This document shows positions 1 through 64,000 of a stretch of 64,000 nt of DNA, piece after piece. Under the pieces are notes generated by a model. The model worked only from the letters and a program-made list of their open reading frames with translations, did not search any database and was not told where the DNA came from. Both the position numbers and the translations under genes were made by a program. Numbering within the stretch: position 1 is the stretch's first letter; the number at the start of each line of letters is the position of its first letter. Location of the stretch: positions 32,001 to 96,000 of IMG/VR virus record IMGVR_UViG_3300046467_002136; one strand, written 5' to 3'. This DNA comes from a virus.

Positions 1-1
1 C

Positions 2-1666
2 CGACCCGAAAGTGGGAGTATCTGACGCGCCTACGGCTTGTCCAATGGCAACGGTCGGGGTTGCAGTTTCCCCGCTGTTGTTGGTGAGGGTGACACCCGT
101 GCCAGCTACGAGGCTGGCGGTGTAGTCACCAGTTGTGTCTGTACCCAGGGCAACCGAGTTCGCTTGAATCGTTGCGGTAAGAGTTGCATCGGCGAGATCA
201 GTAATGGTTGCACTACCACCGAGGTCCCCGGCGAGAGTGATCGTGAAGTCATCGACGTTAAGGTCAATTGCACCGTCGCCAGCGTCATCATAGGTAGCAG
301 CGATTCCGGAATGGGAGCCGTTGGTAACCAACTGCCCTGCAACAATGTCCTGAACATTTTCGGTAATCAGGGCTAGATCGACAGCCCCATCGCCAGCATC
401 ATCATAAGTGGCTGTGATACCAGTATGTGACCCGTTAGTGGCGATCTGTGCGCCCGTAATGTCTTGGACATTCTCTGTAACAAGAGCCAAGTCGATAGCG
501 CCATCACCGGCATCATCGTAAGCAGCAGTGATGCCGGTGTGGGTGCCATTGGTAGCGAGTTGTGCGCCAGAGACATCCTGTGTCGCTTCAGTAAAATCTG
601 TAACTGCGGTCGAAGGAATAGCGATTGTCGTGTTCGCCGCAGCAGTCAGACGCCCATAAGTGTCAACCGTGTAACCGGGAACCTGTGTGGCGCTCCCATA
701 AGAAGCGGTAGAAACTCCAGATGCCGTAAGGGTCAGGTCGATAGCGCCATCGCCAGCGTCGTCGTAAGTGGCACCAATCCCGGTATGCGAACCGTTAGTG
801 GCTACTTGAGCGCCAACGGTATCCTCAATGTGTTCCGTGGCAGCACTCAGGTTTCCAGTCGTAACTACGGTTCCATCAACATTCGGGAATGTGATGGTGC
901 GGTCTGCTGTCGGATCTGTAACGGTCAGAGTGGTTTCAAAATCGTCAGCAGTGGCGCCTTCAAGGACGATGGATGCACCGGAGACATTGATCAGAGGAGT
1001 TGTAAGAGAGGTTGTGACAGTTACGTCGCTAGGCAATCCGACAGTTACGGCAGCCGTTTCTGAACCGGACCCGGAAACCTCAACCTCGTTGGCAGTCCCA
1101 GCGACTGTGGCAACGTAGTTGCCCGTGGTGTCGGTCCCCAACTCTGTCGCATCCGCAACGATGGTTGCAGTCAGCGTTACGTCGGCAAGGTTGGTAACGG
1201 TCGTGCTACCGCTCAGATCACCAGCCAAGGTGATCGAAAAATCATCAACATTTAGGTCAATAGCCCCATCACCAGCGTCGTCATAGGTGGCACTAATACC
1301 ACTGTGCGATCCGTTGGTAACGAACTGAGCGCCAACAACGTCTTCAACACTCTCAGTATTGGTTTCCCACGAAACGCCACCAGCGGCGGTGCTGTCAGCA
1401 ACGAGGTGCTGCCCATTGCTTCCTACGGCAAGTCGACCTGCCGTGTTGTCCGCTGTACCGACAAGAAGATCACCCTTGGCGTCGATCAGGTATTGAGGGA
1501 TGTCTCCCAAACCGCCGTAGCCAAGAGAAGTCCATGCAGTCGATCCGTCACCAATCTTGTAACGCTCGTTATCGGTTTCGTATCCGATTTCCCCGATGGC
1601 CAGCGTGGGGTTATTGGAAGTCCAGTTCGCTGCGGTGTCTCTACGGAATTGAATAATTGCGGCCAT
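2..1666 (-). CDS. Tail fibre protein, truncated by the left window edge (not in the ORF track)
   Basis: ATG at 1666 gives MAAIIQFRRDTAANWTSNNPTLAIGEIGYETDNERYKIGDGSTAW, an Mtd/hyaluronidase-type fibre N-terminus. The frame reads open in the stretches I translated, including the last ~360 nt to the edge. It is Thr/Gly/Ala/Asp-rich with internal repeats. Confidence 0.85.
   Translation of the reverse strand, partial: MAAIIQFRRDTAANWTSNNPTLAIGEIGYETDNERYKIGDGSTAWTSLGYGGLGDIPQYLIDAKGDLLVGTADNTAGRLAVGSNGQHLVADSTAAGGVSWETNTESVEDVVGAQFVTNGSHSGISATYDDAGDGAIDLNVDDFSITLAGDLSGSTTVTNLADVTLTATIVADATELGTDTTGNYVATVAGTANEVEVSGSGSETAAVTVGLPSDVTVTTSLTTPLINVSGASIVLEGATADDFETTLTVTDPTADRTITFPNVDGTVVTTGNLSAATEHIEDTVGAQVATNGSHTGIGATYDDAGDGAIDLTLTASGVSTASYGSATQVPGYTVDTYGRLTAAANTTIAIPSTAVTDFTEATQDVSGAQLATNGTHTGITAAYDDAGDGAIDLALVTENVQDITGAQIATNGSHTGITATYDDAGDGAVDLALITENVQDIVAGQLVTNGSHSGIAATYDDAGDGAIDLNVDDFTITLAGDLGGSATITDLADATLTATIQANSVALGTDTTGDYTASLVAGTGVTLTNNSGETATPTVAIGQAVGASDTPTFGS
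270..1352 (-). repeat. Five dispersed ~33-aa repeats (xQDIxGAQxATNGSHTGIxAxYDDAGDGAIDL) in the tail fibre
   Basis: Copies lie at about 270-362, 374-476, 485-584, 735-835 and 1255-1352, with synonymous divergence. Confidence 0.8.
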
Positions 1667-1675
1667 GGTTGCCCC

Positions 1676-2122
1676 CTAGACGTTCACGGTGGAGTCTTGA
1701 CCATCCGCATTGATATGGAATCGAACCCACGAGGCTGAGGAGCCGCCATCTGCGGCTGTTGCGGAGAGAGTGTCTAGAGCAATTTCCTGCCACTCTGAGT
1801 TCGACCTGAAATAGAACTTGTTGTTTGTAGTATCAATCGCAATGGTTCCGTCAGCTGCGGATGCCGTGGGCTCTTCGGTAGTAACGAGATTGACAACACC
1901 AGCGGTACTGGCGTCAAGAGCATCGTCCGTCTTCAGGGTGTTGGCGGCAGAGCGATACAGGTTGACATCGCCAGCCGTGGAACCGGAACCCCAAGTGATC
2001 TTTCCGCCCGCATCAATCTTGACTCGCGGCTCAGAATCCCCGTCAACTTTTACACCAACGGCCTGTGAAGATGCTGCTGATAATTCATCAACAGATATAC
2101 CAGTTTTAAATTTCTGAGCCAC
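1676..2122 (-). CDS. Tail fibre-associated/minor tail protein
   Basis: 148 aa between two fibre genes, with fibre-like motifs (DVNLYRSAANTLKTDD, DGTIAIDTTNNKFYFR). Confidence 0.6.
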   Translation of the reverse strand: MAQKFKTGISVDELSAASSQAVGVKVDGDSEPRVKIDAGGKITWGSGSTAGDVNLYRSAANTLKTDDALDASTAGVVNLVTTEEPTASAADGTIAIDTTNNKFYFRSNSEWQEIALDTLSATAADGGSSASWVRFHINADGQDSTVNV

Positions 2123-2180
2123 GGCCTCAACCGTACCTTCCTATAGGGCACCCCTCGGGGCGCTATGGGCGAATACCGTC

Positions 2181-3542
2181 TTAGCCGGTAATCACAACTA
2201 CATAGGCACCACTTGCTGGAGCCGTAGAGAAGTCAACAGTTACTGTCGTTGTGGTTGTGCGTACAACGTCTGCGATAACTGTGTCATAAGTAGAAGCGTC
2301 ATATACCTGAACAATCACTGCCCGAGTACCGATGTTGTGGACTAGGGCAAAGCTTGTAGCGCTTCCATCACCGATTGTCTGATTCGCGACACGAGCAGTT
2401 GTCGGGGTTGAAACTGTGAGACCCGTAGCCGAGGTGGCAGCGAGATTGTCGCGGGCAGCGGCTTCGGTGGTTGCGTTGGTACCACCTTGGGCGATGGGAA
2501 GGGTTCCCGTAACTCCGCCGTCAACGGCACCACCAGCCAAGTCGGCGGCGTCTGAAGTGAGGACACCAGCGGTATAGGTAATACCAGTACCGGCAATGTC
2601 ACTCTTGATGGCAAGACCGCTAGCCGTTGTAGCCAAACCGGCTACGGCAGGATCGAGTTCAACTTCCAGCTCATCACTGGTAATAATGACGGCACCATCG
2701 GACTTGACGTTGACGTTGAGTACGTCGCCGGTCTTGCTGAGGCCGTCGCCAGCGAAGATTGTGCCAGCAACCGAGAAGAGGGCAAAGACGAGGGCGGTTG
2801 TGCCGACGGTGATTGCACCGTCATTGGTCATCACCCAGCCAGAATCAGCGTTCGTTGTACCTTCTTCAACGAAGGTGAACATTCCCGGAGTCATCTCCGA
2901 GTTGGAGTCGGCGTCAGTTGCCCTGCTTGGAGCGCCAGAAGCGGCAACGATGTAAACGCCGTTCTCAGCACCAGAACCCTGATTCTTGACCAGGACCCTG
3001 TCGCCGGTAGCGAGCGTTACACCGTCAATGGCGTCGCCGTTTTCAAGGTCGCTGGAGAGGGTAAGGGCGGCAGTCGTCGCGGCCCTTACAGATGCCTTGA
3101 CATCCAACCCGGTACGAGCGGCGTCAACGTAAGCCTTATTGGCGGCGTCTAGATCAGCAGAAGGGGTAGAAACCTGTATACGACCGCTGCCGTCACGAAG
3201 GGCGAGAGTGGAGTTGGTATTGGTGCTTGTGGCGTTGTCAAGCTTTGTCTTGTCTGCACCCGACAGGAGACCGGAATCTCCGCCATTGACAACGTCGGCA
3301 ATAGAAAAGGAAACAGTACCGTTGGATTCGCTGACAACTAAAGCATTAGTAGTAGAAGTAATAGCGTGTAACGCCTTACGCCACGCAGAACCGTCATAGA
3401 CCTTGAGCACCTTTTCGGTGCTGTTGTATATCAGACGCCCCTCAAAGTTGCCAGAAGCTGGGTCAGAAGCTAATGATTCAAACCGACCATTCAGAAGTTG
3501 ATTCTGATTTAAGTCAAGATTTGTAACGAATTTAGTCGCCAT
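2181..3542 (-). CDS. Tail fibre/virion structural protein
   Basis: 453 aa, Thr/Ala/Gly-rich. Contains DAANKAYVD, KASVRAATT...DGVTLATGDRVLVKNQ and TGTLPIAQGGT motifs typical of phage fibres. Confidence 0.75.
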   Translation of the reverse strand: MATKFVTNLDLNQNQLLNGRFESLASDPASGNFEGRLIYNSTEKVLKVYDGSAWRKALHAITSTTNALVVSESNGTVSFSIADVVNGGDSGLLSGADKTKLDNATSTNTNSTLALRDGSGRIQVSTPSADLDAANKAYVDAARTGLDVKASVRAATTAALTLSSDLENGDAIDGVTLATGDRVLVKNQGSGAENGVYIVAASGAPSRATDADSNSEMTPGMFTFVEEGTTNADSGWVMTNDGAITVGTTALVFALFSVAGTIFAGDGLSKTGDVLNVNVKSDGAVIITSDELEVELDPAVAGLATTASGLAIKSDIAGTGITYTAGVLTSDAADLAGGAVDGGVTGTLPIAQGGTNATTEAAARDNLAATSATGLTVSTPTTARVANQTIGDGSATSFALVHNIGTRAVIVQVYDASTYDTVIADVVRTTTTTVTVDFSTAPASGAYVVVITG

Positions 3543-3556
3543 CCCCTACCTACCTA

Positions 3557-3919
3557 TCAAGTGAGATATGCATTCCCAGCGAAAGCTGCCGAGAATGACA
3601 CCGTTATTTGAGTGTCGCTGTTATATAATACATCACCTACAACAGTAGTGTCCGCAGTGTCTACTACGGTTACTTGCGGTTTTCCCCTTAATGCATGGGT
3701 AATAACCCACGATGTTGATGGTGATGCCTGTGTATGAACATGACGTTTTACGAAGATTGTTTCCGTACCCAAAAGCTGAACTGCGATTACGGTTGGAGCC
3801 TCTGGATCAATACAAATCGTGTTGCGTGAATCCTCATAGATGTTGACAGCATTTGGGTATTCTTGTATTTGGATCTGGTTGCCGTCAGCATCACAAATGA
3901 CTTGATTAGGAACCGTCAT
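3557..3919 (-). CDS. Small virion structural protein
   Basis: 120 aa. The C-terminal HTQASPSTSWVITHAL..PQVTVVD module resembles the C-terminus of the 2181-3542 protein. Confidence 0.55.
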   Translation of the reverse strand: MTVPNQVICDADGNQIQIQEYPNAVNIYEDSRNTICIDPEAPTVIAVQLLGTETIFVKRHVHTQASPSTSWVITHALRGKPQVTVVDTADTTVVGDVLYNSDTQITVSFSAAFAGNAYLT

Positions 3920-4290
3920 TAGTGAGTCACCTCCAAATCAAGAGTGAAGGTGCCTTGGATGACACGAGAAACCGTGCCACCAGCTGAAACGATTTCTAAG
4001 TCGTAAACACCGTCAGAATCAAGCGCGGCTGTCTGCGTGCTTGTCATGACAATTTCGAATGTCCCAGCTGATCCACCAAGAACGATGCCACTGTTAGCGG
4101 TGGTCAACTCAATCTCAGGAGAAGCAGATTCCAGGGTTCGACGCACCTGCATTCTGGCGGTATAACCCGTCAAGTCATACAGTAGATACGTCGAACCCGT
4201 GGAATCACTTGGGTCTGGGTACTTCAGGATGCACGACCTTGAGAAGTCGGTTCCCTGTTCGCACGTTATGTTGTAAATGCCTGCGATCAT
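3919..4290 (-). CDS. Phage structural/tail fibre adaptor protein (beta-sandwich)
   Basis: 123 aa with YNITCEQGTDF...DLTGYTARMQVR...GVYDLEI; strong AGGAGG RBS upstream. Confidence 0.6.
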   Translation of the reverse strand: MIAGIYNITCEQGTDFSRSCILKYPDPSDSTGSTYLLYDLTGYTARMQVRRTLESASPEIELTTANSGIVLGGSAGTFEIVMTSTQTAALDSDGVYDLEIVSAGGTVSRVIQGTFTLDLEVTH

Positions 4291-4358
4291 GGGGCACTCC
4301 TCCTACGCTTATTCATTGTAGATTATGAGTGCTGATGTACAGGGCAATTACACCACCT

Positions 4359-4574
4359 TTAGCTGACCGAAGCTGATTCTTTGTTAGAACCAACGTTCTT
4401 CAAGCCCATCGCCATAGCAACTGAAAGGGCAACCGCTACAGCGCCCGCCTTCAGATTTGCAGTGTCGGTGAACCCGTCAAAGTCAGCACCAGTCGCCATC
4501 CAAACACCCAGGTAAGCCTGGACGAATGTACGGACGGCACGCTCAATTGCATCTTTAATAAAGGACATACTCAT
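4359..4574 (-). CDS. Holin, r1t-like family
   Basis: 71 aa with two hydrophobic segments and the ERAVRTFVQA signature of r1t-type holins of Gram-positive/actinobacterial phages. Confidence 0.8.
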   Translation of the reverse strand: MSMSFIKDAIERAVRTFVQAYLGVWMATGADFDGFTDTANLKAGAVAVALSVAMAMGLKNVGSNKESASVS

Positions 4575-4614
4575 AAGAAACCCTCCTAGGTTTGCAGTTA
4601 GTGGTCCTTGTCTA

Positions 4615-5235
4615 TTATACCAGCGGGGGTTTCTCTGTTTCGGGCCTGGGCATTTCTGGGTGTAAAGGAATATAATGAAAGAGGATCGTTTCCGCTGTAC
4701 CAGTAGGAATTTGCTCTCGATAATGCCATCTATGAGTACCGGAAAAAAAAGCTGCAGAATTTGGAGACTGGTCTATTTTTATAAACTCTGTGGATTTTCT
4801 AAGGTCATTCACGAAGCTTTTTTCTTGTCCGAACCCTACCCCGGTATCAAGAATGTGTTTTCGCTCATCATCCGAAAGCTCTTTTTTAGATACATATATG
4901 GGCCAAGATGGGATATCGCACCGAATCATGTAACTGACTGTATAGACACAAGCTTCCCGATCTATATGGACTGGGAGATCCCCCGTGTTTTTCCAATAAG
5001 AAGATAAACAGGTATAAGTGGGTTTAACGGGTTCTTCAAAAATTTTAGAAACCAATTCTTCTAAGTGAAGGTGGGCTTCGCGAAAAAAAGGCAAATCGAT
5101 CCAAACAAACCTGTTTGTAGAATCATTTGACGCGCTGGTTTGGTGATCGTAAACGTCATTATCTAAAAATTGGACGATGTCACGCCGAGTTTTTTTAGAA
5201 TATAAATTTGGAATAGCAGAAACGATCGAAGGCAT
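4615..5235 (-). CDS. Putative 2OG-Fe(II) oxygenase-family protein
   Basis: HxD motif (LPVHIDREAC) and distal His (HRWHYRE). AT-richer than its neighbours. Confidence 0.65.
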   Translation of the reverse strand: MPSIVSAIPNLYSKKTRRDIVQFLDNDVYDHQTSASNDSTNRFVWIDLPFFREAHLHLEELVSKIFEEPVKPTYTCLSSYWKNTGDLPVHIDREACVYTVSYMIRCDIPSWPIYVSKKELSDDERKHILDTGVGFGQEKSFVNDLRKSTEFIKIDQSPNSAAFFSGTHRWHYREQIPTGTAETILFHYIPLHPEMPRPETEKPPLV

Positions 5236-5252
5236 AGGCTCAACCTATACGA

Positions 5253-5552
5253 CTAAAGGACTTCCATATAAAGATTGAGCAACGCGACTTCTGCTGAGGC
5301 GGCATCCACTTCAGCTTTTGTCCCCATGCGCTGCCAAGTTCCATTGATCCGAACCTGAAACTCATCGACATCTTCTATGTAAGCACACAATCCGTCGTGT
5401 TGTGCACTGGCCATTTGACCAAAACCGGCAGAGTTGTTATCTCTTGCTGAGGCATTAGCAAATACACAAATCGATTGCTCCATCAACAGGTCATTTACGT
5501 CGACAGCGGTTAAAACTTCGTTTTGGGCGAATACCTTAAAACCATTAGCCAT
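5253..5552 (-). CDS. Minor tail protein
   Basis: 99 aa with the FKVFAQNEVLTAVDVNDLLMEQS..FANASARD N-terminus common in actinophage tail proteins; follows the baseplate genes. Confidence 0.55.
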   Translation of the reverse strand: MANGFKVFAQNEVLTAVDVNDLLMEQSICVFANASARDNNSAGFGQMASAQHDGLCAYIEDVDEFQVRINGTWQRMGTKAEVDAASAEVALLNLYMEVL

Positions 5553-5566
5553 GTTCTGTACCTCCG

Positions 5567-7144
5567 CTATCCGAGTTTATTGACACTGAGTCGTCCAATA
5601 CCCATGTTATCTAATGTTAAATATAGGGCAGTTACAACTGCATGCGTGTAAAAATACCCCATGGGTCTTGCCAATTCTACTGCATCCATTACAGGCGCAG
5701 AAGAATCTCCAACTGTTGTTGAGTCCGGAGTCTCACTGAGCACCGTTTGCAGCAACATGTGCCAGTGGCTCGTGATCTTGTATGTTGACGTAGCGTCTGG
5801 AGTTCCTGCCGCCCAAGAGGCAACTGTTGCGACCTTCGTGCTACCCACATAGTCCGTAATATCTACAGTTGCAGCATTCTGTCCGGTTCCTCCGGTTAGT
5901 TCGATTTGCGAACCGTTGTAATAGTCATCCAAAGCGGACGCAGCAGCAGCTAACGTGATTGTTGTAGCACTTCCCGCTTGAGCCGTTCCAGAATCAAGCG
6001 TTGAGTTCGGATATAGCGCAACCTCTTTGTCGCCACTCAGTACTTGCTGTACAGACTTCAACACGGCGTCTCTCGTACCTCCGTGTACTCCGTAATATCC
6101 GTTTTCAAACTGCCAAGCGATGTAAGCGCCTTCGTCAGTTATCCATGATTCAAAATTACCGTTAGGCGATCCACCGGCAGCATTTTCATTCCCACCTGTC
6201 GCCCACACATTACGTTTTAACGTGGTGCCGATAAATTGCGCCAACCAGGCTTCAGACTCAGTTTTTTGGATTGCAGGAAGACCGTAACCCACATATTCAG
6301 GATCAACTAAAGTACTTCGAGTCCATCGTTCTGTACCGGTTTGGCGTGGATGAAGCTCGGTCAATTCGTAATCAAACCATTGCTTATATCTAGTCAAAGC
6401 CTCGTTGCCTTTAGAGGTCATGATATCAAGCAATTTATAGTAGGGGTATGTTGGATTAGTTTCGGTTGCATCCATATCCCAATAAAATGTTGGTATAAAA
6501 GATTTACCTGTTCGAACATAGTTATTTAGATGAAACGCCGTGTCATCAATAAGCGCACAGGTAGTAATTTGAAATGGCTGCCCTTCATGTCCGCTGACGG
6601 TAATCTGAATTTTCATATTAAAAGTACTGTTGCTGGCAGCTGACTGGTTTTCAACAATTGGGTAGTAGTTGCTACGAAACGAAGTCCACTGGCCTGGAAG
6701 GTTGACCGTCGATTTGAAAGAACTCAAATTTGGATAACCATCCACGAGGATTGTGTAAATGTTTCCAGTTGTGGTGTCTGGATTTGGGATGACAACATTT
6801 CCGAATGATTCGGTCTGCTGACAAATCTCGACTTTTGTGATTATGTCAGAATCCGAAAGAACGTTTCCAGAAAATGTTAGATTGCAATTAAATGCCTTAG
6901 CCGATGTAACTGATTGATTCTCTAACTCGACGACTATAGGGTCAGAATTTGTCGGACCAACATTCATTGCATAGTATGTGGGGGTTAAAGTGTATGTTTC
7001 AAGATCTGTAACTGTGTACGTCCCATTGCCGGACGTTACCGACCATGCAGAAATATACTCATTTGGATTCTGAAAATCCCCGAGTGCGTCCCTCGACGAG
7101 AAGGCTTCGTTGAGCCCTAGCAGATTTACTGTCGTTGCAGCCAT
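5567..7144 (-). CDS. Baseplate wedge/tail protein (P2 gpI-like position)
   Basis: 525 aa directly after the baseplate J-like gene; has a WLAQFIG and ELARPMG-type pattern. Confidence 0.6.
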   Translation of the reverse strand: MAATTVNLLGLNEAFSSRDALGDFQNPNEYISAWSVTSGNGTYTVTDLETYTLTPTYYAMNVGPTNSDPIVVELENQSVTSAKAFNCNLTFSGNVLSDSDIITKVEICQQTESFGNVVIPNPDTTTGNIYTILVDGYPNLSSFKSTVNLPGQWTSFRSNYYPIVENQSAASNSTFNMKIQITVSGHEGQPFQITTCALIDDTAFHLNNYVRTGKSFIPTFYWDMDATETNPTYPYYKLLDIMTSKGNEALTRYKQWFDYELTELHPRQTGTERWTRSTLVDPEYVGYGLPAIQKTESEAWLAQFIGTTLKRNVWATGGNENAAGGSPNGNFESWITDEGAYIAWQFENGYYGVHGGTRDAVLKSVQQVLSGDKEVALYPNSTLDSGTAQAGSATTITLAAAASALDDYYNGSQIELTGGTGQNAATVDITDYVGSTKVATVASWAAGTPDATSTYKITSHWHMLLQTVLSETPDSTTVGDSSAPVMDAVELARPMGYFYTHAVVTALYLTLDNMGIGRLSVNKLG

Positions 7145-8619
7145 TACGCTACCGTGACAGCCGTCATTGTGATCGTTAGGTTACCTTCCGAAAGCTGGGG
7201 CAGCATTCCTTTAGCCAGATATTCTATGTTGCCGCCAGTCACTTGATAGAGAGCGCTGTGTGCTGTTCCACTCGAACTATTGCCCGAAGCAACACTTAAC
7301 GTCACACTCTCGACATAGAGCACACCAGCGACTTCCTGGATGTTAGCAAGAATAGCTCCAGATGTGATTCCCTCGCCATCGACAACTCCAGACCGAACAC
7401 CGTCATATCCCAGTGGCGACAGATATGTCAATACTTTATTTTTAATAGATGTTTCAAGTGCAGCACTATTGTAAACCGAATTGTATTTCAGTACTGCCGC
7501 AACCTCAAGGTCAAAAATGTCCACATCCAAAGTGCCAATTGTCAATCCGGCCACTGAACGATCAGCGACATAGGTAGAAATTTCTTGTTTCTCGGCTGTG
7601 GTCAATTGGCGATTATTGCCATAAGTGAAAAGAGTGATATATCCCAAATCGTTAGCTGCTGCAGCTAAACGCGGATATGCCCCACCCGAATTTGTCAAAT
7701 CATATGCTTTTACGAAGTTAACAAAAGTTTTGTTGCTGATAATAGATTGTTGAGCATGTGCAGCTTTTGTCATAGCCGAAGCCAAGCTTTGGAGATGAGA
7801 TCGGACACGAGTCAAATACGCGAATGGGCGTTCTGGGGCAGATCCATTGACGAAAGATGCGTTCACTTTATAGACGGATGTAGCGTCCGGAGTGCCGGAA
7901 GGCCACGATGCAACTGTCGCAACTTTTGTAGAACCTACATAATCAGTGATTGTCACTTGAGTAGCGCTGTTTCCAGTACCGCTGATAATTGTTAATTTCT
8001 TATTGTTGTAGTAGTCGTCAGTAGCTGATGCTGTGGCCGCTAACGTGATTGACGTGCTCGTTCCAGCCTGTGCGGTTCCAGATTGTTGAGCATAAATTGT
8101 GTCGATTTGAAAGATTACGTTTTGAGAAAAGAATTCCGTACCGGTTGTCACAACTGGATGAAGCGAAACTTCGGTACTAGTTAAAATAACTGTTACTTCC
8201 GCTGGCGTGCCGGACCAGTCCGCTACCGCAATCCCTGTAGTAGTTTCATAGGAGTACTGAGAAGTTTCTCCACCAGCAATTCGCTGATAAAAGAATTGAC
8301 TTCCGGTCGGAATGTCAATACCAACATCTTGATTTAAGGTGAAAGTAACCTCTATCGTGGCTCGGGTGCCTTCACCTTTTTCTATGCCCAACAATCTTCC
8401 CACGCCCTCCATGATGCGTGGAGGGAGCCTGTTGATGTGAGAAATTGTTAAATGACTCATGTGGGCGGCAGCTTGCAAAAGTGCGTCTTCCGGGGTGCCC
8501 TGACGAACCTTGAATTCTGGCAACGTCAGTCGAGCCAACTCAACAGATCCGATATAGATGTCACCCGGAGTCACATCTTCGGGAATCATATCTACATATT
8601 CACTCCAATTTGCTGGCAT
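7144..8619 (-). CDS. Baseplate J-like wedge protein
   Basis: 491 aa: GRLLGIEK..GTRATIEVTFT, GSAPE...YLTRVR, IQEVAGVLYVESV. Lies after the gp25-like gene. Confidence 0.8.
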   Translation of the reverse strand: MPANWSEYVDMIPEDVTPGDIYIGSVELARLTLPEFKVRQGTPEDALLQAAAHMSHLTISHINRLPPRIMEGVGRLLGIEKGEGTRATIEVTFTLNQDVGIDIPTGSQFFYQRIAGGETSQYSYETTTGIAVADWSGTPAEVTVILTSTEVSLHPVVTTGTEFFSQNVIFQIDTIYAQQSGTAQAGTSTSITLAATASATDDYYNNKKLTIISGTGNSATQVTITDYVGSTKVATVASWPSGTPDATSVYKVNASFVNGSAPERPFAYLTRVRSHLQSLASAMTKAAHAQQSIISNKTFVNFVKAYDLTNSGGAYPRLAAAANDLGYITLFTYGNNRQLTTAEKQEISTYVADRSVAGLTIGTLDVDIFDLEVAAVLKYNSVYNSAALETSIKNKVLTYLSPLGYDGVRSGVVDGEGITSGAILANIQEVAGVLYVESVTLSVASGNSSSGTAHSALYQVTGGNIEYLAKGMLPQLSEGNLTITMTAVTVA

Positions 8620-8620
8620 A

Positions 8621-8923
8621 TCAGGTACCTCGACGTGAGAAATGGACGGTCACTGTGTTTTCTCCGTTACCTTCATCTATCGAAGTTTCTATAGATTGAA
8701 TCTCTATTTCAGGAACATAGCGTCCTGCGTGAAACAAGAACTGTCCACGATCAATTGTTTTGAACGTAGGGTCTTGAACCCCAAAATCGGGCGTTAAAGG
8801 ATGTGTTCCAGGTTCTGTCCGAGCGGTCACGGCCAATATTTGCTTAAAATACTCATCCTGACTGGGGTACAGCACCTGAAAGCCACCGTTGGTCTCCGTA
8901 AAAGAGATGGGGAATTTCATCAT
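8621..8923 (-). CDS. Baseplate wedge protein, T4 gp25/P2 gpW-like
   Basis: 100 aa with TEPGTHPLTPDFGV and RYVPEIEI motifs, in the canonical position between spike and J. Confidence 0.75.
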   Translation of the reverse strand: MMKFPISFTETNGGFQVLYPSQDEYFKQILAVTARTEPGTHPLTPDFGVQDPTFKTIDRGQFLFHAGRYVPEIEIQSIETSIDEGNGENTVTVHFSRRGT

Positions 8924-8951
8924 GTCAGTAAACCTCCACAGTATTCATAGT

Positions 8952-9806
8952 TTACCCCACCTCAGAACTGGGATTCTGGCCGTTCTCTAGTTCCTCTACC
9001 TTTTGGGCAAGTTCTTTAACTGCCTCTATCAGCACAGGAACTATTGTTCCATAGTCAACCCCGTAAGCATCGGACCACCCGTTAGCGTTCTCAACGTCTT
9101 TGTCCGGGTCATACAACACGGCGGAAGGGATAATAGCAGCAGAGTCCTGGGCGATGATCCCGTATTGGTAACCGTCCATCGTTTGGAATTCTTCAGTAGT
9201 CCCAGCAGGAGTTCGTTTCTTGTATTTCACACCCACTAGACGCTTAATGCGTTCTAACCCATTCGTGAGTGGCTTGATACGGGTTTTCATTCGCTTATCA
9301 GATGAATGACTATGTGAGTTGGCGTTGATGGAATTGAACTGTCCGGTACTCGCGGTAATGCCGTTAGTGACATTCAGGGCAGCTGTACCCGAGCCCGTAA
9401 GAGCAATCTTCTCACCAGTTAGGGTGCCTTCAAATACTGGTCGCGTGCCCCCTTTCCCATCCGTATCAGCAAGAGACACAAAGGCATCTGTCTGACCGTC
9501 TAAACGTCCAAAGCAGACACATCTCTTTAATTTCATATCTAAGAATGCGACCAAAACTCGATCCCCAACGATTAAAGGGTCGATTGGGGACTGGTTGGTG
9601 ACGCTGACTGCACTGAGCGTAGCTCCTATACCCAAAATCTTGATTGATATTTGGCCTATCTTCCTTTTGCCAAGTTTGACTGTTGATGGCACAACGTATA
9701 ATACTTTTGCCTCATAAATGGCGCCCGGTTTGACCGCTCCGGTTGAACCACCTGCCCCAGAACGAAATTTGCTTGGATCAGAAAAAGGTAGACTTGTATT
9801 AGTCAT
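8952..9806 (-). CDS. Baseplate central spike with C-terminal peptidase S74-type intramolecular chaperone
   Basis: N-terminal OB-like part (GDRVLVAFL...CFGRL), then HSH, then SDKRMK...GIIAQD...VDYGTIVPVLIEAVKELAQKVEELE. Confidence 0.75.
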   Translation of the reverse strand: MTNTSLPFSDPSKFRSGAGGSTGAVKPGAIYEAKVLYVVPSTVKLGKRKIGQISIKILGIGATLSAVSVTNQSPIDPLIVGDRVLVAFLDMKLKRCVCFGRLDGQTDAFVSLADTDGKGGTRPVFEGTLTGEKIALTGSGTAALNVTNGITASTGQFNSINANSHSHSSDKRMKTRIKPLTNGLERIKRLVGVKYKKRTPAGTTEEFQTMDGYQYGIIAQDSAAIIPSAVLYDPDKDVENANGWSDAYGVDYGTIVPVLIEAVKELAQKVEELENGQNPSSEVG

Positions 9807-10942
9807 TGTGGTTCCAAAACCAATTGTCGCCTGCTTGTATTTCTTCGCGGATCACCCTGATCACCGATGCTGATTTGAGGTATGTCCTTAGCGATACGTT
9901 CAGGAGATCTAAACTGAACAGTAACAGGACCGGTGCCATAGTGTTCGAACGAAACGCTACTAATTAAGTAATATCCGTTAAAATAGGTGGTCCCAAATTC
10001 ATTTCTGTCCATATCCAAGGCTATCGTCATACCCGGTCTTAAAGCCCTTGCATTAAACCGATCGAACATGAGACTTCCGGTTACTTCGAGAGGGTTGTTA
10101 TCGGAACGAGTGGCTGTGGGCATGTCTAAAAGACGGAACGTGTCGAAACTCTCAGCGGAGTCGGAGATTGCTGAAGGCCAACCCACACGGATGTAATTCA
10201 TCCCGACGCGTGTATCTCTTGGCGTGATTGTGTTGAGAGCAATATTTTGATCGTATTTGATACCCCACCGACCTAAAAGCCATTTCTGTGTACCAAACCA
10301 TAAAACATTGTCGGCCTCGAAAAGCATGAACTTAGATGGGTCACCCTCAGGTGTAGAACCGCCCTGGACCTTAACCAGCACATCCCAAAGCGATTCTTTT
10401 GCACCATCGTCTCCTTCAGCCTGCCATTCCGCTTCGGCCTCGTTTGTGTATTGAACTACGGAATCCAAACCGGCCCAACGAGCTGCGTTCTTCACAAAAG
10501 CTGATCCAACACCACCAATAACGCCCTCCGTTTTACATCTCTTTAATTCCTGAACTCCTTTAGGGCGAAGCTGCAAAGTCCAAACTGCTCCAATCCCTGG
10601 TCCTGGACCCATAGTTGCACTAGCAATTTCCATTCTCTGCCAAAGCCGGGTACCGGCTATGGTCGCAGTTTGATGTAAAGCCAACTCGTGTAGTGTCCAA
10701 CTCCTGTACCAAACAGTTCTAGCTATAGCAAAATAGTTGTTTCTAGCCAATACGAATTGATGATCGTGGACCGTAACTGTGACCTGACTCACCATGTCCA
10801 TGCTGTATTCAGTTTGGATAGCCAAAATGGCTTCGTTGATGCCCGACAAGGCATCAGCCATATAAATATCATCCCAAGCTAAGTCGCAGCCCTGTCGGGG
10901 TCCTGCGTGAGCCGGTGCACCGGAATCAGACGTTATAGGCAT
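9803..10942 (-). CDS. Baseplate hub protein (T4 gp27/P2 gpD-like)
   Basis: 379 aa upstream of the spike, with ESLWDVL, LRPGMTIAL and FNGYYLISSVSF motifs. Confidence 0.65.
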   Translation of the reverse strand: MPITSDSGAPAHAGPRQGCDLAWDDIYMADALSGINEAILAIQTEYSMDMVSQVTVTVHDHQFVLARNNYFAIARTVWYRSWTLHELALHQTATIAGTRLWQRMEIASATMGPGPGIGAVWTLQLRPKGVQELKRCKTEGVIGGVGSAFVKNAARWAGLDSVVQYTNEAEAEWQAEGDDGAKESLWDVLVKVQGGSTPEGDPSKFMLFEADNVLWFGTQKWLLGRWGIKYDQNIALNTITPRDTRVGMNYIRVGWPSAISDSAESFDTFRLLDMPTATRSDNNPLEVTGSLMFDRFNARALRPGMTIALDMDRNEFGTTYFNGYYLISSVSFEHYGTGPVTVQFRSPERIAKDIPQISIGDQGDPRRNTSRRQLVLEPQ

Positions 10943-10944
10943 CG

Positions 10945-12732
10945 TTAGTAGCTGTCGACGCCGATATCAGTATCCGGATATGGTCCGGAGTGTAGATTGT
11001 CACCAGGCCCGTGGGGCATCTCCACGAGCGCGCTTGGCAGCCCAGGACTAGATGCTGTGTTTCCAGGTTCTCCCGGCACCGCTGGGCCTGTCATCGGCGG
11101 CATAGACATTTCTACGACTCTCATTTGTTCGATAGGAATTTCTTGCAAAGTCATAGAACATTGTGCGGCAGCGATTTGTTTGTCGCCTTCACCAACCACC
11201 CTACGAGCAGACTTCACAGTGAAATTGGCTATAACAAACTGCATGGCTCGACCTGTTGTTTGAGCCCGCTTCATTTGAATCGCAAACAATTGATCCATTC
11301 CGAAAATGGAAACAGGTAACGGTCGTTGCGCCATCTGACGAAGCTGATCTATATCCCACGACACGTCTTTGTAAAGACCATCGCCCTGACCCGGCTGACC
11401 ATCCAAGTTGTTATGGGCAATCAGAAAATCGAATGAAACTTTCATCAATGCCCAATCTGACCACTCAACTATTGGAAAATCTCCTTTACGGGGTATTTCA
11501 ACCCAGCGAGAACCCAAGCCTTGATAGCTAACAGTGTTTGGAACATTTTTAAAATAGTATTTATGTGGTTCCTCTAGGTATGTGCCAACTTGTTGAATGT
11601 AGGGTTTTTCGCCTGCTTTCTCGGCTGGTTTGGTGTAACCGATTGGGGCGCGAACAATCAGTTTTGATACAGCAGGTGTAGGCGCTGTTATTGTTGCAGG
11701 AGGAGATTTGCTTCCTGATCCTTCGCCTTTCGCAGTGTGTGAAACGTCTGGTCGGATAACTTGAGTTGCTGGTCCTGTCGGAAAATGAGGGTTAGTTACG
11801 CCTCCGTTGCGATACCATGTGATTTGAGACTCCGTGTAACCTGCTTCTATTAACGCATCACGAACGAGTACGTCAACGTTACTTCCAATGCCCGGCGAGC
11901 CATGCGTCCCAACGTTGGCGTGCGTATTTATAACCCCTCCTTCAATCCCTTTCATTAGATCACGGTGTCTCGAATATTTTCCTTGCCACCGGATTCCATC
12001 ACCAGAGGTCGCTAAAAATGGGCGTATTGCCTGAGCTGCCTCAGGAGTAGATATCACAGCTGTAGCCTGTCTGGCACCGGCAGCTGCCCTCGATGCTTCC
12101 CAATTCTCCGGCGATTCTTGAAATGTCGATGGTCCTAGGTGGTTCGCATTGCTGCCTAGGAAGCTGGGTGAAATAGCGTGGGGACCGATCGGACCATACG
12201 GAAGCTGAGCACTGATTCCGGTAGTGGGGAGGCCGCCGCCCCCGGTGTACACCCTGTACTCCTGCTGGGTCATAGCTTTATATTTAGTGTATTGATGAAA
12301 TCCGATAAAGTCCTTCCGGAGCGTGCGGTTACGCTTTTCAGCATAATAAAAAATAGCGCTTGAGGCCGTGGAGTCCATTCCCAAAGCAGGAGCGTTCTCG
12401 CTCGTTCTTTCGAGAATCCACAGCAGTCGACCCAGCCCCTGCTTCTCGTGTTTGTCCGAAAATGTTACGCCAATAGCATCAATACGCCTAAAGACCGCTC
12501 CATTGAATTCCGCTCCGGTGATGGCAGCCGTCATGCCTGGTCCGTAGGAGTATTGGAAACTCTCTAAATCACCCACATTATGATTGAAGTCGTCGAAGCC
12601 CGAATTAATAAGGTTTGAGTCGAATTCATCAAAGTAGATTATGGAGGACCTTGCTGGCCAGTTCGTACCATTAACAAAATTTGCGTATCCCACGTCAGGC
12701 CCTTTCGTAAGTGTCGACTGAGCGGCGGGCAA
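10945..12732 (-). CDS. Tail tube initiator/distal tail-like protein with an uncharacterised N-terminal region
   Basis: 595 aa immediately after the tape measure gene. The C-terminal half (PNTVSY..WVEIPRKG...CSMTLQE) looks P2 gpU-like. Confidence 0.55.
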   Translation of the reverse strand: MPAAQSTLTKGPDVGYANFVNGTNWPARSSIIYFDEFDSNLINSGFDDFNHNVGDLESFQYSYGPGMTAAITGAEFNGAVFRRIDAIGVTFSDKHEKQGLGRLLWILERTSENAPALGMDSTASSAIFYYAEKRNRTLRKDFIGFHQYTKYKAMTQQEYRVYTGGGGLPTTGISAQLPYGPIGPHAISPSFLGSNANHLGPSTFQESPENWEASRAAAGARQATAVISTPEAAQAIRPFLATSGDGIRWQGKYSRHRDLMKGIEGGVINTHANVGTHGSPGIGSNVDVLVRDALIEAGYTESQITWYRNGGVTNPHFPTGPATQVIRPDVSHTAKGEGSGSKSPPATITAPTPAVSKLIVRAPIGYTKPAEKAGEKPYIQQVGTYLEEPHKYYFKNVPNTVSYQGLGSRWVEIPRKGDFPIVEWSDWALMKVSFDFLIAHNNLDGQPGQGDGLYKDVSWDIDQLRQMAQRPLPVSIFGMDQLFAIQMKRAQTTGRAMQFVIANFTVKSARRVVGEGDKQIAAAQCSMTLQEIPIEQMRVVEMSMPPMTGPAVPGEPGNTASSPGLPSALVEMPHGPGDNLHSGPYPDTDIGVDSY

Positions 12733-15700
12733 TACGATCCATTACTTCATCCGCGATTTCTGCTGGAGATGCGTTATCCCCACCTACAACATTGATTGTG
12801 TAGTTATTGCTTTCCCCGCCTCCGGATTGAGCAGTGGAAGGCACGCCGTGTAGGTGTCGTGTTCTTCCTGAGCCGTGCATGTCGGCGTAGCCGCCAGCAT
12901 TACGAATACCGGTCATTACTGACCCTAAGTTGCTGCCGGACTGGTCAAACGCTCCACCGTAAAGATGGTCGGAATTGCTTGAACCTAAGCCTCCTTGTAG
13001 GCGACCACGCATGGCGACCACTCCGCGACGCGGTGTAGAAGTATCGCTGGTTTGTCTCCAAACATCAATTGCAGTAACGAGATCAGTTACCCCACCAATG
13101 AAGCTTGCGACAGCACCTTCGAACTTGTCTTGAGGGGCCATCAGGTCCTCTTTAGTCATTTGGGCTAGATCGAAATTGATGCCATGCTCTGCCAGTCTTT
13201 CCTTCAGAACGCCAGCTGTAAGGAATGCCCCAGTGTCTGTGTCGCGATAAAAATCTCTCTCCAGCAGCCCGGAACCCTCAATACCCCTCATGTCTCCAAG
13301 CTGTGAATAAACGCCCGACAGGCTTGAACCACTGACTCCAGCTCCGAGGATTGAACTGAATATGATTTCAGCAGCATCAAATTTTTGTAATGCGGCACTT
13401 CGATCATTACCGGCAAGAGCACCCTGGACACCGTCGATACTGCGAAACTTCGACTCCAGCCCCCCGAGCATCTGGCCTTCTCCGAAGACTAGACCACCGG
13501 GACCAAACAAGCTTTGCATCTGCCGTGAACCAGCGGTTCCAGATCCGGTGAGCGTTGTCATAGCTTGAAAAACGTTTCCAAATTCAGTTAGTACAGTTTT
13601 CTGATCATCGTCAGAAATGGGACCGTCCTTTTTGAGAATGTTTCTAATGTTTTGAGATGCTTCATCAAGCGTGTGCGGAGCGTCGATTCTTTCGATGGCA
13701 TCTCGCATGCCTTGCTGTATCGCAACTCTGCGATCTGCTGAAGCTGCCTGTAGTTCTCTTGTGTCATTTATTAGTGCCCCAGATAGGGAAATCGCCAAAG
13801 CACCCCACCCGGCGGTAGCGCTATAAAGTTCAGTGTTGGTGGCACCAGCCATAGCCAGAATTGATTCTTCGCCCATATTGAATGCGTCACCTAAGACACC
13901 TAGATTTATTGCCGTCCGGTCAATCACTGTATCGATCTTGCCCAAGTCATTGCTCAGTTGAACGGCCAAGGCGGCGACGAGAGACCCATAGTCTTCCTCT
14001 TTAAGACCAGGCTCAATCATGTGGGCAAACGCGGGATCATTCTGCAGACGATTTATAATTGCAGCCTGTTGGCCCGTATCGCCTGACAAAGCTGCATCGA
14101 AAAGATCATCGCGATACCCTCCTGCCGCACTATCCGCCATAGTCTGTTTGACTGATCTAGTTGTTAGAGCAGATCCACCTCTACCCTCGACATTGACTTT
14201 GAGTTGAGACGCTATGGCGTCTATCATCGCGTCGGAAATAGCGCGACCGGCTTCTTGGGCCAGCCCTCTCGCAGCAGCCGATTTTCTAGCTCCGGCAGTT
14301 AACCATCCATAAGCACCGCCGATTATGGCACCACCCAAGGCACCCCACGGGCCTGCGTACAGGCCAATAGCGGCACCACCTGCGGCGCCACCCAATGCCG
14401 AGTGCGTTTGATTTTGGCTAGTGGCAGCCAAACCAAGTCCGGCGATACCTGCACCGATTTGCGGACTCATGAACGCAGCCGCTCCACCTAAGGCCATTAC
14501 GCCTTGAGACTCTTCACCTACTCGACTTGAAAGCATCCCCAGCCCCATGCCAAGGCCAACCCTTGCACCCATGCTGCCAGCGAGTTTTCCACGGAAAGCT
14601 TCGCTTGGCTGTCGAGCAGCACGCAGACGGGAACCGACCTGTCGTTGCCACATCGTGCCCGTCTTTCCAGCGGCCAACTGCTCCGAACCCACCCGTTGGC
14701 GGAAACTCATAGATTTCATACCTTGCGCGTTCAACGCCGCCCGGTTACCCGCATTGAGTTGTCCTTGTCCGGTAACTCCAGTGGCACCAGCCCCCCCTCC
14801 GGCTACATTCACTTGACCGGCAGTTACATTCATTGTTTGTGTTTGTTTCATGAACAAGAAACCGCCAGCCCAATTTTTAAGCTTGCTCAAAATCACCATT
14901 GCGGCTGCCAACAACCCGTAAGCGCCAGCACCGTCTCCGACGGCACCGAGCATTCCGCGACCCCCACGAATAACGTTGGTCAACATATCTACGATGCTTT
15001 TAACACCACCCAAAATTCTGTTTATGAACGGCAAGGCTTCAAAGAAGAGCGCTTTTAATTCGTTTTGGAAATTACCAAACGCAGCAAATAGTTCGCCTAG
15101 GCGTGTACCGAATGCTCGAACTCCGGATTCATTTTCCTGCAACATCTCATTGAAGGTGCCGAAGGACTCTCTTATGTAGTCGCCGATTGCTCCGAATATG
15201 TTTCCGAACATGCCTTCGAGAACTCTGGCTCCGTCAATGAGGGGACGCAACCGATCCAAGACGTTGTTCCAGCCGTCAACAAAACCTTTCCAACGATCAG
15301 CGATTCTTCCGAACATGCCTTCGACTTCTGGTCCGCGACGAACCAGAGAGACGAACATGTCCGTAGCTTTTTCTGCGAAACCAGTTATGGAAGCCAGGAA
15401 AGGACCATTACCGAATTCCATAAGGGGTAACCACACTCTAGACATGGAGTCACGGAATATTCTCGTAACTTCTTCTAAGCGCACCTTAAGCGGCCCCAAA
15501 AACGCTTGACCTAAGTCGGCAAAATCCGCCCTAATTCCTGTAAAAGCTGACTTAAATTGACCAATGAGAGTGCCGCTAACGGCTTTCCATTGGCCCGTTA
15601 CGCCGCCCGCAGCGGCCAACGATCCGTCCGACAAGGCTGCCTGTAGCTGTTCGCGGGAAGTAATACCCAAATCTTTCATAGCTTGCTTCATGGGTTCCCC

Positions 15701-16465
15701 CATGGATTTGGCCTGTTCCCGCCAATTGCCTTTGCCCGATTGTATGGATGCGATCAACTCACCTGCTGATGACATTCCTTTTTTCATATCCCCACCAGCG
15801 GAAGCAAAGTCCATCAACTGGCGAAGCATGCTTTGGGACCCTGTGCTGAAAGTCGATCTTTGGGACACTGCAGCATAAGCTGCTTCCAAATTTGCGGCTC
15901 CGGCAGAAGCCAAGGTCTGATCACGATGAAGGCCACGCATCACTACACGAACCTTGTTCAATCCAGTAACAAAACCGTCATATCCCGCCGTTGCGTTGCC
16001 CCTAAAGGCAAACATGGCGGCATTTTGTTCACGAAGAGCTGCTGCGGTACCAGCTAATGCCAGAGTTGCACCAGCGGCAGCGCCGCCCAGAACATTCAAT
16101 AAGCCTGTATACGTTTTAACAAGCCCTTGACCTATTTTAAATAGGCCATGAAGTGACACCATCGAAATAGCCATCAAAGCCATTTCTGCTCCAGCGGCTT
16201 TCATGGCGAGTTTCAGTCCACCAAGAGTGGCAGTACCAAACTTCTTGATTACAGTATCAAGATCGTCGAAATGCTTTTTCCATTTACCCGCCGACTTGCC
16301 CAAAGTATTTTCCATTTGGGAGCCATAGTTTTTGAAAACACGGGTAGATTTAGCACCCAATTTGTCAACAGTACGTTCCAGTGAACGTATTTTGCGCTCT
16401 AGTTTGTCGAGTTTACGGGTGCCGTCAACATCAACCTGAATTTTAAGTTCGGTTTCTGCGGCCAT
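12695..16465 (-). CDS. Tape measure protein with C-terminal M15-like peptidase motif
   Basis: 1256 aa, Ala/Gly-rich and helical with hydrophobic segments, downstream of the chaperone genes. SDHLYGGAFD...HLH lies near the C-terminus. Confidence 0.88.
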   Translation of the reverse strand: MAAETELKIQVDVDGTRKLDKLERKIRSLERTVDKLGAKSTRVFKNYGSQMENTLGKSAGKWKKHFDDLDTVIKKFGTATLGGLKLAMKAAGAEMALMAISMVSLHGLFKIGQGLVKTYTGLLNVLGGAAAGATLALAGTAAALREQNAAMFAFRGNATAGYDGFVTGLNKVRVVMRGLHRDQTLASAGAANLEAAYAAVSQRSTFSTGSQSMLRQLMDFASAGGDMKKGMSSAGELIASIQSGKGNWREQAKSMGEPMKQAMKDLGITSREQLQAALSDGSLAAAGGVTGQWKAVSGTLIGQFKSAFTGIRADFADLGQAFLGPLKVRLEEVTRIFRDSMSRVWLPLMEFGNGPFLASITGFAEKATDMFVSLVRRGPEVEGMFGRIADRWKGFVDGWNNVLDRLRPLIDGARVLEGMFGNIFGAIGDYIRESFGTFNEMLQENESGVRAFGTRLGELFAAFGNFQNELKALFFEALPFINRILGGVKSIVDMLTNVIRGGRGMLGAVGDGAGAYGLLAAAMVILSKLKNWAGGFLFMKQTQTMNVTAGQVNVAGGGAGATGVTGQGQLNAGNRAALNAQGMKSMSFRQRVGSEQLAAGKTGTMWQRQVGSRLRAARQPSEAFRGKLAGSMGARVGLGMGLGMLSSRVGEESQGVMALGGAAAFMSPQIGAGIAGLGLAATSQNQTHSALGGAAGGAAIGLYAGPWGALGGAIIGGAYGWLTAGARKSAAARGLAQEAGRAISDAMIDAIASQLKVNVEGRGGSALTTRSVKQTMADSAAGGYRDDLFDAALSGDTGQQAAIINRLQNDPAFAHMIEPGLKEEDYGSLVAALAVQLSNDLGKIDTVIDRTAINLGVLGDAFNMGEESILAMAGATNTELYSATAGWGALAISLSGALINDTRELQAASADRRVAIQQGMRDAIERIDAPHTLDEASQNIRNILKKDGPISDDDQKTVLTEFGNVFQAMTTLTGSGTAGSRQMQSLFGPGGLVFGEGQMLGGLESKFRSIDGVQGALAGNDRSAALQKFDAAEIIFSSILGAGVSGSSLSGVYSQLGDMRGIEGSGLLERDFYRDTDTGAFLTAGVLKERLAEHGINFDLAQMTKEDLMAPQDKFEGAVASFIGGVTDLVTAIDVWRQTSDTSTPRRGVVAMRGRLQGGLGSSNSDHLYGGAFDQSGSNLGSVMTGIRNAGGYADMHGSGRTRHLHGVPSTAQSGGGESNNYTINVVGGDNASPAEIADEVMDRIARRSVDTYERA

Positions 16466-16505
16466 ATGTTTGCCACCCTTAACTCAACTGGGCCAAAAGG
16501 TAGCG

Positions 16506-16712
16506 CTAAGAGCCCTTTTGTAGCTCTCGGTCACGCTCCATTTTCTCACGATCGTTCTCTACAACTTTAGCACAGGCCATCAAAATCAGCCATTCCTCAT
16601 CACTACAATCTAGTAGTTCTAAAGGACTAGTGTGAAAGACTTCGGAGAGACGCGCAGCATTCATTATCGCACTCTGCGCTACAAGCGCATCGAAGGCTAG
16701 TTCGTAGGGTCC
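16506..16712 (-). CDS. Tail assembly chaperone, second segment (gpT-like; -1 frameshift product or ATG at 16664)
   Basis: The -1 frame opens at GGACCCT (16706-16712) and reads YELAFDALVAQSAIMNAARLSEVFHTSPLELLDCSDEEWLILMACAKVVENDREK... to TAG at 16506, just before the tape measure gene. Confidence 0.65.
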   Translation of the reverse strand, partial: GPYELAFDALVAQSAIMNAARLSEVFHTSPLELLDCSDEEWLILMACAKVVENDREKMERDRELQKGS

Positions 16713-17239
16713 ACGGTTTCAATAGTGTCACCATAACCAGCGGCTTCAAGTACTGCCAACGCTGCTCCTTCCACATGTGGGTCCGTACCAAAGAAGTTTC
16801 TAACTGCATCTGGTACTGGCCTCGCAGCATTAGTCATTTCTAAAATCTCAGGAGCAGCAAAGTTGAGCGAGTTTCCAGCTTCATCGAACGCTTCAACTCC
16901 GTCTATGCCTATGCCGACGCATGTTTGGCCAATCACTTGGCAGGCAAACTTGATCGGATCAAGGCCATTCTTTGTTTCTTCGCCCGCATTCTTGCGCCAA
17001 GCCTTCATTTGGGCTTGCGTAATGTTTGGGCTGATTCTCAAATGAACGTCAGGACGGTCAGGAACCTCTAATAGAACAACATTACGTTCTACTTTGGCGG
17101 AGACAACAGCCTTCAAGCGGTCAAGAACTGTCTCTTCAACGGGCAAAACACCCGGAGAGTCATTCTTGGTTTTCTTGGCGGCGGGTTTCGAGTCTGAGGT
17201 CGTAGCCTCAGCTGCTTCGTCATACAATGAGTCACTCAT
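16697..17239 (-). CDS. Tail assembly chaperone (gpG-like)
   Basis: 180 aa between tube and tape measure genes, ending VDPTN. Confidence 0.75.
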   Translation of the reverse strand: MSDSLYDEAAEATTSDSKPAAKKTKNDSPGVLPVEETVLDRLKAVVSAKVERNVVLLEVPDRPDVHLRISPNITQAQMKAWRKNAGEETKNGLDPIKFACQVIGQTCVGIGIDGVEAFDEAGNSLNFAAPEILEMTNAARPVPDAVRNFFGTDPHVEGAALAVLEAAGYGDTIETVDPTN

Positions 17240-17287
17240 AAGGCGTACACTATCACGCTATTCTCTCCACATAGGGGAGGAGCTCAT

Positions 17288-17764
17288 TTAGTTGGCTGCT
17301 GTACCGCCACCGGTTATGCCTTGTACTGCGAAGGTCAGTGCGAATGTTGCTGGGGCACCTGAAGATGCGTCACCTTCAGCTTCCGTAAGTCCTACAAGCA
17401 ATGTGTTGCTGTATAACCTGTCAAGATTCTTGACGTTAATATCGCAATCGTAGGTTTGAACCGTAATGTCATAGTAGGCACTGCCTACGAGTGTCCTGAG
17501 TTGATTCAGTTTGAGAGCAATACCTGTTCCAGAATCCGATTCTGTTATGTCGTCATCGTAGTGGGCAGTCAGGGTGATGTCGCCAATCTCGTAAGGCGCA
17601 CAAAGAACCGAAGGGAACTTGTCACCACCTTCATAGATCCTCTCGACAGCAGCCGTGATTTCACCACCAGAGATCTGAGCGAACTTAAACCCTACCCACT
17701 TGGGGTGAGTTATGTTCTTCGGTTCAATCAGTCCGAGTACTTGTCGCTGTGAAATTTTGGCCAT
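17288..17764 (-). CDS. Tail tube protein
   Basis: 158 aa right after the sheath gene, with FAQISGGEI...IGDITLT and ATFALTF motifs. Confidence 0.8.
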   Translation of the reverse strand: MAKISQRQVLGLIEPKNITHPKWVGFKFAQISGGEITAAVERIYEGGDKFPSVLCAPYEIGDITLTAHYDDDITESDSGTGIALKLNQLRTLVGSAYYDITVQTYDCDINVKNLDRLYSNTLLVGLTEAEGDASSGAPATFALTFAVQGITGGGTAAN

Positions 17765-17777
17765 TAGTTAGCCCTCC

Positions 17778-19268
17778 CTATACCACTGAGTTTGTGAGGT
17801 TCGATTTGACAATATCAACTTCGATTTTGTCGCCCACGCTCGACACCCGAAGACCGACCTTGGCTTTAACAAGCCCATCGGCAAGCTGTGTAACCGGATT
17901 GACGGCTGCGTCACACTGAACCGTGTAACCCTTGTCAATTCGCTTACCTTTCGTGTCGAAAGCTTCATACAACGCTCCGCTTTGACGCAGAGGCTCCAAG
18001 ATTCCGATGAGCCTGCTCTCGACCGCTGTGAAGATGTCGTTCCGACCGTCGATTACCGCGAAGATCAAATCTTCTAGAGCCACATTTGCTTCTGTCACCA
18101 CACCGTTGACCGTGTCCTGGCCGGTGATGTAGCGGAAGTTCGTGGTGTCTCCCGACAGAGAGCGGGCTCCGTAAACTCGAAGCGAACCGTTGATCACTCT
18201 CAGTGCATTCACGAGAGCTACGTCTAGGGAGTCACCAGAGATCTGATCGACTTCCAGCTCTGGGGAAACGACCCAGCGGGCGTTCGAAATGATTCCTGCA
18301 CCTGCTTGCTGTGGGCCAACCTGATTGTGTGCCCGCGAGCGTGTCGCCGCCACATAGCCATCCGGTGGGATCAAGCGAGTCACACCTGCTGTTGAGGTGG
18401 GGACGTTGATCCAAGGGAAGTAGCCAGCGGCATGTTCCGTGTTGGTTTCACTCGCCGTAATCAGCTCAGACCATGTTTCAGCCTGAGCGACCGTCTGCGA
18501 AGCTGCCGGATGCAAGATGGCGATCCGGTTGTAGGTGTTGGCGTGAACGATGAGAGCCTGATAAGTCGCTGTTGCCGAAGACTCTGGGTTTGATACGCAA
18601 CCTGTGCCGTAAGCATGGTTGAACAGGGTCAACGCTGCAGCGTGGCTTGAAGTCGTGATGGCCGCACGGTCATCCGTAGAAGCTGTAGTGCCGCCAGAGG
18701 GCTGATCCGAATAGGTCAGTGCCGTAGATCCGTGATTGCCCGGAAGGTTGGTTCCCAAACTTGAAGCCGTCACATACTTCGATGCGACTGAGCTGCCGTT
18801 AATCTTGCCGATAACCTGATCCACTGTGGTGCAGTTGCCCGAATTAAACACCTGAACGTTGTAGTAGAGAAGCTTAACAATGACGCTATTAGCGACAGTT
18901 CCTGCTTCAACGGTGAAGGTCATGTTTGCGGACCAGTCGCCCGGCCCTACAGCGGTTAGCTGCATTGAGTCACCCGCAGAGCTATCGAGGAGCTTATATT
19001 TGCCCTCAGTGGCTGATGCACCGACAACGCGAACGACATAACACTGAGTGCCGCCCTCTTCAAAGAAGGTTTCTACAGTCGGATGCAAATACGCGTAAGA
19101 CTGGTATCCACCATACTGTGATTCGAAGTCAGCAATGCTGGTGACCAGTGTGGCCTTTTCTTCAGGCCCTCTCAGAGCCAGACCGACAAAAAATGCTTGC
19201 GACGAATCGCGAATCGTGTCAGCTGATGGACCCGTTCTAACTGCTGTGGTAATAACTACGCCAGGCAT
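17778..19268 (-). CDS. Contractile tail sheath protein
   Basis: 496 aa: MPGVVI, AFFVGLALRGP, FFEEGGTQCYVVRV, YFPWI, IPPDGYVAA, VNALR, RVYGARSL. Confidence 0.93.
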   Translation of the reverse strand: MPGVVITTAVRTGPSADTIRDSSQAFFVGLALRGPEEKATLVTSIADFESQYGGYQSYAYLHPTVETFFEEGGTQCYVVRVVGASATEGKYKLLDSSAGDSMQLTAVGPGDWSANMTFTVEAGTVANSVIVKLLYYNVQVFNSGNCTTVDQVIGKINGSSVASKYVTASSLGTNLPGNHGSTALTYSDQPSGGTTASTDDRAAITTSSHAAALTLFNHAYGTGCVSNPESSATATYQALIVHANTYNRIAILHPAASQTVAQAETWSELITASETNTEHAAGYFPWINVPTSTAGVTRLIPPDGYVAATRSRAHNQVGPQQAGAGIISNARWVVSPELEVDQISGDSLDVALVNALRVINGSLRVYGARSLSGDTTNFRYITGQDTVNGVVTEANVALEDLIFAVIDGRNDIFTAVESRLIGILEPLRQSGALYEAFDTKGKRIDKGYTVQCDAAVNPVTQLADGLVKAKVGLRVSSVGDKIEVDIVKSNLTNSVV

Positions 19269-19411
19269 AAGACCTTCCCGTTCCTAATTGGAGCTTCCGG
19301 GTACCGGAGCCACCTTGTTAATTCTACAAAACGCTTCCGCGTATTTGTGTAACTGTTGACTATAGATTATCAGACCAGAAGCTTTCTCTAGTGAGACTTT
19401 ACAGTATGTAC

Positions 19412-19774
19412 TCACTTTGCTTCTCGTTCCCATTCAGTGCCGTCCTGTACAAGACCGTCACCATCACCATCTCTGGCATCAGGGTTGTATCCAGTAGCTT
19501 TAGTTGACGCGGCAGGTGGTGCCTTTTTCTTGGGGGAAGATTTTTTCGGAGAGCCGCCACTAATGAGGTTTAAAAGCCCGGCCTCTACTAATTTCTCTAA
19601 AATAGGGTTGCTTTCTGACACGCACCCGAAATGACCGATGGGAACCGTGTGTCCTAGCTCGTCTATTTCGCGAATAGCGAGACCCATGTTGTAGACGACA
19701 ACGTCGCCAGCCTTAACGTGGGCATCCGCTTTGTCGCGGTGCATGCTGTCAAACACATTAAATGAAATAGCCAT
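19412..19774 (-). CDS. Hypothetical protein with C-terminal DGDGDGLVQDGTEWER tag
   Basis: 120 aa. The C-terminal motif is shared with four giant head-region ORFs. TACAAT lies 6 nt upstream of the ATG. Confidence 0.7.
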   Translation of the reverse strand: MAISFNVFDSMHRDKADAHVKAGDVVVYNMGLAIREIDELGHTVPIGHFGCVSESNPILEKLVEAGLLNLISGGSPKKSSPKKKAPPAASTKATGYNPDARDGDGDGLVQDGTEWEREAK

Positions 19775-19788
19775 ACCTTGATTGTACC

Positions 19789-20049
19789 TTATCCTTTGTG
19801 AAGCATATGTCCAATAGCGTCAAACTGGGCAATAACCTCTAAATGATCTGCAGCGAGTGCTCCAGAAATTAATTCTGTGTTGAGACACATCATATTACCT
19901 AATGGTTCTATTCTGTGACCACAACAACTACAAGTCTCAATTGTGTGTTGTGCTTTACTATGAACAACAATGCAGTTGGATCTTTCATAATCCATAGATA
20001 TGGCATCAGCTGCACCACGCGGAACGGTTTGGCATAAACAGCAACTCAT
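19789..20049 (-). CDS. Hypothetical Cys/His-rich protein
   Basis: 86 aa with ATGA overlap on the upstream gene; fills the gap; no recognisable family. Confidence 0.45.
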   Translation of the reverse strand: MSCCLCQTVPRGAADAISMDYERSNCIVVHSKAQHTIETCSCCGHRIEPLGNMMCLNTELISGALAADHLEVIAQFDAIGHMLHKG

Positions 20050-20705
20050 TCAGACGAACCTCCGGTAGTTGTGTATCCAAGGTTTGTTGGCAAATCAAGA
20101 GAGGTATCGCCGACACCTACATTCTTGACACCGATCTGGATGCCCTCTTCTTTGACCGTGCCGAGCTTGGTTCTGGAAACAACTTCATTGATGCCCATGG
20201 TGTAGCCGATATACGAACCAGCCATGACTCGATCACCTTTTACTAGTGTCAGGTCAGAAAACTCTTCACGCATCGTCGATTCGTCGATTTCTACTTTCCA
20301 TGTGTCTCGCGCGTCTGTTGCTTTAAGACAGGGTCGATCAAGAAGGGCAGCTCTAGTCACGGTTGTTAACCGATCGCGCATATAGGTCACAGCCTCAGAA
20401 CCATTTGCTTTGGCCCAAATATAAGTACGCATTGTGTAATTAACTCGATACTCGGGTTCTGATGGTGTATCTGATGACCAGCCAAGTCTTTCCATATTTG
20501 CAGTCGATATGGCGACGGTAATAATCATTGGCCAAGCATCGATAGCAACTGGTTCAAAAGTCAGAAATTTCAAAGGGTCAGGCAAAGTGGCACTGTCGAC
20601 ACCCCAACCGTTTCTGTATTCGACAAGACGAACAGGAAGATCCGTTTTTAAGAAATCGTTTACATAGCTCTTGGCGAACTGTGCACCATGCATAAGGTCT
20701 GCCAT
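20046..20705 (-). CDS. Tail terminator/neck completion protein (putative)
   Basis: 219 aa in the neck module upstream of the sheath; called from position. Confidence 0.55.
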   Translation of the reverse strand: MADLMHGAQFAKSYVNDFLKTDLPVRLVEYRNGWGVDSATLPDPLKFLTFEPVAIDAWPMIITVAISTANMERLGWSSDTPSEPEYRVNYTMRTYIWAKANGSEAVTYMRDRLTTVTRAALLDRPCLKATDARDTWKVEIDESTMREEFSDLTLVKGDRVMAGSYIGYTMGINEVVSRTKLGTVKEEGIQIGVKNVGVGDTSLDLPTNLGYTTTGGSSE

Positions 20706-21220
20706 TAGAGACTACCTTCTAATGCTTCGCGGCCTTCCGACATGTAGTCAACGGCCCATTTGCCCCAGCGGATATGAGCCTCATACGGTTCAAAAATAAT
20801 TTGCCGCTTCGGCATCTTGCTCGTTCCCATTTGATGAAATTTTGCCCATTCGATATCTGTTCCAAAAACTGCTCGTTTGGCATGAATCTCGTTTGGATTT
20901 CCCCTCAAGCTCGACAAACTATTAAATAACCGACCCGTCTGTATGAGTGTCGTAGCTCCAGGAAAGCGAGCTGCTTTCCACGAGCCATACTGGGCGTCCA
21001 AAGGTGCCCAACCCCCTACGGGTAGTCCATTTGACGTGAAGTTTTTTGCCCAGTGCTGTTCTAGATCATCACGAATGCGTTCGAAAACTGGACCAAAGTC
21101 TCTGGCACGTCGTTGTACACCATTGATTTCTCGTTTGAGAGGTTGGGTATTGAACTTGGTGTCAAACTCAATTTGAACACCTTTTGCCCGCCGCGCTCTT
21201 TGGAGTGTTCGAAATGCCAT
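20705..21220 (-). CDS. Phage virion morphogenesis protein (Mu gpG-like)
   Basis: WAPL, LIQTGRLFNSL, FGTDIEWAKFHQMGTSKMPKRQI motifs. Start reassigned to ATG 21220, 1 nt after the upstream stop. Confidence 0.8.
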   Translation of the reverse strand: MAFRTLQRARRAKGVQIEFDTKFNTQPLKREINGVQRRARDFGPVFERIRDDLEQHWAKNFTSNGLPVGGWAPLDAQYGSWKAARFPGATTLIQTGRLFNSLSSLRGNPNEIHAKRAVFGTDIEWAKFHQMGTSKMPKRQIIFEPYEAHIRWGKWAVDYMSEGREALEGSL

Positions 21221-21221
21221 G

Positions 21222-21857
21222 TTAAGCCACCCGAATTCGGCGATGTCGTTTGACCGCCAATAACTCCCTATCTGTAAACCCTGTTTCCATAGGGCCGATA
21301 TTTCGAGGTTCGAGATCTTTGATGCCGACAACATCGTCGTGCATGTTCTGCATCTCTCTCGAAGCTGCCCTAAGAATCATCAACCTGAAAGTAGGAATAC
21401 TGGCACCGGCAAGACCGGCATTATAGGTAACTGTCAACTTGTCGTTTGCGCCGCCACGATAAACATCTACGCCGTACCGACGTGCAACATATTCAGTTCC
21501 GGCAGTCAAAGTCTCGGCGGCACTTCCGGGAGTTACAGGAGTAAGAACGATACTCGCAATCGAGTTAACAGGGCTCTCTCGTAAATATAGTGTTGCTGGA
21601 GGATCTGTATACGAAAGAATGCCGCTTGTGTTCGAGTCGAGTTTGTTATCGTAGAAGAATGAAGTTTCAGGCATGCCCAAATGATTCGAATCGAGAATGT
21701 AATCCTCGGTAAAATTGGCTGCTTCAATCTTGCGCCCTAAAAAAGTTTCTAGTTCTGATTGAAGACCGCTGAGAATAATGTCAGCAGCGTCTTGTTGACG
21801 TAAACTGAACTCAATATCCATGTAGGTTTTAAGATTGGCACGAGTTACTAGAGCCAT
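21222..21857 (-). CDS. Head-tail adaptor/connector protein
   Basis: MALVTRANLKTYM...ELETFLGRKI...PVNSIASI...VTYNAG, a gp6/gp15-like adaptor pattern. Confidence 0.75.
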   Translation of the reverse strand: MALVTRANLKTYMDIEFSLRQQDAADIILSGLQSELETFLGRKIEAANFTEDYILDSNHLGMPETSFFYDNKLDSNTSGILSYTDPPATLYLRESPVNSIASIVLTPVTPGSAAETLTAGTEYVARRYGVDVYRGGANDKLTVTYNAGLAGASIPTFRLMILRAASREMQNMHDDVVGIKDLEPRNIGPMETGFTDRELLAVKRHRRIRVA

Positions 21858-21869
21858 GGTGGCAGGCTC

Positions 21870-22049
21870 CTATCTAATTACACGCGGACGGCGCCTACGG
21901 CCTCTGCGGATAATGTCACGCACGCGCTCATTGGCTATACGTCCACGACCACGGCGAGCTTCACGGCCACGCAAAAGAGAGCGAATGCTGCGGCGAATTC
22001 GCCCAGCTCGCCGAAAGTCAAATTCGCGTTCTTTACCGGGTGAGGGCAT
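21870..22049 (-). CDS. Small arginine-rich basic protein
   Basis: ATG at 22049 with an AGGAAGG RBS; 59 aa containing 23 Arg. Confidence 0.6.
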   Translation of the reverse strand: MPSPGKEREFDFRRAGRIRRSIRSLLRGREARRGRGRIANERVRDIIRRGRRRRPRVIR

Positions 22050-22124
22050 ATAACGGCACCTTCCTAGATGGAATCTAGTTCTAGTGTAGCGCACTAGGCC
22101 CTTACACTATATACCCGTTAATTG

Positions 22125-22691
22125 TTACCTATCGGCGTTAGGAGGTTTTTCTGTTGCGACTTCTTTTTTGTCGACAGTTCCGGGCGGAGCTTCCACTGGA
22201 ACCCATGCCATCGAATAACGATGATTCGGAACTTTTCGGTGCTTAATGATCGAGCCATCCAGCATCAATTCTAATTCATCGCCCTTCATACAAAAACGAG
22301 CCACGAAATCTTCTACCGAAAACGCCTTAGATCTTTTCAGTTGTTTTACAATTCGAGATAGTTTATGAGCAACCATGTTCCCACGACCACGATTCAATTG
22401 AATGTGTAAGGCCATAGCCTCAGTTTCGCCACAATCAATCACATGAACAGGTACGCCATCAGCAAACCGTTCTGACAGGTGTTTATTACCCCTGATTGCT
22501 CGCAGCCGCTGAGAGCCGTCAATTACGTTCATGCCGTCCTTCTGAACAACAAGTGGGGAAAGCACCCCATAATCCATTAGGGCCGCTGTCAGGACCAACA
22601 AATCCGGTCTAAGGATATATGTGGCATTCCACTCTGGAATATTGAGCTCCTCGTAATCCCGAACCCACATCGTGTATTGCTCTGCACTCAT
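22125..22691 (-). CDS. ParB-like protein (IbrB-like)
   Basis: YGVLSPLVV, VIDGSQRL and IQLNRGRG motifs; coupled to the PAPS-reductase gene. Confidence 0.75.
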   Translation of the reverse strand: MSAEQYTMWVRDYEELNIPEWNATYILRPDLLVLTAALMDYGVLSPLVVQKDGMNVIDGSQRLRAIRGNKHLSERFADGVPVHVIDCGETEAMALHIQLNRGRGNMVAHKLSRIVKQLKRSKAFSVEDFVARFCMKGDELELMLDGSIIKHRKVPNHRYSMAWVPVEAPPGTVDKKEVATEKPPNADR

Positions 22692-23815
22692 GAGGCTTCC
22701 TCCGCTGCTTTCTGCCTCACTGTGTAGGCTCTGGTTTTTGGCCCCACGGGGGAGGCCGAAGTCGTGGTGAGTTCATTAAGTAGGAGATTCCTGATCAACC
22801 AATTTATTGGATACGAATGCGGATCTAAAGCATGCTTCTTCCTAAATTCAGCTGCATATGCCTTAGCCCTTCGAGCTTTTGAATCACCGATCATATAATC
22901 ATCAATTACGTCGGTTACCCCGTCCCAACCTTCCTCAGCATAATTGTTGATCAGTTGTTCGATGTCGAAGTCCTTCCACCAGCGGCGCTGGGCGTCGATC
23001 TGGGGGAAACATTCATACAACCGATCATAAAATTCTGGTTCGGTGGCGACCACGTCACCAATGCGTCGAATCGCAACAGAGTGAAGTGGTATCCCGACCC
23101 GAGTATTTGAACCGGTTAATGCTGCCCTGTCGTAATACTCGCAATAGGGGGCATTGTGTTCTTCAGTAATGAATTTGAATACATCGTTGACATTCCAGTC
23201 GTAGATGACTTTCGCAAACTTCAGAGGTGTTCCACGTTTTATACCGAAGGGTGTGACGATGTAGTTCTCGTGCAACTTTTGGACCAAGGATCGATAACGA
23301 ATCATCGACTCAGCAGCCCGGACACCAGTAATGAAAGCAACGCTTCCTTGCTTCCCTTGCATCGTGTAAAAATCAACAGCTTCAGGTAGGGGTTGACCCC
23401 CTTCTAGCCCAAACGATTTTGCGCTAATCGCATCTTCCGGCATTTCGCGCACCCATCGTCCTGCCTGTTCCCGATATTCCCCCCATAACACCACAGGTTG
23501 TCGTCTGCCTAGAACCCAGACTTCTCCGCCGTAGGGAAGGCAATACCATTCCATGTCGATCCAATCGAAATTTCTGACCATTTCGACATATTCAAGAACG
23601 AGGGGACTTACCATCTCTTCATCCCTGAATATAACTTTGACTGGACCTAGGCCACGTTCTTCGTGTACCTCTTTAGCCAGATAGAGAACAGCGGTGCTGT
23701 CCTTGCCTCCAGAAAATTGAATACAGACGGTATCGAAAGTATCGTAGACATGACGTATCCGCTGACGAGCGGCTTCAAGACATGTGATGTCTAAAAACAT
23801 CCGCTGACGAGTCAT
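22688..23815 (-). CDS. PAPS reductase-family PP-loop protein (IbrA-like)
   Basis: FSGGKDS PP-loop, FRDEE, ITGVRAAES, IYDWNVNDVF. Confidence 0.88.
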   Translation of the reverse strand: MTRQRMFLDITCLEAARQRIRHVYDTFDTVCIQFSGGKDSTAVLYLAKEVHEERGLGPVKVIFRDEEMVSPLVLEYVEMVRNFDWIDMEWYCLPYGGEVWVLGRRQPVVLWGEYREQAGRWVREMPEDAISAKSFGLEGGQPLPEAVDFYTMQGKQGSVAFITGVRAAESMIRYRSLVQKLHENYIVTPFGIKRGTPLKFAKVIYDWNVNDVFKFITEEHNAPYCEYYDRAALTGSNTRVGIPLHSVAIRRIGDVVATEPEFYDRLYECFPQIDAQRRWWKDFDIEQLINNYAEEGWDGVTDVIDDYMIGDSKARRAKAYAAEFRKKHALDPHSYPINWLIRNLLLNELTTTSASPVGPKTRAYTVRQKAAEEAS

Positions 23816-24600
23816 AGTTCTGAATGCGCCTCGACAAATGACATCAACTTCTCCGCAGTTGTGTCGCCCTCATAAGCCGGTTGCCCACGAAGCCATCGCA
23901 CGAAGGTGTACCAATCTTTCTGCTGGGCGGGATCATCGAAAACCAAGGTGTACTGAACAACTGCTTTGCTTAACCCGCCCTGAGGCGTAACCGTGCTGCC
24001 CTGAATGGCAATATCGTTATGGTCAACGCTGTCGTCGGCGACAATCCTTCGTTCCCCATCCTCGCCATCCTGCACTAAAGCATCTAACGCATTGTCCATC
24101 CTGTCGATCAGAGATGGACGAGTAAATGTTGTGGTGCCGCCCTCTCTGTCAGCGGCAATTTCTGCCTGCTCTTCATAGAGGGAAATCTCGAAGTCGTCCC
24201 ATGCCAAGTCACTCATGAGGTCGCCATACTCGTCAACAACGCTCAGAATCATGTCAACGGCCTTGGTATTGTCCGTATGACCCAACTCCATTGTCCGGTT
24301 GTCGGCGAGTGCAAAAGCAACAGCCCGTTTGTCATCTCCGTCAAAAGGCACAGCAGCAATATGAGTCCAACCAAGTTTCTTAGCTGCTTCGACCTGATGG
24401 TTGCCAGCGATCACCGTGGCCTTATCGTTTTCGTTCAAACGAATCACGATGGGCTTCACTTGACCAAACTCATCGTATGACGCAGCAATCGCTTCAACAT
24501 TTCCAACTCTTGGATTGTTGACAAGGGGCTGCAGGTCACTCAACGGAATAAGTAGCTCGGTGAGGGACTCGTGGACTTTATGGTTGTTCTCCATGGTCAT
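23812..24600 (-). CDS. ParB/Srx-like N-terminal domain protein
   Basis: NNPRVGNVEAIAASYDEFGQVKPI, VIAGNHQVEAAKKLGW, ALADNRT. Confidence 0.85.
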   Translation of the reverse strand: MTMENNHKVHESLTELLIPLSDLQPLVNNPRVGNVEAIAASYDEFGQVKPIVIRLNENDKATVIAGNHQVEAAKKLGWTHIAAVPFDGDDKRAVAFALADNRTMELGHTDNTKAVDMILSVVDEYGDLMSDLAWDDFEISLYEEQAEIAADREGGTTTFTRPSLIDRMDNALDALVQDGEDGERRIVADDSVDHNDIAIQGSTVTPQGGLSKAVVQYTLVFDDPAQQKDWYTFVRWLRGQPAYEGDTTAEKLMSFVEAHSEL

Positions 24601-24935
24601 ACCTGTACCCGCACGTTGGCATTGAGGGTTCGCATCGCATCGATGGATGATCTTAAGGAGAGTAGCTTTTCCCGCTTCGATTTTAGTAGGGCTTCCGATA
24701 TTTTGTACTCAAAGTGTTCGTCAGCCATTTTGTAGTCGGCCCAGGATTCCCGCTCCTTGATCGACCCCTTGGCAGACAGATACTCCTTAGCCCACGCCGA
24801 CTTGTATCTTGCTTCTTTCTTAGCGTTGTCTTCAGCGAGGCTTTCGAAAGCTTCTGTTTCGTTTTCTAACTCGTCAAGGAAATGAAGCAGTCGTTGTTCG
24901 ATCTCAACTTGGCTGATAGGGCCTCTAAAGTTCAT
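24597..24935 (-). CDS. Hypothetical coiled-coil protein
   Basis: 112 aa, helical, with ATGA coupling on both sides. Confidence 0.65.
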   Translation of the reverse strand: MNFRGPISQVEIEQRLLHFLDELENETEAFESLAEDNAKKEARYKSAWAKEYLSAKGSIKERESWADYKMADEHFEYKISEALLKSKREKLLSLRSSIDAMRTLNANVRVQV

Positions 24936-25804
24936 AATATTCTTTCTTCAAAATAGGCTTCTACTTCAGCCAAGGTCGGAGTGTCCCAAAGCTCGCTCCT
25001 ACCGTGAGCTACATCATATTTATATGTTCCGTAATACTTGAAATCGTCGTGCAGCTTTGGCAGCCAGTGAGGCTGAGTCCATGTGGCCACGTCATCCGGT
25101 TCAGCGATGCGCACCGGAGTGTTGAGTCCGAAGAACCCTAAATAAGAAAGTCTTTCACCGGAAGTAACTGGCTTAACGGAGTGTGCAGCTATGTAATTGG
25201 CAGGAAAGTACATGCAATCACCAGTTGACAATCTGACTGTGGTGTCTAGATATGGGAAGAAGAATTCACCGCCCTCGTAATCATCGTTGAGACCCGTCGC
25301 ACAGGCAACAACCTGAGCGCCTTCTATCTGGTGAGAAGGCAACTCCCTTTTTCCATTATGTGAACTAAAGCTTGACGCCTGATCGTTGTGGGTGTCCATC
25401 CATTGCAAGTCGGTGTAGCTCAGGGCATATCCTCTGGTGCGCCACCAAAGTGTTTCCGCTAGCAACGGGTACTCCGTCATGTAATCAACCAAATACATGT
25501 ATCGGAAGTCTTCTAAAACCCCCCACTCTAAATCGATGTCCTCATCCGTATCCTGAGTCACCACTTCATGTATTCGTACCGGCTGCTGTGGGAGCATCGG
25601 CGTTTCAAGCTTGGCCCTGTCGCTGACGTAACGCTGCAGCATGGGCTCGATCGTCGTTACATCTCTATATATAACGACTCCCGGCGCAGGCGTTTCCTTC
25701 CGACCCAACCCCCATAGAGCTTCCTCCCAACAAGTTCTCGGGTGCATGATGGCGTCAATGAACTCTTCCACCTCGGGAGTGTAGGCATCCATTTTATTAG
25801 TCAT
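24932..25804 (-). CDS. 2OG-Fe(II) oxygenase (prolyl-hydroxylase-like)
   Basis: HND, NDDYEGGEFFF and FPANYIAAHSVKPVTSGER motifs. Confidence 0.85.
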   Translation of the reverse strand: MTNKMDAYTPEVEEFIDAIMHPRTCWEEALWGLGRKETPAPGVVIYRDVTTIEPMLQRYVSDRAKLETPMLPQQPVRIHEVVTQDTDEDIDLEWGVLEDFRYMYLVDYMTEYPLLAETLWWRTRGYALSYTDLQWMDTHNDQASSFSSHNGKRELPSHQIEGAQVVACATGLNDDYEGGEFFFPYLDTTVRLSTGDCMYFPANYIAAHSVKPVTSGERLSYLGFFGLNTPVRIAEPDDVATWTQPHWLPKLHDDFKYYGTYKYDVAHGRSELWDTPTLAEVEAYFEERIL

Positions 25805-26336
25805 CGAATTTCCCTACCGCTCTTGACCAGTCGATGTTCTCCAAGGCTTCCAAGTGGTTCTTAGGCCATTCGTATTCCGAAGCATCAAAACGAGATCGAC
25901 CCATTTGTTCGAGAATCCACGCATCACACATATCGTCGGCACCCTTGCCCTCCCAAACTAATCCAGTTCGGGCAGAGATTGCAGAGATGACTTCAACCTT
26001 TGACGCGTTTCCTCTTCCGGTTGCGAACTTGGCACGGCAGGTCGGAGGGATGTCTACGACGGTGTAGTTGTCCTCGTGCAGAGCAAGACGAATGACGCCA
26101 CCCAGTTCTCCGATGGAATGAGCCTGACTCGCCCGCGAAGCAAACGAGTAGCCCTCAATCAAGACCACATCCGGGCGATGTTCCCGGCAGACGAGCATGA
26201 CCTCATCCCTGATGGCCGCAAGCCGTTCCACACCCTTCTCCTTAACGGCGATTGCGCCCATGTCTTTGTCACAGGAATATCCCGTAGATGTAAGCGACAG
26301 GTCAAGACCCATAAACTTCATGGTTTTTTTCGCCAT
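25797..26336 (-). CDS. ruvC: RuvC-like Holliday junction resolvase
   Basis: MGLDLSLTSTG, VLIEGYSF, GELGGVIR, KFATGRGNASK, DDMCDA. Confidence 0.85.
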   Translation of the reverse strand: MAKKTMKFMGLDLSLTSTGYSCDKDMGAIAVKEKGVERLAAIRDEVMLVCREHRPDVVLIEGYSFASRASQAHSIGELGGVIRLALHEDNYTVVDIPPTCRAKFATGRGNASKVEVISAISARTGLVWEGKGADDMCDAWILEQMGRSRFDASEYEWPKNHLEALENIDWSRAVGKFDD

Positions 26337-26698
26337 CCGGGGATAGCCAAGCCAAGCTCGATTGCAGTTGCCGGTTCACGTCCGATACGGTCATGACAAT
26401 CACGACACACAGCCATAAGATTTTCTTCTTCAAGAATGGAGCCACCCTGTGAGCGGCGTTTCAATTCGTGAATATCGACGCTTGCATTCCGTTTGTAAAG
26501 TGTTACCTCATCGTGCTGTGCCCAAATTGGGCATGCCTCACAGTAGGGTCGCTCTTGCAGGAGACGAGACACCACCTTCCTGCGTTCGACGTACTTCTGC
26601 TGCATCTTCTTGCTGCGTGGGTTAAGAGAGCCTGTTCGCTTTAATGAGCCACTTCGTTTAAGCGGCCCACCACGGTTCATAGGCTTCTTGCGTTTCAT
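26318..26698 (-). CDS. HNH endonuclease
   Basis: CEAC...DIHELKRRSQGGS...NLMAVCRDCHDRI. Confidence 0.85.
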   Translation of the reverse strand: MKRKKPMNRGGPLKRSGSLKRTGSLNPRSKKMQQKYVERRKVVSRLLQERPYCEACPIWAQHDEVTLYKRNASVDIHELKRRSQGGSILEEENLMAVCRDCHDRIGREPATAIELGLAIPGWRKKP

Positions 26699-27204
26699 AC
26701 GGCGTCACTGGTTACCTGATCAAAGTCCCACTTATTCTCCAACGCTGCCCACAAGGCACGATCAATAGCCGTATCTTCCAAGTCGTGCGCATCCATTAAT
26801 TCGCGGTGCTTCAAAATTGCGCGACGGTAAAAATTAGCTGATTCAAACGGATTCATGTCAATAGGTTTACCGGTCTGAATCATTCCCTTAACTTGGCTCA
26901 AACGGTTATCAACATGGAACTTAAAACGTTCGACCTTTGTTTTTTTAGACGCATATGCATTTTCTGCCTCTTTGGCCAACTTGCGTCCGTCTTTACCCAG
27001 AGCCATATAGCGATTCGCGTCTGATTCGGCATCTGCATCGATACTCTCAATCTGAGTCAAGAGGTTTTCAGACAATGCGTTCAGGGCGCGCTTCCAACGA
27101 TCCCAATTTACCGACTCCAACAAAACTTTCCGGTGACCCGGCGACAACTTGTTTTTGACTTCTTCCGCAACTAATTGCGCAAAAGAATCATCTGTTATTT
27201 GCAT
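26695..27204 (-). CDS. Hypothetical helical protein
   Basis: About 169 aa from ATG 27204, 2 nt after the upstream stop; no recognisable motif. Confidence 0.65.
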   Translation of the reverse strand: MQITDDSFAQLVAEEVKNKLSPGHRKVLLESVNWDRWKRALNALSENLLTQIESIDADAESDANRYMALGKDGRKLAKEAENAYASKKTKVERFKFHVDNRLSQVKGMIQTGKPIDMNPFESANFYRRAILKHRELMDAHDLEDTAIDRALWAALENKWDFDQVTSDAV

Positions 27205-27206
27205 TT

Positions 27207-28433
27207 TCAACTCCAAGCAGGACACTGGGGCTTATACGCACACCAATTGCACAACGCCGTTTTCCTGGTCTCAAATTCATGTGTCTCACATGAAACATCT
27301 ATGGCCTTTTTAGTACTTACAACGTATTCGACAGTCTCATCAAAATCACTTTGGGTGAAATTGTGTTCTAGCCTCACGCCATCTTTTAGATACAGTAATT
27401 CTAATTTTTCGGTTTCACCCACTCCCAATACTCTGGCTAATGCGCCATAAATTTTGAGTTGGAGAAACTTGTCGTCACTATAGTTCGGATTCGGAGTCTT
27501 GCCGGTTTTGTAATCGCTGATAACCAGTTTGTCACCAGTCAAGGAATAGCGATCGATAAACCCTTTGAGAGTTACCCCTCCGAGCTCTCCATTGAGTTCA
27601 TACTCCAAGCCCTCTGGTTCGATCGCCGTGGGCTCTTCGACCACCCACAAGTTTTCAACACACCAAACAGCACGCCATTTAAATTGACGGATGCGTTTGT
27701 CGCCCCTGACATATGGGTGAATCCGATTAATCCAGTCACCCGACTCCCACACTTCCGCGAAGAGAGGAGTAATCAGTTCCTTGGTCCTCTCGCTGGAGTC
27801 GTACATGTAGAACTGTTCACAAACATCGTGAACCAAGTTCCCCAGCAGGGTCGCCTCACTGGGCTCATCGGGAAGCTTGTCTATTTTGCTGAAACGAAAC
27901 TTCATTGGGCATTGGTTGTATGTGCCCATCGAAGACGGGGACAGATGTGGTGGTGCTTCTAACTTCTCAATCACCGAGGAACCTCCTGTGGTCGGCTCAG
28001 ATATTTCAGGAAAAGAGATCCATTCCAAAACAGGAGTCAGCGAGCCGATGTATCGGTTACATGCTCGGCCACCCTTCGTTTTGCCATCACGGTCCACCAC
28101 TGTCACATATCCAAGGCGCTGAAGCTCGTTGACTCTGGTTCTGGCGCTGGAATAGGCGGCTGGGCCGTAATGCTGGACGTAAAGTTCGTGAGCACGCTCT
28201 TGTGAGATCGGCCCGTTTTCACAGACGATGTTAAGCACCCGAACTTTTAGTTCAGTCAGCTTTTCTTTGGTTATTGACCGAGCAGCCTCGTGCGACGTGT
28301 CTGGATCGTTGCGCTTAGCAACTGCCCCTTTGGCAACTCCCAACAGTTGGTCAAATAGCGAACCATCTTCGAAATCGTCAAATAGCTGGCCATCACCCAC
28401 TGGAGTCGCTGTCGTTTTCATCCTTTTCGACAT
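27207..28433 (-). CDS. RecB-family PD-(D/E)XK exonuclease with N-terminal winged-HTH-like region
   Basis: HLSPSS..YNQCP, GNLVHDVCE, LKGFIDR, ISDYKTGK, QLKIY and a C-terminal CNWC..C Fe-S-type motif. N-terminus has RNDPDTSHEAA...RTRVNELQRLG. Confidence 0.85.
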   Translation of the reverse strand: MSKRMKTTATPVGDGQLFDDFEDGSLFDQLLGVAKGAVAKRNDPDTSHEAARSITKEKLTELKVRVLNIVCENGPISQERAHELYVQHYGPAAYSSARTRVNELQRLGYVTVVDRDGKTKGGRACNRYIGSLTPVLEWISFPEISEPTTGGSSVIEKLEAPPHLSPSSMGTYNQCPMKFRFSKIDKLPDEPSEATLLGNLVHDVCEQFYMYDSSERTKELITPLFAEVWESGDWINRIHPYVRGDKRIRQFKWRAVWCVENLWVVEEPTAIEPEGLEYELNGELGGVTLKGFIDRYSLTGDKLVISDYKTGKTPNPNYSDDKFLQLKIYGALARVLGVGETEKLELLYLKDGVRLEHNFTQSDFDETVEYVVSTKKAIDVSCETHEFETRKTALCNWCAYKPQCPAWS

Positions 28434-29064
28434 ACTCTGCGTTGAACGACAGGCGAATTGCTTCTTCTGAGAGAGCCGTCAGGTCGGCTACGGTCGCTGT
28501 ATCTAGCTGCGGCTTGGGCCTATCGTCAGAGAACTCAACCCAAAACTCGTTGAGCTTGGCCTTCTGATCGCCGTCTAGAGTTGCCGCTACAGACGTAAAG
28601 GCTTCCCATGCCGCTTTGATTGCCGGATCGAGCGCCTCTTCTTCGGCAACCTCTTGCTCTAGTTGGAGTGATTCGTCCGACCTTGCGAGGTACAAGCCAA
28701 CGCCAAGAGCCTGCGCAGCTTTCTTGAGAGCGTCAGAAACGGCACCTTTCATCTCATCGCCGAGATCGACGGGGTCACCGTTTTTCATTCGTTTGATCTT
28801 TTGGCCACCAAAGCCGTCTTTGTAAACAACATTGCTGTCGATCACAGCGGTGAGGCGAACATGTGCAATAGCCCAGTCGGAATCCACCGCATCACGGTGG
28901 CAATCCCTGACCTCATAAGACCAGTTCTCGATTCCCAGTACGGTATTGAGACGAGTGATGACTTCGCTGACAGGGATATAGGTGAGGGAGGTCCCTCCCT
29001 TTGTCAGACTGCGTTCGACTTCCCGTGGGAACGGTTCTGAAAGCTTTTGTAGTATGTCGCTCAT
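28393..29064 (-). CDS. Rad52/Sak-family single-strand annealing protein
   Basis: LTYIPVSEVITRLNTVLGIENWSY and KGAVSDALKKAAQALGVGLYL. Confidence 0.88.
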   Translation of the reverse strand: MSDILQKLSEPFPREVERSLTKGGTSLTYIPVSEVITRLNTVLGIENWSYEVRDCHRDAVDSDWAIAHVRLTAVIDSNVVYKDGFGGQKIKRMKNGDPVDLGDEMKGAVSDALKKAAQALGVGLYLARSDESLQLEQEVAEEEALDPAIKAAWEAFTSVAATLDGDQKAKLNEFWVEFSDDRPKPQLDTATVADLTALSEEAIRLSFNAEYVEKDENDSDSSG

Positions 29065-29549
29065 AGGGCTTCGCCCCTCCTAACAATGACGCTGGTTTTT
29101 GGCTCAGATGGTTCGCAATATAGATCGGCGTTAAGGCCAATCTCGTTCAACTTCCCCACCCTCCAATAAGAAGGAGCAAGGTAGTCAAGCATTTGAAGGG
29201 CCATCTCTTTTGCAGTGACGACCACTTCACCGGTATCCATATCAACTGAGGACTGCTGAATTCGGTCCATCACCACGTTGGCGAGGACTTTGTGGTTCCA
29301 GCCCTTTCGGGTAGAACCCATCTTGCGTTCCACCTGAGCGCCATCGCGCAGGTCGATAAGTGGATCGTCGACCATGAGGTTGCCTAGCAACATTGAGACT
29401 CGGTCGTAAACAATCCCAAGTTCGACCTTGGCCAGATTCAACTCTAAGACCAAATTGGCTACATCTTGGGTTTCGCCGTCTATCTCACCGACTCGATCAT
29501 CAAGCTGTGCGAGAAGCAAACGGAGGGTTCTAACATGCTCCAAATTCAT
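29061..29549 (-). CDS. Hypothetical protein
   Basis: 162 aa with an RBS (GGAG), coupled to the Rad52-like gene. Confidence 0.65.
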   Translation of the reverse strand: MNLEHVRTLRLLLAQLDDRVGEIDGETQDVANLVLELNLAKVELGIVYDRVSMLLGNLMVDDPLIDLRDGAQVERKMGSTRKGWNHKVLANVVMDRIQQSSVDMDTGEVVVTAKEMALQMLDYLAPSYWRVGKLNEIGLNADLYCEPSEPKTSVIVRRGEAL

Positions 29550-29584
29550 AACAACTCCGGTTAGTAGGGGGTATCGCTATTACT

Positions 29585-30892
29585 TCAGACAACGATAGCG
29601 ATTCGTTTGCGCTGAGGCAACCCCAATCCGGTTAAGTGTGTGAAGGCCCCTGTGGCCGAGTCGACTTGATCGTCGTGATCGCAGGCTTCAGGGAAAGTGG
29701 ATAATTCGTCAAGCCAGTCGGTCAGCCATGGTCCACGCACTGCTCTGACGTTGCCGTTAGCGAGTGCGGCAGCAAATGGGCGGGCACGGGTAACCTTGTC
29801 TCCGGTGGCGCGCATACCAATGAAATCGTAGCCGGGCACGATATAGCGAGCGTACTGATCTACAAGGGCTTTTCCAGAGGAGCCCGGCTCTTGTTCCATC
29901 CTGATTGGAACTCCATGCCCATCTTCGTAAGCGGTTTGGGCGATCATTTGTTCCACTTTTTCCCCTTTGACCCTTGCACGCTTCACGTCAATAACGTAGG
30001 CAATTCCTTGATCAAACATCATCAGGGTTCCTACGGTCCAGTCAGGATTAGGGTTGGATGAGGACGGTTCGGTAGCAGCCAAGTCCCAGAAACGCACAGC
30101 CTTTGCCATCGAAGTCAACTCTGGGATTTCGTTCTGATCCAACAGGACAACCGATTCCCTATCGAACAGAGAGCCTAAAGTGGTAGACCACCAATCGCCT
30201 TCTTCGAGTCGTCTACGTTCCACGGGGTCCAAAGCCTGCAACGATTGTCGGTATGACTCAGCATCAATGCCCGGGTTGTCTTGTAAATAAGATGGAACGA
30301 AAACTCGTCCCTCATTCTGACCCTCGATAATGAAACGCTGTCTAACCCAGTTAGGCGCGGGGTTAGAGGCACATCTCATCCGCAGAGGAACTTTTGACAG
30401 TGGACCTGACGCCGGACGGCGCAAGCGAGAGAACAAGTAGCGATAATCGGCTTCCCGGATTTCCGTGACCTCGTCCATCCCGATGAATTGAAATTCCGCA
30501 CCTTTATACCGTAAGTAGTCCTGGCTGTTGTTTAGGTAGCCAAAGGTGATGCGTGCGCCAGAGGGGAAAGTCGCCGTGTAAGTGTTGGCGTTCCAGCGGA
30601 TTTCGTCGTTTGGCCCTGTCCAAGCTTGGAAACGATCCATGATCGCTCCCGGCAGGGCAAGGTCGGCGTAAGTGCGACGGAATAGAATGGCCGAGTAATT
30701 GGGCACATCAACATATTGGAGTGCTGCCATTAAAAGGGCTGAACTTTTCCCACCACCCGCAGCACCACCGAAAAGAGCTTCCAACGAATAAGTGCGTAAG
30801 AAAACTTTTTGAGTAAGAGACGCTTCCTCTGGGCAGTAAGGTGATGCGCGCGGCTCTAGGTAATCGAGTATCTTATTCCAATCCGTAGTCAC
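29585..30892 (-). CDS. terL: Terminase large subunit
   Basis: Walker A FGGAAGGGKS, Walker B IGMDE, ASNP, and nuclease motifs RFWDLAAT, EQEPGSSGK, HDDQVD. Confidence 0.95.
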   Translation of the reverse strand: MTTDWNKILDYLEPRASPYCPEEASLTQKVFLRTYSLEALFGGAAGGGKSSALLMAALQYVDVPNYSAILFRRTYADLALPGAIMDRFQAWTGPNDEIRWNANTYTATFPSGARITFGYLNNSQDYLRYKGAEFQFIGMDEVTEIREADYRYLFSRLRRPASGPLSKVPLRMRCASNPAPNWVRQRFIIEGQNEGRVFVPSYLQDNPGIDAESYRQSLQALDPVERRRLEEGDWWSTTLGSLFDRESVVLLDQNEIPELTSMAKAVRFWDLAATEPSSSNPNPDWTVGTLMMFDQGIAYVIDVKRARVKGEKVEQMIAQTAYEDGHGVPIRMEQEPGSSGKALVDQYARYIVPGYDFIGMRATGDKVTRARPFAAALANGNVRAVRGPWLTDWLDELSTFPEACDHDDQVDSATGAFTHLTGLGLPQRKRIAIVV

Positions 30893-30911
30893 TCAATCAC
30901 CTCGCAGTCTT

Positions 30912-30950
30912 AGCCTATTCTAGAATAGGCGACAAAGCGCAGCCTATTCT
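30912..30950. promoter_or_regulatory. Divergent promoter/operator: perfect 18-bp palindrome GCCTATTCTAGAATAGGC plus a repeated half-site
   Basis: 30913-30930 is self-complementary and presents TAGAAT on both strands. AGCCTATTCT occurs at 30912 and again at 30941. It sits at the strand switch. Confidence 0.6.
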
Positions 30951-30970
30951 TGACTATTGTAAGAGGGCAC

Positions 30971-31147
30971 ATGAACATTTGGATGAAACTCAGAAACCTG
31001 CAGGAGCAAGGAGTAATAGCAAACGCTCTAATGGTATCATTTATCATACTTACAAGCGTCGGTGCAGCGATGGTATATCCGCCGTTGGGCCTTATAGTAG
31101 GGGGTCTAGCTTGTGGCATATTCGGATTTCTACTGGGTCTTGAGTAA
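30971..31147 (+). CDS. Small membrane protein upstream of portal
   Basis: 58 aa with two hydrophobic segments and a GAGGG RBS; ends 2 nt before the portal ATG. Confidence 0.6.
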   Translation: MNIWMKLRNLQEQGVIANALMVSFIILTSVGAAMVYPPLGLIVGGLACGIFGFLLGLE

Positions 31148-31149
31148 CA

Positions 31150-33144
31150 ATGGCGTGGAACTCTACTAACAATCAGTCTTTAGAAGATACAGCTCAGCGG
31201 AAGACCGCTATTGGACCCGGCGCGCCCATAGCCACAAATCCGACACTTGCTGGACAACCTTATTATGACGCATGGGACATTGAACGGGCGTACCGAGAAG
31301 GCATGCAGAAGGTCACATGGGTGGCCCGTTGCGTAGATGTGATCTCAGGCAACCAAGCACGCCTCCCAGTTGTTCTTCGTGAGGGTAATGCCCCAGATGG
31401 AAAACTAGTTACAAGTTCTTCCGTTATGAAGGAAAGCACAATACTAGATATCTTGAATACTAAATCTAATATTGGTGAAAATTCATTTATATTCAGATAC
31501 CGGCTTTCAGCCCAACTGCTGATGAGTAGCCGTGGTGCCTTTATAGAGAAAGTGCGTTCTAGAGACGGAAGAATTATCGGGCTAAATCTGCTTCCCCCTC
31601 AACACACCGCACCAGTACCTCATCCAAAAACATTTGTGTCTGGTTATGAAGTCGCCATGCCCGACGGAAAGAAAGTACGTCTTAAGCCAGAAGATGTTGT
31701 TTGGGTTCGGAGACCACACCCCATAGACCCTTACCTGTCGATGACCCCAATGGAGTCTGCGGGCGTTGCTATAGAAATCGAAAACCTCGCGAAGCTGTAT
31801 AACCGTAACTTTCTTCTTAATGATGGTCGGCCCGGTGGCCTTTTGGTTCTCCGTGGAGAAATCGACGAAGACGATAAGAACGAATTGAGATCACGATTCA
31901 GGGGCAACCTTGGTCGGGTTGGTTCAACCACAGTGGTAGCTGCTGACGATGGAGTTGACTTTGTCGATACGTCATCGAACCCGCGTGATGCCGCCTACAT
32001 TCAAATGCGGACAATCACAAAGGAAGAAATTTTTGCAGCATTCGGAGTTCCCGAAACTGTTATCGGCAACGCTTCAGGTAGAACGTTCAGCAACGCGGGA
32101 GAAGAAATTCGTGTTTTCTGGATGGAAACAATGCTTCCTCATCTCGAACCCATAGCTCGTGCTTTGGATGAACTTGATCCAATTCATTACATCGACTTCG
32201 ACACTTCAACGGTTCCCAACCTGATTATTTATAAACAAGAACGCGATCGTTACTTGATGGATGAACTCCAGAACGGGTTGATAAGCATCAACGAATATCG
32301 TGACATGACAGGCAAAGAGACAGTTAAATCTGACCTTGCAGATTCATTACTTATGAACCCGAATTTGACGCCTGTCGCAAATACTGAGAAGGAAATGGAG
32401 CAGCCCAACGCAATGATGGGCGGGCAACCGGGCATGATGCCACCTCAGCCCGGGATGCCAACGCCGGGAGCGGAAGGTCCGCAACCGGGTGAACAACCCC
32501 TTGACCCGAACACGATGCAAGGCTCTTTGGCTCAAGAACAAGAAAGTCCACCGGCTGCTGGGCCACCTGCTGCAACTCCCGACATGGGGCAGCTCTCAGG
32601 TGAACCATACGACGTTGAGACCAAAGCAGGTGAGCTGGGTGTGGACTATGAACGTTGGACGGGCATTCTCGACCGCAGCTTCGAACGTTTGTTCGAAAGA
32701 CAGCAACGAGTTATTTTAGAAAAGGCTGCTGGACGGAAAGCGCGCACACTTCTAACCGAGGGCACATTGGACATCAAGAATATTATGACTCTCGGCACAT
32801 GGGATCGGCAGATGGATGAAGACATCCGACCCGTTTTGAATTCAATTATTAAAGACTCTCAAGAAAAGCAGTCCAACGAATCCGATCAGTATGAACCCCC
32901 TTCTGGGGAAGATATTCAAGTTCAACTGAATGCTCAAATGGATCGCATTAAATCAATCAATTTAAATACAGAGCAGATTATTAATCAAAAAATCACCACC
33001 TGTATGGCATTACAGGACGAGGATCGCCGTCATGCGGCAGTTAAGGGTGAGTTGGTCAGCGTATTCGCCAGTCTTCTTGCAAAAACACCAGCGGCTTTGG
33101 CTGAAGATGAAGCTCGAAGGGCTTGGGTTTTTCCAATTAGTTAA
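31150..33144 (+). CDS. Portal protein (HK97 family) with C-terminal extension
   Basis: WVARCVDVISGNQARLP, NFLLNDGRPGGLL, EIFAAFGVP, INEYR, then a P/Q/M-rich linker and a helical tail. Confidence 0.93.
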   Translation: MAWNSTNNQSLEDTAQRKTAIGPGAPIATNPTLAGQPYYDAWDIERAYREGMQKVTWVARCVDVISGNQARLPVVLREGNAPDGKLVTSSSVMKESTILDILNTKSNIGENSFIFRYRLSAQLLMSSRGAFIEKVRSRDGRIIGLNLLPPQHTAPVPHPKTFVSGYEVAMPDGKKVRLKPEDVVWVRRPHPIDPYLSMTPMESAGVAIEIENLAKLYNRNFLLNDGRPGGLLVLRGEIDEDDKNELRSRFRGNLGRVGSTTVVAADDGVDFVDTSSNPRDAAYIQMRTITKEEIFAAFGVPETVIGNASGRTFSNAGEEIRVFWMETMLPHLEPIARALDELDPIHYIDFDTSTVPNLIIYKQERDRYLMDELQNGLISINEYRDMTGKETVKSDLADSLLMNPNLTPVANTEKEMEQPNAMMGGQPGMMPPQPGMPTPGAEGPQPGEQPLDPNTMQGSLAQEQESPPAAGPPAATPDMGQLSGEPYDVETKAGELGVDYERWTGILDRSFERLFERQQRVILEKAAGRKARTLLTEGTLDIKNIMTLGTWDRQMDEDIRPVLNSIIKDSQEKQSNESDQYEPPSGEDIQVQLNAQMDRIKSINLNTEQIINQKITTCMALQDEDRRHAAVKGELVSVFASLLAKTPAALAEDEARRAWVFPIS

Positions 33145-33168
33145 TTTCCGTAAAATAGTTTACGGAAA
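33145..33168. promoter_or_regulatory. Perfect 10-bp inverted repeat (TTTCCGTAAA-atag-TTTACGGAAA), hairpin or operator
   Basis: Begins immediately after the portal stop and lies upstream of the protease gene. Confidence 0.45.
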
Positions 33169-33242
33169 CTACGACGCTTACACTTGTTACTTACACCGTA
33201 GAAGCTTTCTGTCACTTATTATGTATTGACGGAGGTTTCAAC

Positions 33243-36200
33243 ATGCCAAATGAACTGCTTGATGACATTCAATTTAAAGCCCGAAACGGTGCTCAGATCA
33301 GCGTTGACAGTGCCCAGGGGATTGTCGAATGTTTTGTTTCTGGCATAGGCAACAAAGACAGCGTTGGCGACATCGTTCTCCCTGGCGCCTTCAATGAAAG
33401 TCTAAAAAGAAGAAAGCCCAGAGTGGTCTGGGGACATAGTTGGAACGACCCCATCGGGAAGGTTCTGGAAATCTATGAGGTCTCCAATGCGGACCCTCGA
33501 CTTCCGCCGAAAATGAAGACTGCCGGAATCGGCGGTCTCTTCGCAAAAGTCCAGTTCAATTTGGCCGCAGAAAAGGGACGGGAAGCATTCGCTAACGTCG
33601 CCTTCTTTGGAGAAGAACAGGAATGGTCAATCGGTTATAAGACCCTTCAAGCCACTTTTGACCCAGTTAAACAGGCCAATTTGCTCAAAGAGGTCGAACT
33701 TTATGAAGTAAGCCCTGTACTACATGGTGCCAACCAGCTAACAGGCACGATTTCTGTCAAGGACGGAGAATACGGTGCCTGCGGAACTGACGGTTGTGAA
33801 TGTGGCACAAAAAGTCACATTGCTTCAGAACCAGATATTCAGGTCGAAGCAGAGGAAGCTTTCATTTTCGAAAAGGGTCAGATGATGGGGCGAGTCCCCA
33901 TGCAGATGATTATCATTCCAATGCCCAAGAAACCAGATAGCGACCCCCACGACGCCGATAGCGACATTTGGGCTCGCGGTGAGGCTGGTCCTATTGACAT
34001 GGAAGCCCGCATGGGGCTAGCACGAGAAATTCACGGGCGAACGAAGGTACCGATCAAAATCATTGAGGCCACCGAGAACATGGTGGTGTTCCTCAGAAAG
34101 ATGGTGGATGGCACTACTCGTATGTACCGGATGCCGTACCACAAGACGGATTCTGGACAATACACGTTTGGGAAACCGGCACGGGTCAAGCCCCAAACGG
34201 TTTATACACCGGTTCAACCGAACATGCCGCCCGTCGGCCCAATGAGTCATAAACCGAATCATTATGTCAGTCCGATTCAAGGAAAAGAAACTATAGAAGA
34301 AGCTAAATCTGATTATCTGATTTCCTGTACGTTGGACAACATTTTTGAATTCAAAGATACGCTTCAACCAATTTTCGATTATTACGAAGTGACAGTGACC
34401 CCTAGCGTTAGTGGGTTGTTATGTAGTGATTATCCGTCTGGATTCGAGGACGCAGCAGATACGGCTATCAAAGCTCTAGGTGGAAGACTCGGGCGAGGTG
34501 GTGGCCTGGGAAAAGGCCGTAGGGCTGGGAGAGCCCTCGCCGCAACGTTCGACCCAAAAGCTTGGGATGGTGATGGTGACGGAATAGTTCAAGAAGGTAC
34601 GCCTTTTCAGCGTCCTTCTATTCCCGGCATTAACACAAATTGGCCCGGCGATCCCAAAACCAGAGTAAAACCCGACGATTATCCTGACGACAGTGCCCAA
34701 GTTAGAGATGCACGGAAGCCTCGTCGTGACCCGAATCGCATGCGTCCGGGCAAAGGACCTGCTCGTCGTCGTGGCGTAATCGATGCAAGGTGGGCGGCAG
34801 GTCTGCGCTCGATTAGTCCAAGTAAGGCTGTCAATGCTTCTCTAGATAAGACCTATCAGGAGTTGGTAGATGAGGGGCTTTTCAAGTACCCAACCAAGCC
34901 GCATGTGGCTGGTAAACCCATTGCGGTAGCACATGGTGCACCGGACCTCGCCAAGTTGGAAGAAATTGTAGAGAAGGGCTGGAGACGGGAAGGGGGGTAC
35001 GAGCAAAGACGTATTTATTTCTTTCCCGAAGGACATGAAAGCTATATGGATTGGGAAGGCGATTACGCATGGGCTCCAGAGGACCCTGTCGTTGATGCAG
35101 GAGTCACGGCACAGGTAACTCCCAAAAAGCCGATCACTATTTTCCACGAAGATACGCATGGCTCCGTCAACGCGCAGATTGCAAAGCAGTTGGGTATCTC
35201 TGAATCAGAACTCAAGTCCACCCTGATGGAACAATCCGAGCTGGTGCCGGGAACGTCAGAGGTCGCAGATACTGCGAGGGCAGCGAAGCCAGCGTGGCCC
35301 GACGACCATCGGTCGCCACTCAGCTTACACAGGGCGTTTGGTGTCGACCTATTTGCAGATTACACAGACAACAAAAACGACGGAGGTAATGGCCATACCT
35401 TGCGCGGCAATATGGGTTCAGAAATAATCGTTATGGATAAAGACATCATCGAAGTCGTCGGTGTGCGGCAAACCGGCTGGAACGAAGACCAGATGGTATT
35501 CCACGGTGGTCGACGCTTATACCGGAGTCGCAACTGGGAACAGGGTCGGGATCGTGAGGTTCTTGATGAAGACAAGTTCCAAGAATGGAGATCGCGCACG
35601 AATGAACTCGCTTCTTCCGGTATGCGTTCACGTTCAGGGGGGAGTTCTGGAGATTGGGAAGACTTAAAATCACAACTTCCATCGCAAGCTATTAGAAATA
35701 TGTCTGTTAAGGAACGTAAAGGCCGACTTGCGGATCTGGATAAGAAAATTGATGTTTTAGAACATGACATGGACGAGATGGGATCGCTCGACCCTGAATA
35801 TAACGAAATGAAACAACGTTTATCGCAGTTGGATTCAGAACGAACAAAGCATCTGATTTCTGCGGCAATTGATAATTGGGAAGGTGGACAAAAAAGTTTT
35901 GTTCGATTGCCCGTCGACTCTAAGGGTGTTGAACTTGAGTTAACACAAGATGAGATCGATTCACTTCGTTCCCATATAAAAGCACTGATTGGTAAAAGCA
36001 AAAACAACAAAGTAAATGGCATTTTAGCAAAATATGATCAAAGACTTGTTGGTAATAAAGATGGTGTAGTAAAAATCCCTAAAGAGCAATTTAGCGACCT
36101 TATTAAAGCGTGGGACCAGATTTCTCCGCCTGCCCAAAGTCGGATGCATCCCAAAACGGGTCGTGACATACTCGAATTTGCTGCACTTTCACCAACCCAA

Positions 36201-38474
36201 AAATTTAGGTCGTCGCAACTCGATCTGCCAGACAATAAATATAGAGGATTCGGGGATAAGAGAATCAACAATGGTGCTCATCCTGACATAACTCCAGCCA
36301 ATCAGGCAAAAATGATGGAAGCTATAGGTGCTCCAGAGGGTGAACGTCGGGGTCTTTATTTGCCCGGTCATGACTATTTGATGTTCGCAGACTTAAAAGA
36401 ACACGGCTCTGGTTCACCCCGACGGTGGGCAATCATGGAAGGCCAGTTCATACACGACACCCAACAGGGGCGTTCGCGAGCAGATCTGCCCCAACTCCCC
36501 GGTGAGCCGCTTGTCGAAACGTTAAGGGGTGCCCGTAGGGCCAATATGGGTGGACCCAATATGGGTAGAGGTGGCCGCACGAGAAGACAATCTCGCAGTG
36601 GTCCCCAGTCGCTTCGTGCCATGCCGGGGGACGTGGATGCCCTATTTGACGAACCTGGTGTCCCGGACGTAAGTCCTGATATCGATGTAACGCCAGAAAA
36701 TAAACCAGTAGATACCGCTGCACTTCGTCGTCTAACCGATCGCAGATATGGACCGCCGTTGACAGCAGCGCAAGCGAGGGAACGTCGAGTTGAAAGACTC
36801 GCAAGGCGTTCAGATTCGGTTAATCGACGACGGTCAAATGATCTTTTGTCCCGATGGGATGAAGCAGCCAGTGGCACCAGTCGCGACCCTATGCGTCGTG
36901 GCTTGAGGTCGGAGCAAAAAATCCCACAAAGGGCAACTGCCGACCAAGCTAAACCAGAGACTCGTGGTCGCCCAATGGGACATGTCGTAGAAGATTCTCA
37001 AAAACGCTTTAAGGGTAAGAAGTTTGAAGAAATCAAACCCAGCGATTGGGACGATTTGAGCACTGAAGATAAATTCGCTCTTCTCAGTGCGGAATTGACT
37101 CCGAAGAAGAGCGGGATAAGACAAATCGACTATGACCGTATCTACAATGAATTAGACAAGATTATAGAAAAAAGGGAGCTTCGTAGAGGCCGCTCAGAGG
37201 GTCGCTTTGAAACAATGGCGGAACGACGCGCCCGAAGAGGTGGAGTCGTATTGTCACCCAATGTTCGCAAGCGTGAATCCGAAGATAGAGAGCCCAAACG
37301 AACAACGGCACAAGCAGCCAAAACGGAACGCAAAAAGGTTCTTAATCACCTGGAGTCGTCGTTCGCCAATGCCGATAGTAGAGCAACCGGCGGCGGGGAC
37401 GCAGTTAGAAGTGAACACGCAGACATTTGGTCCGAAGCTTTAGACATAGTTTCAGAGTCGGATGATTTAACCCATTCCCAATTGCGTGCTCTTGATGGAT
37501 TGTTTGACAGTTATCTCAGTAGAGAGTCTGGCGACTTGTCACCGGTTGAAGGCGAACTGCGCGCTGCCGCACTAAGTCGTAAGAGCCACATTGAAGATCT
37601 TCTTTCTGACTATGAGAGTGATCGATTTATTTCTGAAGGAAATACCCCTGAAGTTCGAACCTTGGGTGGGGGTGGCGACGATCTCGACATTATGGAAGTC
37701 AACAACCTTGAACTGTTTTCTTCAGGCGGCATGCGATCTATCCGACAAAACAGGAGCAAGCTGCCGGGTACATCAACGCAAGAGTATGTAGATGCCAGAC
37801 GACGACAAGGTTTGCGTTCGCAAGCTCATACATCCAGAGAAGAAAAGATCGGAGATCTTCGCAACCTTTGGAGTAACGCGCGAGCAACTGGTGACAAAGA
37901 AGAAATGGATCGTCTGGAACGCCAATTGCGAGAGCTTGGAGCTAAACCCAGTAGGGGCAATCCTCGACCACAGTATTCAGCTCCATCACGCAGACTCAAC
38001 CAAAATAATGAAACCAGTACGGGCAACCGAGGCATGCGATCAGAGCGCGAAGGCCGTGCTCAGATTGCGGGCGAAGCCACATGGTTTAAAAAAATTGAAG
38101 ATTCTCTTCAAAAAGAAATCGATATGGCTTCACGAGATAAAGATAAACAAACAGCTGACGCCCTCCGAACCCTAAAACAAACATTGGCTCGCCAGGAGTC
38201 GGGTAAAACCGGCGACAAGCGCACCAACGCTGGCACATTGACTGTCACTCAGGCAGAGATTGACACAATGCTCGATGCTCTAATGCATGTTTTGGATCGT
38301 CAAACTGCTGAAAAGGGGTCCCGAACAGCGATGTTTGCCGAATTAATTGAAAAGCTTTCTTCCGCAGCTATTTCAACTTTTATATTGAGAGAAACAGAAG
38401 AAATTCAGAGTAGAACGCGAAGAGCGACCAACGAAGCAGGTCGTGGAGTCAACATCCCAAATACGGATTTATGA
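33243..38474 (+). CDS. HK97-type prohead protease fused to a ~1570-aa multi-module extension
   Basis: The first ~170 aa carry peptidase S78 motifs (DSVGDIVLPGAF, VWGH, PIGKV, WSIGY, LYEVSPVLHGAN). The extension holds a DGDGDG tag, 6 G[ML]RS sites and an ART-like module. Confidence 0.88.
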   Translation: MPNELLDDIQFKARNGAQISVDSAQGIVECFVSGIGNKDSVGDIVLPGAFNESLKRRKPRVVWGHSWNDPIGKVLEIYEVSNADPRLPPKMKTAGIGGLFAKVQFNLAAEKGREAFANVAFFGEEQEWSIGYKTLQATFDPVKQANLLKEVELYEVSPVLHGANQLTGTISVKDGEYGACGTDGCECGTKSHIASEPDIQVEAEEAFIFEKGQMMGRVPMQMIIIPMPKKPDSDPHDADSDIWARGEAGPIDMEARMGLAREIHGRTKVPIKIIEATENMVVFLRKMVDGTTRMYRMPYHKTDSGQYTFGKPARVKPQTVYTPVQPNMPPVGPMSHKPNHYVSPIQGKETIEEAKSDYLISCTLDNIFEFKDTLQPIFDYYEVTVTPSVSGLLCSDYPSGFEDAADTAIKALGGRLGRGGGLGKGRRAGRALAATFDPKAWDGDGDGIVQEGTPFQRPSIPGINTNWPGDPKTRVKPDDYPDDSAQVRDARKPRRDPNRMRPGKGPARRRGVIDARWAAGLRSISPSKAVNASLDKTYQELVDEGLFKYPTKPHVAGKPIAVAHGAPDLAKLEEIVEKGWRREGGYEQRRIYFFPEGHESYMDWEGDYAWAPEDPVVDAGVTAQVTPKKPITIFHEDTHGSVNAQIAKQLGISESELKSTLMEQSELVPGTSEVADTARAAKPAWPDDHRSPLSLHRAFGVDLFADYTDNKNDGGNGHTLRGNMGSEIIVMDKDIIEVVGVRQTGWNEDQMVFHGGRRLYRSRNWEQGRDREVLDEDKFQEWRSRTNELASSGMRSRSGGSSGDWEDLKSQLPSQAIRNMSVKERKGRLADLDKKIDVLEHDMDEMGSLDPEYNEMKQRLSQLDSERTKHLISAAIDNWEGGQKSFVRLPVDSKGVELELTQDEIDSLRSHIKALIGKSKNNKVNGILAKYDQRLVGNKDGVVKIPKEQFSDLIKAWDQISPPAQSRMHPKTGRDILEFAALSPTQKFRSSQLDLPDNKYRGFGDKRINNGAHPDITPANQAKMMEAIGAPEGERRGLYLPGHDYLMFADLKEHGSGSPRRWAIMEGQFIHDTQQGRSRADLPQLPGEPLVETLRGARRANMGGPNMGRGGRTRRQSRSGPQSLRAMPGDVDALFDEPGVPDVSPDIDVTPENKPVDTAALRRLTDRRYGPPLTAAQARERRVERLARRSDSVNRRRSNDLLSRWDEAASGTSRDPMRRGLRSEQKIPQRATADQAKPETRGRPMGHVVEDSQKRFKGKKFEEIKPSDWDDLSTEDKFALLSAELTPKKSGIRQIDYDRIYNELDKIIEKRELRRGRSEGRFETMAERRARRGGVVLSPNVRKRESEDREPKRTTAQAAKTERKKVLNHLESSFANADSRATGGGDAVRSEHADIWSEALDIVSESDDLTHSQLRALDGLFDSYLSRESGDLSPVEGELRAAALSRKSHIEDLLSDYESDRFISEGNTPEVRTLGGGGDDLDIMEVNNLELFSSGGMRSIRQNRSKLPGTSTQEYVDARRRQGLRSQAHTSREEKIGDLRNLWSNARATGDKEEMDRLERQLRELGAKPSRGNPRPQYSAPSRRLNQNNETSTGNRGMRSEREGRAQIAGEATWFKKIEDSLQKEIDMASRDKDKQTADALRTLKQTLARQESGKTGDKRTNAGTLTVTQAEIDTMLDALMHVLDRQTAEKGSRTAMFAELIEKLSSAAISTFILRETEEIQSRTRRATNEAGRGVNIPNTDL

Positions 38475-38519
38475 TGACGCTGTCTAGTAATACTAATAAG
38501 ATGCAACAGGTAGGATACA

Positions 38520-40322
38520 ATGTCTAATAGCGGTCTCAGAGGCAAACAATCGAAGTACCAATGCATGTTGAGCGGCGAAAAGGTCGCGAAACCGTGTGTT
38601 GGCTGCGTCAACCCTAAGGGGTGTCTGTCCAGAGCCATGCAGTACAAGGAGCCTAAACAAATGGGTCTGGAAGAAGAAAACGTAGTCAAGCTGAATGCCG
38701 ATGGTTCGGTTCTTAAGTGTGCTAAGGACTACAGTACAAGTGATTGCGAGTATACTGCAGGTAGTAAGATATGTGGTAAATGCGGCGCATCAGCGATTGA
38801 ACTGAAAGAGAGTCCAATGGAACAAGCCATCGCTAACGATGAAACTCTGGACGACGAGGACGCAGTGCTGATTAAGGCACTTGAAGAAAAAGCCAGCGTC
38901 ATGGACGAGGTGTCCGAAGTCGAAGCCGAAAAACGTCGTATTGAAAAAGACACTCGCGATACCTCCGATACACAATTGGAGGACGACGACGACGATCCGG
39001 ATCACGATGACCACGAAGTCACAGAAGCCAAATCTGAAGATGATGTGGAAGAAAAGGTCGAAGACGAACCAATCGACGAAAAGACTGAAGACGATGGTTG
39101 GATCGGCCTAGAGGAAGAAGAGAAGGACGAAAAGGCTGGCGTTATGATGCGCGAAAGCCGTCTCAACGTCGATGATGAGGAAGAAGAGGAAGAAGAAGAG
39201 GAAGAGGCTCCTGTTGCTGCTGCTCCTCCTCCTGCTCCTCCCGCTGCTCCTGCTCCCCCTCCTGCTGCCGCTGCGCCACCCGCTGCGCCGCCTCCAGCAG
39301 AAGAAGCCCCTCCGGCTCCTATTGCCGAAGAGGAAGAGGCTCCCCCGGCCCCAGCCCCAGCCCCAGCTCTTGCTGAGGAAGAGGAAGAGGAAGAGGAAGA
39401 GGAAGAGTACGACGAATCCTCAGCCAAGAAATCCATGGGTGCATATTTGTGTGCCCTTGACCGAAAGGTCTACCCCGGCAACGCCTCTGTTTGCGACGAC
39501 TGCCCAGGCGGTTGCGTCTCTGAAAAGGGCATGCCCAGCTTGCTCGAAGTCGAACAAGCTCTTGAAATTCAATTCAAGGGCGACGAATATGCAACGGTAA
39601 TTGATTCCGTGTATTCCGATCGCGCAGATCTTTTTATCTGCGATCTTGATGTCGATGGCAAAAAGGTCATCGAAGTATTCGTTGAAGCTAAGTCCGGAGA
39701 GGTTCTCGGATTCAGCCGTCTTGACGATTCTGTCTTTGAACAAAAAGATGCTTTCGAGACAATTGACCTTGTTGACTTCAGCGAGGCTGCCGAAATCGCA
39801 GTTAAGACAGTCGAAGGCGTAGTCAACGCTGTGGAGCCAGACGTGTTTGAATCTTTCGACTGCTACGCGGTAGAAATTAATGGCGTAGACGGCAAGTCCC
39901 ATGATGTGTTCGTTGCTCTTGACGGTGAAGTCTTGGGTTATGACACATACGAACCAGATGAGGCAGAGGCCATCGAGGCCGAAGCTGCTGAAATCGCCCT
40001 TAAACGTGCGTTCTCAGACGATGAACGCGAAGGTTTGGCCGAAGAAGGCCACGCCATGAAGGATGGTTCGTATCCAATTGTGTCGGAAGAAGATCTCCGC
40101 AATGCGGTTCAGGCTTATGGTCGGGCAAGTAACAAATCAGCAACAAAAGCTCATATTATGAAACGAGCTAAAGATCTTGGTCTGGAAGAACTCATTCCAA
40201 CCAACTGGGTTTCTGGTAGTAACGAAAAAGCGATCATGAGTGCAGACGATGCCGAATTCATGGTTTCTCTGATCGAATTTGAATTACTCGCGGAGGAAAC
40301 CAATAACAACGGTCCCATTTAG
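38520..40322 (+). CDS. Acidic head-associated protein, possible scaffold (Cys clusters, poly-Glu/Pro-Ala linker, PepSY-like repeats, DUF6582-like C-terminus)
   Basis: 600 aa with CGKCGA and CDDCPGGC; C-terminal AMKDGSYPI..EEDLRNAVQAYGRA..HIMKRAKDLG. Start uncertain. Confidence 0.6.
   Translation: MSNSGLRGKQSKYQCMLSGEKVAKPCVGCVNPKGCLSRAMQYKEPKQMGLEEENVVKLNADGSVLKCAKDYSTSDCEYTAGSKICGKCGASAIELKESPMEQAIANDETLDDEDAVLIKALEEKASVMDEVSEVEAEKRRIEKDTRDTSDTQLEDDDDDPDHDDHEVTEAKSEDDVEEKVEDEPIDEKTEDDGWIGLEEEEKDEKAGVMMRESRLNVDDEEEEEEEEEEAPVAAAPPPAPPAAPAPPPAAAAPPAAPPPAEEAPPAPIAEEEEAPPAPAPAPALAEEEEEEEEEEEYDESSAKKSMGAYLCALDRKVYPGNASVCDDCPGGCVSEKGMPSLLEVEQALEIQFKGDEYATVIDSVYSDRADLFICDLDVDGKKVIEVFVEAKSGEVLGFSRLDDSVFEQKDAFETIDLVDFSEAAEIAVKTVEGVVNAVEPDVFESFDCYAVEINGVDGKSHDVFVALDGEVLGYDTYEPDEAEAIEAEAAEIALKRAFSDDEREGLAEEGHAMKDGSYPIVSEEDLRNAVQAYGRASNKSATKAHIMKRAKDLGLEELIPTNWVSGSNEKAIMSADDAEFMVSLIEFELLAEETNNNGPI
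39177..39407 (+). repeat. Low-complexity coding tract: two poly-Glu runs flanking a Pro/Ala-rich linker
   Basis: GAG/GAA runs on both sides of GCT/CCT-rich triplets. Confidence 0.8.
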
Positions 40323-40346
40323 GGACTCCCCGAAAGGTGGGTCCGA

Positions 40347-43300
40347 ATGACCGAGTTCTCTCCAAAAAAAAGAACCTACCTCTCAGCAAGAATCCGTCGT
40401 AGACGACGAGATTTAGAAGCTGCTGGGCTGGACTTTCTTGAACGTAGAAACGTTCTTGCTGCACAGCCAACCCTTAACGCTCAAATTGTAGTTAAGGCGC
40501 TTGATGGCAGTATCGGAGATTCTCCTGAAAAGGAAAAAGATAAGTCCAAGAAGCGCACAGCTGGTTCAGGGGTTAAAGAGATAGAGCCCGAGGTTCGTTA
40601 CGACCCTAAAGGTGTTCGTGATCCTGGACAAGTTTTCAAACTGCATGTCACTGCTCGTGACCTCAAAACAGGTGAAGACAATTTCGGGTGGATTGATCCG
40701 CCCGAGGCAGTGCCGAAAGAAAAACAGCGCTCCAGTATGGCTGACGCTATGCAGTGGCGGGCAACTCGGCCTCAGATTCGGATACGGACTTACGATCAGG
40801 ACCCAAGAACGGGTCAACCAATCGTTGAGACTGAGGAAGAAATTCAGGTCAAAGGTCTCGGTAGAACCCTCAAAGACACCCTTCCGGGCCAAAGTCTTGG
40901 GGGGCGTGCGGCCAGCGGCCTTGGTCTCATTGTTGACGCTTTAGGAAAATTCCGTTGCCCACCCGGCACTCCGGCGGCCAATCAGTTCACCGACGAGTTC
41001 GGGACAAACTGTTTCTCGCCTGTAGAGATATTACGCGACACAGTCCGGGGTCTTGTCAATAGTCTCAGATCCAGCAGAGGCCGAAGCTGGTCATTACCCG
41101 GTCGAGGCGATAGCGAAGCGGAACAGCTGAGGTCCAATATCGCAGAGCGGCGCGCAGCCGCCGGTAAAGCCGGACAGCTTATTGGTAATACTGCGTCGAT
41201 TGAAGCAGCCTTGATTGAACGCAACACCGTTATTCAATCTTTAATGGATCAGTACGGCATTTCAGCTGGAGACGAACTAAACGAGGATATGTGGTCATTG
41301 TTGGAAGCAATGACCGATGTAGATACCGGTGATTTCCCCGACCTGGAATGGAAAGGATTGTTCACCAGCATGTTCGGAGATGAACTCTGGGATGAAAATC
41401 TTACGATGCGTCAAAATTTGGAAAAGATGCGTGCGGCAGTTCGCGAAGACGTATTCAGTTTCATGGGTGCACAAACCAAAACGGGTGCACAAGCAATCCG
41501 GGATTCGTATAACCATAGAGACCCCAAAGCGATGGCAATGGTTGACGGTCTTGTTGGTCGACACGAATCAGCGATGCGAGGATTCTTAGGTTCGACTCTT
41601 CACGAGTTCGGAGACGATCCGAGAGCCATGAGCGGTCTCAAAAAGATTTCTTTCCGAGCCTACAACCCAGATATTGACGACTTCCAAAGCTATTGGGGTA
41701 CCGAAGGGGAATGTATTCCCCTCTGGGAAGGTACCGGCACCGGGATGGCCACCAAACTCCAATTCAACGCTACTGCCATTGCCCTGCGACCGTTTCAAGA
41801 GGGTGGACTGACTCATGAGGGTCCGGACGGTCGACCAAAACTCGTACAGGTTGATGCTGGAGGCGCCTTTTCGGCATCAGTAACAGACGCCGAGAAATGG
41901 GCGGCAATCGCAGACTTTCTTGCACATACTGAAAAAATGGAATACTGGCATAAACAATATGCAAATGACCTTACTGCCTCTGCTCACGGTGGAAGCCTCG
42001 AAGCCTTTTCCATGCATGTCGGATATCACGAACTTGCACACGTTAAACAGTATCAACAGATCGCACAACGAGTATTAGAAACCTATGAGCGTGATGGTCA
42101 ATTCTCGATTTACAAAAGAGACGGCACTGGACTCGAATTATTAACTGCGAATCCTTCTGAATGGACAAACGAACAGTTCGCTATGGCCGTTGCCTCCACA
42201 TTCCAAGATGCGCTTCCACCCGGCACCACTACCGACTTTCCCCCGATGGACATGGTCCAATTTGAGGGAAGCATGCTGCATCTTCTCGCAGGACAATATT
42301 ACCAAGACCTGGTTCAAGGTTTCCTGCAAGCAACCTCTGGTGGTTATGCAGAAGATATTACTCCGGGTCAATATGTGAGTCCTTTGGACGCCAGAGGACT
42401 ACCTGTTCACAATTCGGCGAAAGCCCACCTCAACCTGTTGTTTCTAGAGGGAACAGCTGAACTAGCGGCTCTTAAACGAACCGGAGGCATCGCAGGCGAC
42501 GAACTCAATGAAGTTCTTGATTGGATGGACGCAGACATAGCAGACGTTGTCTACGGGATTCCAGAGGTTGACGTTCCGTTTAAACCCGGTTCCATTGTTT
42601 CCGACACTGACATGGGTGAAGCGCCTTGGGACACTCCTCTCGAACCGGGCGAAGTTATGACGCCATCAGGCATCATTATTCCGACTAGTGCTGTGAAAAA
42701 GATAGAAGCAGCAGCGGCGAGGAAGAGGCAAGAACGCCAACTAACTACGGAGAAGCGAAAGCTCGAAACTGCTAGACGATTGCGGCATCGAACAGAAATA
42801 CACAGTTGGGGCAGCGGCGGGGACGGTGAAATCAAAACTGCGTCTGATGGAACAAAATATGTTTGGATCGGAGCATTAAGTGGTGAGGGCGAATGGCAGG
42901 TGCTATTTGATGACCTGTTTGAACCAGCATTTCTGGAGGAGCTAGAAGGTGTCACCCCACCCGAAGTGGACTATGACCTTCCACCCGGCATGCGCTCTGG
43001 CGGTATGCGCTCTAGGCGAGAATTGGGCCAATTCGACAACGGACCCAGAGTCGGAAAGTTTTCCGGAGAAACACACGAAGAACCAGACGGCTCAGTCTGG
43101 GAGTTTCGCCCTACTCTTCGGGATCGTCCAGAAAAAGGTGGTTTCTGGCGTGATATGACAGACCCTGCAAACCGACGAGAAATAGCCGAACGCGCCACAC
43201 GCAGACGCCAATTGGAAGCTCAAGAGGGTCGAAGCATGGGACGACTTGCTCGCCCGGGGGCTGGAAGCGAATGGGAAAACATTGTCCGGAGGGGCGATGG

Positions 43301-46300
43301 CGGGATGCGTTCCACAAGGGCCACTGTGGGACAAAGTCTCACTCCCGAGGAGATCAACGATCACGCAATACTTGACGACCTAGAACTAGAACTGGAGAGA
43401 TTAGACGCAGCGTCCCCCACCCTTCTGGGGCGGTTGCGTCAAAAGTTTGGTGGCCACAAAGGGCTCGAACAGCGCAAAGAGAGACACCGAGAGAGTATTG
43501 CAGCCGTTAAGGAAGCATTAGCTGAGGGCAGATTCGTCGAAAGTCTGGATGATTACATAAACCTTACCGACGAAGACAAGATGAAGTTTTTCGGACCTGA
43601 ATACCATGGCAAGCCTCTCGTCGTCACCGCCGATCAGACAGAACTTGCAATGAGAATCATCTTGGATAGTTATCGCCTCAACCCTGACGAATCTGATTCC
43701 GACAAACTCATGCACGTCAAAATTGTTCCCACTGATTCAATTACCGGAGAAGAGATCCAATCACTGCTGCATAAGGAATTCGCTGAGGCATTGGAAAACG
43801 GAATGCCTATTGCAGAGGCGCTAGAACAGGGTAATGACATTGAAGCACAGCGCTTAATCGCAGAGTTCAACGCTAGCGACACCCCATTCATGCTCGGTAA
43901 AGAACATTATGACTTATGTAAGGTTTCCGTAGCGGGCTCAAACATGTTCTGTTATGACCACGAAGGCATATTGCGAAACAGCATGCCTCAGTTCAGTGGC
44001 CCTGTCTGGGATTTCGACACAGAAGAACACCAAAAGGTGTATGAAGACGCTATGACCAAGCTCGCCAACGCAGCCGGTCATGTCGACCCCTCAACGGATG
44101 AGTACGAAGACTGGTTCAAGTCCCCGGAAGGATGGGCCGCTAGGCAGGAAGCCCACAAGGAAGTGTTAGATGCAGGGGGCCAGGCGACGAAAGCCGCAAC
44201 ACTCTGGCATCAACAATTTGAAGAGAAGAAGAGACGACTCATGTCGGAAGGGATGAGCGAAGCAGACGCCCTTCAAGGCGCAGCGGACGCAACCCAGTTC
44301 GGAGCAGATTCCACTCGTCAATTGATCGATCACTTAAGGGCAAACGGTGTTCGGGTCGAGGGTGGATTTGGCAAAGAAGATTTACGGCCCGATTCCGCCC
44401 GGATTGACGCCCCTGGCGATGATCTGGAAACCGGCACAGAGAACCCGATCAAGAAAGCTTTGCTATTTCTTAAGGCCAGTCAGAACGAACTAATCGGACC
44501 CAAGGTGATGAAAGAAGCCCGGAAGGCGACCATAAAACAACCTGACGGGACATACATCAAAAACCCGGACCACTGGCTCTTTAAAGGATTCGATGGTTCT
44601 TCAGATCCGATTTTGGTTACCGACGACGGGTTCATTCTTGATGGTCATCACCGCTGGGCAATGCTCGTAGCGGTTGCCAGTCTGACGGGAGATGAAGACG
44701 AAATTTTGGGCCACAAGAACGTTGTCGTCGTTCATATGCCCATCAACGAAGCCTTGTCTTACGGGGTGGCCTTTGCCGACGATATGGGTATGCAGCGGGC
44801 ACCCGCTGGACCGGATGAAGCTGCCCCACATCCTTCGACGCTTCCTGACGTATCAGGAACGTGGGCGAAACGACAGGCTCTGGCTGACGAGAAGAAAAGT
44901 TTATTGCCTGAAAGTCCGGTCGAAGAACGTGGGATGCGATCCTCCCGTCGCATGCAAGGCGATTTCGACGAAATCACCCGGGTCGGAAAATTCCATGGAG
45001 AAACTCACACAGAACCAGATGGTTCAGTCTGGGAATACCGCCCAACTCTTCGAGATAGGCCCGAACAAGGCGGGAATTGGATTGATCTTTCTGATCCCGG
45101 CATGCGACGACATATGGCTGATCGCGCAAGAAAAAGGCGTCTGGCAGAAGGCGAAGCCGGTGCTTTCGGTGGCTATGACCGTCCTAGAGGGCGTGCAGGT
45201 ATGCGCTCCGAGCGTCTACCTCAAAGGGACGAAGAAACCCGCCCAGGGTGGGACCATGCTCCGCATCGAGGCCGAGGGGTTCCTGATGGTTCGCCGAACC
45301 GCTTCCGTGAGGTACGCGGTGGTCAATATGTCAATAGCGAATGGGACGACATCAGTCGCGGCGGGATGCGTTCCCAGCGCAGAGAAATAGAACTGCGGAA
45401 CATGGAACGTGAAATCCAAGCCGCAGTAGGGCGTGAACGGGCTCTCGAAACAGATCTTCTTCAGCTCCGAGAAGATGAAGATGGTTTCGTTATTACTCGT
45501 GAAGAATTTGACAATTCGGTTGCCGAAATATCTATTGAGCGACAGGCATTGAAGGAGCGTAAGCAGCGACTGCAGCAACAGCACTCGATCCTTAAGCGCC
45601 ATCGCGACAGGGGTTCTAGAACGGGCATGCGGTCGATTCGTGTGAGAAAGCAAAGCGACAACCCCGGCGCAGCAGAAATGATGACCAATCGCAACGCCAG
45701 CTTGGCTGAAGCGATTCCGGATTCAGCGTTCTCTGCTCCCAGTGGTTGGGGAAGCAACTATGGAACTGATCGCACTTCTAGAGCCTTGCCGCCAATCCAA
45801 AGTCGCAGTAGCGCACTCTCGGATCACTATGAAAAACTCGACAGTTCACTGGAAGATTTACTAGGAAGTGAAGACGGGCAATACCTGCAAGGGCCTAACC
45901 TGTCATTTTTGGAGTTCGACCCGGAAGTTGTCGAATTCCTATCCAACCACGAAAAAGACGAAGTTAGTGAGACTATTGCCAAAGCAGCCGTTCAATTCCA
46001 TCGTGGATTCGACCGGAGACCAAGAGTCCTACTCGATTCAGATGAATTTGAAAATCTGTTAGAAACAGGCAGCCACTCCAGACCAGATGTTCCATACGGC
46101 GAAAACAGTGTTGCGGATTTACGCATGGACTATGACCTTCGTAACGGTTTTGACACAAATACCCCGGCGTCTCAGCGTCCGGTAAGTGGACACCTGTATC
46201 ACGCCATGGATGATGACCAAATATCCGAACGCCTCGATGCCATTGATGGGCCGTTGATGGAACGACTCCCTGACTTCTGGGATTCAGAAGGAACGGCCCC

Positions 46301-47078
46301 TTGGGGAGATCCAGCAGCAATGGGTGGAGACATCGACATCGTTTTACGCCCAGAGGTATCCGACAGAACTCATTACGGATCAGGCGACGCTATGGGCCGT
46401 GGGGCCATTCCGACGCCCATGAACTCAAATGACGCAAACGAAATTCTTGCTGCTCAGACCCCACGCTGGAACAGCGGGCAAGAAGATGGTCCCTTCAAAA
46501 ACACTGTGAAAATGCACGACCTGTTAAAAGCGGGGGCAACTGGAAACTATAGAGATCTCTCCCCCGACGGTGAGCACCATGAAGCACAAATCGCTGGGGG
46601 TATCGATATGGACGACATTGAGTTTGTCCGCTATCCGGTCAACAAGCTCAATTGGCGCAATCTCAAACTCAGCGATGCAGATACAGGGAAAAACGACGAA
46701 TCTGCAGCAGCCCGACTGCGCACTGCAGGATTTAGCGATGCCGAAATTGGTTACTTCTATGACGCTATAAGCGATGGGCGAGTTGCAGGTTTACGAAATG
46801 TCAACTGGCTTCGCCAACATCTTGCAGCTCAAAAAGCACAAGAACGATTCGATCGTCTTGGAGTTGATGTCAAATTCACAAACCCAGACGGGATAGACCT
46901 TATGAATGTTGATTCGTTCATGAGCAATCTTCCAGGAGCTATTTCAAGCACAACGCCTGCAGACGTTTTACGCAAACGGATACATCTTGAAATCGCAGAG
47001 CGCGCAACTGAGCTACTTCAAGATATTCGGAAAGAAATGAAGCCAAATCGCAATGCCGCCGCAGGAGTTTTGGTCTGA
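40347..47078 (+). CDS. Giant polyvalent head-region protein (zincin HExxH, ParB-like and DUF3626-like modules)
   Basis: 2243 aa: RCPPG..FTD..C tag, HELAH, ILDGHHRW, EAQIAGG, and 7 GMRS sites. Confidence 0.75.
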   Translation: MTEFSPKKRTYLSARIRRRRRDLEAAGLDFLERRNVLAAQPTLNAQIVVKALDGSIGDSPEKEKDKSKKRTAGSGVKEIEPEVRYDPKGVRDPGQVFKLHVTARDLKTGEDNFGWIDPPEAVPKEKQRSSMADAMQWRATRPQIRIRTYDQDPRTGQPIVETEEEIQVKGLGRTLKDTLPGQSLGGRAASGLGLIVDALGKFRCPPGTPAANQFTDEFGTNCFSPVEILRDTVRGLVNSLRSSRGRSWSLPGRGDSEAEQLRSNIAERRAAAGKAGQLIGNTASIEAALIERNTVIQSLMDQYGISAGDELNEDMWSLLEAMTDVDTGDFPDLEWKGLFTSMFGDELWDENLTMRQNLEKMRAAVREDVFSFMGAQTKTGAQAIRDSYNHRDPKAMAMVDGLVGRHESAMRGFLGSTLHEFGDDPRAMSGLKKISFRAYNPDIDDFQSYWGTEGECIPLWEGTGTGMATKLQFNATAIALRPFQEGGLTHEGPDGRPKLVQVDAGGAFSASVTDAEKWAAIADFLAHTEKMEYWHKQYANDLTASAHGGSLEAFSMHVGYHELAHVKQYQQIAQRVLETYERDGQFSIYKRDGTGLELLTANPSEWTNEQFAMAVASTFQDALPPGTTTDFPPMDMVQFEGSMLHLLAGQYYQDLVQGFLQATSGGYAEDITPGQYVSPLDARGLPVHNSAKAHLNLLFLEGTAELAALKRTGGIAGDELNEVLDWMDADIADVVYGIPEVDVPFKPGSIVSDTDMGEAPWDTPLEPGEVMTPSGIIIPTSAVKKIEAAAARKRQERQLTTEKRKLETARRLRHRTEIHSWGSGGDGEIKTASDGTKYVWIGALSGEGEWQVLFDDLFEPAFLEELEGVTPPEVDYDLPPGMRSGGMRSRRELGQFDNGPRVGKFSGETHEEPDGSVWEFRPTLRDRPEKGGFWRDMTDPANRREIAERATRRRQLEAQEGRSMGRLARPGAGSEWENIVRRGDGGMRSTRATVGQSLTPEEINDHAILDDLELELERLDAASPTLLGRLRQKFGGHKGLEQRKERHRESIAAVKEALAEGRFVESLDDYINLTDEDKMKFFGPEYHGKPLVVTADQTELAMRIILDSYRLNPDESDSDKLMHVKIVPTDSITGEEIQSLLHKEFAEALENGMPIAEALEQGNDIEAQRLIAEFNASDTPFMLGKEHYDLCKVSVAGSNMFCYDHEGILRNSMPQFSGPVWDFDTEEHQKVYEDAMTKLANAAGHVDPSTDEYEDWFKSPEGWAARQEAHKEVLDAGGQATKAATLWHQQFEEKKRRLMSEGMSEADALQGAADATQFGADSTRQLIDHLRANGVRVEGGFGKEDLRPDSARIDAPGDDLETGTENPIKKALLFLKASQNELIGPKVMKEARKATIKQPDGTYIKNPDHWLFKGFDGSSDPILVTDDGFILDGHHRWAMLVAVASLTGDEDEILGHKNVVVVHMPINEALSYGVAFADDMGMQRAPAGPDEAAPHPSTLPDVSGTWAKRQALADEKKSLLPESPVEERGMRSSRRMQGDFDEITRVGKFHGETHTEPDGSVWEYRPTLRDRPEQGGNWIDLSDPGMRRHMADRARKRRLAEGEAGAFGGYDRPRGRAGMRSERLPQRDEETRPGWDHAPHRGRGVPDGSPNRFREVRGGQYVNSEWDDISRGGMRSQRREIELRNMEREIQAAVGRERALETDLLQLREDEDGFVITREEFDNSVAEISIERQALKERKQRLQQQHSILKRHRDRGSRTGMRSIRVRKQSDNPGAAEMMTNRNASLAEAIPDSAFSAPSGWGSNYGTDRTSRALPPIQSRSSALSDHYEKLDSSLEDLLGSEDGQYLQGPNLSFLEFDPEVVEFLSNHEKDEVSETIAKAAVQFHRGFDRRPRVLLDSDEFENLLETGSHSRPDVPYGENSVADLRMDYDLRNGFDTNTPASQRPVSGHLYHAMDDDQISERLDAIDGPLMERLPDFWDSEGTAPWGDPAAMGGDIDIVLRPEVSDRTHYGSGDAMGRGAIPTPMNSNDANEILAAQTPRWNSGQEDGPFKNTVKMHDLLKAGATGNYRDLSPDGEHHEAQIAGGIDMDDIEFVRYPVNKLNWRNLKLSDADTGKNDESAAARLRTAGFSDAEIGYFYDAISDGRVAGLRNVNWLRQHLAAQKAQERFDRLGVDVKFTNPDGIDLMNVDSFMSNLPGAISSTTPADVLRKRIHLEIAERATELLQDIRKEMKPNRNAAAGVLV

Positions 47079-50000
47079 TGAAAGCTATTCATGTTGCCAA
47101 TACGGGTGATAGCCGAATTTATTATCTATTGGAATCAGATAACGACTCTACCGGTGTAGTGGTCAAACGTAATTCTCCTCCAACATTCGTAAACTTTTTT
47201 GCATATGTCTCCAAAAAGCCGCAGATTCAACGTCTTATGGATTCAGATTTTCATAAATTTCTTTGGACTGGCAACAAGGGGAGTTTGAAACCTCGCTGGG
47301 AACACGTCTTCATTGACCGAGTTGCCGAACCGGTTGATTTGTTGGTTGGCGTAAACGTGATCAGCAAATTTAAAACAGACGACGGGCCTAATCGTGTCCG
47401 ACAGATGGAAGAGAAAGCCAATCGAGCTATCGAATATCGATCGCTGGTATCCGCAGGGCTTAACGAAAAAGCTTTTGCTAGGAGTGTCGGCAGAATGGCC
47501 GGTCGTGCAGCAACGGGAGCCGTCAGAGGTTTCCGTAGAGGAGTTCGATTTGATCGACATGCTCGTGACGGTGATTTAGATGGCTTTCTTCAGGAGGGCA
47601 CAGAGTGGGCTAGAGCTGCCACGCCGTCACGAACAGATCTCACTACGCAGGAAACGGTTGGATATAAGCAACCAGGACGACCACGGTTTATGAAAGATAA
47701 GCCGCCAGATCCCACAACTTTGTTTGATGCTTCACGGGAAGAGCTTCGGGCTGCCAAGGGTCGTTATTACCGCTGGAAGAAGGCAGAAGCGGGAGCATCC
47801 GCACACGGCGTCGGTCTTGTCGACCCCGAAGAACTCTTGCAAAGTTGGATCGATTTAGAAAATGAATTGAGTGAAGCGTTTCTTGATGGGCGTCCCATAC
47901 GAACTACTGACGATTTTCGAGAAGTTGCAGCTCAACTTCACAGCGGATTCGGACCCAACCTCAATCAAAAGATGAAAATTGTTTACGATTCGAACGGAGA
48001 TCCGGTAGACCGTAAATATGACATATCGGGGGGCAGCTATTTCGACTTGATTACCCCCGATCGGAAAGGCGACGAAGAGTTATCTCTGTATGAAAGATAT
48101 ACGGCATTAGCTGTCATGAGGGGATTAAGAGATAACCCTGATCTTCAAAACCACACCTTGCAAATTGCTCATGAGGACGATCTGGTCCCGAGTAATCCAG
48201 TCATCAATGGACCCAAAGGAGTTGGAGGTCAAGCGGGCGGTCTGATGGGCTGGAACTGGAAGGTCAACAAGATAGCCCTGCAACTATTGAGGGCTACTAC
48301 GGGTACACGGGAAGAACGAAACAAACGGTTCTCCGAACGCCTTGACGAAATGCTCGAAATTGACAAAGTGCCGTCTCAACGCAATCGTCACCCAAAACCG
48401 AGAATCACTATCGGCTTACGCAAAGAAAAAGATCATTCGAACCTACTTGATTTTGAAATCGGTTTAACTGCTGAATATGCTTCAAAAATGGGTCACAACA
48501 CTGCCACTACTGCTCTGGTTGTCTTAGCGGCCCACCTTGACAATGTGCCCCAGAGTGAACAGGCGTCAGTTGTCAAACGAGGTAAAGCAATTTTTGGAGC
48601 CACGATCGCAACACACGAGTTCTCCGGACATGGAAGTCACACTTCAAATATAAAATCATTTGCAGATAAAGATGCAGGTGGTGATCACAACGCATTAAAA
48701 CGGGCGTTTGAACGAATAAAAGAACATCTAGGAAAGAATCCAATCGCTGACAAAACCGCGCTGGATCTCGATAGCGAACAGATAGACAAAACCGGCAAGG
48801 GTGGTTACAACTTGGCTCATGGAGCATTCGGCCCAAAGGCGATTGTGAGCATGGATAAAGCTTCTGCAAAATTATCAAACCAAGGTAAAGTCCGAGGCGT
48901 TCTAAGTGTCGAACCCGACACTATGGGGGTCGGACAATGGCTGGGTTATCTCGACCAGAAGGAAAAGCCAGGTTCGAATCGAGTTGAGCGACTTCATGAA
49001 TGGTTGAGGCAGCCCATCATGGATGGTGACGGCAACCCATTTACAGCCACTCCCGGACTCGCCCAGTACTTCAACGCATTGGCAGGTGAGGCTGGCCTTA
49101 GTTGGCCGGGTATCGATTTAACAATATCCCAGGGTGAAGAATTAACTCTTGCGCACGTTTTGTACGGGATGTCTCCCAGCATCAACTTCGGAGAAATTCA
49201 ATTGCTTTCCGCCGAAGCCTCCAACATGGGCCTCACCAGATTGTCAGATCATCGAAAGGGTAAATACCTCAGCTACAGGCCAAGAACAGGAACTGCTTCT
49301 GGAGCGAACTGGACTGATATTACTGACAAAGCAATATTTGTACGGGTTGGTGATGATATGAAACCATTAGATAGCATACCCAGTGGTGTGTTGGATCAAA
49401 TACCCTGGTATATGAGCGTAGGCGGCGTAGAGTTATTTGATCAAGGCGTTTTACCCGCACCTACGGTACTCAGGGAACACGGAATACCTGCATTCAAATT
49501 TCCCAATACCCAAGGTTCATCGATTGACTCCTCAGGGCCGCACAGCTCGAACACGAGTTCCAGCGATCCGGTGTCGCCAGAAGATGTCGCACCGTTACTC
49601 GATGCTCATGCAGTAGTAAATCGGATTTTGGCTGATGAAAAATCTTCTATTCCAGTCACTCCACCCCCTGTCACCAATGTGCAAACTGCTTTTAAAGATC
49701 CATTCAACCCTACAGACCTAGAACAACGTGCCAACAAAAAGCGATTGAATGAGGAAGAGGTAAAAAGAAATCAAAACTATTTGGCCAAGCTTCTCAAAGT
49801 GAGATTTAATAAAATCAAAGAATCGAAAAGCGAAGTTGGCACAACAGGATTACCGATTACTGAATTAGTTTCAAATAAAAGTCCTGCACAAAGAGTCGAA
49901 ATAAGACAACGATTAGTTGACCAGCTACTCGCTTCTCTCATCTATGACCACAAATTCATCGACCAAAGCCGACGTTCCAGCACCGCCCGCATCGACAAAC

Positions 50001-50431
50001 CCCGGGGAGAAGGTGGCATAGATGCCATGAGAGATCATCGCGTCTTTGAAGAGGGTGGACCACTCGAAGAGATTCTTAGTAACTTGGTCAGCGCTATTGT
50101 TCAAGACGGCAGCTTCTGGGATGGCTTAAATGACACAGACATCGACCTGCTGAAGAATTTATCAGATAATCTTGGGTATAGGGCTTATGGCAGTTATTCG
50201 GGTGCACACACTCCGCACGCTCTTCTCGACGAGCTAACAGGAGGAGGACGCCACGAACTAGTAGCAGAATTTATGACTCTTATGAATACTGGAATGGATT
50301 TTCCGATTTGGGGTCCGAAAGGCCGTCGACCACTTACCCCTGCGGAAGTTACTGCATTAACCCGCTTATTCAAATGGCTTTCTCCTAAAGGAACGCCAAA
50401 AATACGATCAGGAGGAATCACATATGACTAA
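47078..50431 (+). CDS. Large head-region protein with DGD tag and possible atypical zincin motif
   Basis: 1117 aa: ARDGDLDGFLQEGTEW, THEFSGH and a distal ELVAE. Confidence 0.65.
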   Translation: MKAIHVANTGDSRIYYLLESDNDSTGVVVKRNSPPTFVNFFAYVSKKPQIQRLMDSDFHKFLWTGNKGSLKPRWEHVFIDRVAEPVDLLVGVNVISKFKTDDGPNRVRQMEEKANRAIEYRSLVSAGLNEKAFARSVGRMAGRAATGAVRGFRRGVRFDRHARDGDLDGFLQEGTEWARAATPSRTDLTTQETVGYKQPGRPRFMKDKPPDPTTLFDASREELRAAKGRYYRWKKAEAGASAHGVGLVDPEELLQSWIDLENELSEAFLDGRPIRTTDDFREVAAQLHSGFGPNLNQKMKIVYDSNGDPVDRKYDISGGSYFDLITPDRKGDEELSLYERYTALAVMRGLRDNPDLQNHTLQIAHEDDLVPSNPVINGPKGVGGQAGGLMGWNWKVNKIALQLLRATTGTREERNKRFSERLDEMLEIDKVPSQRNRHPKPRITIGLRKEKDHSNLLDFEIGLTAEYASKMGHNTATTALVVLAAHLDNVPQSEQASVVKRGKAIFGATIATHEFSGHGSHTSNIKSFADKDAGGDHNALKRAFERIKEHLGKNPIADKTALDLDSEQIDKTGKGGYNLAHGAFGPKAIVSMDKASAKLSNQGKVRGVLSVEPDTMGVGQWLGYLDQKEKPGSNRVERLHEWLRQPIMDGDGNPFTATPGLAQYFNALAGEAGLSWPGIDLTISQGEELTLAHVLYGMSPSINFGEIQLLSAEASNMGLTRLSDHRKGKYLSYRPRTGTASGANWTDITDKAIFVRVGDDMKPLDSIPSGVLDQIPWYMSVGGVELFDQGVLPAPTVLREHGIPAFKFPNTQGSSIDSSGPHSSNTSSSDPVSPEDVAPLLDAHAVVNRILADEKSSIPVTPPPVTNVQTAFKDPFNPTDLEQRANKKRLNEEEVKRNQNYLAKLLKVRFNKIKESKSEVGTTGLPITELVSNKSPAQRVEIRQRLVDQLLASLIYDHKFIDQSRRSSTARIDKPRGEGGIDAMRDHRVFEEGGPLEEILSNLVSAIVQDGSFWDGLNDTDIDLLKNLSDNLGYRAYGSYSGAHTPHALLDELTGGGRHELVAEFMTLMNTGMDFPIWGPKGRRPLTPAEVTALTRLFKWLSPKGTPKIRSGGITYD

Positions 50432-50843
50432 ATGGCCCGAACTCTCTGACGAACTCCCGGGTGCTGAATTTTTCACAAAAAACAACGAGCGGGCAGAAAG
50501 ACAAAAACCTTCAACCCAAGATTGGCAAAGCCTGTTAGAACGGGCACTCGGTTATAAACCAAGCCAATGGACTGGACTCAGTCATAGTCGTGACGAACTA
50601 GTTGGGATTCTTCGTCAATTAGAAGATGGATCTGATCCACATGTTGACGACCGAAGAAACCCTATTGAAGAGCGTATCGAACGCTACCAACACAGCAAAC
50701 AACGGACAAGAGATGACAGAGATGAACAGCTAGAGCAGGTTGTGGATCTTGGAAGTTTCTTATTTCCTCAATGGCACACACACAGGGGAAGAACCACTCG
50801 GCCATTGAATCCTGAACACTTCGCCGATCCAGGACTGAATTGA
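50424..50843 (+). CDS. Hypothetical protein (possible immunity/partner)
   Basis: 139 aa, overlapping the upstream stop; AGGAGG RBS. Confidence 0.6.
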   Translation: MTKWPELSDELPGAEFFTKNNERAERQKPSTQDWQSLLERALGYKPSQWTGLSHSRDELVGILRQLEDGSDPHVDDRRNPIEERIERYQHSKQRTRDDRDEQLEQVVDLGSFLFPQWHTHRGRTTRPLNPEHFADPGLN

Positions 50844-50869
50844 ACGTAAACTATTATGGGTGACTACAC

Positions 50870-51514
50870 ATGACAACTGACAGTTACGACATCAAAGGGC
50901 CACAGGACGTTCTACTCGATCTCCCCCAGGAGAGATTGACATCAATTACTCGTGGCCATGGACCAAGACGAGGCAATCTAGAGCGATTGCTTAGATATTG
51001 GCGCCCAATCATGAAAAAGCCCGGCGGGTTCACACGCTGTCGTGTCATTCTTAAAAATCACCCAGAGCTATACCCCCTGGAAAGAATTTGTGCGTGGCTT
51101 CATCACGAAACCACCGGCAAATGGCCCAATGAAGGCTGCCATCATCCGGGTATGAAGAACTGTAAAGGAAAACTTCGAAAGTTGGGATGGACAGATGCCG
51201 AGTGGGGCAAGCGAATACGCAAACGCTTCAAGAAACGTAAAAAAGGTTTTGATGAATCTTGGGATCAGGAAGACGTATTCTTCGGAGACTTCTTAGAGTC
51301 TAAGAGCTCTTATACGACTATAGAGTATAATCCTGTAGTAACTACAAGTGACCTCAAGCATGCTTCAACCGTTTTAGCTGATTTCGTTGTGATGGAAAAG
51401 GACTTCACGTCCTACCTCCGAGATCACAACAATTGGGAATTAGTCGGAGAAGGCGACGACGGCGACGAATGGGTTGCGGATTTCAGCGAAGCTAAGGACT
51501 GTGGGTGCGAATAA
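50870..51514 (+). CDS. Head-associated hypothetical protein with Cys/His motif
   Basis: LLRYW..PGGFTRC...ICAWLHHETTGKWP, a motif I associate with actinophage head proteins. Confidence 0.6.
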   Translation: MTTDSYDIKGPQDVLLDLPQERLTSITRGHGPRRGNLERLLRYWRPIMKKPGGFTRCRVILKNHPELYPLERICAWLHHETTGKWPNEGCHHPGMKNCKGKLRKLGWTDAEWGKRIRKRFKKRKKGFDESWDQEDVFFGDFLESKSSYTTIEYNPVVTTSDLKHASTVLADFVVMEKDFTSYLRDHNNWELVGEGDDGDEWVADFSEAKDCGCE

Positions 51515-51516
51515 AT

Positions 51517-53454
51517 ATGGCGACTTCCTACACCTACACGAAGGAATTGGATTGCTGCGGCGGCTTGGAAGTGCAGGTCAAACGAACAATCTTACGAAAA
51601 CTTGACGACACCATTCCTTCGGGTCTAATCCGGCATACACGCGCATCTGACGAAATCATTGGCGAATACAAAGCCTTATCTCATAGAAATGGAAATACTC
51701 GTCAGTACGACATCAGCGTAACTACCAAAGCGGGTTTAGTCAGATCGGGCTCCCGTCTCGGGCAGGCAGCTCAGGCAGCGGGTTCGATCATCACACCTGG
51801 AAACATTTCTAGAGTTCGAAGTCCCCTACGTTCGGCTGGATGGCGGGCACTCACCCCTGGCCTCCCCGGAGGCGGACGAGGTATTCGCAAACGTGGACGG
51901 GCACACCGATGCCCAGAGGGCTACCAATACGGTGGTCGATTCACTGACAATCAACTATCCACTTGCGGCCAACAACTTTTTGATATTCCATCTGCCCTCG
52001 GTGCAACCATTGCCGCTATCCGCAGAGCCGCTGCCGGTGCACCCACGGCACCCGAAGGTGAGGTAATTCGTGGACGCCCGGGCCGAAACGTTTTACAAAG
52101 CCGTAAGCCAGACATTCCTCGCGTCGGGAACGACAATCGCCAAGAACGTATTCGTGCTACAGGAAAAGTCATAGAAGCCATGGGTAAGCCCGACATAGAC
52201 ACGGCTCGGCTTGTTCGACGCGATGGCTTTCAGCTTGAACCAGTAGTTCCTCCCGCAGTATTGCGCACCATCCCCGACAACAGGGACATGGAAGGCGCCA
52301 CCTACCTAATGAATCTCACATCCGTTGATGGAATGGGTGGCGAAGAGTTGGGTCTCCTCTCCAATACGGGAGTTACCAATATCTCTTACGTTCTTCCTGA
52401 CGGATCTTCTCTTTCTATTGAAAAGGTTCGAGGGCTCACAGTCGGTGAGCGTAGGAAACTGGGCCGCACTGTTAATGCTGCCATGAAAAAAGACAATTCT
52501 AAAGATCCTGCGGCCAGACTGAAATTTGTCGACGAGGAGACCGGAACGGGCATCGCATACACCGAGAACTGGGCAGGATCAGCTCGTTCCGTTGCGGATG
52601 CCCTCAAGTCCAAGCCAGGAAAAACACCCACGGTGGAAGCTGAAGCGCCCGAGGCTGAAGTGCCCGAAGGTGTTGGCGACAAAATCAGTAATGTCAGTGA
52701 CGCTGTAACCCACATCAACGGTGGGGGCAGTCTCGCTGGAATTGATCCATCTATTCTCCAAGCTGCGATGCGAAAAGCGGGTAAAAAACGACCCGGAGGC
52801 ATCATCGAGGTCGGCGATAACCGTTATCTTATGCAGTCTTCGAAAACCGATTTCGACCATTTGCACGTTGCTACGGCAGCGGAAATACAAAATCATCTAG
52901 GTCTGGCAGCATTCCCCCCAGCGTTTGCGGGGAAGGGTGGCAAGCGGCGCGACTACGTTCTCGCTGCTCCATCTATGGATACTGATCGAACATTCGACGA
53001 TGTAGACCCAGCAGACGCGGTACGCATGCTCCTGGCTGACTTAATTCTCGGGGTCAACGATAGGCCGCCCACCGCTGTAGGAATACAAGGCGAAGCAACA
53101 GTACCGACACACATACCGTCTGCACTTGAAGATTTGGATAAAATCAGCATACAAGAGAGAATTGAAGAAAGTATTTCTTCGATGAGACCACTTGCAGATG
53201 AAAGTATATATTCCTCGCATTATCAACAATTACGAATAGCTCAACAGGAAGAATTCCGCAACGAACTTGAACGCCTTCTTGAAAGGGCTCGTACATTCAA
53301 TTTTACTGATTATAAAGATCGCCTTTATCGTGACGGTTCTTTATCTGCAGCCGAAAAAACTCATCTAAATGTTATTCAAACAATTGTTGAAGCTCGCATC
53401 CAAACACTTGCTGCTTCCTATGACGCGATTCTTGACCGCTTGGACGGTAACTGA
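51517..53454 (+). CDS. Head-region protein with RCPxG tag and degenerate HipA/PI3K-like kinase fold
   Basis: ATG at 51517; RCPEGYQYGGRFTD; AAEIQNHLGL...RMLLADLILGVNDRP. Confidence 0.6.
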   Translation: MATSYTYTKELDCCGGLEVQVKRTILRKLDDTIPSGLIRHTRASDEIIGEYKALSHRNGNTRQYDISVTTKAGLVRSGSRLGQAAQAAGSIITPGNISRVRSPLRSAGWRALTPGLPGGGRGIRKRGRAHRCPEGYQYGGRFTDNQLSTCGQQLFDIPSALGATIAAIRRAAAGAPTAPEGEVIRGRPGRNVLQSRKPDIPRVGNDNRQERIRATGKVIEAMGKPDIDTARLVRRDGFQLEPVVPPAVLRTIPDNRDMEGATYLMNLTSVDGMGGEELGLLSNTGVTNISYVLPDGSSLSIEKVRGLTVGERRKLGRTVNAAMKKDNSKDPAARLKFVDEETGTGIAYTENWAGSARSVADALKSKPGKTPTVEAEAPEAEVPEGVGDKISNVSDAVTHINGGGSLAGIDPSILQAAMRKAGKKRPGGIIEVGDNRYLMQSSKTDFDHLHVATAAEIQNHLGLAAFPPAFAGKGGKRRDYVLAAPSMDTDRTFDDVDPADAVRMLLADLILGVNDRPPTAVGIQGEATVPTHIPSALEDLDKISIQERIEESISSMRPLADESIYSSHYQQLRIAQQEEFRNELERLLERARTFNFTDYKDRLYRDGSLSAAEKTHLNVIQTIVEARIQTLAASYDAILDRLDGN

Positions 53455-56400
53455 TGAGACAGTTCGCTATTATCAAAGACGTTAGTTCAGACAAACTTTT
53501 TGCAATTATTGTCAAAGGTGATGATTTTACTGTCTGCCACGGGGTTCATCCTGTTGGCAAACAGTGGGCTGACAGTTACAACAAGGGTTTAACCAAATCC
53601 ATTTATGACGACCTTCAGCCGGGAATTTCGGTTGGGTCGTTCGCTCCGGTAACCACAACAACGCAAGCTTTGATTGATGAGGCAATCGAAGGGAAACCCG
53701 TTCGTTTTCCTGATCACTCACAGCTTACATATGTCAAGTCAGTTAACTACAGATATGACGGAGAAATCCCCCAAGTAAAAGATGCAGGGCTATCAAATCT
53801 GACAGATAAAGATTTCTTTGTTGGGGCAGACTATAAGGGAGTAGCTTTTCGTGCCGATGCTGCAAGACTTTCACTTTTGGCCAAAGCTCGTTTAGGGCAT
53901 TTTGGAACTGATTCTAAAGGTTTCAATTTTACTGAAAAGGGAACAGATCAGAAAGCTCTAAACGAAGAATTGTTTCAAACTGCTCGGGGGTCCGGCAATG
54001 TCCGTCGTGCAGCTAAAGCAGTGCTTTTAGAAAAGCATTTAAACTTAGAGGAACATCCGGGGTATCTCGGAACAAGAGAACATTCGTCACCTATCCGTAC
54101 AAAAGCCAATCGTCTTGGTCGAAGAATTGGCCGAGGAGGAGGCAGAGGTAGGGGTGGCGGAGGTATTCGCAAAATTGGACGATCGATGCAAGACCCGTTC
54201 GATCCAAAGGCTTGGGATGGAGATCATGACGGGATAGTTCAGGAGGGCACCATATGGGAACGCCCTTCAATACCGGGAGTTAACACGAATCTTCCGGGCC
54301 AACGTCGCACCCGAACAAAGCCTCGCAACTACCCAGCCGATGACGCAGACGGTGTCGAATTCAGATTGCGTAATCGTCGTGAAGAAAACCGTGCCCAAAA
54401 TGAAATTCTAAGTACTCCGGTTGGAGAGGTTATTGAAGAATTCCCCGAAGCAACCGAAGCTCTCAGAAACACACTTTCAGGATTCCCTGAAGGCGATGAC
54501 ATCTGGGAAACTCCACTAAGAGACATCACAGATAATGGAGAATACTTCGGTGAGGATGATTTAGATCGACTTCTTGATGCTGCTGTACCACGGCGTCGAG
54601 AAGGTGCCACTGACAGCTTCTATCGCGATGAACAAGGCATGCGCTCCCAAAGAGACGCACCTCCACCTCCTCCGGTTCCCGAGCGTGAAAGTGAGCGTGA
54701 TTTTGGCGACCCGCCTCCTCCCCCGCCTGTACCCGAACGACGCGATTTACCTGAACCGCCAGAGCCTGGACCCCGAGCATCCGCTCCCGCTCCAGAGCCT
54801 CCAGAGCGGAAGCCACAATTAGTTCTACCTCACGCGGGTACGAGCCATGGGCAGATGACCCCTGAACAGCGACGAGAGCAACTCGACGCTATGGAATACG
54901 AAATCCCTGCCGCCAGAGCGAAGTCACGCCAAATGCGAGAAATCGCTCAAGAACGTAATCAAGATCTGAATTTCTTTAGGGGACGAGGCGCAGACGGGAA
55001 ACGCCGAAACCGGCATCGTCCTGGCAGTGAGGCAGCAGCAGAGCGTGGTGAAAAGCCCTCAGGTATGAACGAGAACGCTTGGCATCGCAATGAAACAGAA
55101 TGGCTTCAAAGACAGATCGACAGTGCCAACGAAGGCGTGTACTTTTGGGACCAAACAGATTACCAATGGTCCTTACAGCAGCAGAGTCTGCGAGAGTTTA
55201 ATGCCCGTGGTGAAATGGCAGCCCCCCGGGGTATGCGTTCTGAACGATATGACATCACACAAGATGAAGCTGGCAAATGGCGTGTGATGGATACGGGCAA
55301 CAGAAACATGCGGCTTCCCGAAGAATATGACAACCGCGAGGACGCTTTAAGAGAAGCGATACGAAGAGATAACCCCCGTGGTGGCATGCGATCTACGCGA
55401 CCGCTTACGCCCGAGGAACGTGCTGACCACGAAGAACGATTCGGCCCGGGAACACGAGATGGTACGCGACCGCTTACGCCCGAGGAACGTGCTGACCACG
55501 AAGAACGATTCGGCCCGGGAACACGAGATGGTACGCGACCGCTTACGCCCGAGGAACGTGCTGACCACGAAGAACGATTCGGCATGCGTTCCTCAATTGA
55601 AGTTGGATCTGGACGCCCTAGTGGAGAACGGATCGCCAGGGCGCGGGAAGAAGTCGCCTTGTCAGCTGGACCCCAGCGGACCAGTGATGGCCGTCTGTAT
55701 GACGAACGAACTCACGGAGAACTAGTAGATGCCTTCACAGGTGCAGGATTGTCTATCTCTGAAGCAGAAGCAGAAGCAGATCGGAGAATGCAACATCGAT
55801 TTGGTGACAGGTGGCTGCAACACCCCTTAAACCGTGATCGCATATCTGGTCGAGGCGGCATGCGCTCGGAAAGCGGAGGCGAATCTCAACAAGATCGAAT
55901 CGATCGCCGAGAACGAGGCGAGTTCGACGAAATGACCCGAGTCGGGCGAGCCGCCAGAGAAACTCATGAAGAGCCAGACGGTTCAGTTTATGAATTCCGT
56001 CCTACTCTTCACGACAAACCTGAACGGGGTGGCAATTGGATTGACATTACAGACCCCGGCCAAAGATCTGAAATGGCTAGGCGTGCTACGCAAAGGCGTC
56101 AACACGAAGCCCAAACGGGCACGAGCATGGGGCGGTTAGCGCGACCGGGTGCTGGCAGTGAATGGGATCGAACTACGAGAGGTGGAATGCGCTCTAGGAC
56201 GCGTGATGCTTCAGTAGATCGTGCCTCTCAATTGCAAGGCATGCGCTCAGGCGGCAGACGACGCCGAGGCCAAGCTCAACCTGGACTTGATCGTCACTCA
56301 GACATTGACGGTCAGATTTGGGAAACTCTTACCGACGCTGAAAGAGCACATGTCGGAACGGCGATTGATACAGAAATGCGTAGACGCATGCACGGACTCG

Positions 56401-58184
56401 CATGGAACGACATGGACGGCATAGATCCTCGCAAGCCAAAACAAAAAAAGCGTTCAGAGATGACCCCCGAAGAAGAAATGGAAGCAACCTTCCACGTCAA
56501 CCCCCTCGGAGGGATCGTAAAACAGTATTTCGATCAAGAAATCAGGCCAGGCTTTAAAAAAGACTATGACGGTGACGAACTTGCCCAAAAACTTAGGGAC
56601 TATGTTTTCACCGACACCGACATCGACACCATCGAAGCCGCGATAGAAAGTCAAATCGAAGCGACTGGTGACGCAACTGACAAAGCTGCCGACCAGCTGA
56701 AAGATCAGTTAAGGGAAATTCGGATCTACCGAAACATGGTCGAACAAAGCAATAACGGCAAAGACTCTGACGCCTTCCAATTCCTTGAGCATCTTACGCC
56801 AACACAGCGCGCCCGAATCTATAACCGTGCAAACGGTGCTGACAAGGATCGTCTGAAAACAAGTAAAGCTTCTTGGGGTCTCAGTAAGGGCAATCGCATC
56901 AATTCAACTATCGGCAGCACGTTCACTGAACGCCAGACCGCCATTGACTCCGTTAAGCCCGGTGTGAGGCGTCGTGCAGGAGAGTTCTCCCGGTCGATGG
57001 CACAACGCATTTGGGCTCCAAACCCGAACAGTGCTTATCGTCGTGCGCTTAGAAAGGCTCGACGCGGAGGGGCAGGAAGTTCTCTTCCCGGTTTCCGTCG
57101 TGAAGAGGATAAAAGATCAATAGTTGCCCGCCGTGTCGCTCAACTGCGACGCAAGTTGCGGGTCGTTAAGGGTCGTAAAGGTATTCAAGGCGCAATCAAT
57201 GCTTCTGAAAAGAAACAAATCAAGAAAGCAGTCGATTTCGACGCAGACGGCAAGTTGGTTACAAGCGACGAAGGTATCGCACGTCTCGGCAAAGCCTCCA
57301 GAGCACTACTCGGCGACAAGTCGCTCCTGAAAGATGTCAGGATGAAGGGTCGTGGCGGTAAGGGCACGGACGGAGCTAGCGAAGATGAGGTCGAGAAGAT
57401 ACTCAATCAGAACCCAGAAATGGCTGTCATTTGGGACGCTATGGGCATGAATGATTTGCCGGTTGTTGTAGACGATGACAACTTCGAAGCCCTGATTGAT
57501 GCTGGCCATCCCGTTATAGGTCGAGGACACGGAAGCGCTAGCAATGCGACCGATTATCTTGATGACGAATTACGTTTCCTCCCCGGAGGAGGCGGTGAAG
57601 CATCAGGCAAGGGTGAGTATTGGTCAACCGGCCAAGGCAGTTGGGGTAGTTGGCAAACTACAGAAGGAGGCAACACAGCTGCTGTTCTTACACCCAATGT
57701 TCGTCGCATGGACGGAGACACTTTAGACGCCGAATCTACCGCTAATAGATCCGTTAGTCAGGCATTCGAGCTTGTGCGAGCAACCTATCCCGGAGATGAA
57801 TTAGAAAAAGCAGACATTGCCGAAGTCGTCTCCAAGATGGATGCTGAAATAGCAAAAATAACAGATCTTGCCGAAGGTGCCCCTATTTGGGAAACCGAAG
57901 TTGGTCAACTCTGGACACACTTGTTGGATTCGATCCGCACCAGCGGCAACCCCGACTCTTTGAATGCCATGTTGCTGCTTAACAAAATTAATAACACCAG
58001 AGGCGGCAGAAACCTTATTGCCCCCATCTTGGGTTATGACACAATCCAGTCGGGTAGCGTAGAGTTGGTGATGAACCGCAGTGCCGTCATCACCCTAGGC
58101 AGAACCCTTGGTTCTTCAGGATTGAGTCAATTCTTTAAGCAAGCATCAGATGTACGCAGCGAAGGCAGAAGGGCTAGAGCATGA
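53454..58184 (+). CDS. Giant polyvalent head-region protein with C-terminal ADP-ribosyltransferase-like domain
   Basis: 1576 aa: DGDHDG tag, 7 GMRS sites, a 69-bp tandem repeat, and C-terminal RG..GxGxYW..GYD..VMNR. Confidence 0.7.
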   Translation: MRQFAIIKDVSSDKLFAIIVKGDDFTVCHGVHPVGKQWADSYNKGLTKSIYDDLQPGISVGSFAPVTTTTQALIDEAIEGKPVRFPDHSQLTYVKSVNYRYDGEIPQVKDAGLSNLTDKDFFVGADYKGVAFRADAARLSLLAKARLGHFGTDSKGFNFTEKGTDQKALNEELFQTARGSGNVRRAAKAVLLEKHLNLEEHPGYLGTREHSSPIRTKANRLGRRIGRGGGRGRGGGGIRKIGRSMQDPFDPKAWDGDHDGIVQEGTIWERPSIPGVNTNLPGQRRTRTKPRNYPADDADGVEFRLRNRREENRAQNEILSTPVGEVIEEFPEATEALRNTLSGFPEGDDIWETPLRDITDNGEYFGEDDLDRLLDAAVPRRREGATDSFYRDEQGMRSQRDAPPPPPVPERESERDFGDPPPPPPVPERRDLPEPPEPGPRASAPAPEPPERKPQLVLPHAGTSHGQMTPEQRREQLDAMEYEIPAARAKSRQMREIAQERNQDLNFFRGRGADGKRRNRHRPGSEAAAERGEKPSGMNENAWHRNETEWLQRQIDSANEGVYFWDQTDYQWSLQQQSLREFNARGEMAAPRGMRSERYDITQDEAGKWRVMDTGNRNMRLPEEYDNREDALREAIRRDNPRGGMRSTRPLTPEERADHEERFGPGTRDGTRPLTPEERADHEERFGPGTRDGTRPLTPEERADHEERFGMRSSIEVGSGRPSGERIARAREEVALSAGPQRTSDGRLYDERTHGELVDAFTGAGLSISEAEAEADRRMQHRFGDRWLQHPLNRDRISGRGGMRSESGGESQQDRIDRRERGEFDEMTRVGRAARETHEEPDGSVYEFRPTLHDKPERGGNWIDITDPGQRSEMARRATQRRQHEAQTGTSMGRLARPGAGSEWDRTTRGGMRSRTRDASVDRASQLQGMRSGGRRRRGQAQPGLDRHSDIDGQIWETLTDAERAHVGTAIDTEMRRRMHGLAWNDMDGIDPRKPKQKKRSEMTPEEEMEATFHVNPLGGIVKQYFDQEIRPGFKKDYDGDELAQKLRDYVFTDTDIDTIEAAIESQIEATGDATDKAADQLKDQLREIRIYRNMVEQSNNGKDSDAFQFLEHLTPTQRARIYNRANGADKDRLKTSKASWGLSKGNRINSTIGSTFTERQTAIDSVKPGVRRRAGEFSRSMAQRIWAPNPNSAYRRALRKARRGGAGSSLPGFRREEDKRSIVARRVAQLRRKLRVVKGRKGIQGAINASEKKQIKKAVDFDADGKLVTSDEGIARLGKASRALLGDKSLLKDVRMKGRGGKGTDGASEDEVEKILNQNPEMAVIWDAMGMNDLPVVVDDDNFEALIDAGHPVIGRGHGSASNATDYLDDELRFLPGGGGEASGKGEYWSTGQGSWGSWQTTEGGNTAAVLTPNVRRMDGDTLDAESTANRSVSQAFELVRATYPGDELEKADIAEVVSKMDAEIAKITDLAEGAPIWETEVGQLWTHLLDSIRTSGNPDSLNAMLLLNKINNTRGGRNLIAPILGYDTIQSGSVELVMNRSAVITLGRTLGSSGLSQFFKQASDVRSEGRRARA
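55394..55583 (+). repeat. Perfect 69-bp tandem repeat, 2.75 copies (TRPLTPEERADHEERFGPGTRDG)
   Basis: Identical units start at 55394, 55463 and 55532, in frame, with GMRS on both sides. Confidence 0.95.
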
Positions 58185-58495
58185 TTACTCCAGAAAATCA
58201 TAAGGAATATCACATAATGCTCTCAACGCTTCTGCGGTACCCCCCGTTCTCCACTGAAGACGACGAAAACGGCGACGAATTGGATTACATCGCTGGTAAA
58301 GAACTAATGGCCTACCACGACGAGGTTATCGCGCCAGCATCCAAAGGCGGAAACCTAGATTGGGAATTAGAGGGTGAACCCTTCGAAGAGTTCAGAGAAA
58401 AATGGAAAGACGAACTTGAAGAGGCTGAACTTTACCAATCCAGACATGGTGACGATTTCGCTGCCGCCGCAAAAGCTGCCAGCGGCGATGAATAA
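58181..58495 (+). CDS. Small acidic protein (possible immunity/antitoxin)
   Basis: 104 aa, D/E-rich, ATGA-coupled to the ORF ending in the ART-like domain. Confidence 0.6.
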   Translation: MITPENHKEYHIMLSTLLRYPPFSTEDDENGDELDYIAGKELMAYHDEVIAPASKGGNLDWELEGEPFEEFREKWKDELEEAELYQSRHGDDFAAAAKAASGDE

Positions 58496-58497
58496 CG

Positions 58498-61242
58498 ATG
58501 CCCGAGGCGCGCACGGACTCCGAAACTGCCAAGAAAGCACAGGCTCTAAGAGAGGCTGCTGAACTCGGCTGTACTGGTGCGCACCGTCATCCCGATGGAA
58601 CATGGATGGCGTGCAGCACAATGCAAGAATATGAGCGTCTCACCAATGGCGAAAAAGAAAAAAGCTCTTTAGATCTCATTGAGGAAACCCAGAAGATCCG
58701 TTCCCAAAAGGGTCGCAAGCGCAAGAAGAAAACTAAGCGCCAATGGGACAAGTTAAGGGAGCGAGGTGTCACTGGAATTGACACTCTGTCTGGTGGTGGA
58801 CTCGTATCCGGTAAGGGTATGACTTTTCGACCCGTAGACGGTGACACAGACGTTTTCGACAACATCAACCAAGCGCGTCGTAGAGCACGCCAATTGGGAT
58901 GTATCGGTGTATCTAGACGTACTTCCCGTAGTGGACGTAGGGTTTGGACCCCGTGCACCAACATGACGGACTATGCGCGCGCCACTGGTAGTACGGCTCT
59001 TGGAAGGCGCTACCAGCAAAGACTGGAACGTCAACGAATACGAAATATTGTTCGTGAAGAGCTATCTAAAATGAAACGACGTAAAAAGCGTTTATTTGAA
59101 GAAGTGTACGAAGCCAAAGGTATCGGTCGCCGTATCGGACGTGCTGCACGGTTTGACCCGAAGGCTTGGGATGGCGATCATGACATGATTGTCCAAGAGG
59201 GCACCCCATTTGAACGTCCTGCCATTCCTGGAATTAATACCAATCTTCCGGGGAGAAAAAAAAGAGGTATGCGCTCTGTTTGGGATGGGAAACCCGGCAC
59301 AGTTCAACGCCCAGAACCTAAAGCAAAACCAAAACCCGTAACCGACGAAGTCAGAATGGCGTCTCTCGGTAAGGAAATTGACAAGTTGCGGATAGGGAAA
59401 CTTAACCCTCTGCTTCAAGAACTCAAAAAAGCCCAAAAAGAAGGCGACCACGCGGGAGTTCTTCGCATCAGAAACTTGATGGCGCCACTTCAACAAGAAG
59501 AATCACGTCTTCGTGAAGAACTCGGCACCGCCATGGGTAAAAGCAGATCGGATCTATCGTTAGGAGCTTCTGCAAATGGTGGCGTGCGTTCCCGCCGTCA
59601 AATCGATCATATGCTTCAGACTCCGCAGCAAAATATTGCCGATATGGAAGCTGACATAGATGAGTATTTCGCCTTTTTGGATGAACATAGTCGAATTGAT
59701 TTTCAGAGACATTCCATCTATCGACCTGGCGATAAACGTATTCGGAAAATAGGAGAACCGTCAACAGACCAATATTCGAGTGGAGAAGAGTATGGAGCTT
59801 TACCTGAGATAGACCAAGACATTATCGAAGAGCATGACGATCTTTGGGGAAAGGTCGAGTGGTGGGCGAACTTTATTGAACAGTCAAGGATTGAACGCAA
59901 CGACTTGACAACCGAACTTAGAGAAAAAGAAGACGCGTTAGATAGCGCAACGGAAAGCGCTCATAGGCCATATCACGCAGATACTAGAGATTTCTTAAAA
60001 GCCATCGACGGTGACGAAGATAGAGACACCTTTATTGAGCGCACATACGGCCCCTTCGAAACCAACCAGAGAGATCTGGAATACGGTGGCAGTAGTGAAC
60101 CTGAGTGGCGTGAAGATCAATGGGGAAGGGATACCTTCAACCAGTACACCGACTACTGGGATGATTTGATTCGGATACGAGAAGAAACTTCATATATACA
60201 ATATGAAATAAACTCGATTCAGGATCAGATTGATAAATACCATGGGAACGGTACTGAATTCGCCAGAGACGATTATCGTAAAGCTCTAGAAGCCAAGCTG
60301 TCTAAAAAGACCAGCTCAGAAGTGATCAAGGGTGAGCTCGCTGAAGGGCGAATTGCTCTTGATCCTACTCAGGGTTTGCGTTCGCGTAGAGATCGTTTAA
60401 GCCCTAGTGAAAAAGAGTGGCTTAAGATGCTTCAAGATAATCCTGGTCTTTGGGCTGAAGCCCCAGCAAGCGTGCGAGCGATTGCTTCAGACAAGATGAA
60501 ACGTGAAGCACTCCAAATACGCAACGATTTTTCAGGTGGGATGCGAAGCGGACGCTTTGGTAGCGGCGGAAAAGCAATGGGCCAGCGAATACTTGCCAAG
60601 GTCAAGCCAGAACACAGAAACAAGGAAGATAGAACCCTTTACTTCATTGGCGGCACAACGGGTTCCGGTAAATCCACTTTAGTAAAAAATGGCTCCTTCG
60701 GCGTTCCGAACGATACTGAAGCTGCCCACATAGATCCGGATTTCATCAAAACGGGCTTAGAGGGCTGGGACCCCAAAAACGCCACCGCGTTTCACGGAGC
60801 ATCCGTTACAGCAACTCGCGGCGTTCTAGATAGTGCTGCCAACGCCAAGATGGACGTTGTTGTACAAGGCACAGGGAAACGAGCCGAACACCTCCATACT
60901 GCCAGATCGCGCGGCTATTCGACTGTTGGGCATTTTGTTTATGTCCCCGGCAACGAGGCGAATAAAAGAATTGCTCAACGAACAGCGGCTGGTGGGCCTG
61001 ACATCCCAACCGGTTTTGGTACCCAAATCGCTGGAGAACTAAAAGGCCATGTAAGCAGACAAATAACACAAGGCTTATATGACGAGTTCTTCTTATGGGA
61101 CAATACGGGAGATACACCAAGATTGATAGCATTCAGAAATAGGGATGGGCATTTCGAAATCAATAGCAGAACTGAGTTCGATGCTTTCTTTAGTGAGACC
61201 GGCGCAAAGTATGTAGAAAGGTATTGGAAAGATAACCAATGA
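58498..61242 (+). CDS. Polyvalent head-region protein with C-terminal zeta-toxin-like P-loop kinase
   Basis: 914 aa: two LGCxG..W.(P/A)C repeats (DUF3721-like), DGDHD tag, 4 G[MLV]RS sites, GGTTGSGKST, HIDPDFIK, LWDNTG. Confidence 0.78.
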   Translation: MPEARTDSETAKKAQALREAAELGCTGAHRHPDGTWMACSTMQEYERLTNGEKEKSSLDLIEETQKIRSQKGRKRKKKTKRQWDKLRERGVTGIDTLSGGGLVSGKGMTFRPVDGDTDVFDNINQARRRARQLGCIGVSRRTSRSGRRVWTPCTNMTDYARATGSTALGRRYQQRLERQRIRNIVREELSKMKRRKKRLFEEVYEAKGIGRRIGRAARFDPKAWDGDHDMIVQEGTPFERPAIPGINTNLPGRKKRGMRSVWDGKPGTVQRPEPKAKPKPVTDEVRMASLGKEIDKLRIGKLNPLLQELKKAQKEGDHAGVLRIRNLMAPLQQEESRLREELGTAMGKSRSDLSLGASANGGVRSRRQIDHMLQTPQQNIADMEADIDEYFAFLDEHSRIDFQRHSIYRPGDKRIRKIGEPSTDQYSSGEEYGALPEIDQDIIEEHDDLWGKVEWWANFIEQSRIERNDLTTELREKEDALDSATESAHRPYHADTRDFLKAIDGDEDRDTFIERTYGPFETNQRDLEYGGSSEPEWREDQWGRDTFNQYTDYWDDLIRIREETSYIQYEINSIQDQIDKYHGNGTEFARDDYRKALEAKLSKKTSSEVIKGELAEGRIALDPTQGLRSRRDRLSPSEKEWLKMLQDNPGLWAEAPASVRAIASDKMKREALQIRNDFSGGMRSGRFGSGGKAMGQRILAKVKPEHRNKEDRTLYFIGGTTGSGKSTLVKNGSFGVPNDTEAAHIDPDFIKTGLEGWDPKNATAFHGASVTATRGVLDSAANAKMDVVVQGTGKRAEHLHTARSRGYSTVGHFVYVPGNEANKRIAQRTAAGGPDIPTGFGTQIAGELKGHVSRQITQGLYDEFFLWDNTGDTPRLIAFRNRDGHFEINSRTEFDAFFSETGAKYVERYWKDNQ

Positions 61243-61313
61243 GAATTGCTTCACTTATTTGCGCTTCGTCATTCGCGATAGCTGTCTATTGGCATTACTG
61301 GTTTAAAAAATAA
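61239..61313 (+). CDS. Possible 24-aa hydrophobic mini-protein
   Basis: ATGA overlap with the kinase ORF stop; MRIASLICASSFAIAVYWHYWFKK. Confidence 0.3.
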   Translation: MRIASLICASSFAIAVYWHYWFKK

Positions 61314-61465
61314 ACCAGAAATAAACACCTGAATATTTGACAGTCTTCCCCTACTGATACCACTATCACTAGTATGCTATAACGTGTACCGGCTCGGGTG
61401 CTTACCTTGGGATCGGACGAACAATTAACAACCCACGTCCAATAACAAATCCCGAGGAGGGAAAT

Positions 61466-62800
61466 ATGAGCGAGGACACCTCCCGTCTTTCCGAATTGCA
61501 AACCGCAATGCGGACAAAGATGGATACAAACAAGGAGATCGCCGATTCTTTCGAAATCGAAGACGGCGTAGTCCAAGTCGATGCAGAACAGAAAACTGCT
61601 TTCGACAAAAACATGAAAGACATCAAAGAGATCAAAGGTCTCATTGATGGCATTCAGGAGATGGAAAAGACTCGCGAGTGGGGTTCACAGCCCACAACCG
61701 AGTCGGTAGCCGCAGAAGCTGCTGCCGAATGGGCGAGCACCCCTGAGATCAAAGAGGCCGTTCAGCAGTATCGCACTGTTGGCGCCGCCTTCCTTGACTC
61801 TGCGGAGTTCAAAGCCCTTGCCAATGGTGCTGCTGGCGCAAACATGCCTGCTCCGTTCACTGTCCCCGGAAGCCTTGCTTCTAAGGACATTTACGGTCAG
61901 AAAGATGTTTACACCGCTCTGCCGACCGGCACTCCTGGTTCTTTCGGAACCATTCAGCGTGACCCAATCGTCATGCCTCCACAGCGTACAAAGCGTGTTC
62001 GTGACTTGTTCCCGAGCCGCACAACCAACGCTGCTGTCATCGAGTACTTCCGGATGTCCGGCTTCACCAACAACGCTGCTGCAGTGTCTGAGCGCTCAGG
62101 TTCTCCTGAGGTCTTCACGGCCAAGCCGCAGTCGACGTTGGCGTTCGTCGGTGAGCAGGCCCCCGTGCGCACCCTTGCACACTGGGAAGCTGCTCACCGC
62201 AACGTGCTGGCAGACGAGCCGCAGCTCCGGTCGATCATCGACAACGAGCTTCTTTACGGCCTTCGCCTTCAGGAAGATGCGCAGATCATCAGCGGTGACG
62301 GTACCGGTGAAAACCTCACTGGTATCACTGTCGCCACTGGTATCCAGACCTACAGCTGGTCTGCAGGTGCATTCACTCCAGTACCCGACACCAAAGCGGA
62401 CGCCATCCGGCGTGCGGCAACTCTGTCGTTCCTTGCATACTACGAGCCCACGGGCGTCGTAATGCATCCGAACGACTGGGAAGACGTTGAGCTCACCAAA
62501 GATTCCAACGGCCAGTACTTGGTCGCGGTTTCTGTGGCGCTTGGCGGCGAGCCTCGCGTGTGGCGACTCCCTGTCATTGAGACTCCGGCAATGGCTGAAG
62601 GCACTTGTGTCGTCGGTGCATTCGGTACCGGTGCACAGCTCTATGACCGTGAGCAGGCCAGCATTCGGATCAGTGAACAGCATTCGGACTTCTTCATTCG
62701 TAACGCCATCGTGGTGCTTGCGGAGCAGAGGCTCGCTCTCGCTGTGAAGCGCCCTGAAGCGTTCGTGAAGGTTACCTTCAACAACGCTCCGACTTCCTAA
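61466..62800 (+). CDS. Major capsid protein (HK97 fold)
   Basis: Coiled-coil delta-like N-terminus, RVRDLFP, VRTLAHW, IISGDGTGENLTGI, VVMHPNDW, FIRNAIVVLAEQRLALAVKRPEAFVKV. GAGGAGG RBS and strong codon bias. Confidence 0.95.
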   Translation: MSEDTSRLSELQTAMRTKMDTNKEIADSFEIEDGVVQVDAEQKTAFDKNMKDIKEIKGLIDGIQEMEKTREWGSQPTTESVAAEAAAEWASTPEIKEAVQQYRTVGAAFLDSAEFKALANGAAGANMPAPFTVPGSLASKDIYGQKDVYTALPTGTPGSFGTIQRDPIVMPPQRTKRVRDLFPSRTTNAAVIEYFRMSGFTNNAAAVSERSGSPEVFTAKPQSTLAFVGEQAPVRTLAHWEAAHRNVLADEPQLRSIIDNELLYGLRLQEDAQIISGDGTGENLTGITVATGIQTYSWSAGAFTPVPDTKADAIRRAATLSFLAYYEPTGVVMHPNDWEDVELTKDSNGQYLVAVSVALGGEPRVWRLPVIETPAMAEGTCVVGAFGTGAQLYDREQASIRISEQHSDFFIRNAIVVLAEQRLALAVKRPEAFVKVTFNNAPTS

Positions 62801-62860
62801 TCTGACTTAGGAAGATGCTCTGCTTAGCAAATAGCTAGGTGGCACAGAGAAAAGCACAAT

Positions 62861-62897
62861 AGAAAGCCCCCGGTCCACAAAGGGCCGGGGGTTTTCT
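62861..62897 (+). terminator. Rho-independent terminator after the capsid gene (possibly bidirectional)
   Basis: AGAAAGCCCCCGGTCC-ACAAA-GGGCCGGGGGTTTTCT stem-loop with a T-rich tail. Confidence 0.85.
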
Positions 62898-62933
62898 ACT
62901 TCTATTGGGGTTTACAAGTAGTAATATCTAGTC

Positions 62934-63104
62934 GTGGCCAAGAATGCAAACGCAGATAATGACTACTGGGAAGAATACCAACGTCTCGGCAAAGACTTTA
63001 GGGGTGATCCTGAGGACTTTGAAGACTTAGTTGTCGAAGAAGAGCATCCGCGAGCTATAAGAAAAAAGCGGGCCGAGAACACGAAGTTCACCCAGAATGA
63101 TTAG
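62934..63104 (+). CDS. Small hypothetical protein (56 aa, below the ORF-track cutoff)
   Basis: GTG start 6 nt after TAATAT; MAKNANADNDYWEEYQRLGKDFRGDPEDF... Confidence 0.5.
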   Translation: MAKNANADNDYWEEYQRLGKDFRGDPEDFEDLVVEEEHPRAIRKKRAENTKFTQND

Positions 63105-63115
63105 GAGAAGTATTC

Positions 63116-63517
63116 ATGGAATGCCAATGTGATCCCAATTGCGAATGCCGTATGGAATCTAAATACTTCTATGCGGCAAAGGTTGTACGAGTAGTCGATG
63201 GTGACACTATCGACGCCATGATCGATGTCGGTTTCGACATTCATCACAAAGCTCGTCTTCGTCTTCTTGGGATAAATACCCCGGAGACTCGTACCAAGGA
63301 TTTGATTGAAAAGGCTGCGGGTAAGGCTGCCACGGCTTACGCCATCGATTGGCTTGATGGTCTCGACACGATCTACATTCAAACTCACAAAGACAAGAGC
63401 GGCAAGTTCGGACGAATATTGGCCGACATCTATTCTGATGAGAATAAGAGCGCCTGCTTGAATGAGGATCTGGTCGATGGGGGTCACGCCACGGTTTATC
63501 ATGGCGGTAAGCGCTGA
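63116..63517 (+). CDS. Thermonuclease (staphylococcal nuclease-like)
   Basis: VVRVVDGDTID, RLLGINTPET, KFGRILAD, LNEDLVDGGHA; AGGAG RBS. Confidence 0.92.
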   Translation: MECQCDPNCECRMESKYFYAAKVVRVVDGDTIDAMIDVGFDIHHKARLRLLGINTPETRTKDLIEKAAGKAATAYAIDWLDGLDTIYIQTHKDKSGKFGRILADIYSDENKSACLNEDLVDGGHATVYHGGKR

Positions 63518-63582
63518 TCGTCATTTCAGAATCTTAAACCCAAAGACGCCGCAAAGCAACTCCCCCGTGGTTCAATGTAGGT

Positions 63583-64000
63583 ATGACAACGGAGCATCGC
63601 AAATCTCCCCGACGCTCCATTGAGCGAATCGAACGACTCGGTGGTTGGGGGAAAGTCAAATACCACCACCACTTAGAGTGTGGCCATATAGAGGTCCGCA
63701 ACAGGGCGTCTACGGCACCCAAGATTGCCTGTGTTTGGTGTTTGAAGACAGCTGAGCGAGACTCCGAGTGGAGAAATCCGGGGGCCGCAGAAGAAAATTC
63801 CATCATAAGCGTTGACTACGACGCCATTCTAGGCCAAGATGAATTATTCATCGAGCGGACTCGTGCAGCACTCGCCAGAGAGCTCTCGGTTCCGTCCGAT
63901 GCTATAGACATAGTCGCCGTGGACGCCGGGGGAAGCTTGGAAATCCAGTCTGCGTTGGTGTTTCTATCGGTTGACGACGTAAATCGGATTACTAGGCGGA
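63583..64000 (+). CDS. Hypothetical protein with H/C zinc-like motif, truncated by the right edge
   Basis: ATG at 63583, open to the end; HHHLECGH...CVWC. Confidence 0.6.
   Translation, partial: MTTEHRKSPRRSIERIERLGGWGKVKYHHHLECGHIEVRNRASTAPKIACVWCLKTAERDSEWRNPGAAEENSIISVDYDAILGQDELFIERTRAALARELSVPSDAIDIVAVDAGGSLEIQSALVFLSVDDVNRITRR

Follow-up and report, generated by a model that had tools for sequence, protein, structure and literature searches.

Clade-specific junction peptides punctuate the giant head-block proteins of a group of related phages

The window analysed here is a stretch of 64,000 nucleotides from a 114-kb viral genome (IMG/VR record IMGVR_UViG_3300046467_002136, positions 32,001 to 96,000). 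Between its portal and capsid genes lies a block of giant proteins, four of which carry repeated copies of the tetrapeptide G-[M/L/V]-R-S, termed sites below. The gene order, that is portal, S78-headed protein, six further genes and capsid, is identical in 10 relatives. The genes, in window coordinates, are as follows.

31150..33144, + strand, portal protein, upstream border of the block (Pfam PF04860, E 1.5e-47)
33243..38474, + strand, protein A, 1743 aa, S78 domain at residues 24-169, then a polyprotein with 6 sites
38520..40322, + strand, protein B, 600 aa, conserved head-block protein, 0 sites, no Pfam match
40347..47078, + strand, protein C, 2243 aa, site-free N-terminal 883 residues, then 7 sites
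47078..50431, + strand, protein D, 1117 aa, 0 sites, a divergent version of the shared DGD tag at about residue 168
50870..53454, + strand, proteins E (214 aa) and F (649 aa), conserved core of the block, 0 sites
53454..58184, + strand, protein G, 1576 aa, 7 sites, shared tag at about 245-290
58498..61242, + strand, protein H, 914 aa, 4 sites, DUF3721 at 13-43, shared tag at 215-255, zeta-toxin-type kinase at 701-831
61466..62800, + strand, HK97-type major capsid protein, downstream border (PF05065), 0 sites

The S78 domain of protein A is well supported (PF04586, 42.1 bits against a cut-off of 21; phrog_80, E 1.7e-26), and the matches to PF04860, PF04586 and PF05065 agree with the context of portal, S78 protease and capsid given in a preliminary description of this DNA. 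Homologues of B (40-59% identity), E and F are present in 10/10 related genomes. Each site-bearing polyprotein opens with a site-free stretch of 259-883 residues, and in three of the four (A, G and H) this start contains a DGD-type tag. Among cultured phages, no homologue of H or F was found, and near-identical DNA and protein searches returned no relatives of the putative cargo proteins. Actinobacteria are the probable hosts, and Acidimicrobiia is named for one of the matches.

All 24 sites (19 GMRS, 4 GLRS and 1 GVRS) lie in the four giant proteins of the portal-capsid interval, split six, seven, seven and four between A, C, G and H. The preliminary description had listed the same 24, and every one was recovered in the protein and at the nucleotide position given there. 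Sites are named by protein and residue.

34800..34811, + strand, A520 GLRS
35619..35630, + strand, A793 GMRS
36900..36911, + strand, A1220 GLRS
37728..37739, + strand, A1496 GMRS
37809..37820, + strand, A1523 GLRS
38031..38042, + strand, A1597 GMRS
42987..42998, + strand, C881 GMRS, in tandem with C886
43002..43013, + strand, C886 GMRS
43302..43313, + strand, C986 GMRS
44931..44942, + strand, C1529 GMRS
45198..45209, + strand, C1618 GMRS
45363..45374, + strand, C1673 GMRS
45624..45635, + strand, C1760 GMRS
54636..54647, + strand, G395 GMRS
55230..55241, + strand, G593 GMRS
55383..55394, + strand, G644 GMRS
55581..55592, + strand, G710 GMRS
55857..55868, + strand, G802 GMRS, left edge of the cassette shared with C885-989
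56184..56195, + strand, G911 GMRS, right edge of the cassette shared with C885-989
56238..56249, + strand, G929 GMRS
59266..59277, + strand, H257 GMRS, inside a segment of pLDDT<50 (246-279)
59581..59592, + strand, H362 GVRS, in the break between helices 318-354 and 366-373
60373..60384, + strand, H626 GLRS, in a pLDDT dip (611-630), kept in homologues
60538..60549, + strand, H681 GMRS, in a segment of pLDDT<50 (679-688), directly N-terminal to the zeta-kinase module

Such a number of copies is far from what chance would provide. From the composition of the 6476 residues, 0.09 copies of GMRS are expected against 19 observed, and 2000 shuffles gave a mean of 0.086 and a maximum of 2, in keeping with the earlier estimate of well under one copy. 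GMRS is the commonest tetrapeptide in the giant proteins. A genome-wide count, suggested at the outset as a check, confined GMRS to these proteins, with no copy in the other open reading frames of at least 60 aa in the whole 114-kb genome. The wider pattern G[MLV]RS occurs elsewhere in one real-looking gene (GVRS in a 491-aa open reading frame, 7144-8619, minus strand) and in three short open reading frames; it is absent from the portal and capsid proteins, and the putative tape measure lacks the exact motif.

The codons at the sites vary freely: Gly is GGT, GGC, GGG or GGA, Arg is CGC, CGT, CGA, CGG or AGG, and Ser is TCN or AGC. Thus the motif is conserved at the level of protein, as first claimed from these synonymous changes, and a DNA-level motif or recombination word is ruled out. 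The recount of sites that continue as x-R gave the same 14 of 24 as before, and the flanks of most of the 24 sites are otherwise unrelated to one another.

Several lines of evidence bear out the earlier claim that the sites fall at the edges of modules. The residues flanking them are far more hydrophilic than the background, and 20,000 random draws gave no value as low. Mapping of domain boundaries with an AF2 model of protein H (mean pLDDT 80) put all four sites in low-confidence breaks of the model. In a model of G380-960, built on a 10-sequence alignment, all seven sites are in coil at a mean pLDDT of 50, which was too poor for domain borders to be taken from it. In homologues of H, 42-88% identical to it, G[MLIV]RSxR is retained at the joints, with modules inserted or lost in between; every aligned homologue that has the H362 joint carries G[MLIV]RS there, and the H681 joint reads GMRS, GLRS, GMRA, GFRS or GMRH. 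Of 50 homology breakpoints, 19 lie within 12 aa of a site, where about 5 would be expected. The sites also travel with modules: C885-989 and G801-914 are one shared cassette (62% identity) with sites at both ends, so that C886 and C986 are copied in G802 and G911, and C1490-1713 has likewise been copied with G785-953. Some sites are separated by spacers of only 18-27 residues, and C881 and C886 are five residues apart.

The same kind of punctuation is found in 10 related phage genomes and in more than 300 S78-headed polyproteins in databases (329 similar proteins of 958-3051 aa, from public data). The peptide itself differs by clade, being G-Φ-[R/A/S]-S (Φ is a hydrophobic residue), STRS, I-S-G-x-M or [FL]-SSG. 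Each is found in giant proteins only, with 35 copies of STRS against 0.47 expected, 14 of SGRM against 0.15, 21 of GLSS against 0.36, 20 of [FL]SSG, and eight each of GLRS and GMRS in relatives that use those. Over 80 related loci, G[MLVI]RS occurs 0.86 times per 1000 aa upstream of the capsid gene and 0.076 times downstream. No peptide is enriched in two relatives that lack giant proteins, nor is G[MLV]RS enriched in the phages Hanem and Cantare. The repeated DARTPTAH of the Gordonia phage Hanem, a cultured relative, was considered as an analogue, but its copies lie within a single annotated minor tail protein and form no linker code.

The motif is therefore real, extremely enriched, restricted to mosaic giant proteins, placed in linkers and conserved at junctions, and the count in related phages that had been called for shows it to be a clade-specific code: sister clades substitute a peptide of their own at equivalent places. 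These substitutions also bear on chemistry. Position 3 is R, A or S in sister lineages (GMAS, GFAS, GLSS), even within single proteins. Thus Arg is not the conserved determinant and a simple P1-Arg rule fails. The GMR|S bond first proposed, and the analogy with the Lys|Ser cut of HK97, are not supported.

What the sites separate is clear in one case. The zeta kinase of H is the only firmly identified module, with a match to PF06414 (E 4.4e-10), the Walker A sequence GGTTGSGKS and an AF2 fold that recovers epsilon/zeta and PezT structures in Foldseek (1gvn_B, E 3e-8; also 2p5t). The other domain labels of the preliminary description fare less well. The ParB-like region is a ParB-type box at the motif level, DGHHR at residue 1432 within C 989-1531, and the ART-like and DUF3626-like labels correspond to weak, sub-threshold language-model leads, ART-PolyVal (0.85) for the C-terminal 645 aa of G and DUF3626 (0.89) for the C-terminal 481 aa of C. 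Most modules have no match in Pfam or in sequence searches, the Pfam PolyVal domain models have none in these proteins, and comparison of A, C and G with solved structures by sequence search gave nothing useful. The word ‘effectors’ is thus an assumption for every module except the zeta kinase.

The pattern of peptides is consistent with their recognition by an enzyme acting in trans, most probably a protease. Since relatives replace the peptide throughout their own polyproteins, a cleavage site is the most economical reading. On the sequences, G-[M/L/V]-R-S would be a junction peptide at which a phage-encoded protease cuts the giant head-block polyproteins into modules, for which we would give a probability of about 0.6. 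The processing site proposed in the preliminary description keeps in this way its protein-level signal, its module junctions and its setting among head genes. Cleavage, capsid loading and injection are what we infer for the fate of the chain. The site-free N-terminal part, with its DGD-type tag in A, G and H, would bring the whole chain into the prohead, and the chain would be cut at the junction peptides after loading. The released pieces, which would include the zeta-type kinase, the ParB-box module, candidate ADP-ribosyltransferase-like modules and many small cassettes, would stay in the head and be delivered together with the DNA. Insertion between two junction peptides might then be all that a new module needs in order to be delivered. 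The broader proposal, that an uncultured clade of 75-160-kb phages runs a plug-and-play cargo system with 16-48 kb of interchangeable modules per genome and a clade-specific code co-evolving with a phage protease, appears to us evenly balanced.

Two candidate proteases are encoded in the block, the S78 prohead protease that heads a site-bearing polyprotein and a conserved HExxH...E domain in protein C. The latter, zincin-like, occupies residues of about 240-830 and has HELAH at residue 561 with a conserved E-x-x-x-E downstream; the HExxH and downstream Glu are conserved across six aligned genomes. The odds between the two enzymes seem roughly equal, and either assignment is tentative. Clades that differ in code share 72-81% identity in the S78 domain, and among 120 protease-headed proteins no residue tracking the code (R-type versus A/S-type) gave a convincing pocket switch, the discriminating columns lying mostly outside the domain core. 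Greater likeness of zincins within a code class was considered as a clue to the enzyme; it is uninformative because the code classes are simply clades, and S78, capsid, B, E and F behave alike.

An attempt to place the capsid maturation site gave no firm position. HK97 gp4 cuts gp5 at K103|S104 (PMC10275583). The capsid protein studied here is 39% identical to gp5 over 275 aa, and K103|S104 aligns near T149|A150. A putative junction [YF]-[KR]|[ST], whose placement is uncertain, is the same across clades with unrelated codes, and as Y-R|T it has in common with the motif only Φ-R-[S/T]. A conserved [KR]|[ST]-[LIV]-G junction that resembled the K|SLG of HK97 was set aside as evidence, since multiple alignment puts K103|S104 47 residues further on. 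As a test for prohead-protease substrates, the motif was sought in capsid and portal, which do not share it.

The alternative that stands closest to the proposed junction cleavage is nested within it, the enzyme being the sole difference: the same code would be read by the zincin of C and not by S78, with a cut at G|Φ that could take place inside the head or once the chain has been injected. Such a reading is possible but doubtful. A zincin profile built from the six aligned genomes is present in 9/9 phages with giant punctuated proteins and 0/2 without, and S78 is present in all compared phages, with or without giant proteins. However, the zincin itself lies inside a giant protein, so that its absence from phages without them may be trivial. 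The domain is far more divergent than S78, which leaves room for a change of specificity. Many zincins prefer a hydrophobic residue at P1', and a motif position that accepts M, L, V, I or F would suit such a pocket, but STRS and I-S-G-x-M depart from a G|Φ rule. Metallopeptidase domains have been proposed to process polyvalent proteins (Iyer et al., PMC5512222). Against this, the call of a zincin here rests on HExxH and the conserved downstream Glu, with no match to Pfam metallopeptidase families even at E up to 5, and a protease active in the cytoplasm would sever modules from their loading signal before packaging, unless held inactive.

It is unlikely that the peptide stays uncut and serves as a repeated docking or packing motif, for example through multivalent binding of the cargo chain to the inner wall of the capsid or to DNA, much as encapsulin cargo-loading peptides do, or that it is a substrate for some modifying enzyme. 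Arg and Gly abound in the flanks, with RGG occurring 14 times and GRG 13 times, as in nucleic-acid-binding linkers, and the capsid has the HK97 fold that is common to encapsulins. However, an invariant four-residue core in unrelated flanks is typical of enzyme recognition and not of a binding interface, and a capsid that is 72-83% identical between clades of different codes is not what a conserved docking pocket would lead one to expect. The tandem C881/C886 and the 18-27-residue spacers resemble the leftovers of processing more than binding units. Least credible is a functionless scar or hitch-hiker of module shuffling, formed at recombination boundaries or copied with cassettes, since, although some sites have been duplicated with cassettes and modules are clearly shuffled at sites, the codons differ at every degenerate position and leave no conserved DNA word for recombination, most sites have unrelated flanks, orthologous joints retain the peptide at identities as low as 42%, and shuffling alone is insufficient for one peptide per clade at tens of sites in several genes.

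The statement that the motif had not been described holds for the literature searched, in which no account was found of the motif or of polyprotein cargo cut by prohead proteases; the matches listed for ‘GMRS’ were to the restriction enzyme GmrS. If true, junction cleavage would mean that tailed phages can make their capsid cargo as polyproteins, a strategy described in no paper found. It would explain how dozens of different proteins can be loaded and delivered through few loading signals, and would supply a rule for recognising, from sequence, where modules begin and end in the thousands of giant phage proteins that lack annotation. A quarter of the 114-kb genome would be given to injected and almost wholly uncharacterised proteins. 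Across the clades, nature would also have re-programmed the short specificities of a series of proteases, and the code replacements would offer matched protease and site sets, of different short specificities, as orthogonal tools.

Known systems resemble the proposed one in part. In SPN3US and T4, short motifs mark the places where prohead proteases cleave internal head proteins (PMC10052503). T4 gp21 (I/L-x-E), SPN3US gp245 and the phiKZ type are alike in their head-block genes, their phage protease and a short motif in several head proteins. The SPN3US/T4-type internal proteins are cargo thought to be ejected with the DNA (PMC10052503), as is proposed for the modules here. The mapped cuts of SPN3US, a self-cleavage product of the protease aside, remove N-terminal propeptides (PMC10052503); with up to seven sites per protein, the giant proteins would instead release many internal modules as true polyproteins. 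The protease here is also of the S78/HK97 type and not of the T4 type, and the motif is absent from the capsid and differs by clade.

HK97 maturation shares the S78 family, the related capsid and a Ser after the proposed cut, as in K|S. It differs in that its cut aligns elsewhere in the capsid studied here and that sister lineages have R, A or S in front of the Ser. To our knowledge, HK97 gp4 processes no cargo polyproteins.

The polyvalent proteins are likewise giant, multi-domain and encoded beside virion genes; besides the zeta kinase, a putative zincin-like domain, a ParB-type box at the motif level and candidate ART modules may be elements in common. Their proteolytic processing into units was predicted in 2017 by Iyer, Burroughs, Anand, de Souza and Aravind (PMC5512222), a prediction that junction cleavage, if it occurs, would make testable at defined sites. 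No junction peptide is named in that paper, and the word ‘linker’ occurs in it 0 times, whereas the phages described here have an explicit clade-specific code and a chain fused to the capsid protease. Fusion of a protease to its substrate, with release and maturation sites, is known from herpesvirus pUL26 (PMC4498786). Such fusions and the polyproteins of eukaryotic RNA viruses are alike in logic only, in that one product carries its own protease and repeated short sites; in these tailed phages the products would be capsid cargo, and not replication or scaffold proteins.

The virus record is a single one of 114,037 bp, and the window covers its bases 32001-96000. Between its portal gene and its major capsid gene, whose product is 39% identical to HK97 gp5, lie eight genes, here called A-H, and four of them (A, C, G and H) encode giant proteins carrying the junction peptide G[M/L/V]RS, each copy of which is termed a site:

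31150-33144, + strand, portal gene (PF04860)
33243-61242, + strand, span of the eight genes A-H
A, first of the eight genes, 1743 aa, S78 (HK97-type prohead protease) domain at residues 24-169, six sites
38520-40322, core protein B (600 aa)
40347-47078, C, seven sites
50870-53454, core proteins E (214 aa) and F (649 aa)
53454-58184, G, seven sites
58498-61242, H, four sites
61466-62800, + strand, HK97-type major capsid gene (PF05065)

A scripted count gave 19 GMRS, 4 GLRS and 1 GVRS, reproducing exactly every position and protein assignment of the preliminary description, and zero sites in B, D, E, F, portal and capsid. GMRS, the top tetrapeptide of the giant proteins, is expected 0.09 times from composition, reached at most 2 in shuffles (n = 2000), and is absent from the remaining ORFs of the whole genome. 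The consensus is [R]-[G/R/Q]-G-M-R-S-x-R; the Arg at +2 past the Ser, at 14 of the 24 sites, and the differing Gly, Arg and Ser codons are both as originally reported. Two sites of C (42987-43013) form a tandem five residues apart (GMRSGGMRS), and other neighbouring sites have spacers of 18 and 27 residues; with spacers that short, cutting at every site would turn some 'modules' into tiny peptides.

The sites mark module edges, as had been claimed, and four lines of evidence agree on this. The 24 residues around each site are far more hydrophilic than background: no value as low turned up in 20,000 random draws. In an AlphaFold2 model of H, made from an alignment of 66 homologues (mean pLDDT 80), all four sites are predicted to fall in low-confidence breaks that separate confident segments (residues 246-279, ~355-365, 616-630 and 679-688); the model of G380-960 is poor (pLDDT 50), and its placing of 7/7 sites in coil carries little weight. 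Homologues of H (42-88% identity) retain G-[MLIV]-R-S-x-R at the joints and diverge in the flanks, whole peptide-bounded modules occur in one phage and are missing from another, and the joint preceding the kinase reads GMRS, GLRS, GMRA, GFRS or GMRH. Finally, strong local matches to relatives have 50 internal ends, of which 19 are 12 residues or fewer from a site, where about 5 are expected (P = 0.013 for A, 0.007 for C, 0.002 for G and 0.018 for H). A cassette common to C885-989 and G801-914 (62% identity) has a site at each end.

Among the module labels first proposed, the zeta kinase is borne out by Pfam and by predicted fold, the last module of H being modelled as a zeta/PezT-type kinase; the ART, DUF3626 and ParB labels are plausible and mostly unproven. 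Only the kinase and DUF3721 passed Pfam thresholds, and a search of solved structures for module matches gave nothing useful. ART-PolyVal for the C-terminal module of G (language-model score 0.85) and DUF3626 for that of C (0.89) are sub-threshold leads. In C, a ParB-type box (DGHHR) stands at residue 1432, within the segment bounded by sites 986 and 1529; the protein further contains a putative zincin-like domain, with HELAH at residue 561 and a conserved Glu motif downstream. DUF3721 (pattern LGCxGAH...W(M/T)xC) has two copies in the N-terminal part of H, at residues 13-43 (58534-58626) and ~125-153 (about 58870-58960), the second with some residues invariant in 66/66 aligned homologues.

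Every site-bearing protein opens with a long site-free part, near the end of which, in A, G and H, stands a DGD-type tag of ~40 residues, FDPKAWDGDxDG-IVQEGT-PFERPSIPGINTNLPG, with a looser version in D:

34533-34667, tag in A
47555-47647, divergent tag in D
54186-54323, tag in G
59140-59265, tag in H

The tag is retained in homologues of about 50% identity and is a candidate for a loading signal, a role that we infer, or for a calcium-type DxDxDG loop.

With the capsid gene as query, IMG/VR yielded 413 related stretches. In the ORFs of the best 80 of these 413, taken as loci, G[MLVI]RS occurs 0.86 times per 1000 residues upstream of the capsid gene and 0.076 downstream. H has 111 database homologues, in many of which GMRS is the top tetrapeptide, and 329 proteins of 958-3051 aa start with a near-identical S78 domain; their commonest form is G-Φ-[R/A/S]-S (Φ, hydrophobic), with R, A and S often mixed inside one protein. 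Some S78-headed proteins of about 1000-1160 aa (P0185, P0187, P0207, P0215, P0216, P0225 and similar; protease domain 69-71% identity) lack G-Φ-x-S; GDQPVR(A) recurs in them three to seven times and may represent a further code or a repeat with a structural role.

The entire protease-to-capsid region was rebuilt for ten related genomes (16-48 kb). Each clade has its own strongly enriched peptide, confined to giant mosaic proteins:

G001, STRS, 35 (expected 0.47)
G002, I-SGRM-G, 14 (expected 0.15)
G003, GLSS-G, 21 (expected 0.36)
G004, GMRS and GLRS, 6 + 6 (expected 0.11 + 0.31)
G005, GLRS, 8 (expected 0.31)
G006, degenerate [IV]-S-G-x-M, 9
G007, [RG]-[FL]-SSG, 20
G010, GMRS, 8 (expected 0.13)

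No enriched peptide was found in G008 and G009, where every protein is below 1311 aa. Proteins like B, E and F are present in 10/10 relatives and never contain the window-type motif; together with the capsids they hold one exact copy of a clade's own peptide (GLSS, F-like protein, G003). B, E and F had no significant Pfam match, and F none in cultured phages. The protease-to-capsid gene distance ranges from 16 to 48 kb among these relatives (G001-G010, loci L083-L101), whose capsids are about 70% identical, and one S78-headed protein of G007 reaches 4740 aa.

By capsid and protease, the closest cultured phages are the Gordonia Bendigovirus phages and Brevibacterium phage Cantare (39-48% identity), in which no homologues of the cargo proteins were found. 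The putative tape measure (12695-16465, - strand, 1256 aa), assigned by synteny with Gordonia phage Hanem, lacks the exact junction peptide and has G-M-x-S three times (GMSS, GMKS, GMLS; 0.5 expected). The repeat DPRLTDARTPTAHTH of Hanem gp29, an annotated minor tail protein (six copies, L001 12402-14057), is of tail-fibre type and unrelated to the junction code.

Within one genome a single peptide recurs tens of times, across several genes, and in the next clade all copies are swapped together; this is what would be expected if the junction peptide were the recognition site for a trans-acting enzyme. Cleavage is the most economical reading, given that the linkers holding the sites are exposed and stand at module borders, and that the block encodes two candidate proteases. 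The original proposal of a processing site is partly supported.

The S78 protease is a candidate for this enzyme because it has precedent in other phages and because hundreds of proteins carry it fused to a chain with sites. Its activity would be limited to the prohead, so that one signal could load a polyprotein chain ahead of cutting. The Ser that follows the proposed cut also recalls HK97 K103|S104 (PMC10275583). However, the S78 domain is 72-81% identical between clades with unrelated codes, no residue tracking the code was found in it, position 3 of the motif varies, and the capsid has no copy. The capsid maturation site could not be placed. Capsid residues 14-17 (61505-61516, scaffold/delta domain) read A-M-R-T, and A-L-R-x in other clades (A-L-Q-S in G005), a slight resemblance to the junction peptide that is probably due to chance.

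The putative zincin of C, a highly divergent domain, is the other candidate, and is present in 9/9 phages with punctuated giants and 0/2 without. A hydrophobic P1' pocket, as in many zincins, suits the M/L/V/I/F position, but STRS and ISGxM do not fit, no curated metallopeptidase family was matched, and the domain may be merely one more cargo module. Whichever protein is compared, the code classes are the same groups as the clades, so simple covariation cannot pick the enzyme.

No paper describing such junction peptides was found in the literature searched, in keeping with the preliminary description. By kind, the proteins appear to belong with prohead-processed head proteins and with polyvalent proteins, the giant multi-domain proteins of phages. 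Sequence comparison documents the junction peptides well. Processing is known for head-internal proteins cut by prohead proteases (PMC10052503) and predicted for polyvalent proteins (PMC5512222), and cleavage at the junction peptides would fit both. The main difference from processing of the SPN3US type, in which the mapped cuts take off N-terminal propeptides save for the protease's self-cleavage product (PMC10052503), would be the true polyprotein architecture seen here.

Follow-up and report, generated by a model that had tools for sequence, protein, structure and literature searches.

A conserved tag peptide at the junctions of giant proteins from the portal-to-capsid gene block of uncultured phages: a candidate mark of capsid cargo

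Why should giant phage proteins that are otherwise unrelated share one short, acidic peptide? The question is raised by a 64,000-nucleotide stretch (IMG/VR record IMGVR_UViG_3300046467_002136, positions 32,001 to 96,000; hereafter the window) from an uncultured phage of about 150 kb, in which such a tag is found in four giant proteins and one small protein. The initial annotation of this DNA regarded the tag as an address label that docks cargo polyproteins on the assembling head. The analysis described here indicates that the tag most likely marks proteins loaded into the capsid, in an arrangement more complex than a single label at the front of each protein.

A shared junction module in the head-gene block

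The four giant carriers are encoded on the plus strand between the portal gene (PF04860; 31150..33144, plus strand) and the gene for the HK97-fold major capsid protein (PF05065; 61466..62800, plus strand), which form the upstream and downstream limits of the cargo block. The first carrier (33243..38474; 1743 aa) contains a fused S78 (HK97-type) prohead protease domain at residues 24-169, and the second (47078..50431; 1117 aa) is without a family match and without G[MLV]RS sites. The third (53454..58184; 1576 aa) consists of a small alpha/beta domain at residues 1-85, as modeled by AF2, a variable middle and a conserved C-terminal part, and the fourth (58498..61242; 914 aa) combines an N-terminal DUF3721 with a C-terminal Zeta_toxin-type kinase. 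The six-frame translation of the window contains the peptide FDPxAxDGDxD[G/M]xxQEGT exactly four times, once per large carrier, and the translations match the originally reported peptides letter for letter. The pattern D.D.D[GM]...EG also gave four matches in the six-frame translation, all in named ORFs, against a mean of 0.0 in 200 shuffles of the window. The tag starts at residues 442 of 1743, 164 of 1117, 255 of 1576 and 225 of 914, and it lies N-terminal of all G[MLV]RS (GMRS) sites in each carrier that has them, which are found 5 to about 350 residues downstream; the claims of one copy per giant protein and of a position ahead of every GMRS site thus hold for the carriers of the window. 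The description of the carriers as otherwise unrelated was borne out by all-against-all BLASTP of the head-block proteins, in which the four were similar only over a stretch of 50-79 residues that surrounds the tag (E 1e-17 to 3e-4). An additional, more divergent fifth copy, YNPDARDGDGDGLVQDGTEWERE, starts at residue 102 of a 120-aa protein and ends its ORF (19412-19774, minus strand; phrog_7924), which adjoins the tail-sheath gene on its upstream side; the tag region (19415..19498, minus strand) reads TK-ATGYNPDARDGDGDGLVQDGTEWEREAK.

The extended consensus of the tag is [FY]-[DN]-P-x-A-x-D-[GA]-D-x-D-G-x-V-Q-[ED]-G-T-x-[WF]-x-R-P, and the shared element is longer than the tag, consisting of a Lys box (K-[A/G]-[L/I/F/N]-[G/A] in the window) 18-38 residues upstream, a Gly/Arg/Ala-rich linker and the tag. 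On the plus strand, the element of the protease fusion (34470..34649) is composed of a K410-ALGG box, a G/R-rich linker and the tag FDPKAWDGDGDGIVQEGTPFQRPSIPGINTNWPG; that of the 1117-aa protein (47468..47616) of a K131-AFARSVG box, a G/R/A-rich linker and the divergent tag FDRHARDGDLDGFLQEGTEWAR; and that of the 1576-aa protein (54102..54299) of a K217-ANRLG box, a G/R-rich linker and the tag FDPKAWDGDHDGIVQEGTIWERPSIPGVNTNLPG. In the DUF3721/Zeta-toxin-kinase protein (59116..59253, plus strand), a K207-GIGRRIGR box precedes the tag FDPKAWDGDHDMIVQEGTPFERPAIPGINTNLPG, and the first GMRS follows five residues later. Equivalent junctions are present on the same strand in two further proteins: a 2243-aa protein (40851..41015) has a K169-GLGR box and then an alternative RCPxG..FTD..C tag that replaces the DGD tag, and a 649-aa protein (51727..51969) has a K75-AGLVRSG box, a G/R-rich linker and an RCPEG..RFTD..C tag. 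The tag is best explained as the core of a conserved junction module of 50-80 residues, made up of the Lys box, the basic Gly/Arg-rich linker and the tag itself.

Copies of the tag are 82-85% identical as peptides and 73-78% identical as DNA, with longest identical DNA runs of 7-14 nt. Where two copies have the same residue, they also agree in the codon in 12 of 27, 12 of 28 and 15 of 28 cases, compared with 9.7-10.6 expected from codon usage. Synonymous sites are therefore nearly random and identical runs short, which argues that the tag is kept by peptide selection and not by recent DNA copying or gene conversion; on this codon-level evidence, the tag peptide is under selection. In an alignment of 12 sequences (A4), 15 of the 31 invariant columns fall within the 27 residues of the tag. 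A conserved domain precedes the tag in every orthologue family, and similarity, which starts at residue 1, is lost once the tag ends (q1-464/469, q1-277/296 and q1-254). These alignments place the tag where the conserved front part of each carrier gives way to the variable part. In one protein (P0026), the tag and its downstream cassette moved between carrier types.

Distribution of the tag among viruses

A profile of the tag matched 872 protein clusters at E<=1e-3 in a search of 1.84 billion representatives, almost all of them large phage proteins, and 744 clusters at the 90% clustering level. Domains in the matching proteins include S78 protease, Zeta-toxin kinase, the ADP-ribosyltransferases ART-PolyVal and ADPrib_exo_Tox, NUDIX, RNase_T, MuF, LPD1 and portal, which together are the domain set of polyvalent or injected phage proteins (PMC5512222). 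The tag is present at no fewer than 359 IMG/VR loci versus 6 MAG contigs in 185,579 GTDB species genomes; it is essentially confined to viruses. Of 63 tags in 17 viral records, the portal-to-capsid interval contains 55, compared with 27.4 expected, and 0 of 200,000 simulations reached 55, a statistic that overstates independence because the records are mutually related. The other 8 lie outside the head block, in small ORFs of the tail block and in giant ORFs located about 10 kb beyond the capsid gene. These comparisons indicate that the tag is real, selected as a peptide, restricted to viruses, concentrated in the portal-to-capsid block and attached to effector-type domains.

The placement of the tag within proteins is varied. 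Among 173 tags, 52 start within the first 50 residues, and 61% are located in the first quarter of the protein. Many tagged proteins have the tag directly after the initial Met, without a Lys box, and C-terminal tags are found in the small 120-aa protein and in P0053. Proteins of related phages bear 2-5 tags, one ahead of each module, and portal fusions (P0079; G037) have a tag before each module though they are already tethered to the portal. Unrelated carriers within one genome share the same flavour of tag. The prohead protease bears this same tag in most relatives; G028 and G033 have stand-alone proteases without it, and in G037 and G038 tags are present and an S78 protease was not detected. 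Among small tagged proteins, P0089 contains a peptidoglycan-binding domain and some others have Lys/Ala/Pro-rich tails.

The tag has no covering entry in Pfam, NCBIfam or the PDB, profiles A2 and A6 retrieved nothing relevant from PDB sequences, and the ESM Atlas gave no usable match for it. Searches of 50,697 deposited phage genomes by tblastn with tag regions and tagged proteins returned no tag match, a weak absence given that the low-complexity filter was on and may hide DGDGDG; P0043 matched mycobacteriophages and Rhodococcus phage E3 in this set, solely outside its tags. In Gordonia phage Chidiebere, the protein whose position corresponds to that of the small tagged ORF is without a tag, and a search for related loci with the distant proteins P0116 and P0043 yielded almost nothing.

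Head loading and competing explanations

The favored reading, to which a probability of about one half is assigned, is that the tag module marks the start of protein units bound for the capsid interior in a large family of uncultured phages, through the following docking mechanism. The acidic DxDxDG-type loop and the QEGT-x-[WF]-ERP hairpin would form a small docking peptide, possibly stabilized by Ca2+, which all tagged proteins of one phage would offer to a common partner within the procapsid during assembly. Candidates for this partner are the capsid protein's scaffold (delta) region, the protease or core, and the acidic 38520 protein. Shared docking would cause the enzymes to be co-assembled into the head, and the upstream Lys box would be a likely cut site of the HK97-type (S78) protease, releasing individual units whose new N-terminus would be at or close to the tag. 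Both the encapsidation of the tagged proteins and the existence of such a partner are what we infer here. The protease must itself enter the procapsid, and its tag in most relatives counts in favor of head loading.

The address-label proposal survives with respect to the association with head genes and to a selected peptide shared by unrelated proteins, including a prohead protease fusion. Its picture of a single front label per polyprotein does not, given the multiple per-module and the C-terminal tags of related phages. Because the portal fusions have a tag before every module, the arrangement suggests a cut-and-tag junction for each module rather than one label per polyprotein, and because these fusions are already tethered, they would have no need of a simple address.

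The Lys box occurs once ahead of every tag in the window, including the RCP-type tags, and once in the capsid protein (EFK116-ALANG, read as EFK/ALANG with a slash at the putative cut), where it is conserved in orthologues; the capsid protein has neither a tag nor a GMRS site. The maturation site of HK97 gp5, with the sequence NK/SLGS, is cut by the S78 protease gp4 between Lys103 and Ser104 (...FNK/SLGS...). The resemblance includes the box itself (K-[A/G/S]-[L/I]-G), the location of a similar box in the N-terminal scaffold region of the phage capsid protein and the same Pfam protease family, although MAFFT puts the HK97 box and the phage capsid box in different columns. Upstream of internal tags, [ED]xK[AGS] is found at about 30% versus a background of 11%, after 19 self-hits in FDPKA were dropped, and because this enrichment is moderate, we infer rather than assert cleavage at the putative Lys-box site. 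The Lys box is nevertheless a better candidate than GMRS for the cut made by the capsid protease. Were it the cut site, the tag would stay at the mature N-terminus, unlike the T4 signal, which is removed.

These features could also mean that the tag is a processing signal only, an exosite through which the Lys box or GMRS is offered to the maturation protease and which specifies the cut positions of polyproteins, with head loading set by the conserved N-terminal domains or other features. Such a role would account for the tight coupling of Lys box and tag (only 3-5 residues separate K-A from the tag in P0043 and P0079), for the single tag that accompanies each module of multi-module and portal-fused proteins, and for the conserved domain ahead of the tag in every orthologue family. 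It is considered unlikely, as many proteins begin with the tag and have no Lys box, the capsid protein has the box and no tag, tags occur in G037 and G038 with no S78 protease detected, and the protease itself is tagged.

A second explanation concerns the loop. The DxDxDG form noted in the initial annotation was confirmed for DGDGDGIVQE, DGDHDGIVQE and DGDLDGFLQE, with an acidic residue at position 10, and DGDHDMIVQE has Met at position 6, where M, R, K and A occur in some copies of the tag. The D-x-D-x-D-G spacing, hydrophobic position 8 and acidic position 10 are shared with Excalibur (PF05901; DxDxDGxxCE). EF-hands and dockerins are further DxDxDG calcium-binding loops, and dockerin provides a precedent for a Ca2+-dependent docking peptide. 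Position 9 of the tag is Gln and not the conserved Cys of Excalibur. The best match to the Pfam Excalibur model scored 14.2 bits (E 0.058, cut-off 22) and was to the small protein only, and the four window tags gave nothing at E<=10. Since position 6 is not always Gly and the Excalibur match is below threshold, Ca2+ binding by the putative loop is uncertain. AF2 with a 43-sequence alignment modeled the tag core at pLDDT 72-79 with disordered flanks and without flanking EF-hand helices, a prediction that fits a small autonomous peptide module; a Foldseek search with this model found no match. For residues 1-300 of the 1576-aa protein, the confident part of the AF2 model was the small N-terminal domain only, and a VIA-align search with it gave generic helical matches (Z<=6.1).

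The loop form with its acidic position 10, the weak Excalibur matches together with one Excalibur-repeat protein among the tag-profile matches, and the location of tags at domain junctions would be expected of a generic Ca2+-binding staple or linker of Excalibur or EF-hand type that rigidifies or stabilizes giant multi-domain proteins at their joints, with no part in sorting. This is somewhat less likely again: the two flanks, QEGT-x-[WF]-ERP and [FY]-[DN]-P-x-A, show strict conservation, are specific to the tag and belong to no known Ca2+ loop, the Excalibur Cys is missing, and a generic linker predicts neither restriction to the viral head block nor a common flavour across unrelated carriers of one genome.

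In an improbable elaboration of head loading, the tag would serve as a Ca2+-switchable handle, kept at the N-terminus of every cargo unit after the protease cut, which would hold cargo at a common site in the head and then release it, or order its passage through portal and tail, upon the ionic change at ejection. If so, the mechanism would be distinct from that of the cleaved T4 peptide, and injected effectors would be recognizable from sequence across uncultured phages. In a more extreme variant, Ca2+ may trigger self-cleavage at the conserved [D/N]-P bond, which lies four residues ahead of the loop. FrpC-type modules have an Asp-Pro scissile bond followed by a Ca2+-binding self-processing domain of about 170 residues. 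The tag was rejected as such a module, having a conserved unit of about 30 residues, disordered flanks and no D-P in IYDGT-type variants.

Quite improbable, finally, is a function after ejection, in which the retained N-terminal tag would be a leader for threading through portal and tail or a Ca2+-triggered element for refolding or envelope anchoring outside the cytoplasm. The location of tags near natural or predicted mature N-termini is compatible with this, as are the peptidoglycan-binding domain and Lys/Ala/Pro-rich tails of some small tagged proteins, but C-terminal tags exist, and a tag is present on the maturation protease, whose ejection is not expected. A recombination junction, in which DNA-level conservation promotes shuffling of modules among cargo genes, would fit the break in orthologue similarity after the tag and the moved P0026 cassette, but was rejected as highly improbable because the DNA identity and runs given above and the near-random synonymous codons are too little for homology-driven exchange and place conservation at the peptide level.

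Comparison with known systems

Precedents for short capsid-targeting peptides are the capsid-targeting sequence (CTS) of T4 IPIII and the 30 residues at the N-terminus of phage P1 DarB (PMC9024508). The head-loading reading shares with the CTS of T4 IPI-III and Alt and of P1 DarB a short peptide common to otherwise unrelated proteins that are packaged in the head, as is presumed here, and delivered together with the DNA, as well as coupling to prohead-protease processing and a cargo that includes large anti-host enzymes, such as the 250-kDa P1 DarB. A peptide shared by unrelated proteins, as in T4 and P1, is seen in the sequences of the window and of its relatives, presumed to be head-internal; the extreme N-terminal position is not seen in the window, where tags start at the internal residues given above and at the C-terminal end of the small protein. 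The tag has no sequence similarity to either CTS. Whereas the T4 CTS consists of about 10 N-terminal residues and is cut off immediately downstream, the tag comprises about 30 residues, is often internal, sometimes repeated or C-terminal, and would probably be retained after a cut upstream. Targeting was demonstrated for T4 and P1 and is proposed for the tag.

The carriers also resemble polyvalent proteins (PMC5512222) and MuF- or portal-fused effectors in being giant, multi-domain and encoded among head genes, and tagged relatives contain ART-PolyVal, LPD1, MuF, portal and ADP-ribosyltransferase or kinase domains. Within the window, this architecture is represented by the S78 protease fused in the 1743-aa protein and by the combination of DUF3721 and Zeta_toxin kinase, and most modules are without a family match. 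The text of PMC5512222 describes such domains, makes no mention of calcium, EF-hand, Excalibur or linker, and does not describe a junction peptide. Unlike polyvalent and MuF effectors, the proteins of the window would be associated with the head through the S78 protease fusion and the tag, and not through MuF.

Should the tag mark capsid cargo, hundreds of phage-delivered enzyme families would be identified in metagenomes by a 30-residue HMM. These families, from phages without a cultured representative, would include ADP-ribosyltransferases, kinases, nucleases and many domains whose function is unknown. Foreign proteins could also be loaded into HK97-type capsids by means of this portable peptide. 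The tag would then stand beside the signals of T4 and P1 as a second, mechanistically different targeting signal, retained downstream of the cut.

A conserved peptide in otherwise unrelated proteins

The four peptides quoted in the initial annotation, encoded on the plus strand near 34548, 47549, 54198 and 59152, were recovered identically on translation, and the expression D.D.D[GM]...EG gave four matches in six frames versus 0.0 in 200 shuffles. All-against-all BLASTP bore out the claim that their carriers, proteins of 1743 (33243–38474), 1117 (47078–50431), 1576 (53454–58184) and 914 amino acids (58498–61242), are otherwise unrelated: only 50–79 residues around the tag are common to all four, each of which bears a single tag, placed N-terminal of any G[MLV]RS sites. 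These results confirm the observation, and it can be extended: scanning the complete record turned up one more copy, the fifth, at the C-terminal end of a 120-amino-acid ORF (19412–19774, minus strand) that adjoins the sheath gene. The fifth copy matches the PHROG family phrog_7924, whose function is unknown. This ORF and the small tagged proteins P0089, P0133, P0138 and P0142 have only the tag in common; Lys/Ala/Pro-rich tails reminiscent of histone H1 occur in several small tagged proteins, a PG_binding_1 domain in one and an N-terminal hydrophobic helix in one.

Three close copies are identical pairwise at 28–29 of 34 residues. Identical residues share the same codon at 12/27, 12/28 and 15/28 positions, against 9.7–10.6 expected from codon usage, and the longest identical DNA runs are 11–14 nt, so selection is keeping the peptide unchanged in three proteins that are otherwise unrelated. 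These data reject a DNA-level recombination junction, and the peptide-level selection is the strongest evidence in the analysis that the copies share a function or partner.

Alignment of the window copies with 77 distinct copies from related loci defined a three-part module: a K-[A/G/S]-[L/I]-G sequence (the Lys box), a Gly/Arg/Ala-rich linker of 10–30 residues, and the tag, with the consensus [FY]-[DN]-P-x-A-x-D-[GA]-D-x-D-G-x-V-Q-[ED]-G-T-x-[WF]-x-R-P. Tag tails are lineage-specific (IPGINTNLPG in this phage, IPGVNDRATGG in another lineage). Two large head proteins that lack the DGD tag, of 2243 and 649 amino acids, carry this Lys box and a G/R linker as well, but there an RCPxG..(R)FTD..C motif follows (40953–41015 and 51907–51969, respectively, plus strand), and the distant protein P0053 contains both kinds of tag. 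AF2 predicts the tag core to be a short hairpin (pLDDT 72–79) with disordered flanks; in a model of residues 1–300 of the 1576-amino-acid protein, built on a shallow alignment, the tag region has pLDDT <45. Profiles against PDB sequences found no solved structure, and Foldseek found no fold match to the tag model.

Orthologues of each carrier are alike from residue 1 through the last residues of the tag, diverge in a variable middle and match again in a conserved C-terminal part, and 15 of the 31 invariant columns of a 12-sequence orthologue alignment lie inside the 27 tag residues; thus, the tag is the last element of each carrier's conserved front block. Tagged matches are mostly proteins of 500–3400 amino acids, with 52 of 173 tags starting at residue 50 or earlier and 61% located in the first quarter of the protein, and many have two to five tags, one ahead of each module. 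The 914-amino-acid carrier begins with DUF3721 (58534–58626, plus strand); its orthologues (P0021–P0027) have added KTSC (PF13619) domains and kept a C-terminal Zeta_toxin-type kinase, and an acquisition is seen in one of them, P0026, which bears the protease fusion's tag-plus-downstream cassette at 80% identity. At G029:C1:36341-38061, and also in the related records G031 and G032, an S78 protease frame (586 amino acids) abuts or overlaps a 978-amino-acid frame carrying the first tag, an arrangement that could reflect a frameshift in, or a splitting of, the protease-cargo fusion.

Head-gene block and distribution

The source IMG/VR record, of which the window covers bases 32001–96000, is 114,037 bp long with a CheckV completeness of 76%, so the genome is ~150 kb. 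The head block occupies the plus strand from 31150 to 62800 and includes a portal gene (PF04860), an S78 HK97-type prohead protease fused to the 1743-amino-acid protein, proteins of 2243, 1117, 214, 649, 1576 and 914 amino acids, and a capsid gene of the HK97 fold (PF05065); myovirus tail genes, including sheath, Neck1 and chaperone, lie on the minus strand upstream. The closest cultured capsid proteins (47–48% identity) belong to Gordonia and Brevibacterium phages, which likewise have additional genes between portal and capsid. A 600-amino-acid head-block protein without a family match (38520–40322, plus strand) is extremely acidic and contains three zinc-ribbon-like Cys clusters as well as an extended poly-Glu/Ala/Pro run; it could serve as scaffold or core and also as a partner of the basic G/R linkers. 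Past the capsid gene, downstream of the window (locus L098, G000 94000–113900), this record carries genes for replication and nucleotide metabolism (AAA_25 helicase-like, methyltransferase, class II ribonucleotide reductase) together with an SLT lysozyme-like gene.

Portal and capsid genes were both present in 17 viral records, and of the 63 tags in these, 55 fall between the two genes (expected 27.4), a count reached in none of 200,000 simulations; the statistic is indicative only, the records being related to one another. The exceptions occur in small ORFs on the tail-gene strand or in giant ORFs ~10 kb past the capsid gene. One giant ORF of 3212 amino acids (L097:9591-19229, in the related 118-kb record G013), ~10 kb past the capsid among non-head genes, has a tag at about residue 47 as its sole recognisable feature, with nothing found in Pfam, PDB sequence and PHROG function searches; similar ORFs occur in G007, G008, G016, G020 and G024. 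The portal proteins P0079 (3015 amino acids) and G037:C1:34871-38197 have long C-terminal extensions with two to five tags, one before each module, and in these the portal itself appears to act as a cargo carrier.

Among 1.84 billion representatives, a 43-position tag profile matched 872 clusters (50% identity) at E ≤ 1e-3, 113 of them at E ≤ 1e-10. A broader profile matched 744 90%-clusters. At least 359 tag loci are found in IMG/VR and six in 185,579 species genomes, all on MAG contigs. No match was obtained by tblastn of 50,697 deposited phage genomes with the low-complexity filter on, which may hide DGDGDG. Pfam and NCBIfam contain no model of the tag, and an Excalibur match was below threshold.

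Candidate processing and function

No G[MLV]RS occurs in the capsid protein, whose N-terminal region is long and scaffold-like. It does contain a box, EFK116|ALANG (residues 116–122; 61811–61831, plus strand), whose F-K-[A/T/S]-L motif is kept in orthologues of 55–94% identity. This EFK|[A/T/S]L..G box resembles FNK|SLGS of HK97 gp5, in which Lys103/Ser104 is the known maturation cut, and the protease of this phage is, like the HK97 enzyme, a member of the S78 family. The segment removed from HK97 gp5 is 104 residues long (PMC9024508). From the capsid Lys box, its likeness to gp5 and the shared protease family, we infer that the Lys box would be the S78 cut, leaving the tag at the new N-terminus. 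The conserved Lys box of a capsid protein without G[MLV]RS raises doubt that GMRS is the site at which the S78 protease acts; this or a different enzyme may use GMRS as an additional site.

The favoured reading, to which we give a probability of about one half, is a cut-and-tag junction in each unit: every unit would be cut at its Lys box, and the retained tag would dock it onto a common procapsid partner. The proposal in the initial annotation, an "address label" docking cargo on the procapsid, scaffold or portal, is partly supported. In its favour are a peptide that is shared and under selection, a protease that is itself tagged, the position in the head block and precedents in T4 and P1 (PMC9024508). 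Less easily reconciled with it are the tags before every module of the portal fusions (P0079; G037), the occurrence of C-terminal tags, lineages whose proteases lack a tag, and tagged phages with no detectable S78 protease. Of three rival readings, a pure processing exosite and, at slightly lower probability, a generic Ca2+ staple seem unlikely, and a role after ejection is the least probable.

Domains on tagged proteins include S78 protease, Zeta-toxin kinase, ADPrib_exo_Tox, ART-PolyVal, NUDIX, RNase_T, MuF and LPD1, as well as HTH, sigma and portal domains. The same set characterises the polyvalent proteins of phages (PMC5512222); the text of that paper mentions neither calcium nor such a peptide. 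Capsid-cargo signals and polyvalent proteins are known kinds, to which the cut-and-tag reading would add a widespread, uncatalogued tag as a putative cargo signal.

What the first reader, a model, noticed from the sequence alone, without database searches (positions are those of the whole stretch)
43014..56195. A ~65-95-aa cassette occurs three times in two genes, bounded by GMRS: evidence of module shuffling
SEEN: G(Q/D/E)FD..RVG...ETH(E/T)EPDGSV(W/Y)E(F/Y)RPTLxD(R/K)PExGGxWxDx(T/S)DP occurs at ~43026-43313 and ~44958-45150 (ORF 40347) and ~55917-56195 (ORF 53454). Each copy starts a few residues after one GMRS and ends before the next. Copies 1 and 3 also share SMGRLARPGAGSEW..R..GGMRS. INFERENCE: GMRS-to-GMRS segments are the unit of duplication and exchange between genes, perhaps aided by the phage's own Rad52/RecB pair. 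The cassette is a small protein of unknown function made in multiple copies.
Basis: seen in the sequence. Interest (0 to 1): 0.78.

Follow-up and report, generated by a model that had tools for sequence, protein, structure and literature searches.

The report
Swappable cassette in phage head polyproteins
A roughly 100-residue protein module of unknown function occurs three times in two giant head-region genes of an uncultured phage. It and its neighbours are gained, lost and moved between genes as whole units bounded by a Gly-Met-Arg-Ser mark, which is probably a protease cutting site although no cutting has been shown.

Summary
Three copies (43014-43313, 44943-45374, 55869-56195) share 58-70% of residues. 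Each starts 0-13 residues after one GMRS and ends on another. GMRS occurs 19 times in frame, only in four giant genes between portal and capsid, against 0.09 expected.

Site-bounded exchange is supported at nucleotide resolution:
- Relatives carry the cassette in a third gene, the protease fusion, or directly behind a shared tag.
- One copy is 94.6% identical in DNA between different genes of two lineages with no flanking similarity.
- Two 99%-identical genes differ by a 963-nt indel whose junction abuts the motif.
- Three of four homology breaks against a close relative fall within two codons of GMRS.

Other clades use their own mark (GLSSG; G-[FL]-[RAS]-S). Codon families inside the mark are more uniform than the residues require, so sites seem to spread by copying.

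Cleavage is inferred, not shown, and the capsid protein lacks the motif. The cutter could be the S78 head protease or the zincin module. The cassette is an orphan: only two true hits among 1.84 billion representatives, and no fold match.

This scan noted the same cassette and punctuation earlier on other genomes (e1-5327413, e1-5327411, e1-5783827). I found no paper on it.

The parts
43014..43313 (+). Cassette copy 1 (gene C residues 890-989), ending on GMRS 43302-43313
44943..45374 (+). Cassette copy 2 (gene C residues 1533-1676). The core runs to an extra internal GMRS at 45198-45209; the stretched tail ends on GMRS 45363-45374. Its C-terminal half resembles L011 rather than the close relative G001
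55869..56195 (+). Cassette copy 3 (gene G residues 806-914), with a 13-residue N-terminal extension, ending on GMRS 56184-56195
42987..43013 (+). Two GMRS marks five residues apart (42987-42998 and 43002-43013), immediately upstream of copy 1
44931..44942 (+). GMRS mark immediately upstream of copy 2
55857..55868 (+). GMRS mark upstream of copy 3
40347..47078 (+). Gene C, 2243 aa, seven GMRS marks. It has conserved N- and C-terminal segments and a HELAH zincin-like motif at 42027-42041
53454..58184 (+). Gene G, 1576 aa, seven GMRS marks. Its variable middle zone runs 54636-56249
55242..55394 (+). Second mobile mini-cassette, 51 aa (gene G residues 597-647), bounded by GMRS. It lies before the main cassette here and after it in gene A of L011
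33243..38474 (+). Gene A, 1743 aa. An S78 prohead protease domain (33312-33749) is fused to a punctuated cargo region with six G-[ML]-R-S marks
58498..61242 (+). Gene I, 914 aa, with two GMRS marks plus one GVRS and one GLRS variant. A Zeta-toxin-like kinase module starts right after the last mark
31150..33144 (+). Portal gene; upstream limit of the head-cargo block
61466..62800 (+). HK97-type major capsid gene with an N-terminal delta-like region. Downstream limit of the block; contains no GMRS
27207..29064 (-).

Best explanation
The cassette is one of about 25-30 modules strung into four giant proteins encoded between the portal and capsid genes. The modules are separated by a short mark, consensus x-(G/S)-G-M-R-S-x-R.

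Shown:
- The mark is a protein-level motif confined to these genes, and it is a conserved island inside variable, polar linkers.
- Whole site-to-site segments are what is duplicated, deleted, replaced and moved between genes and lineages.
- Each gene keeps its N- and C-terminal segments and varies in the middle.

Inferred:
- The giants are loaded into the procapsid. One is fused to the head protease, and the protease fusion (gene A) and genes G and I (plus, more weakly, gene D, which has no marks) share a tag that in A, G and I is followed by a mark.
- A phage protease cuts them at the marks, most likely the S78 prohead protease and otherwise the zincin module of gene C.
- Each segment would then be an independent product that is packaged and probably ejected. 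On that reading the cassette is made as a roughly 100-residue Arg-rich protein in three copies per set of chains.
- Because every joint is the same short mark in a flexible linker, any in-frame site-to-site rearrangement gives a working chain. The shared DNA form of the mark (GGN ATG CGN TCN) may also serve as microhomology for such events.

The biochemical role of the cassette is unknown. A weak model suggests a three-stranded sheet plus a helix.
For: - Motif statistics and codon variation.
- Three copies.
- Purifying selection on the copies.
- Architecture strings with conserved ends and variable middles.
- Cassette in a different gene in relatives.
- A 94.6% identical 222-nt tract between gene G of L140 and gene A of L011, with no flanking similarity.
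- An 82% identical 1,245-nt module shared by gene G of L141 and gene A of L011; its protein alignment ends on GMRS in both.
- Ends of between-gene alignments lie within 10 residues of a mark in 42% of cases, against 9.5% for random positions.
- Junctions at nucleotide level.
- The mark is kept while its flanks diverge.
- Flanks are less hydrophobic than average (0.18 against 0.25).
- Clade-specific versions of the mark, with an independent 130-residue duplicated cassette bounded by GLSS.
- S78 protease fused to gene A.
- Shared tag followed by a mark.
- Codon-family bias inside the mark.
- Precedent for head proteases cutting several head proteins at a short motif: PMC10052503.
- Proposal that polyvalent proteins are processed into units: PMC5512222.
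Against: - No cleavage, packaging or ejection has been measured, and there is no cultured relative. The closest cultured capsid proteins are 48% identical, and those phages lack the mark.
- The capsid protein and portal carry no G-[ML]-R-S, and no co-varying site was found in the capsid delta region. In T4 and phiKZ-like phages the same motif also marks the capsid protein.
- A mark 10 residues from the C-terminus of a G004 protein and tandem marks 5 residues apart fit a binding motif as well as a cutting site.
- Indels tend to fall in disordered linkers whatever the mark does.
- The high-identity transferred tract stops 16-76 nt short of the marks, so the mark is not always the crossover point.
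- No stand-alone gene for the cassette exists in 1.84 billion representatives.
Confidence: 0.6

Rival explanations
1. The mark is not cut. It is a short linear motif in flexible linkers, for example a docking or modification site recognised by one partner. The cassettes would stay as domains of intact giant proteins. Modular gain and loss would simply reflect tolerance of indels in disordered linkers.
For: - Marks lie in polar linkers.
- A mark sits 10 residues from a C-terminus in G004.
- Tandem marks occur 5 residues apart.
- The capsid protein has no mark.
- Clade-wide switching of the mark fits co-evolution with any single binding partner.
Against: - Junctions fall on the mark itself rather than anywhere in the linker.
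- A head protease is fused to one of the marked chains.
- The tag-then-mark order resembles a targeting peptide that is removed.
- The known analogues are cleavage motifs (PMC10052503).
Confidence: 0.25
2. The marks are cut, but by the conserved zincin-like module at the N-terminus of gene C (or by a host protease) rather than by the S78 head protease. Cutting might happen after ejection into the host.
For: - A HExxH motif is conserved at about residue 560 of gene C in all four head modules examined, including the GLSS clade.
- The capsid protein lacks the mark, unlike substrates of known head proteases.
- PMC5512222 proposes that zincin domains process polyvalent proteins.
Against: - The zincin assignment rests on the motif alone; Pfam and PHROGs give no match.
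- The S78 domain is a confident match and is physically fused to a marked chain.
- Presence or absence cannot separate the two candidates, since both are in every module examined.
Confidence: 0.2
3. The mark is mainly a DNA-level feature: a recombination hotspot or microhomology (GGN ATG CGN TCN). Its peptide would be a by-product.
For: - The L016/L017 junction lies at the motif codons.
- Arg is CGN in 64 of 68 marks and Ser is TCN in 59 of 66, against backgrounds of 74% and 61%.
- In G004, Ser is TCT in 16 and 17 of 23 marks, against a 23% background.
Against: - The mark occurs only in one frame of one strand, and only in these genes.
- Third codon positions vary freely in this clade.
- The residues are kept where flanking DNA and protein have diverged.
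- Other clades keep a chemically similar peptide with different DNA.
- The 94.6% identical tract excludes both marks.
- The TCN bias is also expected if sites spread by copying under selection for Ser.
Confidence: 0.07

Closest known systems
Polyvalent proteins of phages and conjugative elements (Iyer, Burroughs, Anand, de Souza, Aravind 2017; PMC5512222)
   Same: Giant multi-module proteins encoded among virion genes. They are thought to travel with the DNA and to be processed into units, and they show extensive mosaicism. A zincin-like motif is present in one chain.
   Different: That paper defines no cutting or junction motif. It finds the assemblin-like peptidase only at C-termini, whereas here it is N-terminal. 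Most modules here, the cassette included, match no described domain.
Head-protease processing of internal and ejection proteins in T4 (gp21) and phiKZ-like phages such as SPN3US (gp245, A-X-E motif; PMC10052503)
   Same: A head protease and a short recurrent motif in several head-associated proteins. N-terminal targeting regions are followed by a site.
   Different: There the cuts mostly remove N-terminal propeptides: 14 sites in 9 substrates. The same motif also marks the capsid protein (from my own knowledge of T4 and phiKZ; not checked in a paper here). Here there are up to seven marks per chain dividing it into domain-sized modules. The motif is G-hydrophobic-R-S rather than x-x-Glu, the capsid protein lacks it, and the protease is of the HK97 S78 type.
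Phage P1 Dar proteins (DarA, DarB, DdrB, Hdf; discussed in PMC5512222)
   Same: Large head-packaged anti-defence proteins encoded by late genes. Some are proteolytically processed before or during packaging.
   Different: They are separate genes, not punctuated chains. No repeated junction motif and no cassette exchange have been described.
Polyproteins of RNA viruses
   Same: It works like them if the marks are cut: one chain, one repeated protease signal, many products.
   Different: This is a DNA phage with several chains. The products would be cargo rather than replication machinery, and module content varies between close relatives.

Membership tests
Polyvalent proteins (PMC5512222) | Two to fifteen unrelated domains in one polypeptide of a phage or conjugative element | tested here: met
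   Cutting at the marks gives 5-8 segments per chain, falling into unrelated families. A Zeta-toxin-like kinase and DUF3721 lie in gene I, and S78 lies in gene A.
Polyvalent proteins (PMC5512222) | Zincin-like metallopeptidase hub domain | tested here: inconclusive
   A HExxH motif is conserved at about residue 560 of gene C in four head modules. There is no Pfam or PHROGs match.
Polyvalent proteins (PMC5512222) | Delivered into the recipient cell with the DNA | not testable with these tools
   Only gene position between portal and capsid, and fusion to the head protease, suggest packaging.
Head-protease-processed internal proteins (T4, phiKZ, SPN3US type) | A prohead protease is encoded in the head module | tested here: met
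   PF04586 Peptidase_S78, E 1.3e-10; phrog_80, E 1.7e-26.
Head-protease-processed internal proteins (T4, phiKZ, SPN3US type) | A short recurrent motif at which head proteins are cut | tested here: inconclusive
   The motif is present and highly enriched. Cutting could not be tested.
Head-protease-processed internal proteins (T4, phiKZ, SPN3US type) | The same motif marks the major capsid protein or scaffold | tested here: not met
   There is no G-[ML]-R-S in the capsid protein or portal. No conserved or co-varying site appears in the delta region of 80 relatives.
Head-protease-processed internal proteins (T4, phiKZ, SPN3US type) | N-terminal capsid-targeting peptide removed at the first site | tested here: inconclusive
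   Genes A, G and I share a tag, and gene D has a weaker match. In A, G and I a mark follows it; gene D has no marks. In L140 and L141 the cassette sits right behind this mark. Gene C lacks the tag.
MuF-fused polymorphic toxins of phages | MuF (SPP1 gp7-like) domain at the N-terminus | tested here: not met
   No MuF family appears in the Pfam or PHROGs scans of any giant.

The most novel reading that the evidence does not exclude
A large uncultured phage group, with at least 413 capsid relatives in IMG/VR, runs a true polyprotein system for head cargo. Clade-specific punctuation peptides (GMRS, GLSSG, G-[FL]-[RAS]-S) would be read by a co-evolving phage protease. Because the punctuation is also kept alike at the DNA level, it would double as the joint at which cassettes are copied and swapped between genes. 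Protein processing and recombination would then share one signal, making the injected arsenal evolve by cassette exchange.
Probability: 0.4. Interest if true: 0.85.

Novelty: new variant of a known kind. Interest (0 to 1): 0.6.

Why it matters
If the marks are cut, these phages deliver dozens of small and mid-sized proteins from a few chains, and they renew that set by whole-module exchange. That would be a simple, readable grammar for finding packaged effectors in metagenomes: cut at the mark and treat each segment as a protein. It would also give a defined protease and site pair for experiments. The nucleotide-level junctions and the codon-family bias add a testable link between a protein-processing signal and the recombination that shuffles the modules. 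Polyvalent-protein studies have reported mosaicism without any boundary rule.

Tried and rejected
- **Cassette fold.** AlphaFold2 on a five-sequence alignment gave mean pLDDT 60.5: three short strands, one helix and a disordered tail. Foldseek against PDB found nothing at E 0.001 or better. VIA-align gave a best Z of 3.8 (COMM, Pur-alpha and PC4-like rows), which is within noise. The ESM Atlas gave no usable hit.
- **Cassette relatives.** A profile search of 1.84 billion representatives gave six hits. Only two are real, both from this phage clade; the others are repetitive proteins, plus one weak 112-residue protein. No stand-alone gene was found.
- **Basic DNA-condensing peptide idea.** Rejected. 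The cassette is 17-19% Arg but its net charge is -1 to +3.
- **Capsid cleavage site.** I looked for a site that co-varies with the mark. A small-Leu-small-Ser stretch near residue 137 looked promising in two clades, but close relatives that still use GMRS do not keep it.
- **Separating the two proteases by presence or absence.** Not possible; both are present in every module examined.
- **Gene split at a mark.** The only split found (L036) is a single in-frame TGA at a different place.
- **ParB-like segment as a complete stand-alone protein elsewhere.** Only partial-coverage hits were found.
- **Cultured relatives.** Gordonia and Brevibacterium phages lack the mark. Megablast of the region against 50,697 phage records found nothing.
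- **Literature.** A search for the peptide motif returned only the unrelated GmrS restriction protein.
Full report
**Setting.** The window is bases 32001-96000 of a 114-kb uncultured IMG/VR virus record. A block of large plus-strand genes lies between the portal gene (31150-33144) and an HK97-type capsid gene (61466-62800):
- Gene A (33243-38474, 1743 aa) starts with an S78 prohead protease domain (PF04586, E 1.3e-10).
- A 600-aa gene follows.
- Gene C (40347-47078, 2243 aa).
- Gene D (1117 aa).
- Three smaller genes.
- Gene G (53454-58184, 1576 aa).
- Gene I (58498-61242, 914 aa), which has a Zeta-toxin-like kinase at its end.

A terminase, a Rad52-family protein and a PD-(D/E)XK nuclease lie just upstream on the other strand. 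The closest cultured capsid proteins, from Gordonia and Brevibacterium phages, are only 47-48% identical. Those phages have no comparable giants or marks.

**The observation.** The three copies are real.
- Copy 1 is gene C residues 890-989. Copy 2 is residues 1533-1676. Copy 3 is gene G residues 806-914.
- The 68-residue cores share 63-66% of residues and 64-68% of bases. dN/dS is 0.1-0.3 with synonymous sites near or at saturation. They are therefore old copies kept by selection, not a fresh duplication.
- Each ends exactly on a GMRS and begins 0-13 residues after one.
- Copy 2 has an added internal GMRS and a stretched tail. Its C-terminal half resembles the copy in L011 rather than the orthologous copy in the close relative G001, which has the same tail as copies 1 and 3. 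So even within a cassette there is mosaicism.

**The mark.**
- GMRS occurs 19 times in frame in genes A, C, G and I, with five more L or V variants. The expectation is 0.09. It occurs in no other genuine frame of the window.
- Third codon positions vary, so the peptide is what is kept.
- The extended consensus over 60 sites from four lineages is (G/S)-G-M-R-S-x-R.
- In alignments of gene A from six relatives, the mark is an island of identity in otherwise variable stretches, with one Ala-for-Ser variant.
- The flanks are less hydrophobic than the rest of the proteins: 0.18 against 0.25, and no bootstrap sample was as low.
- Relatives with 54-65% portal identity use other marks at equivalent joints. 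One clade uses G-[FL]-[RAS]-S followed by Arg. Another uses GLSSG followed by Arg or Lys, 12 times in one protein against 0.09 expected.
- Among 80 capsid relatives at 69-97% identity, GMRS, GLRS or GVRS is the most enriched tetrapeptide in many. The family is large: 413 capsid matches in IMG/VR.

**Exchange of site-bounded units.** I cut every giant from seven related records at the marks and clustered the pieces. Each gene keeps its first and last segments and varies in between.

The cassette is found in several positions:
- in gene C (twice) and gene G in this phage and in G001;
- in gene G in G002;
- in the protease-fusion gene A in L011, preceded by a GFRS variant and followed by the 51-residue mini-cassette that precedes it here;
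- in gene G of L140 and L141, immediately behind the shared tag and its GLRS mark.

Further evidence of transfer:
- The L140 copy and the L011 copy are 94.6% identical over 222 nt while nothing else in the two loci matches at the DNA level. This is a recent transfer between different genes of different lineages.
- A second module of about 400 residues is shared by gene G of L141 and gene A of L011, at 82% DNA and 75% protein identity. The alignment ends on GMRS in both.
- Across all between-gene alignments, 42% of ends lie within 10 residues of a mark, against 9.5% for random positions. This figure is diluted by the shared tag, which is not a cassette.

At nucleotide level:
- Gene A of L016 and gene A of L017 are 99.2-99.5% identical but differ by a 963-nt indel running from one mark to another. 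The junction is in the codon just before the motif.
- Against L010, the four homology breaks in gene G fall at 54649, 55227, 55393 and 55877. These are 0-2 codons from three GMRS marks and 4-10 codons after a fourth.
- The GLSS clade has its own 130-residue cassette, duplicated within one protein and bounded by its own mark.

**A DNA-level signal inside the mark.**
- Across five clade-A records, Arg in the mark is CGN in 64 of 68 cases (background 74%, p 4e-5). Ser is TCN in 59 of 66 (background 61%, p 1e-6).
- In G004, both Ser codons are TCT in 16 and 17 of 23 marks, against a 23% background.
- TCN and AGY cannot interconvert while Ser is kept. The simplest reading is that marks mostly arise by copying older marks together with cassettes, not by point mutation.
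- Kept DNA likeness that favours site-to-site recombination is also possible. I could not decide between these readings.

**What the mark does.** Cutting by a phage protease is the best reading, but it is inferred.

In favour:
- A head protease is fused to one marked chain.
- Genes A, G and I share a roughly 50-100-residue tag that is followed by a mark. Gene D has a weaker match to the tag but no marks. In A, G and I this is the order expected of a targeting peptide that is later removed.
- Enzymatic modules begin right after marks.
- The mark changes clade by clade as one set.
- Head proteases of large phages are known to cut many head proteins at one short motif (PMC10052503).
- Processing of polyvalent proteins into units has been proposed (PMC5512222).

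Against:
- The capsid protein and portal have no mark, and I found no co-varying site in the capsid delta region.
- A zincin-like HExxH is equally conserved in gene C, so the cutter is not identified.
- Marks very near a C-terminus or in tandem fit a binding motif too.

**The cassette itself.** It is an orphan.
- A profile search of 1.84 billion representatives found only two true hits, both giants of this clade, and no stand-alone gene.
- The model is weak (pLDDT 60.5): three short strands, a long helix and a disordered tail up to the mark.
- No fold search gave a trustworthy match, and the ESM Atlas gave nothing.
- It is Arg-rich but close to neutral, so a simple DNA-condensing role is unlikely.

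**Comparison and novelty.**
- The system works like protease-processed head cargo (T4, phiKZ, SPN3US) and like polyvalent proteins.
- It fails one defining feature of the first group (the same motif in the capsid protein). It differs from the second in having an explicit junction mark and an N-terminal assemblin-type protease.
- I found no paper describing the mark.
- Earlier agents of this scan noted the same punctuation, and the same cassette, on other genomes. My results agree with theirs. The nucleotide-level junctions, the near-identical inter-gene transfer and the codon-family bias are tests I ran here.

Noticed in passing
window 34461-34739, 54099-54392, 59119-59355; weaker at about 47480-47755: A shared 50-100-residue tag (Gly/Arg-rich stretch, then an Asp-rich DxDxD-like motif and a conserved Gln-Glu-Gly-Thr stretch) occurs in genes A, G and I and weakly in D. 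It is kept in distant clades and is followed by the first mark in A, G and I. It may be a capsid-targeting or docking element.
   Followed up: partly
L040 (G004) 12121-19650; L025, L027, L037 gene A: Other clades of the family use different punctuation: GLSSG followed by Arg or Lys (12 times in one protein), and G-[FL]-[RAS]-S followed by Arg. L041 and L045 use an RLSSG form.
   Followed up: partly
G004 gene A residues about 960-1090 and 1508-1638 (L040): An independent 130-residue cassette is duplicated within one protein. Both copies start after and end on the clade's own GLSS mark. One copy has an extra internal mark.
   Followed up: partly
all marks in window genes A, C, G, I; G004 module: Codon families in the mark are more uniform than the residues need. 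In clade A, Arg is CGN in 64 of 68 marks and Ser is TCN in 59 of 66. In G004, Ser is TCT in about 70% of marks against a 23% background.
   Followed up: partly
window 55395-55583: Nearly three tandem copies of a 23-residue unit fill the segment between two GMRS marks in gene G. The whole segment is absent from L010 and G001.
   Followed up: partly
window 60550-61239 and 58534-58626: Gene I ends in a Zeta-toxin/AAA_33-like kinase module (PF06414, E 4.4e-10) that starts right after its last GMRS. It begins with a DUF3721 domain.
   Followed up: no
window 42027-42041: A HELAH motif in the first segment of gene C is conserved at the same place in G001, G003 and G004. G004 has a second HExxH module in another giant. 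No profile match supports a zincin assignment.
   Followed up: partly
L036 5034-5036: An in-frame TGA splits the gene A orthologue between the protease region and the tag, where the close relative L035 reads Leu. This could be a sequencing error, a pseudogene or read-through.
   Followed up: no
P0010 (112 aa, from the representative library): A small protein made of two tandem repeats weakly resembles the cassette core (E 3e-4). It may be chance.
   Followed up: no
window 8952-9806 (-), 22688-23815 (-), 23812-24600 (-), 24932-25804 (-): These ORFs match, in order: an endosialidase-chaperone (Peptidase_S74) tail-fibre end, a PAPS-reductase-like protein, a ParB_N protein and a 2OG-Fe(II) oxygenase.
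   Followed up: no
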